A DNA stretch of 64,000 nt. Source: Gemmatimonadales bacterium. Lineage in GTDB: Bacteria; Gemmatimonadota; Gemmatimonadetes; Gemmatimonadales; JACORV01. The DNA lies in assembly GCA_036493755.1 (NCBI GenBank), contig DASXPG010000139.1, forward strand, positions 955 through 64,954, in the 5' to 3' direction. Shown one piece after another: positions 1 to 64,000 of the stretch. The notes beneath the pieces were generated by a model. That model was not told the origin of the DNA and did not search any database. It saw only the letters and a program-made list of their open reading frames with translations. Within the stretch, counting starts at the first letter, position 1. Each line of letters opens with the position of its first letter. A program made the position numbers and the translations under genes.

Positions 1-486
1 GAAGGCCGTGGCCATGCGGATTCGCGAGGCTGGTCCTGATTCCAGGTCCGCGGCGATGAAGAGCGGCAGCTTCGAGGCGCGCTGCAGGGCGTTGAACTTC
101 GCCGCCAGGTCGTAGGCCGAGCCGCCGAGGCCGACGACGAATCCGCCCACGCCTTCTTCGCGCACCAGCCGGAGCGCGGCGACCATCGGATCGGCGTCGG
201 CCGACCAGTACTCGCCGCTGAACCAGGGCATCACCAGCTGGCCGGCCTTTTCCCGCAGCGTCATCGTAGCCAGTGCCGGAATGGCGTCCAGCACTTCGCG
301 CGGCGGCGGCACGGTGAGGTCGGGCAGGGGAATCAGCGCTGCCTCGACGGGAGTGTCGGGCATCGGAAAGACCGGCGCCGGCTCGACGCGGCCCGCATGC
401 GCACAGGCGGTTGCGAACAGGAGCGCAAATACGTGGGAACGCGGGAAGGCAGGAACGTACGAACGTTGCGACCTAACCTGCATCAT
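1..486 (-). CDS. Glycoside hydrolase family 3 (beta-N-acetylhexosaminidase-like) lipoprotein, N-terminal part; runs off the window edge
   Basis: Not in the ORF track. Manual translation: MMQVRSQRSYVPAFPRSHVFALLFATAC...MTLREKAGQLVMPW...EGVGGFVV...NALQRASKLPLFIAADLESG, which is the GH3 N-domain pattern (MTLxEKxGQL, PLxIAADxExG). Lipobox-like FATAC. Start uncertain. Confidence 0.85.
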   Translation of the reverse strand, partial: MMQVRSQRSYVPAFPRSHVFALLFATACAHAGRVEPAPVFPMPDTPVEAALIPLPDLTVPPPREVLDAIPALATMTLREKAGQLVMPWFSGEYWSADADPMVAALRLVREEGVGGFVVGLGGSAYDLAAKFNALQRASKLPLFIAADLESGPASRIRMATAF

Positions 487-558
487 CGGGGCTGGGTGCT
501 CCTTGGCTGCCTTCTCGGGCTCGTTCCCCGTTCCCACGTTCCCACGTTCCAACGTTCC
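431..558. repeat. Inverted pair of degenerate octamer arrays (ACGTGGGA)n / (TCCCACGT)n
   Basis: 431-470 acgtggga acgcggga aggcagga acgtacga acgttgcg; 525-555 tccccgt tcccacgt tcccacgt tccaacgt. The units are reverse complements. Confidence 0.8.
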
Positions 559-1680
559 GTTGTCCTTCCTGGGATCGATGGTCTCCTCACCGATTCGGCG
601 CACCTGCTCGCCGGCAAGCGCATCGGCCTCATCACCAATCAGAGCGGCATCGACGCACACGGCGTCTCCACGATCGATCGCCTGCAGCACTTCAGGCTTC
701 GCGGTTCGCGCCTGGTTTCTCTTTTCGCCCCAGAGCACGGCATCCGCGGAAATGCTGCCCCCGGCGCCTCGGTGCACGACACCACCGACAGAGCGACCGG
801 CCTCCCAATCTATAGTCTGTACGGAGCAAATCGAGCGCCGAGCGCGGCGCAGATGGCGAAGCTCGACGTGCTGGTCGTGGATCTCCAGGATGTCGGCACC
901 CGCACCTGGAGCTACGTCTCGACCACCATCTTTGCGATGCGCGCGGCGAAGACCGCCGGCAAGCGAATCATCGTCCTCGACCGGCCCAATCCGATTGGCT
1001 GCGCGATGCAGGGTCCGATACTCGATACCGCTTTCAGCTCGATGATCGGCCCGCTGCCGGTGCCGCTGCGCCATGGCATGACGATGGGCGAGCTGATGCG
1101 CTTCGCCAATGCCGAGCTGGGGATCGGCGCCGATCTGGTCGTGGTGCCGGTCAAAGGATGGCATCGCTGCGAGTGGTTCGACGAGACGGGACTGCCCTGG
1201 GTCCCGCCGTCGCCGAACTTGCGCGACCTCGATGCCGTGGCCTGGTATCCCGGCACGGTGCTCATCGAGGCGACCAACCTGTCGGTGGGGCGGGGGACGG
1301 ACGAGGCCTTTCGGGAGATGGGCGCGCCGTGGCTGAAGACCCCGCGAGAGGCGTATGGCTATCCCAACGGTGACACTCTCGAACACGTCACCTTTACCCC
1401 GCACGCGCCGGGAGACGGCAAGTATGACGGTGTCAGCTGCGCCGGGGTGCGGTTCTGGCGCAACAATCGTCGTTATGCCGGCGGTCCCATCCTCGAGGTC
1501 ATCAGGGTGTTACGATTGCTGGCCCAATCCAATCGGGATTCGCTGCGCGTAGACTCGAGCATGATGACGACGCGATTCGGCCGGGCCTGGAATGCCGATT
1601 CGGCCCTGGCGTGGGCCAGCGACCAGAGGGCCCTGGCCGCCTTTCGGATCCGAGTCCGGCCCTACCTTCTGTATCTATGA
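466..1680 (+). CDS. namZ: Exo-beta-N-acetylmuramidase NamZ family (DUF1343)
   Basis: GKRIGLITNQSG, LFAPEHGIRG, YSLYG, DLQDVGTR, VLDRPNP, RHGMTMGE, WVPPSPN, SVGRGT motifs. TTG 466 chosen over ORF-track ATG 397; start uncertain. Confidence 0.9.
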   Translation: MRPNLHHRGWVLLGCLLGLVPRSHVPTFQRSVVLPGIDGLLTDSAHLLAGKRIGLITNQSGIDAHGVSTIDRLQHFRLRGSRLVSLFAPEHGIRGNAAPGASVHDTTDRATGLPIYSLYGANRAPSAAQMAKLDVLVVDLQDVGTRTWSYVSTTIFAMRAAKTAGKRIIVLDRPNPIGCAMQGPILDTAFSSMIGPLPVPLRHGMTMGELMRFANAELGIGADLVVVPVKGWHRCEWFDETGLPWVPPSPNLRDLDAVAWYPGTVLIEATNLSVGRGTDEAFREMGAPWLKTPREAYGYPNGDTLEHVTFTPHAPGDGKYDGVSCAGVRFWRNNRRYAGGPILEVIRVLRLLAQSNRDSLRVDSSMMTTRFGRAWNADSALAWASDQRALAAFRIRVRPYLLYL

Positions 1681-1713
1681 CCCACTTGCGCCCTGCCAAC
1701 GGGTCACAAGTGG

Positions 1714-1722
1714 TGCTACTTT
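1714..1722 (+). promoter_or_regulatory. Putative extended -10 (TGcTACTTT)
   Basis: TGn-TANNNT 12 nt before ATG 1735. Confidence 0.45.
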
Positions 1723-1734
1723 TGACGGCTAGTC

Positions 1735-2514
1735 ATGGACCTTCGGCGCGTCACGATTCTCCCTGAGCCCCTCAAGCGTGTCTTCCTTGAGCTGATCGAC
1801 CCGATCGCCGACCGGCTGATCGAGGCCGGTCTGACGCCTAACCGTATCACCACCATTTCGGCACTCATCCTGTTCGTCTCCGGAGCCGCCTTTGGTTTCG
1901 GGCATCTGCATCTGGGCGGCGGGCTGCTGCTGGCATCGGGATTTTTCGATCTGCTGGACGGCAAAGTGGCGCGGCGGGGCGGGATGTCGTCGACATTCGG
2001 CGCATTCTACGACTCGGTGATGGATCGCTGGGGCGAAGGTATCCTCTTCACCGGCATCGCCATCTACTATATGACGTCGGCGATCCGCTCCTACGGCAAC
2101 CGGGAGCCGGTGCTCGCGCTCGGTCTATGCTTCGCGTGCCTCATCGGCTCGTACATGGTGTCCTATACGCGGGCTCGCGCCGAAGGGGTGGGAATCGAAG
2201 CCAAGGTCGGCATGGCGCAGCGCGCCGAGCGGATCGTCTTCCTCGGCGGCGCGACGCTGTTTTTCGGCTCCGGCCCGCATGGCTGGCTGCTCCTGTTCAT
2301 TCTTGCCGCGCTCAGCCTGGTCAGCTGGATCACGATGGTCCAGCGGATCTATCACGTGTACTCCATCACCAAGGACGAGTCACTGAGTGTCGTCGCGCGC
2401 GCCGCTACCCATCCGACGCCGGTCGCCCCGGCCCCGGTAGGACGGCCCAACGCCGCGCCCGCCGACGCGAAGGCATCGCTCGCCCTTCCCGAAACCGCGG
2501 TCAAGGGAACCTGA
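1735..2514 (+). CDS. CDP-alcohol phosphatidyltransferase, probable phosphatidylinositol(-phosphate) synthase
   Basis: LTPNRIT and DLLDGKVARRGGMSSTFGAFYDSVMDR signature, VSYTRARAE, RAER; directly upstream of ino1. Confidence 0.85.
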   Translation: MDLRRVTILPEPLKRVFLELIDPIADRLIEAGLTPNRITTISALILFVSGAAFGFGHLHLGGGLLLASGFFDLLDGKVARRGGMSSTFGAFYDSVMDRWGEGILFTGIAIYYMTSAIRSYGNREPVLALGLCFACLIGSYMVSYTRARAEGVGIEAKVGMAQRAERIVFLGGATLFFGSGPHGWLLLFILAALSLVSWITMVQRIYHVYSITKDESLSVVARAATHPTPVAPAPVGRPNAAPADAKASLALPETAVKGT

Positions 2515-2515
2515 G

Positions 2516-3835
<1,320 letters not shown>

Positions 3836-3841
3836 CGATTG

Positions 3842-6262
<2,421 letters not shown>

Positions 6263-6276
6263 TTCTCCAGCCGGTT

Positions 6277-6282
6277 TATAAT
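6277..6282 (+). promoter_or_regulatory. Consensus -10 box TATAAT, 7 nt before ATG 6290
   Basis: ccggttTATAATtgaaggcATG. Confidence 0.65.
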
Positions 6283-6289
6283 TGAAGGC

Positions 6290-6409
6290 ATGACAGCGAC
6301 CCGGGTGATCGTCACGCTGATGGGATTGGCGGCGATCGCCTGGGTCCTCTGGTATTTTCTGGCCACCCCACGCCCCGCGCACCTCGCACCACGCCCCCCT
6401 TCGCCATGA
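6290..6409 (+). CDS. 39-aa single-TM small protein translationally coupled to copA
   Basis: Below the ORF-track cutoff. [39 protein letters not shown]; its TGA overlaps the copA ATG (ATGA, 6406-6409). Confidence 0.65.
6364..6398 (+). repeat. Degenerate heptamer array
   Basis: cacccca cgccccg cgcacct cgcacca cgccccc. Confidence 0.55.
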
Positions 6410-8958
6410 GCACCCGTTTCATCTTCCCCGTCACCGGCATGCATTGCGCCGGCTGCGCCGCGAGCGTGCAGAAGCGCCTCGCCGCGGTCCCGGGGGTGAA
6501 GGGTGCCGCGGTCAATCTCGCGACCCGCAAAGCCACGGTGGACTGGGAAGGCAACGGCGGCGCGGCGCCGCTTTTTGTCGACGCCGTCCGCTCGGCGGGC
6601 TACGACGTCGCCACCGAGGTGATCACGGCGCCGGTGTCGGGGCTGCGCTTTTCGCCCACATCGAGGCTCGAGGCCGCGGTCGCGGCCGTCCCCGGCGTCC
6701 AGTCGGTGCAGGTGAATCCCGCCGCCGAAACGGTGCGCGCGGTGGTGGTGACGGGGCTCGCCGGCGCTGAGGCAATCGCGGACGCGGTACAGGGTGCCGG
6801 CTTCGTCCTCTCGGCGCCGATCGCCGCCGATGATCCCGCCCTGCGCGAGCAACAGGCGTTGGCGAGAGAACGGCGCGAAGTGGGATGGCGCGCGCTGATC
6901 ACGCTCTTCGCCGCCGCGATTGCGATGACGTTGTCGATGCCGCTCATGGCCTCCTCGGCGATGCGTTCCACCGATCTCTTCAGCCGGCTGATGATGCCGC
7001 TGACCCGGACGGTTCAGCGGCTCGCGCCGCCGCTCTTCATCCTCGAGCCGGGCACGCTGCGCTGGCTGCTGTTCGCCGTGACGCTGCCGGCGGTGCTCTG
7101 GGCCGGCGGGCGGATCTTCACGGCAGCCTGGCGCGGCTTTCGTCATCGCAGCGCCGACATGAATACGCTGGTCAGCGTCGGGGTCAGCGCCGCGCTGCTC
7201 TATTCGGTCGCCGCGACCGCGATTCCGGGCGTCTTCACCGATGCCGGACTCCCCGCCGATGTGTACTACGAAGCCGTCACCATGATTCTTGGCCTGGTGC
7301 TTCTGGGCCGCTGGCTCGAGGCCTGCGCCAAAGGCCGCGCCGGTGATTCGTTGCGCCGGCTCGCCGAGCTGGGGGCAAAGACGGCGTGGGTGGTGCGCGG
7401 CGGGGAAGAGCTGGAGATCCCGGCCGCCGAAGTTGCGGTGGGCGACCTGGTCCAGGTTCGGCCCGGCCAGCGGATTCCGGTGGACGGTCGCGTGACCGAA
7501 GGCCAGTCGCCGGTGAACGAGTCGATGCTGACCGGCGAGCCGATCCCGGTCGCCAAGTCTCTCGGCAGCGACGTCTACGCGGGAACGCTGAACACCACCG
7601 GAGGGCTGATCTTCGAGGCCACCGGCGTGGGTCCGGCAACGGCATTGGCGCGCATCGTCAGGCTGGTCGAAGAAGCGCAGGGAAGTCGCGCTCCCGTGCA
7701 GCGGCTGGCGGATCGGGTCGCCGGGATCTTCGTCCCGGTCGTCATCTCGCTGGCGATCGCGGCATTCGTGATCTGGTTCGACGTGGGCCCGTCGCCGCAC
7801 TTCCTCAATTCGACCGTCGTTTTCGTCACCGTGCTGATCATCGCCTGCCCTTGCGCGATGGGCCTGGCGACGCCGACCGCGATCATGGTCGGCACCGGCC
7901 GCGGTGCGGAAGAAGGCGTGCTGGTGAAGGGGGGCGCGGCGCTGGAGGCGGCGGGGACCGTCACCGCGGTCGTCCTCGACAAGACCGCCACGATCACGGA
8001 AGGCCGGCCTGCGGTGACCGACGTCATCGTGAGCCGGCGGGCGGACGGGCCGGCGGGCAGCGAGCCCGAGTTCACCGAGGACGAGGTCGTCCGGATCGCG
8101 GCGGCGGTCGAGCGCTGGTCGGAGCATCCGCTGGCGGCGGCGATCGTGCGCGAGGCGGAGGTCCGGAGCCTGACGGTGCCGACCGCGGCGCTCTTCAACG
8201 CGGTCGAGGGACGCGGAGCGGCAGCGACGGTCGATGGCCGGCAGGTCATGGTGGGAAGCGCCGCATTTCTCATCGAGAGCGGCGTCGACATTGGCCCGCT
8301 GACCGATGCGATCGACCGGCTCGCGGCACGCGCGCGGACGCCGGTGCTCGTCGCGGCGGACAACAAACCGGTCGGGCTGCTTGGCCTCGCCGACCCGATA
8401 AAGCCCACGGCGGTGGCGGCGGTCCGGCAGATGCGGAAGATGGGCTATCACCTCGTCATGGTCACCGGCGACATCCGCAAAGCGGCGATCGCCGTGGCGG
8501 GCGAGGTCGGGATCGACGAGGTCGAGCCGCAACTTCTCCCGGGCGGCAAGGTCGAAATCGTCAGGCAGCTGCAGCGCTCGGGCTACAAGGTCGCGATGGT
8601 CGGCGACGGCATCAACGACGCCCCGGCTCTCGCTGCCGCCGACGTCGGCGTGGCCATCGGCACCGGGACGGATGTGGCCATCGAGGCCGCCGATCTCCTG
8701 CTGATGCGGGGCGACCTGAGCTCCCTCGTGGCGGCACTGGAACTGTCGCGCCGGACCCTCCGTACGGTGCGACAGAACCTGTTCTGGGCCTTCGCCTACA
8801 ATGTGGTCGGGATCCCCGTGGCGGCGGGTGCGCTCTTTCCGGTGTGGGGAGTGCTGCTCTCGCCGGTCTTCGCGAGTGCCGCGATGGCGCTGTCGTCGCT
8901 CACGGTGGTGTCGAACAGCTTGCGCTTGAGGCGATTCAGGCCGACCCTGTCCACCTGA
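6406..8958 (+). CDS. copA: Heavy-metal (Cu+) P1B-1 ATPase
   Basis: N-terminal GMHCAGC, degenerate second HMA domain, LTGEP, CPC, DKTATIT (sic), [14 protein letters not shown] and MALSS. Confidence 0.93.
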
Positions 8959-8971
8959 TTCCGGAGCTGCC

Positions 8972-10120
8972 ATGCGTCTCGCCCCGTCGGTCCTCGCCCT
9001 TTCACTCACCGTCGCTGTCGCCGTTCCCGCTGCCGCCCAGAGCGGTGCCTATGTCGTCAGGCTCGGCACCGACACGCTGGCCGTCGAGAAGTTCACCCGC
9101 ACCGCCAACCGGATCGAAGGCGAGATGGTGAGCCACGTGGGACGGGTCACGATCCGGCGCTACAGTTTCGACTTTGACCGCTCGCTCACGCCGGTGAAGG
9201 GCGAGGTGACGGTATTGCGGCCGGGCGCCGAGACGGGCGCGCCGGTGCAGCACATGCTGGCGACCTTCCAGGGCGATTCGGTTTTCTCGGAGATCACCCG
9301 CGATACCGCGACGACGCGGCGGCGGGTCGGGCTCACCCACGGCGCGACGATCCTGCCGGGGGGACCGTACGGCCTCTATGAAATCATGCTGGCGCGCGCG
9401 CTGCGAGGCTCGGACAGCACGAGTTACCTGGCCTACGGCATCGGCTCGCCGCAGCCGACGCCGATGTCGGCCTGGCGTCTGAGCAGAGATTCGGTCGCCT
9501 GGGCCACTCCGTGGGACGTTTATCACGCGAAGCTCGATCGCGAGGGCCGCATCATCGGCTCGATCCCGCAGGGCGGAACGCAGCAGTGGTCGATCGAGCG
9601 CGTCGCGAGCCTCGACACGCGCGCCATCGCCACCCGCTGGGCCGCGACGGAAAAGCCTGACCAGACGGTGCTGACGCTGTCACCGCGCGACACGGTCCGC
9701 GCCACGGTGGGTGGTGCGCAGCTGATGATCGACTACGGCCGCCCCACCAAGCGCGGGCGGACCATCTTCGGTACCGTCGTGCCGTGGGGATCCACATGGC
9801 GCACCGGCGCGAACGCCGCGACGCAGTTCCGCACCGACAAGGCGTTGGAGATGGGCGGCATCGTCGTGCCCGCCGGTTTTTACACGCTCTGGAGCATTCC
9901 CACACCGACCGGCTGGCAGCTCGTCATCAATGGTGAGACGGGTCAGTGGGGCACGGAACACAAGGATAATCGCGACCTCTTTCATCTGCCGATGCAGGTC
10001 GGCAGCACACCGAGGCCGGTCGAGCAGTTCACCATCAGCGTCGCGCCATCGGGATCGGGCGGGACGCTCGTTCTGGAATGGGACACGACCCGGGCGACCA
10101 TGCCGTTCGCGGTCCGGTAG
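8972..10120 (+). CDS. Secreted DUF2911-domain protein, paralogue 1
   Basis: Signal peptide; C-terminal SPRDT...IDYGRP.KRGR.IFG.VVPWG..WRTGANAAT...AGFYTLWSIP...GQWGT. Confidence 0.85.
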   Translation: MRLAPSVLALSLTVAVAVPAAAQSGAYVVRLGTDTLAVEKFTRTANRIEGEMVSHVGRVTIRRYSFDFDRSLTPVKGEVTVLRPGAETGAPVQHMLATFQGDSVFSEITRDTATTRRRVGLTHGATILPGGPYGLYEIMLARALRGSDSTSYLAYGIGSPQPTPMSAWRLSRDSVAWATPWDVYHAKLDREGRIIGSIPQGGTQQWSIERVASLDTRAIATRWAATEKPDQTVLTLSPRDTVRATVGGAQLMIDYGRPTKRGRTIFGTVVPWGSTWRTGANAATQFRTDKALEMGGIVVPAGFYTLWSIPTPTGWQLVINGETGQWGTEHKDNRDLFHLPMQVGSTPRPVEQFTISVAPSGSGGTLVLEWDTTRATMPFAVR

Positions 10121-10145
10121 CTTCGGGCCGGTGGGCTGATAAATT

Positions 10146-10168
10146 GGGGGGCGAGATCATCGCCCCCC
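10146..10168. other. Intergenic GC-rich stem-loop without U-tract
   Basis: GGGGGGCGA gatca TCGCCCCCC, 9-bp stem. Confidence 0.5.
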
Positions 10169-10191
10169 TCACTGTCTCCGGGAGCCTTACG

Positions 10192-11361
10192 ATGCGTCGA
10201 ATCCCCGTCTTCGCCGCCTTCCTTAGCGCCGCGCTCGCTGCACCCGCGCTCGCGCAGCAGAGCGGCACCTTCCTCATCCGGCTGGGCCGCGACACCACCG
10301 CGGTGGAGCAATTCAACAGGACGGCAACGCATCTGGAGGGAGACGGCCTGTACCGGCAGCCCCGGACCGTCGTGCGCCATTTCAGCATCGACTTCGGCGC
10401 CGATGGCCGGCCAACCCACGCGGAAATCGTGACCCGCATCCCTGGTGCTCCGGCGAGCGCTGCTCCGGTGCAGCGGATCGTGATGACCTTCACCCGCGAC
10501 TCGGTCGTCGCCGAGAACCGGCGCGATACCAGCACCGTCACGCGCCGCCTCGCGGCTCCGCAGGGCGTGCTGCCGATCTGGGGGAATGCAGCCTCGTCAT
10601 TCGTGATGTTCGAGATGATGGTCGGCAAGCTGCGCGCGGCGCGAAACCCCGACAGCCTGGCCATTCCGATGTACGGCGGCGGGACGTCGATCCAGACCTG
10701 GGGCATCAAGCCAATGGGCCGCGACTCGGTCTGGCTCTACGACGCCAACGACGTCTTCCATGCGAAGGTCGATGGAAACGGCCGCATACTGGGCGCGGTG
10801 CCGCTCAGCGGGACGCAACAGTTCTCGGTCGAGCGGATCGCCAGTGCCGATATCAATGCGCTGGCCGCCTCCTTCGCGGCGCGCGACCAGTCGGGCCAGT
10901 CGCTCGGCCTGCTCTCGCCGCGGGACACGGTGCGCGCCACCGTCGGCGGCGCGGCGCTGATGATCGATTACAGCCGCCCGGCGAAGCGGGGCCGCACCGT
11001 TTTCGGCAGCACCGTGGTGCCGTGGGGCGAGATCTGGCGCGTCGGCGCCAATGCCGCCACGCAGTTCCGCACCGACAAGGCGCTCGAAATCGGCGGCGTC
11101 ACGCTGCCGGCCGGCTTCTACACGCTGTGGGCGATTCCATCGCCGACGACCTGGAGGCTGGTGATCAACAGCCAGACGGGGCAGTGGGGAACGGCGCACG
11201 ATCCGAGCAAGGATCTGTACTCGCTCGACATGGGCGTCGCCGCGCTGGGACAGGCAGTCGAGCGCTTCACGATTTCCGTCACGCCGAGCGGGTCCAACGG
11301 CGGCGTGATCAACCTCGACTGGGATACGACGCGTGCGTCGATCCCGTTCACTGTGCGCTGA
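10192..11361 (+). CDS. Secreted DUF2911-domain protein, paralogue 2
   Basis: GGAG SD before ATG 10192, signal peptide (ALA|Q), same domain layout as 8972-10120. Confidence 0.85.
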   Translation: MRRIPVFAAFLSAALAAPALAQQSGTFLIRLGRDTTAVEQFNRTATHLEGDGLYRQPRTVVRHFSIDFGADGRPTHAEIVTRIPGAPASAAPVQRIVMTFTRDSVVAENRRDTSTVTRRLAAPQGVLPIWGNAASSFVMFEMMVGKLRAARNPDSLAIPMYGGGTSIQTWGIKPMGRDSVWLYDANDVFHAKVDGNGRILGAVPLSGTQQFSVERIASADINALAASFAARDQSGQSLGLLSPRDTVRATVGGAALMIDYSRPAKRGRTVFGSTVVPWGEIWRVGANAATQFRTDKALEIGGVTLPAGFYTLWAIPSPTTWRLVINSQTGQWGTAHDPSKDLYSLDMGVAALGQAVERFTISVTPSGSNGGVINLDWDTTRASIPFTVR

Positions 11362-11651
11362 TGCAGTACTTCTACCGGGCCCACACTACGCCCGAAGCGG
11401 TGCTCGAGTTCGCGCGCGGCTGGTTCGGTGCCCGCGGCTTCAACGCCGGCGGCTCGGGTGATTCCGCCGCCTTCACCGATCCCCGTGGAGCGGTGAAGGT
11501 GGGCATCGAGATCGAGGGCGGGCACTACGTTCGCGTCACGGTGGGCACGACCGATGTCGGCGAATCGGAGATCGACAAAGTGGCGAAGCGGTTCCTCTCG
11601 GAGCTGCACGCCACCGAGGAGCCCGGCCATGCCGTACGGGGAGCGTACTAG
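11361..11651 (+). CDS. Hypothetical protein (96 aa)
   Basis: TGATG coupling to the upstream gene; MQYFYRAHTTPEAVLEFARGWF...VRGAY has globular composition. Confidence 0.7.
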   Translation: MQYFYRAHTTPEAVLEFARGWFGARGFNAGGSGDSAAFTDPRGAVKVGIEIEGGHYVRVTVGTTDVGESEIDKVAKRFLSELHATEEPGHAVRGAY

Positions 11652-11704
11652 ACAACCCCTCGCCGGCCGAAGGTGTCTAATGATTCAGCGATGACACCGT
11701 CACC

Positions 11705-14077
11705 ATGAGCCTTCAGGAAGACCTTCAGGCCGCGCTCGGCGCCGGATACGCGGTCGAGCGCGAGCTCGGAGGTGGCGGCATGTCGCACCTCTTCGTGGCG
11801 CGCGACAAGTCGCTCGATCGCCTGGTGGTGGTCAAGGTCGTCGCGGTCTTCGCCAGCGCGCGGCACTCGATCGACCGCTTCCGCCGCGAGGTCGCCCTCG
11901 CCGCGTCGCTCCAGCATCCCCACATCGTCTCGGTCCTCGGCGCCGGCGACGTCGCCGGCGTGCCCTACTTCATCATGCCGTACGTGGAGAGCGAGTCGCT
12001 CCGCAAGCGGCTCGACGCGTCGGGCGCGATGCCGTTGCGCGAGGCGCTGCCGATTCTGCGCGACGTCGCGCGGGCCTGCGCCTACGCCCACGAGCGGGGC
12101 GTGGTCCATCGCGACATCAAGCCCGACAACGTCCTTCTCGCCGGCGGCTCGGCGGTCATTACCGACTTCGGCATTGCCAAGGCGCTCGCCACCACGACCG
12201 GCGAACAGCCCGCCGCGCCGCTGACCCAGGAGGGCGTCACCGTCGGTACGCCGGGCTACATGGCGCCCGAGCAGGTGGCCGGCGATCCCTCGACCGATCA
12301 TCGCGCCGACATTTATGCCTTCGGCGTCCTCGCCTACGAAATGCTTACCGGCAGGGCGCCCTTCTACGGGCTGACGCCGCACGAGCTGATGACGGCGCAG
12401 CTGAGCCGTCCCGCGCCGCCGATCAGCGACCAGAAGCCCGATCTGCCGGGCGGCATCGTGCGACTCGTTATGCAGTGCCTGGATCAGAATCCGGCGCATC
12501 GGCCGCAGAGCGCGGCACAGATCGTCCAGATGCTGGACGATCCGGGCATCGTGAGCGGCACGCAGCGCATCCCGGTCCTGTCGGCACCGGCGAGAAGGAA
12601 GCGGGCCGCGATGATGGTCCTCGGCGCCGCGGCGGCCGTGACGCTTGTGGCTGTGGCATTGGTCTTCACGCGCGGCCGGGCGAGCGCCGCGCCGGCGCGC
12701 TCGGTGGCGGTGATGCCGCTGGTCAACAGCAATGGCGATTCGGCGACCGCCTACTTCGCCGACGGCCTGACCGACGAAATCACCCTGGCCTTGAGCAGGC
12801 TTCCCGGGCTCCAGGTCGCCTCGCGCAGCGCCACTGCGCCGTATCGCGGCAAGACGACTCCTCCCCGGGAGGTCGGCCGGGCCTTGAATGTCGCGACCAT
12901 TCTCGAGGGCTCGGTCCAGGCCAGCGGCGGCAAGCTCCGGCTCTTTGCGCAGCTCACCGACGCGCAGAATGGAATCGCGCTCTGGTCACAGCGCTTCGAC
13001 GGCGACATGCGCGACGTCTTTGCCCTCCAGGACAGCCTGGCGGCGAAGGTGACCGAAGCGTTGCGGAGTAGATTCGGCGGCGTGGCTCAACCGGCTGGAC
13101 CGCGAGGCTCGGCCGGCACCAGCGACGTTGCCGCGTACGACTTATTCCTGCGCGGCCGCTACGAATTCCAGCGGCGCACGCTGCCGAGTCTGCGCGAGGC
13201 AATCAAGGACTTCCAGGCGGCCCTGGCGCGCGACTCGGGATTCGCGCGGGCCTACGCGGGACTCGCCGATGCCTGGGCGGTGCTGCCGCTGTACGGCGCG
13301 ATCGATCCCGACAGCGCCCACGTCATCGCGATCGTCAATGCCGACAAGGCCGTCGCGCTGGACTCGACCCTCGCCGACGCGCTGGCCGCCCGCGGCAACC
13401 TGTACATGCATCTCTGGCGCTGGTCTGATGCCAAGCGCGATCTCATCCGCGCCACCCAGCTCGATTCGACCGATGTGAACGCCTGGCAGTGGTTAGGCGA
13501 GTGGCAGCTCTACAACGGCCACTATGCCGACGCCGAGCGGGCGATGGCGAAGGCGGTGACGCTCGATCCGCAGTCGCCGACGCTCCAGGCCATTCATGGT
13601 GTGACGCTGATCTCGGCGGGACGGGGGGCCGAGGCCGTCGCGGCCGAGCAGCGTGCAGTCGCCATGGATTCCACGTCACCGGTGGCGCAGCTGATGAATG
13701 GGGCGGTTCTGCTCTGTAGCGGGCGGCTCGACGACGCGATCGGGGCGCTCACCACGGCCCGTCGCATCGGCGGCGATGCCGAGCCGGTGTTGAGCCTGCT
13801 GGGTTATGCCTGGGCAAAAAGCTCGCAACGAGCCCACGCGACCACGATGCGTGACTCGATCATGCGGCGCGCCACCACCCCCGGCGCCACGGGCATCCTG
13901 GCCCATATCCTCCTCGGCCAGGGCGACACGGCGCAGGCGCTGACCTGGCTCGAGTGGTCGGCGGGCGCGCATGACCAGATTTTCGTTTCCGAGCCCTTTG
14001 CCTGCCCGATCTGGGATCCGCTCCGTGGCAGTGAGAGATTCAAGGCAGTGATGAAGAAAGTGGGCATCGGTAGTTGA
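11705..14077 (+). CDS. Hanks-type Ser/Thr protein kinase with TM helix, TolB-N-like domain and TPRs
   Basis: ELGGGGMS, VVVK, HRDIKPDN, DFG, GTPGYMAPE; SVAVMPL...YFADGLTDEI; C-terminal WDPLRGSERF. Confidence 0.92.
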   Translation: MSLQEDLQAALGAGYAVERELGGGGMSHLFVARDKSLDRLVVVKVVAVFASARHSIDRFRREVALAASLQHPHIVSVLGAGDVAGVPYFIMPYVESESLRKRLDASGAMPLREALPILRDVARACAYAHERGVVHRDIKPDNVLLAGGSAVITDFGIAKALATTTGEQPAAPLTQEGVTVGTPGYMAPEQVAGDPSTDHRADIYAFGVLAYEMLTGRAPFYGLTPHELMTAQLSRPAPPISDQKPDLPGGIVRLVMQCLDQNPAHRPQSAAQIVQMLDDPGIVSGTQRIPVLSAPARRKRAAMMVLGAAAAVTLVAVALVFTRGRASAAPARSVAVMPLVNSNGDSATAYFADGLTDEITLALSRLPGLQVASRSATAPYRGKTTPPREVGRALNVATILEGSVQASGGKLRLFAQLTDAQNGIALWSQRFDGDMRDVFALQDSLAAKVTEALRSRFGGVAQPAGPRGSAGTSDVAAYDLFLRGRYEFQRRTLPSLREAIKDFQAALARDSGFARAYAGLADAWAVLPLYGAIDPDSAHVIAIVNADKAVALDSTLADALAARGNLYMHLWRWSDAKRDLIRATQLDSTDVNAWQWLGEWQLYNGHYADAERAMAKAVTLDPQSPTLQAIHGVTLISAGRGAEAVAAEQRAVAMDSTSPVAQLMNGAVLLCSGRLDDAIGALTTARRIGGDAEPVLSLLGYAWAKSSQRAHATTMRDSIMRRATTPGATGILAHILLGQGDTAQALTWLEWSAGAHDQIFVSEPFACPIWDPLRGSERFKAVMKKVGIGS

Positions 14078-14111
14078 CGTAACCTCTTCGCGCGGCGAGG
14101 TTTCCGCACTC

Positions 14112-15152
14112 ATGACTCGCCCCGCCGTAGCCGTCGCTCCCGCCATTCCCGCTGGTCTCGCCCAGGCGCAGCTGGCCCAGATTTATTACTGGCTCCGGTT
14201 AACCCGGACATTGGAAGAGCGGCTGACCAATCTCTACCGGCAGGGGAAAGTCATCGGCGGACTGTTCCGTTCCCTGGGACAGGAGGCCGACGCGGTCGGC
14301 AGCGCGTTTGCGCTCAGGCCGGAGGATTTTCTTTCGCCGCTGATCCGCAACATGGGTTCGATGCTGGTGAAGGGCGCCGATCCGCTGGCGATCGTCCGGC
14401 AATACATGGCCAAGGCCCAGAGCCCGACCCGAGGCCGCGAGCTCAACATTCATTTCGGCGATCTCGAAAAGGGCTACGTCGGCCAGATTTCGCATCTGGG
14501 CGACATGGTTCCGGTAATGGCGGGCGTCGCGCTCTCCTTCAAAATGCGCAAGGAAAGGCGGGTGTGCCTCGTCTACGTCGGCGACGGCGCCACCAGCACC
14601 GGCACCTTCCACGAGGGGATCAACTTCGCCGCGGTGCAGCGTCTGCCGATGGTGATCGTGGTCGAGAACAATGGCTGGGCCTACTCGACCCGCACGTCGC
14701 AGCAGACCGCCGTGAAGCAGCTGGTGGAGAAGGCCAAGGGTTACGGCATCCCCGGCGAGCGCGCCGACGGCAACGATGTCCTGGCGGTCTACGACGTCAC
14801 CAGGCGCGCGGTCGAGAAGGCGCGTGCCGGCGGCGGCGTGACGCTGCTCGAGCTGGTGACCTATCGCCGTAAGGGTCACGCCGAGCACGACTCGCAGGGT
14901 TATCAGCCCAAGGACGAAATCGCGCGCTGGGAATCGGCCAACGATCCCATCGAGCGCTACGAGAAGCAGCTCGACGAGACCGGCTGGGTCTCGGCCGATG
15001 AGCGCGGCGACATCCGGCGTCGCGTCGACGCCGAGTGCGACGCCGCTGTGACCACCGCCGAGAACGAGCCGTTTCCCGAAGCAATCACCGCGCTCGACGG
15101 CGTGTACGCCAATCCTGCGGTCATGGCGCCGCTCTGGTATCGGAATGCCTGA
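14112..15152 (+). CDS. 2-oxoacid dehydrogenase E1 alpha subunit
   Basis: GQEA, TPP motif GDGATS...ENN, TYRRKGH. Confidence 0.92.
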   Translation: MTRPAVAVAPAIPAGLAQAQLAQIYYWLRLTRTLEERLTNLYRQGKVIGGLFRSLGQEADAVGSAFALRPEDFLSPLIRNMGSMLVKGADPLAIVRQYMAKAQSPTRGRELNIHFGDLEKGYVGQISHLGDMVPVMAGVALSFKMRKERRVCLVYVGDGATSTGTFHEGINFAAVQRLPMVIVVENNGWAYSTRTSQQTAVKQLVEKAKGYGIPGERADGNDVLAVYDVTRRAVEKARAGGGVTLLELVTYRRKGHAEHDSQGYQPKDEIARWESANDPIERYEKQLDETGWVSADERGDIRRRVDAECDAAVTTAENEPFPEAITALDGVYANPAVMAPLWYRNA

Positions 15153-16125
15153 AGTCACTTACCTCGAAGCCCTTCGCCAGGGACTACAGGAAGAGATGCG
15201 CCGCGACGAGCGCGTCTTCATCCTCGGCGAGGATGTCGGCACTTACGGCGGCGCGTTCAAGGTCACCGAGGGGTTCGTCGAGGAATTCGGCGCGGGCCGC
15301 ATCATCGACACGCCCATCGCCGAAGCGGCGATCGTCGGCGCGGCCGCTGGTGCAGCGCACATGGGGCTGCGGCCGGTGGCCGAGATGCAGTTCATCGACT
15401 TCATCTCCTGCGCCTACGACATGCTCACCAACTACGTCGCGACGGCGCGCTACCGCGCCGGGCTGCCGACGCCGATGGTGGTGCGTGGCCCCTGCGGCGG
15501 CTACGTACGCGGCGGCCCCTTCCATTCGCAGAATCCCGAGGCCGCGTTTCTGCACACCCCCGGGCTCAAGATCGTCTGCCCGGCGACGGCGCGAGACGCC
15601 AAAGGGCTGATCAAGGCGGCGATCCGCGACGACGATCCGGTCCTCTATTTCGAGCACAAGTACCTTTACCGGCGCATCAAGGAAAACCTTCCCGAGGGCG
15701 AGGAGATCGTCACGCCCATCGGCAAGGCGCGGCTGGCGCGCGAAGGAAAAGATCTGTCGATCATCACCTGGTCGGCGATGGTCTGGAAAGCGCTCGAGGC
15801 TGCCGAGAAAATGGAGAAGGAAGACGGCGTGAGCGTCGAGGTCCTCGACCTGCGCACCCTGCTGCCGATGGACGACGAGGCGATTCTCGCCACGGTGAAG
15901 AAGACCAACAAGGTGATGATCGCGCACGAAGACACGCGCACCGGCGGTGTCGCCGGCGAAATCACCGCGCGCATCAACGAGAGCGCCTTCGAGTGGCTCG
16001 ACGGGCCGATCTTCCGCGTCACCGCGGCCGACGTGCCCTTGCCCTACGCGCCGACGCTCGAGGATTACGTGCTGCCCCAGACCGACGACATTCTGAAGGT
16101 GGCGAGGAAGCTGGCCGCTTACTAA
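15145..16125 (+). CDS. 2-oxoacid dehydrogenase E1 beta subunit
   Basis: GEDVG.YGGAFKVT, DTPIAE, EMQFIDF, HSQ, FEHK. Confidence 0.93.
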   Translation: MPEVTYLEALRQGLQEEMRRDERVFILGEDVGTYGGAFKVTEGFVEEFGAGRIIDTPIAEAAIVGAAAGAAHMGLRPVAEMQFIDFISCAYDMLTNYVATARYRAGLPTPMVVRGPCGGYVRGGPFHSQNPEAAFLHTPGLKIVCPATARDAKGLIKAAIRDDDPVLYFEHKYLYRRIKENLPEGEEIVTPIGKARLAREGKDLSIITWSAMVWKALEAAEKMEKEDGVSVEVLDLRTLLPMDDEAILATVKKTNKVMIAHEDTRTGGVAGEITARINESAFEWLDGPIFRVTAADVPLPYAPTLEDYVLPQTDDILKVARKLAAY

Positions 16126-16135
16126 GGACGGAGTC

Positions 16136-17566
16136 ATGGCTCGAATCGATGTCATCATGCCCCAGATGGGCGAGTCCATCGCCGAGGGGACCCTCTCGAA
16201 GTGGCTCAAGAAGGTCGGCGACGCGGTCAAGCGCGACGAGATGATCTTCGAGATCAGCACCGACAAGGTGGACGCCGAGATTCCGGCGCCCTCCGCCGGC
16301 ATTCTGGCCGAGATCAAGGTGCCGGAGGGGAAGACCGTGCCGGTGCAGACGGTGGTCGCGGTGATCGAGACCGAGGCAAGCGTCGGGGCGAGTCCGGCAG
16401 CGCCACGCGCGACTGTTCCAGCGGCGTCCGCGGGGTCGAGTGCGGTTGCGTCGAGTGCGTCGTCGCCCGCGAAAGCAGCAGCGGCGCCTGCCCCTGCAGC
16501 TGCCCCTTCTGCCCCTGTTTCTGCATCACCCAGAGCCCCGCAGACCCTGACTCCTGCTGCTGCCACGCTGAGGCCTGCGCCTACAGGCAACGGGACCGAA
16601 ACCGCCGACGATCGTCTGCGCCGTCTCTCGACTCCGCTGGTTCGGAAGATTGCCGCCGAGCATAACGTGGAGATCGCCGGCATCCCCGGCTCCGGCCACG
16701 CGGGCCGCGTGACCAAGAAGGACATCCTCGGCTTCATCGAGAGCGGGGCGCCGTCCTCGCCTGCGCCTCCTGTCTCTCCTGCCTCTCCGGTCTCGCGCTC
16801 TGCGGCATGGCCGGAAGGCGCACCCTCTGCCTCGAATCCCGCTTGGGAAGCTTCCCCCTGGGAGGGTGACCGGGTCGAGCCGATGAGCCGCATCCGCCAG
16901 CTCACCGCCGAGCACATGGTTTTCTCGCGCCGTACCTCGGCCCACGTGACGAGCTACTACGAAGTCGACATATCGGCCATCCAGAAGTTGCGCGAGAAGA
17001 ACAAGAAGCTCTACGAGGAGCGCGGCGCGAAGCTGACCTATCTCGGCTTCATCGTGAAGGCCGTGGCCGACAATCTGCGCAAGCATCCGATTGTGAACGC
17101 CGCGGTGCAGGGGACCAGCATCATCTACCGTGGCCAGATCAACATCGGCATCGCGGTGGCGCTCGACTGGGGCCTCATCGTGCCGGTCATCAAGAAGGCC
17201 GACGAGCTGTCGCTGCTGGGCGTGGTGAAGACGATGCACGATCTCGCCGATCGGGCGCGGGCCAAGAAGCTCAAGCCCGACGAAGTGCAGCAGGGCACCT
17301 TCACCATCACCAACCCCGGCGTCTTCGGTTCATACATCGGCGCGCCGATCATCAACCAGCCGCAGGTCGCGATCCTCGGCGTGGGCGCGATCGAGAAGCG
17401 GCCGCGGGTGGTGACGATGGAGGACGGCACCGAGGCCATCGTGCCCCGGATGATGACGATGCTGTCGATGACCTATGATCATCGCGTCGTCGACGGCGCC
17501 GACGCCGACCGCTTCTTCGGCGACGTGAAGAAGATGCTCGAGAGCTTCCCGGCGGCGGCGGTCTGA
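16136..17566 (+). CDS. Dihydrolipoamide acyltransferase E2
   Basis: Lipoyl EISTDKVD, E3-binding TPLVRKIA...GRVTKKD, GTFTITN, catalytic DHRVVDGA. Confidence 0.93.
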   Translation: MARIDVIMPQMGESIAEGTLSKWLKKVGDAVKRDEMIFEISTDKVDAEIPAPSAGILAEIKVPEGKTVPVQTVVAVIETEASVGASPAAPRATVPAASAGSSAVASSASSPAKAAAAPAPAAAPSAPVSASPRAPQTLTPAAATLRPAPTGNGTETADDRLRRLSTPLVRKIAAEHNVEIAGIPGSGHAGRVTKKDILGFIESGAPSSPAPPVSPASPVSRSAAWPEGAPSASNPAWEASPWEGDRVEPMSRIRQLTAEHMVFSRRTSAHVTSYYEVDISAIQKLREKNKKLYEERGAKLTYLGFIVKAVADNLRKHPIVNAAVQGTSIIYRGQINIGIAVALDWGLIVPVIKKADELSLLGVVKTMHDLADRARAKKLKPDEVQQGTFTITNPGVFGSYIGAPIINQPQVAILGVGAIEKRPRVVTMEDGTEAIVPRMMTMLSMTYDHRVVDGADADRFFGDVKKMLESFPAAAV

Positions 17567-17580
17567 GGCGCAATCTCATC

Positions 17581-17856
17581 GTGCTGATGTTCGAGCCGGC
17601 ACCCGGTAAAGAGCCGGAAGTCGACCGCGTGCTGCGCCGCGCCAAGTCGCGCGCCGAGGACGCCGGCTGGCACTGCTGGGCGTACCGCAACGAGATTGCG
17701 GCGAACGAAATCACCCTCTTTCTCGAGGGCCCGCTCCAGGATGGGCCGAGCCGCCCGATTTTCGGGAGCGAGATCGAGGAGCTGCGCACCCTGGCCGCGC
17801 GCTTCGAGCGCGTGCGCTCGCTGGTCGAGTATCCGATCGAGGAGCTGACGGCATGA
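17581..17856 (+). CDS. Hypothetical protein (~91 aa)
   Basis: Fills the gap after E2, ATGA overlap with the next gene; start uncertain. Confidence 0.6.
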   Translation: MLMFEPAPGKEPEVDRVLRRAKSRAEDAGWHCWAYRNEIAANEITLFLEGPLQDGPSRPIFGSEIEELRTLAARFERVRSLVEYPIEELTA

Positions 17857-18122
17857 TCGAGCGGTCCATCACGATCGACGGGATGGCGTGGACGGTGTCG
17901 CTCGCCGGTCGCGTCACCCAGTACGACATGGACGAGTTCTCGCTGGTCTACGCGCGCACCGACGAGCACGGCAAGAAGATCCGCCGCGTCTCGCGCTTTT
18001 CGCCGCAGGGCGCGCGCAACCGCACCGGAGCGCTCGGTGAGCTGAGCGACGGCGAGCTGGCCGAGTTCTTCAAGCAGAGCCAGCCGGATTGGACCAGCCC
18101 GGAGCTTGGCTATGCCCGCTGA
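17853..18122 (+). CDS. Hypothetical protein (89 aa)
   Basis: GAGGAG SD, coupled on both sides, ends WTSPELGYAR. Confidence 0.7.
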   Translation: MIERSITIDGMAWTVSLAGRVTQYDMDEFSLVYARTDEHGKKIRRVSRFSPQGARNRTGALGELSDGELAEFFKQSQPDWTSPELGYAR

Positions 18123-18561
18123 CGAAGCCCTCGAGGTCGGCGCCAAGGCCCCCGGCTTCGAGCTGGAAGGAACCGGCAGCGCGAAGCTGAAGCTCTCCGA
18201 TCTACTGAAGAAGGGCCCCGTCGCCCTCTTCTTTTATCCCGGGGACAACACCCCCGGCTGCAATCGCCAGCTGTCGGGCGTGCGCGACGACCAGGCCGCG
18301 TACCGGAAGCACAAGGTCACCACCATCGGAATGAATCCGGCGGGAATGGCCAGCCACGAGAAGTACGTCGCCGGCTTCAAGTTCAATTTCCCGCTCCTGT
18401 CGGATGCCGAGAGGAGTGCGGCGAAGGACTATCGCGCGCTGAAGCCCGACGGCAAGGGAATCCAGCGGACGGTCTATCTCATCGGCCAGGACGGCCGCAT
18501 CCTCTTCTCCCAGCGCGGCATGCCGGCGACCGAAGCGATTCTCGCGCCACTCGGGGCGTGA
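18112..18561 (+). CDS. bcp: Peroxiredoxin, BCP/PrxQ type
   Basis: FYPGDNTPGC (PxxxTxxC), FPLLSD, RTVYLI. Confidence 0.88.
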   Translation: MPADEALEVGAKAPGFELEGTGSAKLKLSDLLKKGPVALFFYPGDNTPGCNRQLSGVRDDQAAYRKHKVTTIGMNPAGMASHEKYVAGFKFNFPLLSDAERSAAKDYRALKPDGKGIQRTVYLIGQDGRILFSQRGMPATEAILAPLGA

Positions 18562-19292
18562 GTACCGCCTTCGATCTTGGCGGCCAGGTCGCGGTGGTGA
18601 CCGGCGTGGGCCGGGTGGGGCAGATCGGCCACGCGGTCGCCGAAGGATTCATCCGCGCCGGCGCCAAGCTGGTGATCTCCGACAAGAATGCCGTGGGCGT
18701 CGCCGCACGGGCCAAGGAGTTCGCTTCACGCGGCGCCGACGTGCGCGCCGCGGCGGGCGACCTCACCGAACCCGATGTGGCGCACTGGATCATCGAGCAG
18801 GCGATGCAGAACTTCGGCCGCGTCGACATCCTGGTGAACGTCGCTGGCGGGCTCACCGGTATCGCGCCGATGACCGAAGCCGGCGAGGACGTCATCGATC
18901 GTGAAATCGCCATCAACCTGAAGACGATGTACCTGGTGTCGCGCGCCGCGGCCAAGGTGATGGTCCCGCGCAAGAGCGGCGCCATCGTGAGCTTCGCTTC
19001 CATGGCGGCGATCCAGGCCCGGCCGGCGATGGCCGCCTACTCGGCCGCCAAGGCCGGCGTCGCGGCGCTGACCCGGAGCCTGGCGCTCGAGCTGCGCGAC
19101 GCCAACGTGCGGGTGAACGCCGTCGCCCCCGGCACCGTCCGCACCGGCGACAATCGCGCCTCGATGGGTGACACGGGGTCATCGCACTGGGTGGAGATCG
19201 CCGACATCGTGAACGCGGTGCTGTTTCTGTCGTCCGACGCCGCGGCGGGAATCACCGGGCACGTCCTCCCCGTCTCCCGGGGCGAGGACTAG
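18558..19292 (+). CDS. SDR family oxidoreductase
   Basis: VVTGVGRVGQIG, DILVNVAG, YSAAK, VNAVAPG. Confidence 0.88.
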   Translation: MSTAFDLGGQVAVVTGVGRVGQIGHAVAEGFIRAGAKLVISDKNAVGVAARAKEFASRGADVRAAAGDLTEPDVAHWIIEQAMQNFGRVDILVNVAGGLTGIAPMTEAGEDVIDREIAINLKTMYLVSRAAAKVMVPRKSGAIVSFASMAAIQARPAMAAYSAAKAGVAALTRSLALELRDANVRVNAVAPGTVRTGDNRASMGDTGSSHWVEIADIVNAVLFLSSDAAAGITGHVLPVSRGED

Positions 19293-19296
19293 CCGG

Positions 19297-20019
19297 GTGG
19301 AGTTGCGCGGCCGGCGCGCGCTGGTGACCGGCGCCGGCGTGCGCGTGGGCCGGGTCATCGCCAGGAGTCTGATGGAGCGCGGCGTGCATACCGCGATCCA
19401 CTACGCCCATTCGGAACAGGGCGCCAGGGAACTCTCCGCCGCGGCGCCGAAGGGCGTGAACGCACCCACCATCGCGGCCGATCTCGCCGATGCCCATGCG
19501 GCGCGGGGGCTGGGAGCGCGCGCCTCGCAGGCGTTAGGCGGACTGGACATCCTGGTCAACAGCGCCGCCATCATGGAGCAGCGCTCGGTGGAAGGCGCCA
19601 CGCCCGACGATTGGGACCGCACCATGAATCTCAACCTGCGCGGCGCGTATTTCGTGGCCCAGGGCGCGGCGGCGGAAATGCCGGACGGCGGGGCCATCGT
19701 CAACATCGCCGACCTCGCGGCCCTGGAGCGCTGGACCAGCTACGCCGTGCACTGCATCAGCAAGGCCGGCGTCGTGGTGATGACCGAGCTGATGGCCAAG
19801 GCCTACGCGCCGAAAATCCGCGTCAATGCCATCGCCCCCGGAGCGGTGCTTCTCCCCGACGACTGGGACGAGGCCACGCGACAGAAGTTCGCCGACACCA
19901 CGCCGCTGAAGCGCCTGGGCAGCCCCGCGGATGTCGCCGCGGCGGTGATCTATCTGCTCGAGAACGACTATGTGACGGGCGAAACGCTGGTGGTGGATGG
20001 CGGTCGGAGAATCCGATGA
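19297..20019 (+). CDS. SDR oxidoreductase, pteridine reductase-like
   Basis: TGAGVRVG, IHY, LVNSAA, IVNIAD, VNAIAPGAVL; HCISK in place of YxxxK. Confidence 0.8.
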   Translation: MELRGRRALVTGAGVRVGRVIARSLMERGVHTAIHYAHSEQGARELSAAAPKGVNAPTIAADLADAHAARGLGARASQALGGLDILVNSAAIMEQRSVEGATPDDWDRTMNLNLRGAYFVAQGAAAEMPDGGAIVNIADLAALERWTSYAVHCISKAGVVVMTELMAKAYAPKIRVNAIAPGAVLLPDDWDEATRQKFADTTPLKRLGSPADVAAAVIYLLENDYVTGETLVVDGGRRIR

Positions 20020-20035
20020 GATTAGACTTCATTCC

Positions 20036-20980
20036 ATGAAGAGCTACGACGTCATCATCGTGGGCGGCGGTCCGGCCGGTCTGTGCGCCGGCCTCTATGC
20101 CGGCCGCTCGATGCTGAAGACCCTGCTCATCGAGCGTGGCGCGCCCGGCGGCGAGCTGCTCAACACCGAGCTGATCGAGGACTACATCGGCTTCGAGTCG
20201 GTGAAGGGCTTCGAGCTGGCCGACAAGATGGCGGCGCACGCGCTCAAGTTCGGCGCGGAGATGGTGACCGATACCGTGACCTCCGTCGAGAAGCAGAATG
20301 GCGGCTTCGCAGTGGTGACCGACTGCAATGAGCGGTACGAGGCGCCGGTGGTCATCCTCACCGCCGGCGGCACGCCCACCAAGCTCGGCATCCCCGGCGA
20401 AGTCGAGTATGCCGGCAAGGGCGTCTCCTACTGCGCCGTCTGCGACGGCCATTTCTTCCGCGGTGAAGTGCTCGCCGTGGTGGGTGGCGGCGACGCCGCC
20501 TGCGAAGAGGCCGACTTCCTCACTCGTTATGCATCGAAGGTCTATCTGATCCACCGGCGCGAGGAGTTCCGCGCCTCGCCCATCGTCCAGAAGAAGGTCT
20601 TCGACAACCCCAAGATCCACGTCATCTGGAATACCGTCGTCGAGCGGGTCGAGGGCGACGGCGCCGCGGTGAAGCACCTGGCGCTGCACAACGTGGTGGA
20701 TGATGCCCGCACCTCGCTGCCGGTGGGCGGCATCTTCGTCTTCATCGGTTTCCGCCCCAACACCGGAATCGTGAAGGGCCACGTGACCCATGACGCCGGC
20801 GGCTACCTGCTGACCGACGAGCGGATGATGACGTCGATCACCGGGCTCTTCGCGGCCGGGGACGTGCGCGCGCAGCTCACCCGGCAGGTCACGACGGCCG
20901 TCGGGGACGCCACCACCGCGGCGATCGCGGCGGCCAAGTACATCGCCGAGCTCAAGAGCGCGTCGGTTGCCGGCGCCTGA
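20036..20980 (+). CDS. trxB: Thioredoxin-disulfide reductase
   Basis: GGGPAG, GVSYCAVCDG, GGGDAA, HRR, FAAGD; TAGACT 7 nt before ATG 20036. Confidence 0.95.
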   Translation: MKSYDVIIVGGGPAGLCAGLYAGRSMLKTLLIERGAPGGELLNTELIEDYIGFESVKGFELADKMAAHALKFGAEMVTDTVTSVEKQNGGFAVVTDCNERYEAPVVILTAGGTPTKLGIPGEVEYAGKGVSYCAVCDGHFFRGEVLAVVGGGDAACEEADFLTRYASKVYLIHRREEFRASPIVQKKVFDNPKIHVIWNTVVERVEGDGAAVKHLALHNVVDDARTSLPVGGIFVFIGFRPNTGIVKGHVTHDAGGYLLTDERMMTSITGLFAAGDVRAQLTRQVTTAVGDATTAAIAAAKYIAELKSASVAGA

Positions 20981-21716
20981 GATCGTCGCGCTCACCAACG
21001 GCGTGTTCGCGGAAAACTGCTATCTGATCGCCGACCCCGCGACGAAGGATGCCGTGATCGTCGACCCCGGCGAGGATACCGGACTCTTTCTCGCGCGGCT
21101 CGAGGGCAATGGCTGGACGCTCCGCGATATCTGGCTCACCCACGCGCATCTCGATCATGTGGCCGGCGTCGGGGCCATGAAAGCGGCCACCGGCGTGCCG
21201 GTGTACCTGCACCCCGCCGATCTCCCCCTCTATGAATCCGCGCCGCGCCAGGCCGAGATGTTCGGCCTCGAGCTCGAGGCCCAGCCGGCTCCCGACCGCC
21301 CGCTCGCCGAGGGCCAGACGATGACGGTCGGGGGATACGGCTTCGATGTGCTTCATACGCCGGGGCATTCGCCCGGCAGCGTGAGCTTCGTCGGCCATGG
21401 AGTGGCGCTGGTCGGCGACGTGATCTTCGCCGGCAGCATCGGCCGCACCGACCTCCCCGGTGGCGACAGCGCAACGCTGCTGCGCAGCATCCGTGAGAAA
21501 CTCTACGCCCTGCCGGACCAGACCATCGTCCTTTCGGGCCACGGACCGGAGACGACGATCGGGGCGGAAAAGCGCGCCAATCCCTTCGTCAGGCTGCAGC
21601 CGGGAATCAATGCCTGCCAGCGCTGCGGCGCCGAGATCCGGCCCAAGCCCTGGGGCTGCAAGAATCCCTGCGCCAACTGTGGCTTCATCTACCCGTTAGG
21701 CGATTGCTCCGACTGA
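20967..21716 (+). CDS. MBL-fold metallo-hydrolase (glyoxalase II/YcbL-like) with C-terminal Cys-rich tail
   Basis: THAHLDH, TPGHSPG, GD.IF.GSIGRTD, GHG, NPF, then CQRCG...CKNPCANCG...CSD. Confidence 0.9.
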   Translation: MPAPEIVALTNGVFAENCYLIADPATKDAVIVDPGEDTGLFLARLEGNGWTLRDIWLTHAHLDHVAGVGAMKAATGVPVYLHPADLPLYESAPRQAEMFGLELEAQPAPDRPLAEGQTMTVGGYGFDVLHTPGHSPGSVSFVGHGVALVGDVIFAGSIGRTDLPGGDSATLLRSIREKLYALPDQTIVLSGHGPETTIGAEKRANPFVRLQPGINACQRCGAEIRPKPWGCKNPCANCGFIYPLGDCSD

Positions 21717-22333
21717 TGGGCGCTGCCCGCGGTCCGTTGGCTGTTGGCCGCCGTCGGCCAGCCATCGCCGCTCTTGCGGCGGGCCTGTTGCTGCTATCGG
21801 TGCTTGCTGCCAACCGCCAGCGGGCAGCAGCCGACCCGCCGTGCCCGGTCGTAGCCACCCAGTGGCGCGCCGTTCCCGACGCGGAGTGGCCGCTGATCGA
21901 GCACCGCGACGGTGATAGTGCCTGGGCGCACCTCGAGCCGGCGAGACTTCCCGGCGCTTCCGCCAAGTGGTGCAATCCCCTCGAAGGTGATTTCATGGCG
22001 GTGACGTCCGGACGCGCCACCTACCGCTCTTACTGCGCGACCTGCCACGGGGACAACGGGCTGGGGGATGGACCCGGCGCCGCGGTCGCCGATCCGCGGC
22101 CCTACAACTTTACCCGGCCCGAATTCGCCGGCATGCGCGAGCCGCCCGGCCCCGCCGTGATCTTCGACATCATCACTCGCGGCATTGCCGGCACGGCGAT
22201 GAATGCCTTCGCCACCTACCTCGATGCCCGCCAGCGCCTCGAGGTCATGGCTTACATCTCCACCATTCCGGGCCCGGCCGCGATCAGCCAGAGCAAGGCC
22301 TGGGCCGATACGCTGCGGGCCCGACGGCACTGA
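21716..22333 (+). CDS. Exported monoheme c-type cytochrome
   Basis: TGATG coupling, hydrophobic N-terminus, CATCHG, GTAM axial Met candidate. Confidence 0.85.
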   Translation: MGAARGPLAVGRRRPAIAALAAGLLLLSVLAANRQRAAADPPCPVVATQWRAVPDAEWPLIEHRDGDSAWAHLEPARLPGASAKWCNPLEGDFMAVTSGRATYRSYCATCHGDNGLGDGPGAAVADPRPYNFTRPEFAGMREPPGPAVIFDIITRGIAGTAMNAFATYLDARQRLEVMAYISTIPGPAAISQSKAWADTLRARRH

Positions 22334-22372
22334 TCGTGGCCCCCGTGAAGCGGCGCGGATAGAATTCCTGCG

Positions 22373-23845
22373 ATGGACGATTCCTGGCTTTCCACTGATG
22401 CCGCTCGCGAGAAACGGACCGAGTCGATGACCGAGACGCGGATCGAAAAGGACCCGCTGGGCGATCTGCCGGTCCCGTCCAGCGCCCTCTACGGTGTGCA
22501 GACCGAGCGCGCCCGCCGGAATTTCCCCGTCTCCGGCCTCCTGCCCCTGCCCGCGTTCGTCGACGCCGTGATCCTCATCAAGAAAGCGGCGGCCCAGACC
22601 CACAAGGAAACGAAGCGGCTCGACGCGAAGCTCGCCGATGCCATCATCGCCGCCGCCGACGAGATACTCGGCGGGAAGTACCGCGACCAGTTCGTGGTGG
22701 ACGTCTACCAGGCCGGCGCCGGCACCTCGCACAACATGAATTGCAACGAGGTACTCGCCAATCGGGCCAACGAGATCCTGGGCGGGAAGCGCGGGGCGTA
22801 CGCGCCGGTGCATCCCAACGACCACGTCAACATGGCCCAGAGCACCAACGATGTGATCCCGACGGCGATCCGCCTGGGGATACTGCTGCGGCTGGAATCG
22901 CTGGGCACCGCTCTCACCTCGCTCGCCGACGCCTTCCTCGCCAAGGGGAAGGAATTCGACGGCATCCTGAAGTCGGGCCGCACCCACCTGCAGGACGCGA
23001 CACCCATCCGCCTCGGCCAGGAATTCACCGCCTATGGCCACACCATCGCCAGGGCGCGCCGCCGCCTGGAACGGTCGGCGGACGATCTGCGCGAGCTGGG
23101 GATCGGCGGAACCGCCGTCGGTACCGGTCTCAACGCCGAGCCGCAGTATCCGGCCACCATCGTGAAGTACCTGAAGCAGAACACCGGCCTCGATCTGAAG
23201 GTCGGCGAGGACCGCGTCCAGCTGATGCAGTCGTTAGGCGACGTGGCGGCGTTCAGCGGGTCCTTGCGCGCCCTGGCCATCGACCTGGCCAAGATCTGCT
23301 CCGATCTGCGCCTGCTGGCGTCGGGGCCGCGCACCGGTTTCGCCGAGATCAACCTGCCGCCGGTGCAGCCCGGCAGCTCGATCATGCCGGGGAAGGTGAA
23401 TCCCAGCATCGCCGAAATGGTGAACCAGGTCTGCTACCAGGTGATGGGCAACGACCAGACGGTGGCATTGAGCGCGGAGCAGGGACAGCTCGAGCTGAAC
23501 GTCATGATGCCGGTCGTGGCGCACAACGTGCTGTTCGCGATGCACATCCTGTCGAGCGCGACGGCGATCCTGGCGACGAAGTGCGTCGCCGGCATTACCG
23601 CCGACGCGGCGATGTGCGCCCACTGGCTGGAGCGAAGCCCCGCGCTGGTCACCGCGCTGGCACCGAAGATCGGTTATGCCGAGGCGGCCAAGCTGGCCAA
23701 GGAGTCGCTGGCGAAGGACCTCACCGTCCGGCAGCTCGTCGAGCAGAAGGGTCTGCTGAAAGGGAAAGAGCTCGAGGCGGTCCTCGATCTGCGGAAGATG
23801 ACCGAGCTCGGCGTTCCCGGCGAAGGGTCGAGCCCGGGCGGCTAG
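22373..23845 (+). CDS. aspA: Aspartate ammonia-lyase (fumarase/aspartase superfamily)
   Basis: YGVQT, QAGAGTSHNMN (AspA-like rather than FumC TGSGT), GRTHLQDA, GSSIMPGKVNP; alternative start 22428. Confidence 0.82.
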   Translation: MDDSWLSTDAAREKRTESMTETRIEKDPLGDLPVPSSALYGVQTERARRNFPVSGLLPLPAFVDAVILIKKAAAQTHKETKRLDAKLADAIIAAADEILGGKYRDQFVVDVYQAGAGTSHNMNCNEVLANRANEILGGKRGAYAPVHPNDHVNMAQSTNDVIPTAIRLGILLRLESLGTALTSLADAFLAKGKEFDGILKSGRTHLQDATPIRLGQEFTAYGHTIARARRRLERSADDLRELGIGGTAVGTGLNAEPQYPATIVKYLKQNTGLDLKVGEDRVQLMQSLGDVAAFSGSLRALAIDLAKICSDLRLLASGPRTGFAEINLPPVQPGSSIMPGKVNPSIAEMVNQVCYQVMGNDQTVALSAEQGQLELNVMMPVVAHNVLFAMHILSSATAILATKCVAGITADAAMCAHWLERSPALVTALAPKIGYAEAAKLAKESLAKDLTVRQLVEQKGLLKGKELEAVLDLRKMTELGVPGEGSSPGG

Positions 23846-23867
23846 TTCCCGCCGGTATATTCCACCC

Positions 23868-25028
23868 ATGGTCACCACCGCCGCGCCGAGCCTTCCCGGG
23901 CTCTCTCCCGAAGAGCGGCAGCGCTACGCGCGGCATCTCGCGCTTCCCGAAGTCGGCGCCGAGGGCCAGCGCCGGCTCAAGGCGGCCCGGGTGCTGGTTG
24001 TCGGCCTCGGCGGACTTGGCTCTCCCGCGGCGCTTTATCTCGCCGCGGCCGGCATCGGCAGCATCGGGCTCGTCGATCACGACGCCGTGGATCTCACCAA
24101 TCTTCAGCGCCAGGTCTTGCACGGCACCAGCGATGTCGGTCGCTCCAAGCTCGCGTCGGCCGTCGATCGTCTCCGCGACCTGAATCCGCTGGTCCGCCTA
24201 ACGACGCACGACGCACGACTCACGGCCGCCAATGCCCTGGCCACGCTTCAAGGCTACGACGTCGTGCTGGATGGCAGCGACAATTTTCCGACCCGCTACC
24301 TCGTCAACGATGCCTGCGCGCTCCTCGGCATTCCCGATGTGTACGGCAGTATCCATCGCTTCGAGGGGCAGGTGTCGGTTTTCTGGAAGGGGCACGGTCC
24401 CTGTTACCGTTGCCTCTACCGCGACCCGCCGCCCGCCGAGCTGGTGCCGTCGTGCGAAGCAGGCGGCGTGCTGGGTGTGCTTCCCGGCATTGTCGGGTCG
24501 CTCCAGGCGGCCGAGACGATCAAGATCGTTCTCGGTGCCGGCGATCCGCTGATCGGCCGGCTGCTGCTCTTCGACGCCCTGCCGATGACGTTCCGCGAGC
24601 TGGCGATCGATGCCGATCCGTCGTGCCCGTTGTGCGGCGCCCACCCGACCATTCAGAGTTTGATCGACTACGACGCCTTCTGCGGCGCCCAGTCACCCAA
24701 GGAGCCTCGATCGATGGAGCTGAGCCCGCTGGAATTGCAGTCCGAGCTCGCCGGAGCGAAACCGCCGACGATTCTCGACGTGCGTGAGGAGTGGGAATTC
24801 GAGATCGCCAGTATCGAGGGCAGCACGCTCATTCCGTTGGCGACCATTCCGGGAATGATCCCCGAGCTGGATCCGGCGGGGACGTACGTGACGGTCTGCC
24901 ACAAGGGTGCGCGTTCGATACAAGCGGCGCGCTTCCTGAAGGCATCGGGAATCGCCGATGTGAGGAGCTTGCGGGGCGGCATCGAAGCGTGGGCCGCCGA
25001 GGTAGACTCGGGCATGGAGCGATACTAA
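23868..25028 (+). CDS. moeB: MoeB/MoeZ adenylyltransferase with C-terminal rhodanese domain
   Basis: RYARHL, GLGGLG, TNLQRQ, DNFPTR, CYRC, PSC, CPLC; rhodanese DVRE...CHKGARS. Confidence 0.92.
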   Translation: MVTTAAPSLPGLSPEERQRYARHLALPEVGAEGQRRLKAARVLVVGLGGLGSPAALYLAAAGIGSIGLVDHDAVDLTNLQRQVLHGTSDVGRSKLASAVDRLRDLNPLVRLTTHDARLTAANALATLQGYDVVLDGSDNFPTRYLVNDACALLGIPDVYGSIHRFEGQVSVFWKGHGPCYRCLYRDPPPAELVPSCEAGGVLGVLPGIVGSLQAAETIKIVLGAGDPLIGRLLLFDALPMTFRELAIDADPSCPLCGAHPTIQSLIDYDAFCGAQSPKEPRSMELSPLELQSELAGAKPPTILDVREEWEFEIASIEGSTLIPLATIPGMIPELDPAGTYVTVCHKGARSIQAARFLKASGIADVRSLRGGIEAWAAEVDSGMERY

Positions 25029-25040
25029 CTTCCCCCGCTC

Positions 25041-25124
25041 GCCGGAGTGGTGGAACTGGTAGACGCGCTGCGTTCAGGGCGCAGTGGGCGCAAGCCCGTG
25101 TCGGTTCGAGTCCGACCTTCGGCA
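25041..25124 (+). tRNA. tRNA-Leu(CAG), CCA not encoded
   Basis: Acceptor GCCGGAG/CTTCGGC, anticodon stem CTGCG-ttCAGgg-CGCAG, long variable arm GGGC-GCAA-GCCC, T-arm GTCGG TTCGAGT CCGAC, discriminator A. Confidence 0.96.
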
Positions 25125-25130
25125 TTGAAC

Positions 25131-25172
25131 ACTGAGGCCAGCGGCCAGTCGCCACTGGCCTCTGGCCTTAGT
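25131..25172. repeat. 19-bp hairpin built of heptamers (possible terminator/processing signal)
   Basis: actgaggccagcggccagt cgcc actggcctctggccttagt, with one G-U pair and one mismatch. Confidence 0.7.
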
Positions 25173-25195
25173 TGTTTGGTATCTTGCAGTTAGCA

Positions 25196-25693
25196 GTGAC
25201 TCCCGCAGCGAAATCCCCGCCCGCTCCTCGCGGAGCGAAAGAGCGCCCAGTCAAGGTGATTGCCCGCAATCCCAAGGCTCGGCACGACTACGAGATTCTC
25301 CATACCTATGAAGCGGGCCTGGTGCTGCAGGGCACGGAGGTGAAGACCCTGCGGGCCGGCCGGGGGAGCATCGTCGGAGCGTTCGGGCGGGTGCACCGCG
25401 GCGAGGTCTGGATCGAGGGAATCCAGATCCCGCATTATGCGCAGGGCAACATCCACAACCACGAGCCGCTGCGCTCGCGCAAGCTGCTGATGCACAAGCG
25501 CGAGATCCAGCGTCTCATCGGCGCGGTGCAGCAGAACGGCCATACCCTGGTTCCGCTCGAGCTGCATTTCCGCGGGCCGACGGCGAAGGTCGTCATCGCC
25601 CTGGCGCGCGGAAAGAAAGAGCACGACAAGCGCGAGGACCTGAAGAAGCGTGAGGCCGATCGCGAGGTCGCGCGGGTGTTCCGCAAGCGATGA
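25196..25693 (+). CDS. smpB: SsrA-binding protein
   Basis: NPKARHDY, EAGLVLQGTEVK, RKLLMHKREI, GKKEHDKR; TGgTATCTT upstream at 25177-25185. Confidence 0.95.
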   Translation: MTPAAKSPPAPRGAKERPVKVIARNPKARHDYEILHTYEAGLVLQGTEVKTLRAGRGSIVGAFGRVHRGEVWIEGIQIPHYAQGNIHNHEPLRSRKLLMHKREIQRLIGAVQQNGHTLVPLELHFRGPTAKVVIALARGKKEHDKREDLKKREADREVARVFRKR

Positions 25694-26478
25694 GGGCCGC
25701 GCTGCTGTTCGCGCTGGCGCTCGCCGCGCAGAGCGGGCCGGGCGCTCCAGTCGAGGCTCGCCGCCGGGTCATCGCCATCGACGCCGGCCACGGCGGGATC
25801 GACGTCGGCATGAGTGGTCCCATGAAGGGGCCGCATTTCCTGCGCGAGAAGGACGTCACCCTGGCGATCGCCCGCAATCTCAAGAGCGAGCTCGAGCGGC
25901 GCGGCTTCTCGACGGTCATGACCCGCGACCGCGACACCCTCATCGCCCTCGGCGATCGCGGGCAGATCGCCGGGAGGGCGGGGGCGGACATTTTCGTGTC
26001 GATCCACGTGAATGCCGCCAATCCGCGCTGGCCGCGCGGCGAGACCTCGCGCGGCTTCGAGACCTACTTTCTTGCCGAGGCGCGCACCGAGGATGAGGCG
26101 CGCATCGCGCGGATGGAAAACTCGTCGGTGCGGTTCGAGACCAGCGCGCGCGCAGGTCACGGCGATCCGCTGTCGAACATCCTCACCGACCTGGCGCAGA
26201 ACGAGCACCTGCGCGAGTCCAGCCAGATGGCCGACCTGGTGCAGCAGTCGCTGGGACGGGTGCATCCCGCCGTGAGCCGCGGCGTGAAGCAAGCGCCGTA
26301 CATGGTGCTCGCGACCAGTTACATGCCGGCGATTCTGGTCGAGACCGGATTCGGCACCAACCGCGACGAGGCGCGCTACCTGACGAGCAGCGCCGGACAG
26401 CAGCGTTTGGCCAAGGCGATCGCCGACGGGCTGGAGCGATACATGGCAGAGTACGAGCGGCGAGTATCATCGCGATGA
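25690..26478 (+). CDS. N-acetylmuramoyl-L-alanine amidase (Amidase_3)
   Basis: IDAGHGG, EKDVTL, SIHVNA, GFETY, ILVETGF. Confidence 0.92.
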   Translation: MRAALLFALALAAQSGPGAPVEARRRVIAIDAGHGGIDVGMSGPMKGPHFLREKDVTLAIARNLKSELERRGFSTVMTRDRDTLIALGDRGQIAGRAGADIFVSIHVNAANPRWPRGETSRGFETYFLAEARTEDEARIARMENSSVRFETSARAGHGDPLSNILTDLAQNEHLRESSQMADLVQQSLGRVHPAVSRGVKQAPYMVLATSYMPAILVETGFGTNRDEARYLTSSAGQQRLAKAIADGLERYMAEYERRVSSR

Positions 26479-27956
26479 ACGGTCGCCACAGAGGCCAAGT
26501 GAGCAGTCTGTTGCGGCTGGGTACTTGCCTTGTGGCGACTGTGGCGACTGCTGGCTGCGTCTACTACAACGGCATGTACAACGCGCGGCATTTCGCCGGG
26601 CAGGCCGAGCGTTCCGAGCACCTCGGCCGAACCAGCGAGGCCGCCGATCGGTGGCGCATCGCCGAAATCCACGCGGAGTCGGTGGTCACCCGGCACCCGC
26701 GCTCGAAGTGGGTCGGCGAGGCCCAATTGGTTCGCGCCCGGGCGCTGGTCCACCTCGAGTCGTGGACCATGGCGGCAATTGCCGCCGAGCAGGCGCGGCG
26801 CGTGGTGCATAGCGAGGAGGAGCGGCGCGAAGCCTGGCTCTACCTCGGTCTCGCCGATGTCGGGATGCATCAGACGGAGCCCGCGGTCAACGCCCTCGAC
26901 TCCGCCGCGCTCACCAAGGATCCCAAGCGCCGCTCCGAGGCGTACCTGGCTCGCGGCCGGGTGCTGCTCGCGGCGGGGCGGCCCAGTGATGCGCTGGTCG
27001 ATCTGCGGCAGTCGCGGGCGGTGGACGCGATCTTCGAGCGCGCCCGCGCGGCACTGGCCGAAGGGGACGTCGACCTCGCGGGCAGCACCGCCGACACCGT
27101 CGCGCAACGCGTGGAATACCAGGAGCAGCGATGGCTCCCGTTCCTCGATAGTCTCGCCAATCATGATTCCGCGGCGGCGCGCCGACTCACCGACGTGATC
27201 GTGGCGCGCGCCGACGTGCGTTCCGGGCCCAAGGCTCGGTTGCTGCTCGCCGACGGCGACCGCCGTCTGGCCGCGGGCCAGGACTCGGCGGCGGCTGCCC
27301 GCTTCGCGCAGATTCGCGCGCTCGTTCCCGACAGCGTCGAGTCGCGCATCGCCGATCTCAGGCAGGTGCGGCTCGATCTTCGGGTCGCGCCGACGCCGGC
27401 TGATCTGGCTCCGTTGCGGCGACGCCTGGTCATCATTGCCCTGGCCGGCGGCAGCCCGACCGCCGAAGCCACGGACCTGGTTCGCCTGGTCGACTACTCC
27501 GACAGCCTCGCCGGCCTTCCGGGTCCCGCCGACGCGTGGTGGTTCCTGCGGGGCGAGCTGCTGCGCGACTCGATCGGCGCGCGCCAGGCGGCGGCCAATG
27601 TCTTCGGACTCATGCCGGCGCAATTTCCTGACTCGCCGTGGACTCCGAAGGGGATTCTCGCGGCGATCGCCCTCGGCCATCCCGCCGCGGATTCCCTGCG
27701 CGCGCTGCTCGACGCTCGTTATGCATCGAGTCCCTATACCGTTGCCGCCGCCGGCGGCCTCGAGGGTGCCGACCGCTTCACGGTGCTCGAGGACTCGCTG
27801 CGGACGACGCTGGATCTGCTGCGTCCGGCGGCCGCCCAGCCGGGCAACGTGGCCGGACCGCAGGACGACGTTCCCACCCGCGGCCGCAATCCGGCGATCC
27901 AGCGTCCCCGCCCGCAACCGGGCCGGCCTGCGCCGCGGCCGACCCTCGATCCGTGA
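26475..27956 (+). CDS. TPR-like lipoprotein
   Basis: TAGC lipobox followed by VYYNGMYNA, HPRSKW, helical Ala-rich repeats, FPDSPW. Confidence 0.75.
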   Translation: MNGRHRGQVSSLLRLGTCLVATVATAGCVYYNGMYNARHFAGQAERSEHLGRTSEAADRWRIAEIHAESVVTRHPRSKWVGEAQLVRARALVHLESWTMAAIAAEQARRVVHSEEERREAWLYLGLADVGMHQTEPAVNALDSAALTKDPKRRSEAYLARGRVLLAAGRPSDALVDLRQSRAVDAIFERARAALAEGDVDLAGSTADTVAQRVEYQEQRWLPFLDSLANHDSAAARRLTDVIVARADVRSGPKARLLLADGDRRLAAGQDSAAAARFAQIRALVPDSVESRIADLRQVRLDLRVAPTPADLAPLRRRLVIIALAGGSPTAEATDLVRLVDYSDSLAGLPGPADAWWFLRGELLRDSIGARQAAANVFGLMPAQFPDSPWTPKGILAAIALGHPAADSLRALLDARYASSPYTVAAAGGLEGADRFTVLEDSLRTTLDLLRPAAAQPGNVAGPQDDVPTRGRNPAIQRPRPQPGRPAPRPTLDP

Positions 27957-28831
27957 GCGGCTTCAGCGTCTTCGGTGCGACGTTCCGGAATCCCGTTCTG
28001 CTCGCCGCCGGCACCGCCGGATTCGGGCGTGAAGTCGCCGGCATCATCGATCTCGAAGCGCTGGGCGGCATCAGCACCAAGGCGGTGAGCCCCGAGCCGC
28101 GCGCCGGAAATGCGCCGCCGCGGGTGTCCGAGACGCCGGGGGCGATGCTGAATTCCATCGGGCTCGCCAATCCGGGATTGGAGGCGGTGAAGGCCGAGTA
28201 TCTGCCATGGCTTCGCAGCCATCACCCCGATCTGCGTGTCATCGTCAACGTGGTCGGCCATACAGTGGATGATTTCATCGCCGTGGTGCGCGGGCTCGCG
28301 GAGGAGCAGGGGATCACGGCCTTCGAGCTGAATGTCTCCTGTCCCAACGTCGAGCGGGGCGGTACCGAGTTCGGCGCCGATGAGGCGGTGTTGTCGTCGC
28401 TCGTCAGGCGCGCGCGCGACGCGACCTCCCGGCCGCTGGTGGTGAAGCTGTCGCCGCTGCTCGCCGAGCCGGCGCGCAGCTCGGCGGCGGCCGTCCAGGC
28501 CGGGGCCGATGGATTCACCTGCATCAATAGTCTTCCGGCGACGTCCTTTCCCGGCGTCGAAGCGGCCTCAAAACGGTTAGGCAGGGGACCGGGCGGCGTG
28601 TCGGGCCCCCCCTTGCTGGAGCGTGGCATCGCAATGGTCGCGGCGGTGCGGGCCGCGACCGGGAAACCGGTGATCGGCACCGGCGGGATCCGCACCGCCG
28701 GGGACGCGCGCGCCTATCTCGCCGCCGGCGCGAGCCTGGTCTCGGTGGGGACGGCGGCGCTGGCGGATCCGCGCGCCCCGGAGCGAATTGCGCGGGAGCT
28801 GGAGCAGAAGGGTGCGCATGCGGCGGCCTGA
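27953..28831 (+). CDS. pyrD: Dihydroorotate dehydrogenase, family 1
   Basis: NPVLLAAG, MLNSIGLANPG, ELNVSCPN, VKLSP, GGVSG, IGTGGI. Confidence 0.9.
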   Translation: MSGFSVFGATFRNPVLLAAGTAGFGREVAGIIDLEALGGISTKAVSPEPRAGNAPPRVSETPGAMLNSIGLANPGLEAVKAEYLPWLRSHHPDLRVIVNVVGHTVDDFIAVVRGLAEEQGITAFELNVSCPNVERGGTEFGADEAVLSSLVRRARDATSRPLVVKLSPLLAEPARSSAAAVQAGADGFTCINSLPATSFPGVEAASKRLGRGPGGVSGPPLLERGIAMVAAVRAATGKPVIGTGGIRTAGDARAYLAAGASLVSVGTAALADPRAPERIARELEQKGAHAAA

Positions 28832-29540
28832 CCTCGCGATCGCGCTCGATCTGCCGTCGCCGGCGGCGGCGCTCGCCCTGGTGGACCGGCTGGGCGACGA
28901 GGTGACCTGGTACAAGGTCGGACCGGTGCTCGGCACCGCCGCCGGCCCCGACCTGGTTCGCGAGCTGGTGGGGCGCGGCAAATCGGTCTTCCTCGACTAC
29001 AAGTGGCACGATATCCCCAATACCGCCGCCGGCGCCGTCGCCGCCGCGGCCTCGTTAGGCGCGGCGCTGGCGACGGTCCACCTCTCCGGCGGCCGCGCCA
29101 TGCTCGAGGCCGCGGCGAGCGCGCGCGGCGGGAAGCTGAGGCTGGTGGGTGTCGGCGTGCTGACGTCGCTCGATGGCGCGGGCTTTGGCGTGGTGATGGG
29201 CCGCGAAGTGAGTGATGTCGGCTGGGAGCAGGAACGGCTGATGCAGCCGGGGCTGGGACTCCTCGACGGCTTCGTGACCGCGCCGGGGGAAACGGCGCGG
29301 ATCCGGGGTTTCGCCGGGCCCGACGCCTTTCTCGTCACGCCCGGCATCCGGTTGTCGGGCGGGGAGGGGGGAGACCATCGCCGCAGCGCGACGCCGGGAG
29401 AAGCCGTCCAGGCGGGGACCGATCTGCTGGTCGTCGGCCGCCCGATCACCGAAGCCCGCGACCCGGCCGCGGTGGTGCAGGCGATCCGAATCGAGCTGCA
29501 ACCACGGGCTCAGACCGGCGGCAGCCGCCCGGTTGCGTGA
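28818..29540 (+). CDS. pyrF: Orotidine-5'-phosphate decarboxylase
   Basis: [33 protein letters not shown]. Confidence 0.93.
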
Positions 29541-29561
29541 AGTAGAACCCCCGGCTAGGTT
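29533..29561 (+). promoter_or_regulatory. Putative sigma70 promoter of the alpha operon
   Basis: TTGCGT-N17-TAGGTT, 34 nt upstream of rpmJ. Confidence 0.55.
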
Positions 29562-29595
29562 TAGAGTCTGTTCCGACCATTTTTTCGGGGGCGTC

Positions 29596-29712
29596 TTGAA
29601 GGTTCGTACCAGTGTGAAGCCGATTTGCGAGCACTGCAAAGTCGTGAAGCGCCGTGGAGTGATTCGCGTCATCTGCAAGCGCTCTCCCAAGCACAAGCAG
29701 CGGCAGGGTTAA
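29596..29712 (+). CDS. rpmJ: 50S ribosomal protein L36 (Zn-ribbon type)
   Basis: Not in the ORF track. TTG start, [38 protein letters not shown]. Confidence 0.96.
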
Positions 29713-30096
29713 ATGGCACGTATCGCGGGTGTCGATCTTCCGCGCGAAAAGCGCGTCGAGGTCGGTTTGACGGCGATTTTCGGCATCGGTCGCGCGACGG
29801 CGCTGACGGTTCTCGAGCGGACCGGCGTTGCGCCGGCGACGCGCGTGCGCGATCTGACGGACGCGGAGGTTGCCCGGCTGCGCCAGGCGATCGAGCGCGA
29901 CCTCAGGGTCGAAGGTGCGTTGCGCACCGAAGTCGCCATGAACATCAAGCGGCTGATGGATATCGGCTGCTACCGTGGCGTGCGTCATCGCCGCGGACTG
30001 CCGGTGCGTGGTCAGCGGACCCGCACCAATGCGCGCACCAAGAAGGGTCCGCGCCGGACGATCGCAGGCAAGAAGAAGGCGACGCTCAAGAAGTAA
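29713..30096 (+). CDS. rpsM: 30S ribosomal protein S13
   Basis: [32 protein letters not shown]. Confidence 0.98.
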
Positions 30097-30134
30097 CTTT
30101 CGAACGTTAGAACGTTCAAACGTTAGAACGTTCG
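30095..30134 (+). repeat. Five degenerate octamers AACGTT(AG/CG)
   Basis: aactttcg aacgttag aacgttca aacgttag aacgttcg. Confidence 0.8.
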
Positions 30135-30152
30135 TGGTAAGGGAGAATCATT

Positions 30153-30617
30153 TTGGCAGACGAGAAGCCCGCACCCGCACCCGCAGCCGAAGTCGCCGCG
30201 CCCGTCGCGGCAGCCGCCGAGGGCGAGAAGCCCAAGAAGGCGGCCGCCGGCAAGAAGTCCAAGCGGGTAGTCGAAAGCGAAGGGATCGCCAACGTCATGG
30301 CGACCTTCAACAACACCCTGATCACCATCACCGACCTCGGCGGCAACGCCGTTGCCTGGGGTACCGCGGGCAAGGCCGGTTTCAAGGGTTCGAAGAAGTC
30401 CACGCCCTTCGCCGCCACCGTGGCGGCCGAGCAGGCGGGACGCGATGCATACAACCTCGGTGTCCGGCGCGTGCATGTGCGCGTGCAGGGTCCGGGGGCC
30501 GGCCGTGAGTCGGCCATCCAGGCACTCGCCAATGCGGGGCTGATCATCAAGTCGATTCGTGATGTGACGCCGATCCCGCACAATGGCTGCCGTCCACCCA
30601 AGAAGCGCAGGGTCTGA
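30153..30617 (+). CDS. rpsK: 30S ribosomal protein S11
   Basis: [46 protein letters not shown] start. Confidence 0.97.
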
Positions 30618-31253
30618 GTGAGCCGCTATATCGGAGCCAGCTGCCGGCAATGCCGGCGTGAAGGGGTCAAGCTCTTCCTGAAGGGCGCGCGCTGCCTGAC
30701 CGAGAAGTGCGCGATCGAAAAGCGCGCCTATGCGCCGGGCCAGCACGGCCAGTCGACGGCCCGCCGCCGCAAGAGCTCGCAGTACGCGCGCCAGCTGCGC
30801 GAGAAGCAGAAGGTGAAGCGGATGTACGGTCTCACCGAGACCCAGTTCCGCAACACCTTCGAGCGCATCGCCCGCGAGGCCGGCGTCACCGGCGAGAACC
30901 TGTTGATCGCGCTCGAGATGCGCCTCGACAACATCGTGCACCGGATGGGCTTCGCCCCGAGCCGCAAGGCGGCGCGGCAGCTCGTCAGTCACGGTCACAT
31001 CGAGGTCAATGGTGGCCGGGTAAACGTCCCCAGCTACCGTCTCAAGCAGGGCGACGAAGTTCGCGTGCGCCCTTCCAGCAAGGACCTGGACGCCGTCGCG
31101 GCGTCGCTCGATATGGCCTCCAAGGGGCAGACGGTGTCGTGGCTCGCGGTGGACCGCGACGCGCGCACCGGACGCATCACCGAGCGGCCGACGCGGGACA
31201 CGATCCCCGTTGCGGCCGAGGAACAGCTGATCGTCGAGCTCTACTCCAAATAA
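30618..31253 (+). CDS. rpsD: 30S ribosomal protein S4 (Cys4 type)
   Basis: CRQCRREG.KLFLKG.RC...KC, QLREKQK, LEMRLDN, IVELYSK. Confidence 0.97.
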   Translation: MSRYIGASCRQCRREGVKLFLKGARCLTEKCAIEKRAYAPGQHGQSTARRRKSSQYARQLREKQKVKRMYGLTETQFRNTFERIAREAGVTGENLLIALEMRLDNIVHRMGFAPSRKAARQLVSHGHIEVNGGRVNVPSYRLKQGDEVRVRPSSKDLDAVAASLDMASKGQTVSWLAVDRDARTGRITERPTRDTIPVAAEEQLIVELYSK

Positions 31254-32324
31254 ATGACCATGACGATTGATCTGACCGGACTGGTCCGCCCGCACCTGGT
31301 CGAAATGACCAAGCGCGAAGATTCTCCCAACGGCGCCGAATTCCGGCTCCAGCCGCTGGAGCGTGGTTTCGGCTATACGCTCGGCAACGCGCTGCGGCGC
31401 ATGCTCCTCTCGTCCCTGCGCGGCTCGGCGGTCTGGGCTTTCCGCATGGACGGCGTCCAGCACGAGCATCAGACGGTGAACGGCGTGGTCGAGGACGTGC
31501 ACCAGGTCATCCAGAACCTCAAGGCGCTGTCGCTGGTCATCGTCCCCGAAGTCGATGAGGCCGTCCTGCACATCCAGCGCAAGGCGTCGGGACCGGTCTA
31601 CGCGCGCGACATCGAGAGCCATGGCTCGGTCCGGGTCGTGAATCCCGATCACCTGCTGTTCACGCTCCAGGATGACAAGTCAGTGGACGTCGAGCTGTAC
31701 GTGAACAAGGGCCGCGGTTACGTCGAGGCCGATTCGCATCCGATGGATCGCTCGATGCCGGTGGATGTGGTTCGGATCGATTCCATCTACAGCCCGGTTC
31801 GCCGCGCCAACTTCACCGTGGCCGAGACCCGCGTCGGCCAGCGTACCGACTTCGACCGTCTGTCGGTCACGGTCGAGACCAGCGGCTCCATCAGCCCCGA
31901 AGACGCCGTGGCCTATGCCGCCGCGCTGGCCCAGCACCACTTCGGCTACTTCGTCTCCTTCGGCCAGGTGCCGATGATCGCCGCCGAGGCGGCGACCGCT
32001 CCGGATGGCGACACGGCTCGGCTCTCGGCGCTGCTCGGCCGGCTGATCGATGACGTGGGCCTCTCGGTTCGCTCCATCAACTCGCTGAAGAACTCCAATA
32101 TCCGGACCCTGGGCGACCTGGTCCGCAACTCGGAAGAGCAGCTCCTCAAGGTCCGCAACGTCGGCGAAAAGGCCGTGGCCGAGATTGCCGAGCTGCTGCT
32201 GCGCGAAGGGCTCAACTTCGGCATGCAGTTCGAAGAGAATGCCGACGGCGGCCTGACGGTGATCGATCGCGGTACCGTGCCGGTGGTTCGGCCGGTCGTC
32301 GCCGAGGCCGGGAAGGACCTCTAG
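31254..32324 (+). CDS. rpoA: RNA polymerase alpha subunit
   Basis: PLERGFGYTLGNALRR, YSPV, RVGQRTDFDRL, LSVRSIN.L. Confidence 0.97.
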   Translation: MTMTIDLTGLVRPHLVEMTKREDSPNGAEFRLQPLERGFGYTLGNALRRMLLSSLRGSAVWAFRMDGVQHEHQTVNGVVEDVHQVIQNLKALSLVIVPEVDEAVLHIQRKASGPVYARDIESHGSVRVVNPDHLLFTLQDDKSVDVELYVNKGRGYVEADSHPMDRSMPVDVVRIDSIYSPVRRANFTVAETRVGQRTDFDRLSVTVETSGSISPEDAVAYAAALAQHHFGYFVSFGQVPMIAAEAATAPDGDTARLSALLGRLIDDVGLSVRSINSLKNSNIRTLGDLVRNSEEQLLKVRNVGEKAVAEIAELLLREGLNFGMQFEENADGGLTVIDRGTVPVVRPVVAEAGKDL

Positions 32325-32327
32325 GCC

Positions 32328-32684
32328 ATGCGGCATCGCGCCAAGCACAAACAGCTTTCACGCACCAGCTCGCACCGGCGCGCGCTGCTGTCGAACATGG
32401 CGACCAGCCTCTTCAAGCACGGCCGGATCGTCACCACGGTGACCAAGGCCAAAGAGCTGCGTCCCGTCGCCGAAAAGCTGATTACCCTCGCCCGCCGCGG
32501 TGATCTCCACGCCCGCCGGCTGGTGGAGCGCCGAATCCGCGACAAGGAAGTGAGCACCGCGCTCTTCAAGGAAATCGGCCCGCGTTTCGCGGCCCGGCCC
32601 GGCGGCTACACCCGGATCATCCGGATGGGGCACCGCCAGGGCGACGGGGCGGAGACGGCGCGGATCGAGCTGTTGGCGGAATAG
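32328..32684 (+). CDS. rplQ: 50S ribosomal protein L17
   Basis: MRHR...[22 protein letters not shown]. Confidence 0.97.
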
Positions 32685-32704
32685 CTTGACGGCTTGACCA
32701 AAAC

Positions 32705-32736
32705 GACAAAGCCCCGGACTCCCCGGGGCTTTTGTC
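32705..32736. terminator. Probable bidirectional intrinsic terminator between rplQ and rpmB
   Basis: gacaaa-GCCCCGG-actcc-CCGGGGC-ttttgtc. Confidence 0.8.
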
Positions 32737-32765
32737 TAGCAGTCTAGCAGTCTAGCAGTCTAGCC
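32734..32765 (+). repeat. Octamer tandem repeat (GTCTAGCA)x3 plus GTCTAGCC
   Basis: Read directly; the last unit contains the rpmB stop codon. Confidence 0.9.
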
Positions 32766-32951
32766 CGCTTTTTGGACCTTATTCGACCGAATGCAGCCAG
32801 TGCAGACGCGGATCCGCTTTACCTCTCCGTCCACGCGCGTGCGCATGACCTGGAGGTTGGGATACCAGCGCCGAATCGTCTTGTTGTTGGCGTGCGAGAC
32901 ATTGTTCCCGAAGGTCGGGCCTTTGCCGCACACCGCGCATTTACGAGCCAT
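32760..32951 (-). CDS. rpmB: 50S ribosomal protein L28
   Basis: [32 protein letters not shown]...VCTGC; GGAG SD. Confidence 0.97.
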
Positions 32952-32980
32952 GATTTCTCCGCTTCAAAAACTGTCGTTGA

Positions 32981-38238
<5,258 letters not shown>

Positions 38239-38239
<1 letters not shown>

Positions 38240-39378
38240 TGGCCGCGAAGAAAAAGGTGACCAAGTTGGCCAAGACCGCGAAACCGCCGGCGAAAAAGCC
38301 GGCCGCCAAGCCTCCGGCCCGGCCGGCGGCGAAAACTCCGGCCAAACCGGCCAAACCGGTCAAACCAGCCGCACCGGTCAAGCCGGCCGCCAAAGCAGCG
38401 GCGGCAGCCGCGGCAGCGGCGGCGGCGAAAGCCGCGCCGCCCGCGGGACCGCCCAAGACCAAGAAAGCGTCGCCCGGATCCAAGGGCGCCGGTCTCGGCT
38501 TCCCCTCGCTCGCCGGGACGGTGAAGTACGATGAACCGTTAGGCAGGCACACCACCTTCCGGATCGGCGGTCCGGCGCGGGTGCACTTCACCCCCGGGGA
38601 CAACGAGGCGGTGGCCGCCTCCATCGCCTGGGCCAAGGGACGCGGGATGCCGTGGATGGTCCTCGGCCTGGGCTCGAATGTGCTGGTCAAGGACGGCGGC
38701 TTTGCCGGCCTGGTGCTGAAGATCGGCAAGGGACTCGACCTGGTCGCCGCCAAGGGCAATGTCTGGAAGGTGGGCGCGGGATTGCCGACGCCGTTGCTGG
38801 CGCGGCGCGCCGCCGATGCGGGCATGGCCGGCGTGCAACGGCTGGTCGGCGTCCCCGGAACGGTGGGCGGCGGCGTGTTCATGAATGCCGGCGCGCACGG
38901 CCAGGATTTCGAGAAGGTCACCCAATCGGTCACGCTGCTGACCCCCAAGGGCGAGGTCGAGGAGCGGGCGAAGAAGGCCATCAACTTCAGCTACCGGCGC
39001 AGCGGGCTCGAGGGCTCCGTGGTGCTGGGCTGCACCGTGAAGCTCGAGGAATCGCACGCCGACCGGGTGAAAGCAGATCTGGCGCTCCACCTCAAGAAGC
39101 GCCGCGAAGGGACGCCGTTCGACCAGCCCTGCTGCGGCAGCGTTTTCAAGAACCCCGATCTGATGACCGCGGGACGGCTGATCGAGAAGTGCGGCCTCAA
39201 GGGCCGGCGCGTAGGGGGTGCGGAGATCTCGCCGATGCACGCGAACTACATCGTCAACAAGGGCGGCGCGACGGCCGACGACGTGCTCAAGCTCATCGAC
39301 GTCGCGCGTACCGCCGTGTTCAAGGAATTCGGTCTCGAGCTCGAGCTCGAGGTGAAGGTCCTGGGAGATTCGAAGTGA
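38239..39378 (+). CDS. murB: UDP-N-acetylenolpyruvoylglucosamine reductase with Lys/Ala/Pro-rich N-terminal extension
   Basis: [57 protein letters not shown] coupling to carB. Confidence 0.93.
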
Positions 39379-39944
39379 GTGATTACTACGTGCATCCTTC
39401 GTCGTTCGTCGACGAAGGTGCCGTCGTCGGGAAGGGATCGAAGATCTGGCATTTCTGTCACGTGCTGCCCGGCGCCATCATCGGCGAGCGGTGCAACATC
39501 GGCCAGAACTGCGTGATCATGCCGGGCGTGAAGCTCGGCAACAACGTGAAGATGCAGAACAACGTCTCGGTCTACGAAGGCGTCGAGCTGGAAGACGACG
39601 TCTTCTGCGGACCGTCGATGGTGTTCACCAACGTCGGCACGCCGCGCAGCCACGTGAACCGGCGGGGCGAGTACGAGCGCACCCTGGTCAGGCAAGGGGC
39701 GAGCATCGGCGCCAATGCCACGGTGGTCTGCGGCAACACGCTGGGGCGGTTCAGCTTCGTCGGCGCGGGCGCGGTGGTCACCAGGGATGTGAGGGACTAC
39801 GCACTGGTGGTCGGGAATCCGGCGCGCCAGATCGGCTGGATGTGCCAGTGCGGCGAACGGCTCGCGCTGACCCAGGGGAAGGGGACCTGCGAGCGTTGCG
39901 GGACCCGCTATCACGAAGACAAGGGAGCATTGATCCAGGAATGA
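39375..39944 (+). CDS. Hexapeptide-repeat N-acetyltransferase, WbpD/WlbB-like
   Basis: [37 protein letters not shown]-terminal CxC..CxxC. Confidence 0.88.
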
Positions 39945-41080
39945 GTACCGCCATCACACCGATGAACGTTCCGATTCTCGATCTCAAGGCGCAGCACGCG
40001 ACCATTCGTGATGCGGTGATGCAGAAGGTCATGCCGGTGATCGAGGGGCAGACTTTCATCCTGGGCCAGGTGGTCCAGGATCTCGAAGTGCGCATCGCGG
40101 CGCTGTCGCACGCCAAATACGGCATCGGCGTGGCGAGCGGGACCGACGCACTGCTGCTGCCGCTGAAGGCGCTCGATCTCAAGCCGGGCGACGAGGTGAT
40201 CTGTCCGACGTTCACCTTCTTCGCCACCGCCGGCGCGATCCACAACGCGGGCGGCACGCCGAAGTTCGTGGATATCGATGCCGATACCTACAACCTCGAC
40301 GTCGCCAAAGTCGAGGCGGCCATCGGTCCGCGCACCCGCGCGATCATGCCGGTGCACCTCTACGGTCAGATGGCGCCGATGCTCGAGCTGATGAAGCTCG
40401 CCGCGCCGCGCGGCATCGCGGTCATCGAGGATGCGGCGCAGGCGATCGGCGCGCGCCGCAAGGTCGATGGCGCCTGGCGCACGGCCGGCGAAATGGGCAG
40501 CGCCACCGGCTTCTCGTTCTTTCCGACCAAGAATCTCGGCGGCTGGGGCGATGGCGGCATGGTCGTCACCTCCGACGACCGGATGGAAAAGCGCATCCGG
40601 ATGCTGCGCACGCATGGCGGCATCAAGACCTACCATCATGAGGAAGTCGGATTCAACTCGCGGCTCGACGCGCTCCAGGCCGCGGTGCTGCTCGCCAAGC
40701 TTCCCTGGCTCCAGCAGTGGAGCGAGGCGCGGGCCGCCAACGCCGCTTTCTATGCCAGGTCGCTGGCGGGTGTCGGCGGGGTGCGCACCCCGGTCACCGA
40801 CAAGGCGAACGAGCACATTTTCCATCAGTACATGATCGACGCCGATCGCCGCGATGAGCTTCAGGCGCACCTCAAGGCGGCCGGGATCGGCTCGATGGTC
40901 TACTATCCGGTGCCATTGCATCTGCAACCCTGCTTTGCCGACCTCGGCGGCAAGGCCGGCCAGATGCCGGTGGCCGAGCGGGCCTCGGGCCGGGTGCTCG
41001 CCCTGCCGGTCTATCCGGAGATGACGCAGGCGCAGAAGGACCACGTAGTGGGCGCGATCCGCTCCTTCTTCGGCGCATGA
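39941..41080 (+). CDS. DegT/DnrJ/EryC1/StrS aminotransferase, WbpE-like
   Basis: [38 protein letters not shown]. Confidence 0.9.
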
Positions 41081-42087
41081 GCCGATTGAAGGTCGGCGTC
41101 ATCGGCGCCGGAAACTGGGGCCGCAACCACGTCCGCACCCTGGCCACGATGGCCGGCGCGGAGCTGGTGGCTGTCTGCGACGCGTCGGCCGCGGTGCGGG
41201 AGAAACTGTCCCGGCAGTATCCGGCGGTGCTGGTTACGGACGACGCCGACGCCCTGCTGTCCAGGGTCGAAGCGGTGGTCATCGCCGCGCCCGCGACCAC
41301 GCACGCCGACCTGGCGCGGAAGGCGATCGCCGCCGGCATTCCGGCGCTGGTCGAGAAGCCCTTCGCGCTCTCGGTGAAGGACGCCGAAGACATGGCGGCG
41401 CGCGCCGAGAAGGCCAATGTGCCGCTGCTCGCCGGTCACCTGCTCGAGTATCACCCGGTGGTCGAGCGGTTGCGGGAGATGATCGCCGCCGGCGCGCTGG
41501 GACAGATCTACTATGTGTACGGGCAGCGGGTGAATCTGGGACAGATCCGTCCCGACGAGAATGCGTTGTGGAGCTTCGGGCCGCATGACGTCAGCGTCGC
41601 GCTCTTCCTCATGGGTGAAGCGCCGGTGACGGTGGCCGCCGCGGGAAAGAGCTACCTCCAGCCGGGCATCGAGGACGTGGTCTTTCTCACGATGGAGTTC
41701 GCTTCGGGGGTCATCGCCCACGTGCAGCTGTCATGGCTCGATCCCAACAAGGAGCGCAAGCTCACCGTGGTCGGCTCGAAGCAGATGGCGGTCTTCGACG
41801 ACATGCAGCCGCGCGAGAAGCTGCGGCTGTACGACAAGGGTGTGGACCGGCCGCCAGAGTACCGGTCCTACGGCGAATCACTGCAGATCCGGGAGGGTGA
41901 CATCTACATCCCCCGGTTGCCCAACATCGAGCCGCTCGCGGCCGAGCTGGGACATTTTCTCGCCGTGGCCCGGCGCGAGACCAAGCCCCGCAGCGACGCC
42001 GCCGATGGCGTCCGCGTGGTGCGGGTTCTCGCCGCGGCGACGGAATCGCTCAAGCAACATGGACAACCCATTGGAGTGTCGGTGTGA
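41077..42087 (+). CDS. Gfo/Idh/MocA oxidoreductase (sugar 3-dehydrogenase, WbpB-like role)
   Basis: IGAGNWG, VEKP, PHD, SWL.P.KER. Confidence 0.85.
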   Translation: MSRLKVGVIGAGNWGRNHVRTLATMAGAELVAVCDASAAVREKLSRQYPAVLVTDDADALLSRVEAVVIAAPATTHADLARKAIAAGIPALVEKPFALSVKDAEDMAARAEKANVPLLAGHLLEYHPVVERLREMIAAGALGQIYYVYGQRVNLGQIRPDENALWSFGPHDVSVALFLMGEAPVTVAAAGKSYLQPGIEDVVFLTMEFASGVIAHVQLSWLDPNKERKLTVVGSKQMAVFDDMQPREKLRLYDKGVDRPPEYRSYGESLQIREGDIYIPRLPNIEPLAAELGHFLAVARRETKPRSDAADGVRVVRVLAAATESLKQHGQPIGVSV

Positions 42088-43388
42088 CGAATAAACTTGG
42101 GGAACAGCTGAAGCAGAGGGCCAAAGACCGCACGGCCATCGTCGGAATCGTGGGACTGGGCTACGTGGGCTTGCCGCTGGCCATGGAAATGGCCGAAGCG
42201 GGATTTTCGGTCATCGGCTTCGACGTCAGCAAGCGCGTCGTCGACCAGCTCAACGGCGGGACCTCGCACGTGCAGGACGTCCCCTCCACGCGCCTCGCCA
42301 AGTTCATCAAGAGCGGCAAGTTCTCGGCGACCACCGACCTGTCGCGGATGAAAGAGCCCGACTGCATCGCCATCGCGGTGCCGACGCCGCTCTCCAAGAC
42401 CCGCGATCCGGACGTGTCGTATATCGTCGCCGCGACCGAGAGCGTTGCGCGCGCCCTGCGCGCGGGACAGCTCATCGTCCTCGAAAGCACCACCTATCCC
42501 GGCACCACGCGCGAGCTGATGCTGCCCGCCCTCGAGAAGGGCGGACTCAAGGTGGGCGAAGATTTCTTCCTCGCCTTCAGCCCCGAGCGCGTCGATCCCG
42601 GCAATCCCAAGTACGGTACCCGCAACACGCCGAAGGTCGTGGGCGGCATCACGCCGACCTGCACCGACGTGGCGGTGGCGATCTACGCCCCCGCGATCGA
42701 CCGGCTGGTGCCGGTCGATTCCCCGGAAGCCGCCGAGCTGGTGAAACTGCTCGAGAACACCTTCCGCTCGGTGAACATCGGGCTCGTCAACGAGATGGCG
42801 ATCGTCTGCGACAAGCTGGGCGTCGATGTCTGGGAAGTCATCGAGGCGGCGTCGACCAAGCCGTTCGGCTTCATGAAGTTCACGCCCGGTCCCGGCGTGG
42901 GCGGACACTGCATTCCTCTCGACCCGCATTACCTCGCGTGGAAGATGCGGACGCTCAACTACCGCACCCGCTTCATCGAGCTGGCCGGCGAGATCAATGC
43001 CGAGATGCCGGAGTACTGGGTCTCGCGGGTGACCACCCAGCTCAACGACGCCGCCAAGTCGGTGCGTGGCTCGGTGGTGCTGATCCTCGGCGTCGCCTAC
43101 AAGAAGGACATCGACGACGTCCGCGAGAGTCCGGCGCTCGACATCATCCGGCTGCTCGAGCAGATGGGCGCGAAGGTCCAGTACCACGATCCCTACATCG
43201 ACGAGCTGCACGAGGACGGGGTCGCGCTGAAATCGATCCCGCTCGATGCCGCGACGCTGCGCAAGGCCGATTGCGTCATGCTCGTCACCGATCATACCAA
43301 CTTCGATTACGCGATGATCGCGCGCGAAGCGCACTCCGTGGTCGATACCCGGCACGCCATCGCCGACCGCGCCAAGGCGGCGCGCTGA
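42084..43388 (+). CDS. UDP-N-acetylglucosamine 6-dehydrogenase, WbpA-like
   Basis: GLGYVG, VPTP, ESTTYPGTT, SPER.DPGN, KLLENTFR.VNI, GGHCIP, YK.DIDDVRES. Confidence 0.9.
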   Translation: MTNKLGEQLKQRAKDRTAIVGIVGLGYVGLPLAMEMAEAGFSVIGFDVSKRVVDQLNGGTSHVQDVPSTRLAKFIKSGKFSATTDLSRMKEPDCIAIAVPTPLSKTRDPDVSYIVAATESVARALRAGQLIVLESTTYPGTTRELMLPALEKGGLKVGEDFFLAFSPERVDPGNPKYGTRNTPKVVGGITPTCTDVAVAIYAPAIDRLVPVDSPEAAELVKLLENTFRSVNIGLVNEMAIVCDKLGVDVWEVIEAASTKPFGFMKFTPGPGVGGHCIPLDPHYLAWKMRTLNYRTRFIELAGEINAEMPEYWVSRVTTQLNDAAKSVRGSVVLILGVAYKKDIDDVRESPALDIIRLLEQMGAKVQYHDPYIDELHEDGVALKSIPLDAATLRKADCVMLVTDHTNFDYAMIAREAHSVVDTRHAIADRAKAAR

Positions 43389-43392
43389 CACA

Positions 43393-44271
43393 TTGCGCAT
43401 CGGTGTGACCGGCGCCGGCGGGCTGGTCGGAACCACACTCGTGCCGCTCTGGCGCCGCGCCGGACACGACGTCGTCCCCTGGACCCGGCGTGAAATGGAT
43501 GTGACCCGCGCCCCGGACGTGGCGGCCGTCATCGCCGATGCGCGCCCCGATGTGGTGGTCCACCTTGCCGCGTATACCGATGTGGATCGCGCTGAACGCG
43601 AGCCCGATCTGGCCTTGGCCGTGAACGGCGCCGGGACCGGCGCGGTCGCCGCGGCGTGCCGTGCGGCAGGAGCCAGGTGCGTGTACGTCAGCAGCGACTA
43701 CGTGCTGAACGGCGAGCGCGAAGGGCCGCTGCCGACTGACGCGCCGCTTCGTCCGGCCGGCGCCTACGCCAGAGCCAAGTCCGCCGGCGAGCAGGCCGTG
43801 CGCGCCGCCGGGGGGAACTGGATGATTGCGCGCACCGGCTGGGTTTTTGGCCCGGGCGGCCGGAACTTCGTGGACACGATGCGGGAACGCGCCGCGAACC
43901 GGACCCCATCGCGGGTCGTGCAGGATCAGCACGGCGCGCCGACCTCGAGCCGGTTCATCGCATCGGTACTGCTGGAGCTGGTGAAGGCCGGCAGCGGCGG
44001 GGTGTGGCACGTCGCGCCCTCGGGATCGACGACCTGGTTCGAGGTGGCGCGCCTGATCTACACCGCCGCCGGCGCCGATCCGGCGCTGGTGTCGCCGTGC
44101 GACAGTGCCGAGCTTGGCCGGCCGGCTCCCCGGCCGCGCTTCGCGGTGCTGGACACCGCCGCAACCGCGCGCGCCCTGGGCCGGCCGTTGCCGCCCTGGC
44201 AGCGCGATGTCGAGAGCTACGTCACGACCGGCTCGCTGCCGTGCTCCGCCTGGGAGCGCGAGGACCCATGA
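43393..44271 (+). CDS. rfbD: dTDP-4-dehydrorhamnose reductase
   Basis: TGAGGLVG, AAYTDVDRAE, SSDYV, YARAK, DQHGAPT, PAPRP. Confidence 0.88.
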   Translation: MRIGVTGAGGLVGTTLVPLWRRAGHDVVPWTRREMDVTRAPDVAAVIADARPDVVVHLAAYTDVDRAEREPDLALAVNGAGTGAVAAACRAAGARCVYVSSDYVLNGEREGPLPTDAPLRPAGAYARAKSAGEQAVRAAGGNWMIARTGWVFGPGGRNFVDTMRERAANRTPSRVVQDQHGAPTSSRFIASVLLELVKAGSGGVWHVAPSGSTTWFEVARLIYTAAGADPALVSPCDSAELGRPAPRPRFAVLDTAATARALGRPLPPWQRDVESYVTTGSLPCSAWEREDP

Positions 44272-44287
44272 CCGGAAGAGCGAGCCG

Positions 44288-45301
44288 ATGAAGATCCTCG
44301 TCACCGGCGGTCTGGGGTTCATCGGCTCCAACTTCGTGCGCCTGGTACTCGCCGAGCGGCCGGCGTGGTCGGTGGTGAACCTCGACCTCGTGACCTACGC
44401 GGGTAACCCCGCGAATCTGAAGGATGTGGATGGGCAGCCGCGCTACCGTTTCGTGCGCGGAGATATCGCCGATGCTGAAGCGGCGAGGGCGGCCCTGGAG
44501 GGCTGCGACGCCGTGGTGAATTTCGCGGCCGAGTCGCACGTGGACCGCTCGATTCTGTCGGCGGGACCCTTCGTCCGGACCAACATCCTCGGCACGATGA
44601 CGCTGCTCGACGCGGCGCGCGCCGCCGGGACCAGGCGGTTCGTGCAGGTCTCGACCGACGAGGTTTATGGCGCTCTCGGACCCGGCGACGCGCCGTTCAC
44701 CGAGACGACGCCGATGAATCCGACCAGTCCCTATGCGGCATCCAAGGCGGGGGCGGATCACCTGGCGCTGGCCTACGCGCGAACCCATGGCATGGACATC
44801 GTGGTGACGCGCTGCTCGAACAACTATGGTCCGTACCAGTTTCCCGAGAAGCTGATCCCGTTGATGATCACCAACGCGATCGAGGGGCAGCCGCTTCCGG
44901 TGTACGGCGACGGCCGGCAGGTGCGGGACTGGATCCATGTCGAGGATCACTGCCGCGGCATCCTGGTCTCGCTGGAGCGGGGAAAGGCCGGCGAGGTCTA
45001 CAATTTCGGCGGCGAGGCGGAACGCGAGAATATCGAGATCGTGCGGCGCGTGGTGGCGGCGATCGGCGCGCCGCCCGAGCTGATCCGTCATGTGACCGAC
45101 CGGCCCGCGCACGACCGCCGTTATGCGATGAACGTGGCGCACGTGCGCGCCGCACTGGGCTGGTCGCCGCGCTGGAGTTTCGAGGATGGCCTCGCGGCGA
45201 CCGTGCGGTGGTATCGCGAACACGATGATTGGTGGCGCGCCGTCAAAGACGGCCGCTACCGGCAATTCTACCAGAGCTGGTACGGGGAGCGGACGGCATG
45301 A
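44288..45301 (+). CDS. rfbB: dTDP-glucose 4,6-dehydratase
   Basis: TGGLGFIGSN, TYAGN, AAESHVDRS, STDEVYG, SNNYGPYQFPEK, HDRRYA. Confidence 0.95.
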   Translation: MKILVTGGLGFIGSNFVRLVLAERPAWSVVNLDLVTYAGNPANLKDVDGQPRYRFVRGDIADAEAARAALEGCDAVVNFAAESHVDRSILSAGPFVRTNILGTMTLLDAARAAGTRRFVQVSTDEVYGALGPGDAPFTETTPMNPTSPYAASKAGADHLALAYARTHGMDIVVTRCSNNYGPYQFPEKLIPLMITNAIEGQPLPVYGDGRQVRDWIHVEDHCRGILVSLERGKAGEVYNFGGEAERENIEIVRRVVAAIGAPPELIRHVTDRPAHDRRYAMNVAHVRAALGWSPRWSFEDGLAATVRWYREHDDWWRAVKDGRYRQFYQSWYGERTA

Positions 45302-46599
45302 AGGTCGCGGTCATTGGAACGGGTTACGTCGGGCTGGTCATCGGCGCCGGGCTGGCGGAGAGCGGTAACACCGTCGTCTGCGCCGACGTCAACGCCGACA
45401 AGATCGCCCGGCTGAACCGCGGCGAGATCCCCATCTACGAGCCGGGCCTCGAGCCGCTCGTGGTCCGCAACAATGAAGAAGGCCGGCTGCGCTTCACCAC
45501 CGACGTCGGCGACGCAGTGGAGCAGAGCGAGGTCATCTTCATCGCCGTGGGCACGCCGCAGGACGAGGACGGCTCCGCCGACCTGACCCACGTGCTCGCC
45601 GTGGCCGACACCATCGGCCGGCATATGACCACCACCAAGCTGGTGGTCACCAAGAGCACGGTGCCGGTGGGGACGGCCGAGAAGGTGCGGGCCGCCGTCG
45701 CCGCGCGGACGCAGAAGCCCTTCCACATCGCATCGAATCCCGAATTCCTGAAGGAAGGGGCGGCGGTTCAGGATTTCATGAAGCCCGACCGCGTGGTGGT
45801 GGGCGTGGACCATCCCGAGGCCCAGCGGCTGCTCCAGGAGCTGTACAGCCCATTCGTCAGGCAGGGAAATCCGATCATCTTCATGGACATCCCGTCGGCC
45901 GAGGTGACCAAGTACGCCGCCAACGCGATGCTCGCGGTCCGGATCACCATGATGAACCAGTTCGCCAATCTCTGCGAGAGGGTCGGCGCCGACGTTCGCA
46001 ACGTGCGCCTGGGCATCGGCTCCGATGAGCGGATCGGCCGGCACTTCCTGTATCCCGGGCCCGGCTACGGCGGCTCGTGCTTCCCCAAGGATGTGAAGGC
46101 GCTGGTGACCACCGGCCGCCAGGTCGGCTTCGGCCTGGAAGTGCTCGAAGCGGTGGACCACGCCAACGACGCGCAGAAGCGCGTTCCCTTCGAGAAGCTG
46201 AAGAAGGCGCTGGGGGGCAACCTCAAGGGCGCGCGGGTCGCGGTCTGGGGCCTGGCCTTCAAGGCGCAGACCGACGACATGCGCGAGTCGTCCGCGCTGG
46301 TGGTGGTCGAGGGCCTGCTGAACGCGGGGGCGGTCGCGGTGGTTCACGACCCGCAGGCGATGCACGAGGCCAGGCGCCGGTTCGGCAACCGGGTCACCTA
46401 CGCCGAGCACCGCTACGACGCGCTGCAGGACGCCGATGCGCTGGTGGTGCTGACCGAGTGGCAGGAATACCGGGTGCTCGATCTCGAGCTGGTGAAGTCG
46501 AAGCTGAAGCGCGCCGTGATCATCGATGCGCGCAACCTCTACGACATCGACCGCATCCGCGGCGCCGGTTTCACGTACGACTCGATCGGTCGCCGTTGA
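45298..46599 (+). CDS. ugd: UDP-glucose 6-dehydrogenase
   Basis: [44 protein letters not shown]. Confidence 0.93.
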
Positions 46600-47531
46600 T
46601 GCGGGTGCTGATCACCGGCGTCGCCGGCTTTCTGGGTTCGCACCTCGCCGACCGCTTCCTCGCCGACGGCCACGAGGTGGTCGGCATGGACAACTTCATC
46701 ACCGGACGGGCGGAAAACATCTCGCACCTGACCGGCCAGTCGAAGTTCGCCTTCCACCAGGTGGACGTCACGAACTTCATCTTCGTCCAGGGCCCGCTCG
46801 ACGGCGTGCTGCACTTCGCTTCGCCGGCCAGCCCGCGCGACTATCTCGAGCTGCCGATCCAGACGCTCAAGGTGGGATCGTTAGGCACCCACAAGGCCCT
46901 CGGCCTGGCGATGGCCAAGAAGGCCCGGTTCCTGCTGGCGTCGACCTCCGAGGTGTACGGAGATCCGCTGGTCCATCCCCAGCCGGAGAGCTACTGGGGG
47001 AACGTCAATCCGGTGGGTCCGCGCGGCGTCTACGACGAGGCCAAGCGCTTCGCCGAAGCGATGACCATGGCGTATCACCGGCATCATGGCGTGGACACGC
47101 GCATCGTCCGCATCTTCAACACCTATGGGCCGCGGATGCGCGAGCGCGACGGCCGGGTGGTGTCGAACTTCATCGTCCAGGCGCTCGAAGGGAAACCGCT
47201 CACCGTCTACGGAGACGGCAGCCAGTCACGCTCGTTTACCTACGTGGACGACCTGGTCGAGGGGATCACGCGCCTCTTCCACCAGGGCACCAACGATCCC
47301 ACGAATATCGGCAACGACAAGGAATTCACCGTCCAGCAGCTGGCCGATAACGTGCTGCGGCTCACCGGATCGACGTCGACCATCATTCGCGAGCCGCTGC
47401 CGGTGGACGATCCCAAGATCCGCCAACCCGACCTGACGCGTGCCCGCTCCACGCTGGGCTGGTCGCCGGCGGTGCCGCTCGAAGACGGATTGAAGAAGAC
47501 CATCGCGTACTTCAAGAGCCTCAGGTCGTAG
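46599..47531 (+). CDS. UDP-glucuronic acid decarboxylase (UDP-xylose synthase)
   Basis: [52 protein letters not shown]. Confidence 0.9.
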
Positions 47532-48496
47532 TGCGGGTCCTCGTCACCGGCGCGGCAGGCTTCCTCGGCTCGCACGTCAGCGAGGCCCTCGTCGCGCGCG
47601 GCGATGACGTCGTCGGACTCGACAACTTCGATGCCTTCTACGGCCGCGAGGTGAAGGAGCAGAACCTCGGCGGGCTGAAAAAGGCGAAGGGATTCCGCTT
47701 CGTCGAAGGCGACATTCGCGATGCGGCCCTGGTGAGAGGATTGCTGGCGACGGGCGATGTGATCGTGCATCTCGCGGCGAAGGCGGGGGTGCGGCCCTCG
47801 CTGCTGGACCCCCAGGCTTATGTATCCACCAACATCCAGGGGACGACGACGATGCTGGAGGCGGCGCGCGATGCCGGCGTCACCGCCTTCGTGCTGGCCG
47901 GCAGCTCGTCGGTGTACGGCGATACGGCGCCGGTGCCGTTCCGCGAAGACTATCCCGCGCTCGACCCGATATCGCCTTATGCCGCGACCAAGCGGGCCTG
48001 CGAGCTGCTGACCTCGACCTTCGTGCACCTCTATGGAATGCGGGCGATCTCGCTGCGCTTTTTCACGGCCTACGGGCCGCGGCAGCGCCCCGACCTCGCG
48101 ATCCATACCTTTACGCGGCTGATCGCCGCGGGGAAGCCGGTTCTCCAGTACGGCGACGGCTCGACCGAGCGCGACTACACCTATGTGGATGACATCGTCC
48201 AGGGCGTGGTCGCCGCGACCGATTGGGCACACCAGCCCGGGGCGGCCTTCGAGATCGTGAACCTGGGCGAATCGAAAACCACGCGGCTCGACACGCTGAT
48301 CGCGCTCATCGGCTCGGCGCTCGGACGCACGCCCGTCATCGAGCGGCGTCCCATGCAGCCGGGCGACGTGAAGCGCACCGCCGCCGATATTTCCAGGGCA
48401 CGCGCCCTGCTGGACTATCGCCCGACCACGGCCGTCGAGGACGGCATTCCGCGATTCGTCCGCTGGTACGAGGAGCTCCATGGAACCCAGGCCTGA
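47531..48496 (+). CDS. NAD-dependent epimerase, UDP-glucuronate 4-epimerase-like
   Basis: HLAAKAGVRPS, SSSVYG, SPYAATK, LRFFT.YGPRQRPDLA, QPGDV. Confidence 0.85.
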   Translation: MRVLVTGAAGFLGSHVSEALVARGDDVVGLDNFDAFYGREVKEQNLGGLKKAKGFRFVEGDIRDAALVRGLLATGDVIVHLAAKAGVRPSLLDPQAYVSTNIQGTTTMLEAARDAGVTAFVLAGSSSVYGDTAPVPFREDYPALDPISPYAATKRACELLTSTFVHLYGMRAISLRFFTAYGPRQRPDLAIHTFTRLIAAGKPVLQYGDGSTERDYTYVDDIVQGVVAATDWAHQPGAAFEIVNLGESKTTRLDTLIALIGSALGRTPVIERRPMQPGDVKRTAADISRARALLDYRPTTAVEDGIPRFVRWYEELHGTQA

Positions 48497-49187
48497 ACAT
48501 CTCGTGAAGCGCGCCCGCGAGCGGCTCGACGCGGGGGACGCGTATGCCGCCATCCATCTATTGAAGGAGCTGGTGGTGTCGGGCCAGGCCTTCGCCGATG
48601 CCCACAATCTCCTGGGCCTGGCCCATGCGATGGTGGGACAGAGAACGGAAGCGATGGCCGAATTCGATGCCGCGCTGAAGCTCAATCCGCGCTACGTGGA
48701 TGCCCAGCTCAATCGCGCCGTCACACTGAGCGACATGGGGCAGGGCGACGAGGCCGCGGCGGCCTTCGCCGAGGCGCAGCAGCTTGGCGCCGTCGACCAT
48801 ACCGGCTTCGCCGCGCCGGCCGCCTCGCAGCTCGCCAACCTGCACGCCGAGCTGGGCGATGCGTACCTGGAGGCGGGTGGGCGGACCCAGGCCATCGCGC
48901 AGTTCGAGACCGCCGCGCAGCTGCGGCCGGAATTCGTGGACCTGCGTTATCGCCTCGCCAGGCTCTACCTCGACGAGGGGAATCTCGAGCCGGCGCGCGA
49001 CGAGCTGCAGTCGATCACGTCGCGGCGGCCCGGATTCGTGGACGCGCACGTCGCGTTAGGCATGGCGCGTTACCTGTTGAAGGACATGGAGGGGGCGCGG
49101 GCGGCGTGGGGTGAAGCCAGGAGACTGGCGCCGTCCGATGTGCGGGTGAGCGCGTATCTCTCGCTGTTGCAACGGGTCGGTGGATAA
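48480..49187 (+). CDS. TPR protein
   Basis: Multiple TPR motifs (ADAHNLLG, ALKLNPRYVDA, LRPEFVDLRYRLA). Confidence 0.85.
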   Translation: MEPRPEHLVKRARERLDAGDAYAAIHLLKELVVSGQAFADAHNLLGLAHAMVGQRTEAMAEFDAALKLNPRYVDAQLNRAVTLSDMGQGDEAAAAFAEAQQLGAVDHTGFAAPAASQLANLHAELGDAYLEAGGRTQAIAQFETAAQLRPEFVDLRYRLARLYLDEGNLEPARDELQSITSRRPGFVDAHVALGMARYLLKDMEGARAAWGEARRLAPSDVRVSAYLSLLQRVGG

Positions 49188-50148
49188 GACGGCCGCAACA
49201 GTCGCCACAGTAGTGCACCGCGAACCGTGCACCGGTGACAGTTCACTACGGCGGCGACTGTGGCGACTGTGCACTGTCGTGTTGGCGGCTGTGGCGACTG
49301 TGAACTGTTCCAGGGGCACCGATCACGAACGCCTGGGCGACCGTCGCTACGCCGAGCAGTCCTGGGTGGATGCATTGGCGGAGTACCGGCTCGCGGCGCG
49401 GCAGCATCGCCCGACCTCGGCGCTCCGGGCCAAGACCGGCGCCGCCGCCCTGCACGCCGGCGAACTCGATGAGGCCGCCGCGGCTTACGCCGATCTCGGT
49501 CTCGACCGGGCCCGGAGCAGCGAAGCCTCCGACGGCCTGGTGCGCACCGCCCGCTCCGCTATCGCCGCGCGCGACGTGGCGGCGTTGCGGCTGGCGCTCG
49601 GCGGATTGCGCCGGCTCGCGCCGACGAGGCTGGCCGAGCTGGGTCCCGGTCTCGCGTTAGGGGCGCTCGATCCGCGCGGCGCGCCACAGCCCGATCTGCT
49701 GCTGGCCGCCGGAGCGGCCGCGTCGGGTTCGCTCGCCGATTCGCTGATCGGCGTCTGGGCCGACGCCACCAGCCGCATCGGCCGCTGCGATCTGGCCGCG
49801 CGCGCCTTCGACGCGCTGATCCGGCGCTCGAGTGAGCCGGCGGTGACCCGCGTCGCCAAGAGCGGCCTCGCGGGATGCCGGGTCGATGCCGGGCGCGCCG
49901 CGCTGGCCTCGGGCCAGCTCGACGTCGCCGAAGGGCAGTTCCGCGCCGCCATCACGATCGGCGTGCCGGATAGCATCATGCGACTGGCCTGGGTGTTGCT
50001 CGGCGACACCAAGTGGGCCGGCGGTGACACCGCGGTGGCGATCGAGTCGTATCGCAAAGCGATCACCGGCGCGGACGATGACAACCCGATCGCGCAACGC
50101 GCGCGCGAGCAGCTGCAGCGGCTCACCGGGAACTCAGACTCGACTTGA
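49180..50148 (+). CDS. TPR-like putative lipoprotein
   Basis: VVLAAVATVNC then DHERLGDRRY, helical repeats; start uncertain. Confidence 0.7.
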   Translation: MDKTAATVATVVHREPCTGDSSLRRRLWRLCTVVLAAVATVNCSRGTDHERLGDRRYAEQSWVDALAEYRLAARQHRPTSALRAKTGAAALHAGELDEAAAAYADLGLDRARSSEASDGLVRTARSAIAARDVAALRLALGGLRRLAPTRLAELGPGLALGALDPRGAPQPDLLLAAGAAASGSLADSLIGVWADATSRIGRCDLAARAFDALIRRSSEPAVTRVAKSGLAGCRVDAGRAALASGQLDVAEGQFRAAITIGVPDSIMRLAWVLLGDTKWAGGDTAVAIESYRKAITGADDDNPIAQRAREQLQRLTGNSDST

Positions 50149-50164
50149 GGGTATTTTGAAGGCT

Positions 50165-50923
50165 ATGCCATCACGCTGGTTGCGATTTGTCCCCGGAGTG
50201 GGGCTGTTGGTGCTGGCCGCCTGCCACCACGGCGGCCGGGTGGCGGTGCGTCCGCAAATCGATCCGTCGGCCGCCTACACCACCGCGATGCGCGACTTCC
50301 GGCACGGCAAGTGGGGCAAGGCGCAATCCGGATTCCAGCGCGTGCAGTTCGAGATGAGCGCGCGCGACACGCTGGTGCCGCGGGCCCGGTTCTACCTGGC
50401 CGAGACCTACGCCAGCCTGGGTGAAATGGTCACGGCGGCGCGCGAGTTCCGCCGCGTCGCCGACGACTACCCGGCAGATTCGCTCGCGCCCTACGCGCTG
50501 TTGCGGGTCGGCGACCAGTACGCCCGGCTCTGGAAGCGCCCCGAGCTGGATCCGTCCAACGGCGAGACGGCGCTGGCCAGCTACCAGGAATTGCTGGGCC
50601 GGTATCCCGACAGCCATGCGTCGCAGCTCGCCGAGGCCCGGGTACGCGAGATCCAGAATTCCTTTGCGCGCAAGGACTACCAGAACGGACTCTGGTACAT
50701 GAAGCGGGGCGCTTACGATTCCGCGATCCTCTATTTCAGCGGGATGATCGCCAAGTATCCCAGCTCGGAGCTGGTGCCCGACGCCTTCATCCGGCTGGTG
50801 CAGTCGTATCGCGCCATCGGATATCACGAGGAGCTGGAAGAAAAGTGCGCGCACCTGCGCCAGTACTTCGGGAGCCGCGCGGATGTGCGGCGCGAATGTG
50901 GCAACGGGCCTGCTGGGCGGTAG
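50165..50923 (+). CDS. bamD: Outer membrane protein assembly lipoprotein BamD
   Basis: LAAC lipobox, TPRs, YPDS, ARKDY..G.WY.KRGAY.SA..Y; TATTTT 7 nt before the ATG. Confidence 0.85.
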   Translation: MPSRWLRFVPGVGLLVLAACHHGGRVAVRPQIDPSAAYTTAMRDFRHGKWGKAQSGFQRVQFEMSARDTLVPRARFYLAETYASLGEMVTAAREFRRVADDYPADSLAPYALLRVGDQYARLWKRPELDPSNGETALASYQELLGRYPDSHASQLAEARVREIQNSFARKDYQNGLWYMKRGAYDSAILYFSGMIAKYPSSELVPDAFIRLVQSYRAIGYHEELEEKCAHLRQYFGSRADVRRECGNGPAGR

Positions 50924-51464
50924 CTTCGACCCGATTCACCACGGGCATCTCATCGCGGCGGATCGGGCGGCGGAAGCCCTGGGACTCGACCTGGTGCTGT
51001 TCGTGCCGTGCGCCCGCCAGCCCCTCAAGTCCCAGGACCCCGCCGCCACGGCCGACCAGCGGCTCGCGATGCTGCGGCTCGCCATCGGCGGCTACCCGCG
51101 CTTCCAGGTCGAGACCTGCGAGCTGGAGCGGCCCGCGCCGTCGTACACCGTGGACACGTTGCGGCTGCTGCGCTCGCGCCGGCCGGATGAGCGCCTGGTG
51201 CTGATCATGGGTGCCGATGCCGCGGCCTTGCTTGGCCGCTGGCGCGCCGCCGACGAAGTCGCGCGCCTCGCGGAGATCGCGGCGCTCACCCGTCCCGGCG
51301 CCCCCGACGTCACGTCGGCGTTCGTGAAGCACCTGGTGGCCACGCCCGCCATCGAGATTTCGGCGAGCGATATCCGCGCGCGCTGCCTGACGGGGAAGAG
51401 CATTCGCTATCTCGTGCCGGAATCGGTTGAGAAGTACATCTCTAAATACGGACTCTATCAGTGA
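50898..51464 (+). CDS. nadD: Nicotinate-nucleotide adenylyltransferase
   Basis: GGSFDPIHHGH, SYTVDTL, IMGAD, ISASDIR, YLVP. Confidence 0.95.
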   Translation: MATGLLGGSFDPIHHGHLIAADRAAEALGLDLVLFVPCARQPLKSQDPAATADQRLAMLRLAIGGYPRFQVETCELERPAPSYTVDTLRLLRSRRPDERLVLIMGADAAALLGRWRAADEVARLAEIAALTRPGAPDVTSAFVKHLVATPAIEISASDIRARCLTGKSIRYLVPESVEKYISKYGLYQ

Positions 51465-51483
51465 TTGAAGTGCGCAGTAGTAT

Positions 51484-51568
51484 GCAGACGCCTCAGGCGC
51501 CGCAGTGGTTGGCAGCCATCGGTGCCCGGTACAGGACGGTGGCGCCTGTTGCGTCTGTGGCGTCTGCA
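51484..51568. repeat. Inverted nonamer arrays upstream of secA
   Basis: gcagacgcc tcaggcgcc gcag ... tggcgcctg ttgcgtctg tggcgtctg ca. Confidence 0.7.
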
Positions 51569-51582
51569 CACAGGGCTTCTTG

Positions 51583-54906
<3,324 letters not shown>

Positions 54907-54909
54907 CGC

Positions 54910-56187
54910 CTAACGCAGCTTCCACAGCACGGCGCGGCGCGGCCCATTGTCGTTGACGTCGCCGCTCCAACCCACCACGTCGCCTCGGTCGTTGATGGCC
55001 GTGGCGGCGCTCGAAGGCCCCAGCGGTCCGGCCCCCAGGTCGATCATCTGACTGCCGTTCCACACGAAGGCGTGCATCTGGTTCGGGCCCGTCGTCGTTG
55101 CGCCGATCACTGAACCCTGCACATTCATGCCGGACACCCAGCCGTCGCCGAGAGTGGCGAATTCGACCGCAGTCCCGTTGCTCCATCGCCAGCCGCGCCA
55201 TGGTCCGCCCGAAATCGATTGCCCCGCGATCTGTCCCTGGTCATTGATGAACATGGCGTACGCATCATGGCCGGCGTTGACGCCGAGGTCTTTCATCGTT
55301 CCGCTCTGCCATATGAAGGGCCGCGAGTGGTTGTCCGGAATGTTGCCGGTGTAGCTGGTGCCCACGATCGTGCCGCTGGCGTTGATGCCCGCGGCGTAGC
55401 CGGTCGAGCAGTCCTGGGTGGATGGATCACTACAGGCCGAACTGCCCAGGGTGCCGAGGTCACGGAGCGACCCATTCTCCCAGAGAAACGGATGCAGAAC
55501 GTCGCTGGAGCCGAATTGCTGGACCAGACTGCTGCCGACGATCTGGCCACCGGCGTTCATTGCCGCGGCCTGGGTGCGGTGGACACTGGCGTTGAAAGCG
55601 CCAAGGTCGGTCTCGGTTCCGTTGCTGTAGAGCTTGGCAGTGCTCAGGGCCGTGACATCGTTATAGGAGACGTTCGCCAGCAGGCCGGCGCTCCTGATGT
55701 CGACCACCGTGACGCTCACCGCGCCCAAGCGCGACATCGGCATCGGGGTGCGCGTGCCGCTGGCGGCGTCCCAGGTCACCACGTACTTGCTGCTTGCATC
55801 CTGGGTGTAGCCGCCGATGACGCCATTGGGGATGACCTGCGCGCTGCTGGTGTAGCCGTTGGCGCGGCCGGAGAGCTCCGTCAGCGTGCCATTCTGCCAG
55901 ATGAAGGCGCGGCTGCCGCTGGTCCCCACCACGCGGCCACTATTGTCGATCGCCTGGGCCACCGAAGTCGTGGCGCTGTCGATTGCACCGAGATCGATCG
56001 CCTGGTACGTACCCGTGGTTGGTGGCGGCGGTGGCGGAGGTGGCGTTGGCGGTGGCGGCGGTGGAGCGGGTGGCGGCGCGGGCGGAGTGACGGAGACCGG
56101 GGTGTTTGAGTCGTGACACGCGGCGGCACCAAGAAGCGACAATATCAGGATAATCCTGAATGCGGGAAGGTCGACACGAGCCTTCAT
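54910..56187 (-). CDS. Lipoprotein with poly-Pro linker and extracellular HAF-type repeats
   Basis: GGAG SD, LGAAAC lipobox, PPAPPP linker, repeated A..IN..G.IVG.S...(H/R)(A/P)F.W..G...DLG. Confidence 0.85.
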   Translation of the reverse strand: MKARVDLPAFRIILILSLLGAAACHDSNTPVSVTPPAPPPAPPPPPPTPPPPPPPPTTGTYQAIDLGAIDSATTSVAQAIDNSGRVVGTSGSRAFIWQNGTLTELSGRANGYTSSAQVIPNGVIGGYTQDASSKYVVTWDAASGTRTPMPMSRLGAVSVTVVDIRSAGLLANVSYNDVTALSTAKLYSNGTETDLGAFNASVHRTQAAAMNAGGQIVGSSLVQQFGSSDVLHPFLWENGSLRDLGTLGSSACSDPSTQDCSTGYAAGINASGTIVGTSYTGNIPDNHSRPFIWQSGTMKDLGVNAGHDAYAMFINDQGQIAGQSISGGPWRGWRWSNGTAVEFATLGDGWVSGMNVQGSVIGATTTGPNQMHAFVWNGSQMIDLGAGPLGPSSAATAINDRGDVVGWSGDVNDNGPRRAVLWKLR

Positions 56188-56354
56188 GATTGCTCCAAAT
56201 CAGGTTCCTCTCTGACTACCCGGTCAGGTGCATAACGAGCCGCGCGGAAATCCCTGCACGGCCAGGACCACGGTTGCACAGCACGCACGATTTCGAACCG
56301 TCACGCCGCGCCCGGACGATGCTCGTCCGGGCGCGTGTTGGTATCGTGGCGCGC

Positions 56355-57032
56355 ATGGCACCGCCCGTTGTAGCCCTCATCACCGATCGTCCGCGCGAGC
56401 GGCTGTACGCCCTGGGCTCCGCGGCGCTGACCCAGGCGGAGCTGCTCGCCATCCTCATCACCACGGGCCGCGCCGGACGCACGTCGCTGGAAGTGGCGGG
56501 TGATCTTCTCGCGGCGAGCGGCACGCTGGGCGGCATCGCCCGGCGCCAGGTCGCCGAGCTGGCGCAGACGCCTGGTGTGGGCGCGGCCAAGGCGGCGCGC
56601 ATCGCCGCCGCGCTGGAGCTTGGCCGCCGGCTCCAGGAGGAGGGCCGGGGCGACCGTCCGCGCATCCGCTCCCCCGCCGACGTGTTTCGCTGGTTCACAC
56701 CGCGCATGGCGGATCTGGCCGCCGAGGAGTTTCACGTCCTCGCGCTCGACAGCCAGAGCGCGGTGCTGCGTGACCTGCTGATCACCCGCGGCATCCTCAA
56801 CAGCTCGCTGGTGCATCCGCGCGAGGTCTTTCGCGGCGCGATCGCCGAGGCCGCGGCGGGGATCATCGTGGCTCACAACCACCCGTCGGGGGACCCGACT
56901 CCGTCCGCCGACGACCGCGCGGTGACAAGACAGCTGGTGGAGGCGGGGAAGATCATCGACGTCCCGGTCTACGATCACATCATCATCGGGAACGGCCGCT
57001 ACCTGAGCTTTGCGGAATCGGGGCTCTTGTAG
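56355..57032 (+). CDS. radC: RadC family JAB-domain protein
   Basis: RPRERL, ELLAILI.TG, GVGAAKA, VHPREVF, HNHPSGDPTPS..D, DHIIIG; TGgTATCGT 7 nt before the ATG. Confidence 0.95.
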   Translation: MAPPVVALITDRPRERLYALGSAALTQAELLAILITTGRAGRTSLEVAGDLLAASGTLGGIARRQVAELAQTPGVGAAKAARIAAALELGRRLQEEGRGDRPRIRSPADVFRWFTPRMADLAAEEFHVLALDSQSAVLRDLLITRGILNSSLVHPREVFRGAIAEAAAGIIVAHNHPSGDPTPSADDRAVTRQLVEAGKIIDVPVYDHIIIGNGRYLSFAESGLL

Positions 57033-57080
57033 TCCCGGCTGCTCGTGTTGGGATGGCAAGCGGTGTAAACTTGTCGGCGC

Positions 57081-58502
57081 GTGATTTTCAATTCGCTGAC
57101 CTTCATCCTCTTCTTCGCCGTGGTCCTGGGTGTCTACTACCTGGTGCCCATGTCCTGGCGCGCGAAGAAGTGGTTCATCCTGCTGGCCAGCTACGTCTTC
57201 TACGCCGCCTGGAATCCGCCTTTCGTCCTGCTGCTGATGGCATCCACCGTAATCGACTGGGTGGTTGCCAACCGCATGGCCAGCACCAGGAATCACTACG
57301 GCCGGCGCTTCCTGCTGCTGGTGAGCCTGGTCTTCAACCTCGGCGTACTGGCCTTCTTCAAGTACGGCGGCTTTCTCCTCGATAACTTCGCCGTGCTGAT
57401 GCACTCCATCGGCATCGCCTACCAGCCGCCGGTGTGGAGCATCATCCTGCCGATCGGCATCTCGTTCTACACCTTCCTCACGCTGTCCTACACCATCGAC
57501 GTGTACTTCAAGGTGATGGAGCCGGTGGACTCGCTCCTCGACTACGCCTTCTTCATCACCTTCTTTCCGCACCTGGTGGCGGGGCCGATCATCCGCGCCG
57601 CCGACTTTCTGCCGCAGGTGACGCAGGAGCGGCGCGCCAACAAGGACCAGATGGGCTGGGGCCTGGTCCTCATGACCATCGGGCTCTTCGAGAAGACCAT
57701 TCTCGCCGACGGATTTCTGGCTCCCTTTGCCGATCGCGTCTACTCGGCCGCGGCGCACGCCGGTTTCGCCGACGCCTGGCTCGGCACCCTCGCCTTCTCG
57801 GCCCAGATCTTCTTCGACTTCGCCGGCTACTCGACCTGCGCCATCGGCGCCGCGCTGTGCCTGGGCTTCGTGCTGATGGACAATTTCCGCTATCCGTACG
57901 CGGCGATCGGCTTCTCCGATTTCTGGCAGCGCTGGCACATCTCGCTGTCGACCTGGCTGCGTGACTACCTCTACATCCCGTTAGGCGGCAACCGGCGGGG
58001 CGCCATGCGTACCCGCGTGAACCTGATGATCACCATGCTGCTCGGCGGGTTGTGGCACGGCGCCGCCTGGCGCTTCGTGGTCTGGGGCGGCCTCCACGGC
58101 AGCTATCTCGTCGTGGAGCGGCAGGCGAAGGACCGCTGGGGTGCGCGGGCGCTGTGGACCGGCCGCGGCGCGCGGGTGGTGCTGGCGTTGCTGACCTATG
58201 CCGCCGTGTGCCTGACGTGGGTCTTCTTTCGCGCTCCGACGCTGGCTGCCGCCCGGCACGTGTCGGGGTCGATGCTGACCGGAGGCCACGATTCGCACCT
58301 CCTCGGCACGCTGGGCCGGAGCATCATCGTGGCGCTCACCGCGGTGCTGCTGACGACCCACTGGTGGCTGCGCGACAGCAGCATCGAAGCGAAGTGGCAG
58401 GCGATGTCGCCGTGGGTCAGGGCCACGGCGCTGACCGCGATGCTGGTGAGCCTCTGCCTGGTTTCCGGGGACGCGCGTGCGTTCATCTACTTCCAGTTCT
58501 GA
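57081..58502 (+). CDS. MBOAT O-acyltransferase, AlgI/PatA-like
   Basis: MIFNS, LPIGISFYTF, FFPHLVAGPI, DFAGYS, FWQRWHISLSTWLRDYLYIPLGG, GLWHGA, FIYFQF. Confidence 0.93.
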   Translation: MIFNSLTFILFFAVVLGVYYLVPMSWRAKKWFILLASYVFYAAWNPPFVLLLMASTVIDWVVANRMASTRNHYGRRFLLLVSLVFNLGVLAFFKYGGFLLDNFAVLMHSIGIAYQPPVWSIILPIGISFYTFLTLSYTIDVYFKVMEPVDSLLDYAFFITFFPHLVAGPIIRAADFLPQVTQERRANKDQMGWGLVLMTIGLFEKTILADGFLAPFADRVYSAAAHAGFADAWLGTLAFSAQIFFDFAGYSTCAIGAALCLGFVLMDNFRYPYAAIGFSDFWQRWHISLSTWLRDYLYIPLGGNRRGAMRTRVNLMITMLLGGLWHGAAWRFVVWGGLHGSYLVVERQAKDRWGARALWTGRGARVVLALLTYAAVCLTWVFFRAPTLAAARHVSGSMLTGGHDSHLLGTLGRSIIVALTAVLLTTHWWLRDSSIEAKWQAMSPWVRATALTAMLVSLCLVSGDARAFIYFQF

Positions 58503-59526
58503 CGACCGGCTGCCGCGCGGCGGCTGGGGACGCACCTGGCGGCTGACGCTGCTGGGACTCGTGATCCTGCTCGGTGGACTCGAGCTCACCTGGCGGATAA
58601 AGGGTTACTACGCCCAGGTCTACGGCGCCGACGAATCGTGGATACTCTCCTTCGCCCAGCTCTCGCACGCAACCAGCGTCGCTCTGGGGACCTCGCGCAT
58701 CCAGGCCGCGCTCGATCCACAGGCCTGGCAATCGGTGATGGGCGGCAAGCCGCCGATCGACCTCGCGCTGCCAGGGAACGCGCCGCTGCCGATTCTGGAC
58801 TACATCGCCGATTCGACCGACTATCGCGGCACGGTGCTCGTCGAAGTCCTGCCGCTTGATGCCTTCGACGCCAGGCAGCAGGGTGCGCCCCGCGGCCGCG
58901 GCCTCCTCGACCGTTACGACCGCGATCGCGTCAGCCCCGCGAGCATGAGCGAGGCCTGGCTCCAGGTTCACCTGCTGCGGTTTTTCGTCTTCCGTTCGCC
59001 GGAGCTGTTGCCGTCGGAATTTTTCAAGCGACTCGGCACCGGCGAGCTGATGCCCGACAAGGGACTGCTCCACCTGCGCACGGACCGCTTCGGTCCCATC
59101 CAGCAGAAGAAGTTCATCGCCACCAACAAGTGGGATCCTCAGCGCGGCTTCTACGAAATCGGGCACGCCGGCGCGGAGCACGAAGGCCGGGTCCCGACTC
59201 CCGAGGAGTTCGACGCGCTGCGCGGGCGCTACTACCGGATCGCGCGGGTGATCCAGGGACGCGGTGGCCGCGTGGTGTTCCTGCACCTCGCCGGCTGCGG
59301 CGAGCGCGGGGCGATCGAAGCGCGGCGCTATCCGCGCGCGACTTTCTGGGATCCCTTCGCGCGGCAATCGCCGGCGCTGGCGCTGGCGACAGAAGATTTC
59401 CCCGAGCTGCAGCATTTCGCCTGTTATGATGGCTCGCACATCGACGCGACCGACGCCGCGGCCTACAGCCGCGCCCTGGCGACTGTCGTGAAGGCGCAGC
59501 TCCAGGCATCAGGAGGCACCAGATGA
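58477..59526 (+). CDS. Membrane-anchored SGNH-like acyl-transfer partner (AlgJ/DltD-like role)
   Basis: SSTSSS start overlapping the MBOAT FIYFQF end, one TM helix, GTSR and DGSH motifs. Confidence 0.7.
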   Translation: MRSSTSSSDDRLPRGGWGRTWRLTLLGLVILLGGLELTWRIKGYYAQVYGADESWILSFAQLSHATSVALGTSRIQAALDPQAWQSVMGGKPPIDLALPGNAPLPILDYIADSTDYRGTVLVEVLPLDAFDARQQGAPRGRGLLDRYDRDRVSPASMSEAWLQVHLLRFFVFRSPELLPSEFFKRLGTGELMPDKGLLHLRTDRFGPIQQKKFIATNKWDPQRGFYEIGHAGAEHEGRVPTPEEFDALRGRYYRIARVIQGRGGRVVFLHLAGCGERGAIEARRYPRATFWDPFARQSPALALATEDFPELQHFACYDGSHIDATDAAAYSRALATVVKAQLQASGGTR

Positions 59527-60812
59527 AGCCAGGCACCAGGGCGTTGTGGCGGGTGAGTCTGCTCGCGTCGTTAGGCGCCGCTGCGTCGTGCGGCGGCAAG
59601 GGTGACGGGACTACCACGGGCGGGCCCACCGGTGCTCCGGCCGCCACCCAGCTCGCCATCGTGACGCAACCGGCCGGAGCGGTCGATGGCACCAGCTTCA
59701 CGACCCAGCCGGTCGTCCAGGTGCGTGACGCCAGCGGCGCGCTGGTCGCCGGATCGACCGTGTCGGTGACCGCGTCCATCGCTTCCGGCACCGGCATGCT
59801 GTCCGGCAGCACGACGGTCGCGGCGGTGGCGGGCGTCGCGATTTTCACCAACCTCAAGATTGCGGGAACCGGTAACGACCAGCTGACCTTCACGTCGAGC
59901 GGGCTGACGGCGGCCACGTCGAGCTCGATCTCGGTGTCCGCGGCCGGCGGGGGCGGGGGCGGGGGCGGAGGCGGCACGCTGCTCTTCAGTGAGGCCTTCG
60001 AGGATAACAGCCTGACGTCGCGGGGTTTCTACGACAACTCCGCGGCATTCACGACCGTCACCGCCGAGGCCCATGGCGGGACCAGATCGCTCCAGGTCCA
60101 GTTCAACAGCGGCGCCACCGGCACCTCGTGGGTCGGCACGCGTCACAAGTTCACGCCGACCGCGTCGGTCTATCTCAGCTACTGGGTGAAGTACAGCACC
60201 AACTGGGTGGGATCCGGGCAGAACTTCCACCCGCACGAGTTCTATTTTCTGACCACCGATGACGGTGACTTCTCGGGTCTCGCCGACACCCACCTGACGA
60301 TGTACGTGGAGCACAACTACCAGGCGACCGGCGGGTTCCCCCAACTGGGGTGGCAGGATGGTCTGAATATCGATCAGACCAAGGTCAACGTGAACCTGAT
60401 CGGGACCACGGAGAACCGTGCGGCATCCGGCTGTAACGGGAACGCCGACGGCATCGTGGGCGATTGCTACGATTCGGGCGGGGGCGTGTACCTGAACGGC
60501 AAGCAGCTGCGCACCAGCCAGTCCTATTTCCTGCCGACTCCGGGCACCGGGTACAAGAACGACTGGCACCACGTGGAGGCCTACTTCCAGCTCAACTCCA
60601 TCGTGGCCGGCATCGGCCAGACGGACGGCATCGCGCGGTACTGGTTCGACGGAACCCTGGTCATCGAGAAGACCAATGCCCAGTTCCGGACCGGCGCCCA
60701 TGCGACCATGCTCTTCAACCAGCTGATCCTGGCGCCCTACATCGGCTCTCCCGGGTCGCCAGTGACGCAGTCGGCTTTTTACGACGACCTGATGGTGAAG
60801 ACCGCACCATAG
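59523..60812 (+). CDS. Lipoprotein with Ig-like domain, poly-Gly linker and beta-sandwich (polysaccharide lyase/ConA-like) domain
   Basis: AAASC lipobox; QPVVQVRD..G...G.A.FTNL; FSEAFE, VYLSYWVKY, WHHVEAY.QLN, DG....WFDG, YDDL. Confidence 0.7.
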   Translation: MKPGTRALWRVSLLASLGAAASCGGKGDGTTTGGPTGAPAATQLAIVTQPAGAVDGTSFTTQPVVQVRDASGALVAGSTVSVTASIASGTGMLSGSTTVAAVAGVAIFTNLKIAGTGNDQLTFTSSGLTAATSSSISVSAAGGGGGGGGGGTLLFSEAFEDNSLTSRGFYDNSAAFTTVTAEAHGGTRSLQVQFNSGATGTSWVGTRHKFTPTASVYLSYWVKYSTNWVGSGQNFHPHEFYFLTTDDGDFSGLADTHLTMYVEHNYQATGGFPQLGWQDGLNIDQTKVNVNLIGTTENRAASGCNGNADGIVGDCYDSGGGVYLNGKQLRTSQSYFLPTPGTGYKNDWHHVEAYFQLNSIVAGIGQTDGIARYWFDGTLVIEKTNAQFRTGAHATMLFNQLILAPYIGSPGSPVTQSAFYDDLMVKTAP

Positions 60813-60858
60813 AAACGGGCAGGGGCAGGGCGCAGGCGGCTTCTTATATTGAAGTGGC

Positions 60859-63027
60859 ATGACGGCCGTCCGTGTCCCGTCGATTCCGGGGCTCACCGAT
60901 GTCCTGGAGCTGTACGCCGACCGGCTCGATCTGGACCTGATCGAGCGGGCCTGGCAGCTCTCTTCGCGCGCCCACAAGGGACAAAAGCGCTGGAGCGGTG
61001 ACGCCGCGGTCAGCCACGGCATCGCGGTGGCGCGCATCCTGATCGAGCAGCATCTCGATTCGCCGTCGATTGCCTGCGGCCTGCTGCACGATGTTGCCGA
61101 AGACACCGAAGTCACCATCGCCGAGCTGGAGAAGGAGTTCGGCCCCGAGGTGGCGTCGATCGTCGACGGTCTCACCAAGATCAGCTCGCTGACGTTCCGC
61201 TCCAGCGCCGAGGAGCAGGTCGAGAATTACCGCAAGCTGCTGGTCTCGGTGGCGCGCGACGCGCGCGTGGTGATCATCAAGCTCGCCGACCGGCTCCACA
61301 ACATGCGCACCCTGGAGCACCTGCCGCCCGAAAAGCAGCGCCGCATCGCCCTGGAAACGCGCGAGATCTACGCGCCGCTGGCGCATCGATTCGGCATGGG
61401 CCAGGCCCGCGCCGAGCTGGAAGACCTGGCCTTCAAGTTCCTCGAGCCCGACGACTACAAGCTGCTGGCCAGGAAAATCGTGGCCAAGCGCGGCGAGCGC
61501 GAAGACCTGGTCGAGAAGATGCGCGAGCCGCTGAAGCGCGCGCTCGAGAAGGCGGGGATCGCCGACGTCGAGGTCACCGGGCGGCCCAAGCATCTCTATT
61601 CGATTTTCCGGAAGATCCAGACCCGCGACCTGCCGTACGAATCGATCTACGACCTGATGGCGATCCGGGTGCTGGTCAACTCCGTCCCCGATTGCTACCA
61701 CGCGCTGGGCATCATCCACGCGCACTGGACCCCGCTCCAGGAACGGATCAAGGACTACATCGCGCAACCCAAGTCGAACGGCTACCAGTCGCTGCATACC
61801 ACGATCTTCGGGCCGGGCGGGCACCTGTACGAAATCCAGCTCCGCACCCGCGAGATGCATCACACCGCCGAGTACGGTATCGCGGCGCACTGGCTCTACA
61901 AGGAAGGCCGTCCCGGCGATGAGCTGGACCGCCACCTTCAGTGGTTCCGGCAGCTGCTCGACCGCCAGCAGGAGGCGCAGACGCCGCAGGAGTTCCTCGA
62001 ATTCCTGCGCATCGACCTCTACCAGGACGAGATCTTCGTCTTCACCCCCGAGGGCGACGTCAAGCAATTGCCCAAGGGCGCGACGCCGATCGATTTCGCC
62101 TTCGCGGTCCACACCGAGGTCGGCATCCGCTGCCAAGGCGCCAAGGTCAACGGCCGCATCGCGCCGCTGCATCGTACCCTCAAGAACGGCGACGCCGTCG
62201 AAATCCTGACCTCGCCGAACGCGCGGCCGTCGCAGGACTGGCTGGCGCACGTGCGCACCGGCCGGGCCCGCCAGAAAATCCGCCAGTGGATCAAGCAGGA
62301 AGAGCACGAGGCGTCGGTGGCCCTCGGCCAGGAGATCATCGCCCGCGAAGTGCGCCGGCGGCGGCTGTCGAAGATCACCGATGAGCAGCGCGAGACCGCG
62401 GCCCGCTCGTTAGGCCTGGGCGGCGCCGCGTATCTCGAGGCGGCGCTCGGCCGGGGCGACATCGGCACGGCGCAGGTGCTGCGCGCCCTCTTCCCCGAGC
62501 TGCCCGAAGAGGCCGCCGAGTCACCGCCGCCCCCGCCGCCGACCGCGATCGGGCGGCTGGTGCAGCGGATGCGGGTCGGCCGCGGGGTCAAGATCCAGGG
62601 CGTCGACGGATTGATGGTGCGTTACTCGCAATGCTGCCAGCCGGTTCCCGGCGACAAGGTCAGCGGCTACGTCACGCGCGGGCGCGGCATCAGCATCCAC
62701 CGCTTCGATTGCCCGAACCTCCTGTCACTCGACGATCCCGAGCGGCGGATGGATCTGGACTGGCAGGAAGTCGAAGGCGAGCTGTTCACGGTGAAGGTGT
62801 CCCTGGCCGGCGAGGACCGGCGCGGCCTCTACGCCGACGTCTGCACCGCGATTTCCGGGACGGGAACCAACATCCGCGGCATCGAGCTCACCAGCGGCGA
62901 AGGCGGGATGATCGGCTACGCGCTGGTGGAAGTCGAAAATCTCTCCCATCTCAACAAGGTGATGAAGGCGGTTCGCAAGGTGAAAGGCGTGACCGACGTC
63001 GGCCGCCGCGAACGCGTCGAGACCTGA
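60859..63027 (+). CDS. rel: Long RelA/SpoT homologue, (p)ppGpp synthetase/hydrolase
   Basis: LLHDVAED, KLADRLHNMRT, GRPKHLYS, KDYIA.PK.NGYQSLH, EIQ.RT, TGS, CC.PVPGD, ACT. Confidence 0.96.
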   Translation: MTAVRVPSIPGLTDVLELYADRLDLDLIERAWQLSSRAHKGQKRWSGDAAVSHGIAVARILIEQHLDSPSIACGLLHDVAEDTEVTIAELEKEFGPEVASIVDGLTKISSLTFRSSAEEQVENYRKLLVSVARDARVVIIKLADRLHNMRTLEHLPPEKQRRIALETREIYAPLAHRFGMGQARAELEDLAFKFLEPDDYKLLARKIVAKRGEREDLVEKMREPLKRALEKAGIADVEVTGRPKHLYSIFRKIQTRDLPYESIYDLMAIRVLVNSVPDCYHALGIIHAHWTPLQERIKDYIAQPKSNGYQSLHTTIFGPGGHLYEIQLRTREMHHTAEYGIAAHWLYKEGRPGDELDRHLQWFRQLLDRQQEAQTPQEFLEFLRIDLYQDEIFVFTPEGDVKQLPKGATPIDFAFAVHTEVGIRCQGAKVNGRIAPLHRTLKNGDAVEILTSPNARPSQDWLAHVRTGRARQKIRQWIKQEEHEASVALGQEIIAREVRRRRLSKITDEQRETAARSLGLGGAAYLEAALGRGDIGTAQVLRALFPELPEEAAESPPPPPPTAIGRLVQRMRVGRGVKIQGVDGLMVRYSQCCQPVPGDKVSGYVTRGRGISIHRFDCPNLLSLDDPERRMDLDWQEVEGELFTVKVSLAGEDRRGLYADVCTAISGTGTNIRGIELTSGEGGMIGYALVEVENLSHLNKVMKAVRKVKGVTDVGRRERVET

Positions 63028-63031
63028 GAGG

Positions 63032-63385
63032 TCAGTGATCCAGCGCGGCGGCGACGCCGCGGTTGTGCCGCCAGGAATAGAGATAGGCCGCCGTTACCAG
63101 CGATGTGGGCACCCACCAGAGCGGTGACTTCCTGCGGTGCAGAGCGGCCGTCCACAGCGTAACCCCGCCGATCAGCGCGTAGTTCCCGGCGTACAGCCAT
63201 GCCTGGTGATGCGGGTCGTACAGCAACGCGGACACCGGGTTGCGTTCGACGCAGCCTCTGCACGCGAAGGTGCTGTGCAGATCGAGCGTTCCCGCGCCGG
63301 TCATCAAAGCCGCGGGACCAACCGTGGGTACGTGCGCGCACGCTCCAACGGTCACGGCCAGCAGCACAGATGCAAACCACTTCAT
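63032..63385 (-). CDS. Small hypothetical membrane lipoprotein
   Basis: MKWFASVLLAVTVGAC lipobox, D..ST...G..E.NP motif, two hydrophobic helices. Confidence 0.55.
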   Translation of the reverse strand: MKWFASVLLAVTVGACAHVPTVGPAALMTGAGTLDLHSTFACRGCVERNPVSALLYDPHHQAWLYAGNYALIGGVTLWTAALHRRKSPLWWVPTSLVTAAYLYSWRHNRGVAAALDH

Positions 63386-63489
63386 GCGATCCCCGAAACG
63401 CAAATTGGGTGCCCGGTGGATCGTGAGGCGCGCCGCCGATCAGCGTATGTGTCTGCACCACTCTGGAGCCCTCCGGCTTATCTTTGGAC

Positions 63490-64000
63490 GTGCCATCGCT
63501 CAGCGTCGAAGCACCGTTCAAACCCGCCGGCCACCAGCCGCAGGCCATCGCCGAGCTGGTCAGGGGGTTCAACCGCGGCGATCCCTACCAGGTCCTGTTG
63601 GGTGTTACCGGGTCGGGGAAGACGATGACGGTGGCCCACGTCATCGCCGAGCTGGGGATGCCGGCGCTGATCCTGAGCCATAACAAGACCCTGGCGGCGC
63701 AGCTCTACGGCGAGTTCAAGGGATTCCTTCCCTCGAATGCCGTCGAGTACTTCATCTCCTACTACGACTACTACCAGCCCGAAGCCTACGTCCCCTCGAC
63801 CGACACCTACATCGAGAAGGACGCGTCGATCAACGCCGACATCGAGCGGCTCCGCCTGCGCGCCACGTCGAGCCTGGTCGAGCGCGAGGACGTCGTGACC
63901 GTCGCCACAGTATCGGCGATCTACGGCCTCGGCGATCCCGTCCAGTACCGCGAGCAGATGGTGCACGTGAAGGTCGGCGACACCACGGGCCGGCGGCCGC
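63490..64000 (+). CDS. uvrB: Excinuclease ABC subunit B, partial (runs off the window)
   Basis: Not in the ORF track. [48 protein letters not shown]. Confidence 0.96.

What the first reader, a model, noticed from the sequence alone, without database searches (positions are those of the whole stretch)
431..60840. Dispersed class of 7-9 bp tandem-repeat cassettes, often in inverted pairs
Seen: about ten short degenerate arrays with different units. 8-mers at 431-558, 30095-30134, 32734-32765 and 54682-54820; 7-mers at 6364-6398 and 25131-25172; 9-mers at 26482-26548, 49192-49298, 51484-51568 and the E2 linker; a weak 6-mer at 60817-60836. Six occur as array...reverse-complement array, able to form hairpins. 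All sit in tolerant places: gene junctions, signal peptides, disordered linkers. Inference: one process produces an architecture rather than one sequence, e.g. scars of a small mobile cassette or a repeat-synthesising enzyme. From memory, and unverified, small four-helix-bundle/GxxExxY-type genes are often flanked by such arrays; none is present here.
Basis: partly seen in the sequence, partly recalled or inferred. Interest (0 to 1): 0.72.

Follow-up and report, generated by a model that had tools for sequence, protein, structure and literature searches.

The report
Repeat patches written into housekeeping genes
The 7-9-base repeat runs are real members of about a dozen genome-wide families, many with units matching the mirror-image arms around small four-helix-bundle genes, and related species carry other units or none at the same spots, even inside housekeeping genes whose length is unchanged, which points to a likely selfish process that writes ~30-base repeat patches into host DNA.

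Summary
Real. Period-7/8/9 arrays are about 2.5-60x above three controls genome-wide. Nine of the eleven flagged sites hold; 6364 and 60817 are weak. The 271 arrays of 13 families average ~4 units, have a fixed inner end, and same-family neighbours face inward (35 convergent, 0 divergent). Four-helix-bundle (PF05635) genes sit between such arms: 28 of 51 tested, including, by eye, this genome's one truncated copy. In three of six relatives, gene-less arrays often use the units of that genome's own cassettes. Simple scars do not explain all: in secA, IleRS, MurG and at the rplQ terminator the arms bracket host sequence, relatives carry different units at the same places, and the moeB array replaced host codons with no length change (22 of 22 rows). 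No reverse transcriptase in 5 genomes. Best reading: cassette arms are likely copied into host DNA as ~30-bp patches; the enzyme is unidentified. This scan noted the arm-plus-gene module before (51 findings, one in this genome). One word search found no note of in-place overwriting, and nine literature searches found no cassette link.

The parts
431..465 (+). Inward-reading arm (X), 8-mer GGGAACGT family, in the 5' end or signal region of namZ (ORF 397-1680)
   Evidence: G003, G004 and G005 have no array here, G006 has a single arm of another unit, G001 is cut by a contig end
522..563 (-). Partner arm (X') of the same family, in frame after the hydrophobic signal core; the pair brackets that core
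   Evidence: (z -2.9)
6364..6398 (-). Weak, decayed 7-mer array before copA; not above noise by itself
   Evidence: score 33; z -0.2
16756..16797 (-). Single arm, 9-mer GGAGAGACA family, in frame in the E2 (dihydrolipoyl acyltransferase) linker
   Evidence: G001, G004, G005 and G006 each carry a different unit at this spot
24194..24228 (-).
   Evidence: 22 of 22 parsed rows have the same 36-aa segment length; genus relatives match 13-17 of the 24 bases
25131..25172 (.). Compact hairpin of 7-mer GAGGCCA-type arms just after tRNA-Leu(CAG) (25041-25124), before smpB
   Evidence: z -6.6; 9 family members, 0 in control; other units in G003, G004 and G005
26482..26555 (.). 9-mer CAGTCGCC(A/G) arm pair in the lipoprotein-type signal of ORF 26475-27956 (no Pfam hit at 1e-6)
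   Evidence: G001, G004 and G006 carry three other 8-mer pairs, G002 and G003 are empty
30092..30136 (.). Self-complementary 8-mer array (AACGTT core) starting at the rpsM stop codon, before rpsK
   Evidence: G001 has another 8-mer pair, G004 a 7-mer arm, G003, G005 and G006 are empty
32684..32699 (+).
32700..32732 (.). Host terminator-like hairpin enclosed by the arms; a similar core (by eye) lies between other units in G001 and G004
32733..32765 (-). X' arm (GTCTAGCA x4) of the rplQ pair
   Evidence: (z -5.0); the family is found only in G000 and G004 of 41 genomes, and G004 has a cassette with this unit
49192..49302 (.). Nested 9-mer arms in the lipoprotein-type signal of the TPR ORF 49180-50148
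   Evidence: G004 has GTCGACA, G001 a weak other unit, G003, G005 and G006 are empty; a public run's contig spans it with no difference (possibly the source sample)
51484..51568 (.). 9-mer arm pair between nadD and secA
   Evidence: z -4.9; G003 and G004 are empty, G005 and G006 carry other, mixed-unit pairs
54665..54710 (+). X arm, 8-mer GACGGGCA family, in frame in the SecA C-terminal linker
   Evidence: 25 pattern matches in G000, none in 40 relatives; the same unit flanks a four-helix-bundle gene in L170
54711..54777 (+). Host coding core between the secA arms, with a motif shared with G001 and G004 at a similar linker length (116 vs 118 and 114 aa)
54778..54820 (-). X' arm of the secA pair; G001 has a different 8-mer in both arms
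   Evidence: (z -3.6)
60817..60836 (+). Weak G-rich run after a stop codon, before relA; not above noise
   Evidence: (score 31)

Best explanation
The arrays are gene-less copies of the inverted repeat arms that enclose small four-helix-bundle (FHB; PF05635/TIGR02436) genes, likely written into host DNA as ~30-bp templated patches by host repair or recombination, with the FHB protein predicted to recognise its own unit. SHOWN: a limited set of unit families; ~4 units per arm; a fixed inner end; strict inward polarity of same-family pairs; FHB genes between such arms; units tracking FHB clades; lineage-specific turnover at the same host sites; both insertions and same-length replacements; host sequence kept between paired arms. 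INFERRED: the pentameric FHB ring binds 4-5 units; a 3' end at a host site that already resembles the unit copies one arm from a donor, and the patch is resolved as an insertion or an overwrite; an existing arm favours a second patch on the opposite strand within a few hundred bases, giving X...X' around host DNA; old arms seed rewriting when a new FHB/unit pair arrives; patches survive where tolerated (after stop codons, in signal peptides, in loops, or where codons allow). The nicking and copying enzymes are not identified.
For: Enrichment and families: (298 arrays vs 1 in a Markov-7 control). Polarity: 35 convergent, 0 divergent, 5 tandem same-family neighbours; 17 vs 0 without the near-palindromic 7-mer group; 6 of 6 convergent among 80 loci from other genomes. 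Fixed inner end: GACGGGCA 24 of 43 end at one phase (p 5e-15), GTGCGTC 21 of 38, and 11 of 19 9-mer arms end in the same non-periodic tail. FHB link: 39 of 41 genomes carry FHB genes; 28 of 51 have the same unit inverted on both sides vs 24 of 2550 cross pairs; a 100/100 clade of six holds all four clear 9-mer cassettes of the genus, plus one unscored row and one 7-mer. Gene-less arrays match their own genome's cassette units in G004 13 of 16, G001 5 of 12 and G005 3 of 7, against 1 of 16 and 0 of 12 across G001/G004. Turnover. Host DNA between arms: secA, IleRS arms 173 bp apart around the conserved WTTTPWT segment, MurG, rplQ terminator. Overwrite without length change: moeB, second IleRS site in G000 and G005, second MurG site. 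In-gene arrays use rarer codons than their flanks in 71 of 77 cases. The closest solved relative has 5 chains (2GSC) and is described as a homopentamer (PMC4990558 passages).
Against: No binding or mobility experiment, and no catalytic candidate: RVT_1 0 of 5 genomes, GxxExxY 0 of 7 in the genus, and this genome's two Y1 transposase genes have no family arrays within 1.5 kb. Own-cassette matching failed in G003 (0 of 7; 3 of 4 cassettes fetched) and G006 (0 of 7; 2 of 4 fetched). This genome holds only one, truncated FHB gene for about 13 families (81% complete). The 9-mer family of three window sites matches no cassette arm in my set of 51, and 12 of 23 families with 4 or more members had no match; one mismatch in a 7-mer is a lenient criterion. 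Only 1 of 80 outside GACGGGCA loci held an FHB gene. Units following the protein tree is expected from co-inheritance alone. Mixed-unit pairs occur (G006 and G016 IleRS, G004 RpiB, G005 and G006 nadD-secA), so orientation may partly be set by the site. End-phase tests can be biased by my scoring and by reading frame. Gene calls are home-made.
Confidence: 0.55

Rival explanations
1. Scars: whole arm-FHB-arm cassettes, or short gene-less versions, insert and later lose the gene or one arm.
For: The C72 cassette has lost the end of its gene while the orthologous G004 cassette is whole. Compact hairpins with new filler exist: a 22-aa in-frame insertion in E1-alpha that is absent from G002, G003 and G006, and empty vs filled junctions at rpsM-rpsK and nadD-secA. 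20 of 35 convergent pairs have gaps of 25 bp or less.
Against: It cannot give arms on either side of conserved host coding sequence (secA, IleRS, MurG) or same-length codon replacement (moeB). Random loss of arms from neighbouring insertions would also give divergent pairs, and there are 0 of 35.
Confidence: 0.2
2. Host-selected regulatory sites: the arrays are binding sites or hairpins that strengthen terminators or tune mRNA decay, built up by slippage and point mutation under selection, with FHB as a regulator.
For: 93 of 271 arrays start within 14 bp of a stop codon vs about 7 expected. The rplQ terminator has arms on both sides in G000, G001, G003, G004 and G005. The window pairs fold well. 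The moeB site resembled the unit beforehand, which also suits stepwise selection.
Against: Arms of one pair are not more alike than arms of different pairs (553 vs 564.7 +/- 4.6 matches, 28 pairs, p 0.996), so no compensatory fine-tuning is seen. The same sites are empty in close relatives. 80 arrays lie deep in coding sequence, mostly with rare codons. Hairpin selection alone would not fix polarity.
Confidence: 0.15
3. Protein-independent replication errors: slippage makes an array and fold-back template switching copies it into an inverted partner.
For: Needs no unknown enzyme. Some compact pairs are near-perfect hairpins (25131-25172, z -6.6). Slippage probably does vary unit number (7-9-copy arms in some cassettes).
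Against: Fold-back copying predicts that partners share their private variants, and they do not. It does not explain the same unit at 7-45 dispersed sites, units confined to one or two genomes of 41, the fixed inner end or the match to cassette arms.
Confidence: 0.06
4. A telomerase-like or other repeat-synthesising polymerase adds units de novo at nicks.
For: The geometry fits 3' extension of both strands with the same unit, and arrays often start at or overlap a stop codon.
Against: No RVT_1 match in 5 genomes, one of them 100% complete. No second gene was seen between the FHB gene and its arms in the flanks printed (part was cut). Shared non-periodic tails suggest a longer template.
Confidence: 0.04

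Closest known systems
GGGAATC heptamer repeats of Xanthomonas and GGGGA(C/T)T repeats of Nostoc (Rehm et al. 2015, PMC4692102; 12 of 37 passages read)
   Same: About four units, convergent inverted pairs, the G-rich strand just after stop codons on the sense strand. The GGGAATC unit itself is one family here (9 arrays).
   Different: The paper treats one unit per genome, 89-93% intergenic in Xanthomonas, discussed as G-quadruplexes; 'helix bundle' does not occur in its main text. Here there are about 13 families of 7-9 bp, 80 of 271 deep in genes, species-specific replacement at the same sites, and a link to FHB cassettes.
ORF-bearing intervening sequence (IVS) of 23S rRNA with S23p (PMC4990558; 12 of 15 passages read)
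   Same: A PF05635-type gene inside terminal inverted repeats with tandem heptamers upstream of the ORF; sporadic distribution; the protein is described as a four-helix-bundle homopentamer.
   Different: The cassettes here lie between operon genes, not in rRNA, and the window's arrays carry no gene and often enclose host sequence. RNase III excision was not tested here.
Rickettsia palindromic elements (RPE) and REP/RAYT systems (as summarised in PMC3733652; 12 of 19 passages read)
   Same: Small palindromic repeats near gene ends and in frame inside functional proteins; a family-specific protein gene flanked by its own repeats (REPtron logic).
   Different: RPE/REP are copies of one palindromic sequence with GTAG or CGTC tags and a HUH transposase. 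Here the arms are tandem arrays, the loop is free or is host DNA, some arms replace host bases, and the flanked protein has no known catalytic motif.
Beggiatoaceae TAACTGA direct repeats (PMC4679880; 6 passages read) and cyanobacterial STRR heptamers (recalled)
   Same: Dispersed 2-6-copy heptamer sets at gene junctions, of unexplained origin.
   Different: Described as direct repeats with almost no inverted partners and no protein partner.

Membership tests
ORF-bearing 23S rRNA IVS | Located in a helix of 23S rRNA | tested here: not met
   The window arrays lie in or between protein genes and after a tRNA. The C72 cassette lies between a transketolase-like and a fabH-like gene, named by eye from their translations.
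ORF-bearing 23S rRNA IVS | Encodes a PF05635/TIGR02436 four-helix-bundle protein | tested here: not met
   No such gene in the window. The only one in the assembly is at C72:4398-4676, so the feature is met for that cassette only.
ORF-bearing 23S rRNA IVS | Terminal inverted repeats containing tandem heptamers | tested here: met
   for cassettes; for window pairs
ORF-bearing 23S rRNA IVS | Excised from the transcript by RNase III | not testable with these tools
   No RNA run held more than 0.08 of the query's words, and all runs were contigs.
Xanthomonas/Nostoc heptamer repeats (Rehm 2015) | About four units per array, convergent pairs, G-rich strand after stop codons | tested here: met
   Median 4.3 units with a detection floor of 3; 68 X vs 25 X' at stops; 35 convergent vs 0 divergent
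Xanthomonas/Nostoc heptamer repeats (Rehm 2015) | Single heptamer unit, about 90% intergenic | tested here: not met
   13 families of 7, 8 and 9 bp; 80 of 271 deep inside called genes
Xanthomonas/Nostoc heptamer repeats (Rehm 2015) | G-quadruplex formation | not tested
   Several units (GTGCGTC, GCTTGACN, GTCGACA) have no G-tract, by inspection.
Rickettsia palindromic elements | In-frame insertion into functional housekeeping proteins | tested here: met
   E1-alpha +22 aa, IleRS about +8-10 aa, MurG +6 aa
Rickettsia palindromic elements | One conserved element sequence inserted as a block | tested here: not met
   Gaps between arms run from -1 to 162 bp and can be host sequence; some arms replace host bases.
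REP/RAYT | HUH (Y1) transposase gene flanked by the repeats | tested here: not met
   The 2 Y1 genes in G000 have no family array within 1.5 kb; none found in G001, G003 or G008.
MITE | Conserved interior between terminal inverted repeats | tested here: not met
MITE | Target-site duplication | not tested
   No systematic test; degenerate arm ends make the boundaries unsure.
Avd/reverse-transcriptase retroelement (DGR-like) | Reverse transcriptase gene | tested here: not met
   PF00078 in 0 of 5 genomes. The FHB matches the Avd model only weakly (20.6 bits, cut-off 80).

The most novel reading that the evidence does not exclude
Four-helix-bundle cassettes are a natural, reverse-transcriptase-free genome-writing system. 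Each protein variant reads its own 7-9-bp unit and directs ~30-bp patches of that unit onto both strands of host DNA, facing inward as in twin prime editing. It inserts or overwrites sequence inside essential genes and rewrites old sites whenever a new protein/unit pair arrives. This would explain bacterial heptamer repeats, ORF-bearing rRNA intervening sequences and a steady source of new loop peptides in one mechanism.
Probability: 0.3. Interest if true: 0.9.

Novelty: new variant of a known kind. Interest (0 to 1): 0.63.

Why it matters
Excess heptamer repeats in bacteria are of unexplained origin in the papers read (PMC4692102, PMC4679880), and the S23p/four-helix-bundle family is described as having no known function (PMC4990558). 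This genus makes both testable. One genome (G004) carries several cassettes whose units match 13 of 16 gene-less arrays examined, so protein-unit specificity can be assayed directly. Orthologous sites also give before-and-after states, including same-length overwriting inside moeB, IleRS and MurG. If the patches are written in one templated step, this is an undescribed mutational process that remodels housekeeping proteins and a possible programmable DNA-writing tool. Practically, these arrays create lineage-specific peptides and false gene starts in annotation.

Tried and rejected
Assembly artefact: rejected, because relatives show the same layout with other units and frames stay open. One public run matched 48000-51503 with no differences but may be the source sample, so it is not independent; the other 23 runs held small shares and give no evidence, and none allowed an RNA-processing test. 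Fold-back copying of one arm from its partner: not supported. Reverse transcriptase, GxxExxY nuclease in this genus and Y1 transposase: no link found; incomplete genomes limit absence claims. Other cargo between distant arms in G000 (200-1300 bp): no excess over controls; the cases opened held host genes (partly cut). The complement control for 8-mers (19 vs 12) and the tool's reversed-pattern control are uninformative, because GACGGGCA reads the same backwards. In one search I guessed one family's orientation wrongly (3 'divergent' pairs) and flipped it afterwards; consistency within that family is the only claim for it. Rows dropped because an anchor motif did not parse: secA 4 of 30 loci, IleRS 1 of 30, MurG 3 of 25, moeB 3 of 25. 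Scripts 37, 74 and 82 stopped early; only their printed parts are used. The 38278-38446 (Ala/Lys/Pro) and 56021-56078 (Pro) periodicities match no family and were set aside as coding low complexity. RpoA's linker shows no array difference. Literature searches for an FHB-repeat link and related topics listed no paper describing it; only search listings were seen for papers not named above. PMC4060949 had none of the terms sought. No supplements were read, subscription papers are not searched, and the repeat tables of PMC4692102 could bear on in-gene cases. No structure or complex prediction was run, since the tool cannot score protein-nucleic acid binding.

Full report
Setting. The window is G000:C139:955-64954 of a 3.15-Mb, 67% GC assembly that is 81% complete. 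It is probably a Gemmatimonadales genome. I infer this from the titles of records sharing one of its repeat units and did not test it with markers. The window holds housekeeping genes.

1. Observation. Every listed stretch is present. Genome-wide, TRF finds 142 period-7, 122 period-8 and 306 period-9 arrays against 4-6, 8-27 and 61-124 in three controls; periods 10-11 are not enriched. An independent detector gives 120/89/114 vs at most 3/11/18, and 14 inverted pairs vs none. Eight window sites fold with z of -2.8 to -6.6; 6364, 60817 and the single E2 arm do not.

2. Families and geometry. Twelve unit families give 298 arrays against 1 in a Markov-7 genome. Thirteen families, de-duplicated, give 271 arrays with a median of 4.3 units (detection floor 3). 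Of these, 93 start within 14 bp of a stop codon (about 7 expected) and 80 lie deep in called genes (about 196 expected if uniform); 71 of 77 in-gene arrays use rarer codons than their flanks (gene calls are my own). Same-family neighbours within 350 bp are 35 convergent, 0 divergent and 5 tandem; 17 of the 35 are outside the near-palindromic 7-mer group. Mixed-family neighbours are 3, 3 and 1. 76 of 271 arrays have a detected convergent partner. The inner end of an arm is fixed: 24 of 43 GACGGGCA arms and 21 of 38 GTGCGTC arms stop at one phase, and 11 of 19 9-mer arms end in the same non-periodic tail (scoring and frame can bias phases). Arms of a pair are no more alike than arms of different pairs (553 vs 564.7 +/- 4.6), which argues against fold-back copying and against compensatory tuning.

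3. Link to four-helix-bundle (FHB) genes. G000 has one PF05635/TIGR02436 gene, C-terminally truncated, between GTCGACA arms by eye (it fell below the automatic cut-off); the G004 orthologue is whole, with longer arms. 39 of 41 genomes carry such genes, 140 matches in all. I examined 50 of them plus one outside locus: 28 of 51 have the same unit inverted on both sides, against 24 of 2550 cross pairs. Units follow the protein tree in places, for example a 100/100 clade with four 9-mer cassettes, one unscored row and one 7-mer, though co-inheritance alone predicts this. In orthologous regions, gene-less arrays match their own genome's cassette units in G004 13 of 16 (1 of 16 match G001's, 5 of 16 G003's), G001 5 of 12 (0 of 12 match G004's) and G005 3 of 7. 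They do not in G003 (0 of 7), G006 (0 of 7) or G002 (0 of 1), where 3 of 4, 2 of 4 and 0 of 1 cassettes were fetched. Eleven of 23 G000 families match some cassette arm within one mismatch, including the seven largest; the 9-mer family at 26482, 49192 and 51484 does not. The secA unit has 25 matches in G000 and none in 40 relatives. Among 80 of 117 outside loci examined, one holds an FHB gene, between arms of this very unit, and all 6 with a partner are convergent. The rplQ unit occurs only in G000 and G004, and G004 has the cassette. For another unit, the congener without a detected FHB gene (G012) has 1 match, while four genomes with that cassette have 16-110 (a single case).

4. Orthologous sites. 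At rpsM-rpsK, the lipoprotein signal at 26482, the signal at 49192, nadD-secA, namZ and tRNA-Leu, the genus relatives are either empty or carry other units. The E2 linker has five different states in five genomes, and an RpiB linker has pairs of different units in G000, G001, G003 and G004, a single arm in G005 and none in G006. Three patterns occur. (a) A hairpin inserted with new filler: +22 aa in an E1-alpha gene. (b) Arms around host DNA. In secA the core motif between the arms is shared with G001 and G004 at equal linker length, and G001 has another unit in both arms. At rplQ a terminator-like core sits between five different arm pairs. In IleRS two arms 173 bp apart flank a conserved segment: G000, G001 and G005 each have their own unit at both places, G006 and G016 have mixed units, and most of the 29 aligned rows have neither. 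In MurG, G000 and G003 have different units at the same two places. (c) Overwriting. In moeB all 22 parsed rows have the same segment length, and the array replaces 7-11 of 24 bases relative to genus relatives while keeping the conserved residues. The second IleRS site (G000, G005) and the second MurG site also keep their length.

5. Mechanism. Patterns (b) and (c) exclude simple scars as a full account. Strict polarity, a fixed inner end, family consensus rather than partner-specific variants, and prior resemblance of the moeB site fit templated patches of about four units copied from a donor arm onto a 3' end. On each strand the unit reads 5' to 3' from the host flank inward, so two such events on opposite strands give X-host-X'. 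Four to five units would suit a pentamer (2GSC has 5 chains; homopentamer per PMC4990558). Binding, nicking and copying are inferred. No reverse transcriptase (0 of 5), no GxxExxY gene in the genus (0 of 7; 12 of 41 overall, several flanked by other 9-mer arrays by eye) and no array-flanked Y1 transposase was found, so host enzymes with a DNA donor are the default. Stepwise selection for binding sites remains the main alternative for pattern (c), and site constraints may contribute to orientation, since mixed-unit pairs in relatives keep the same purine-first polarity.

6. Known systems. The layout matches the Xanthomonas GGGAATC repeats (PMC4692102 passages), the cassette matches the build of ORF-bearing 23S IVS (PMC4990558 passages), and in-frame residence recalls RPE (PMC3733652 passages). 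Each fails a defining membership feature. Nine searches of the held library listed no paper joining FHB genes to dispersed arrays or describing overwriting. Earlier notes of this scan describe the arm-FHB module (51 findings), in-frame arms (11 findings) and one family in this genome; a word search for overwriting at orthologous sites returned none. These notes are leads, not support.

7. Verdict. A real feature and a new variant of known heptamer-repeat and IVS-like elements. Interest is 0.63. The most useful addition here is comparative evidence that arms are written around and over host sequence and are replaced unit by unit between species.

Noticed in passing
G000:C72:4398-4676 (L001): The genome's only four-helix-bundle gene lacks its last helix and runs into the downstream arm; the orthologous G004 cassette (L007) is whole. 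A decay intermediate.
   Followed up: yes
window 57081-60812: Three genes (an MBOAT acyltransferase and two without Pfam hits) sit between radC and relA; in G003, G004, G005 and G006 radC is next to relA.
   Followed up: no
window 8033-8061 and 21727-21755: Weak (4-mismatch) matches to the GACGGGCA family inside copA and to the CGTTGGC family at the start of a cytochrome c gene; the control rate is 0.6 per 64 kb.
   Followed up: partly
window 8972-11361: Two tandem paralogous DUF2911 genes.
   Followed up: no
window 38239-38450 and 56021-56078: Ala/Lys/Pro-rich N-terminus with 9/18-bp periodicity, and a Pro-coding GGTGGC run; no match to the repeat families.
   Followed up: partly
G000:C161:3880-4280 and C71:6510-6910: Both Y1 (IS200/RAYT-like) transposase genes have repeated palindromes beside them that are unrelated to the array families, possibly REP-like.
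   Followed up: no
L317, L319, L320, L327, L328, L333: GxxExxY genes of wider relatives are bracketed by inverted 9-mer arrays with units unlike those seen around FHB genes: a second cargo with the same layout (by eye).
   Followed up: partly
L076, L077 (G004, G001): About 3.3 kb (PadR-like regulator plus permease-like gene, by eye) between the H+-PPase and copA genes that G000 and G003 lack, with arrays at its left junction.
   Followed up: no
G003 and G004 murG hits: Two murG-like matches in each genome; one G004 copy has a 7-aa insertion without an array at the site where G000 has its arm.
   Followed up: no
G000:C32:25316-26508 and C43:6470-7296: Single genes carrying three or four arrays of different families, such as a radical-SAM gene with arrays at both ends: hot spots for repeated writing.
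   Followed up: partly
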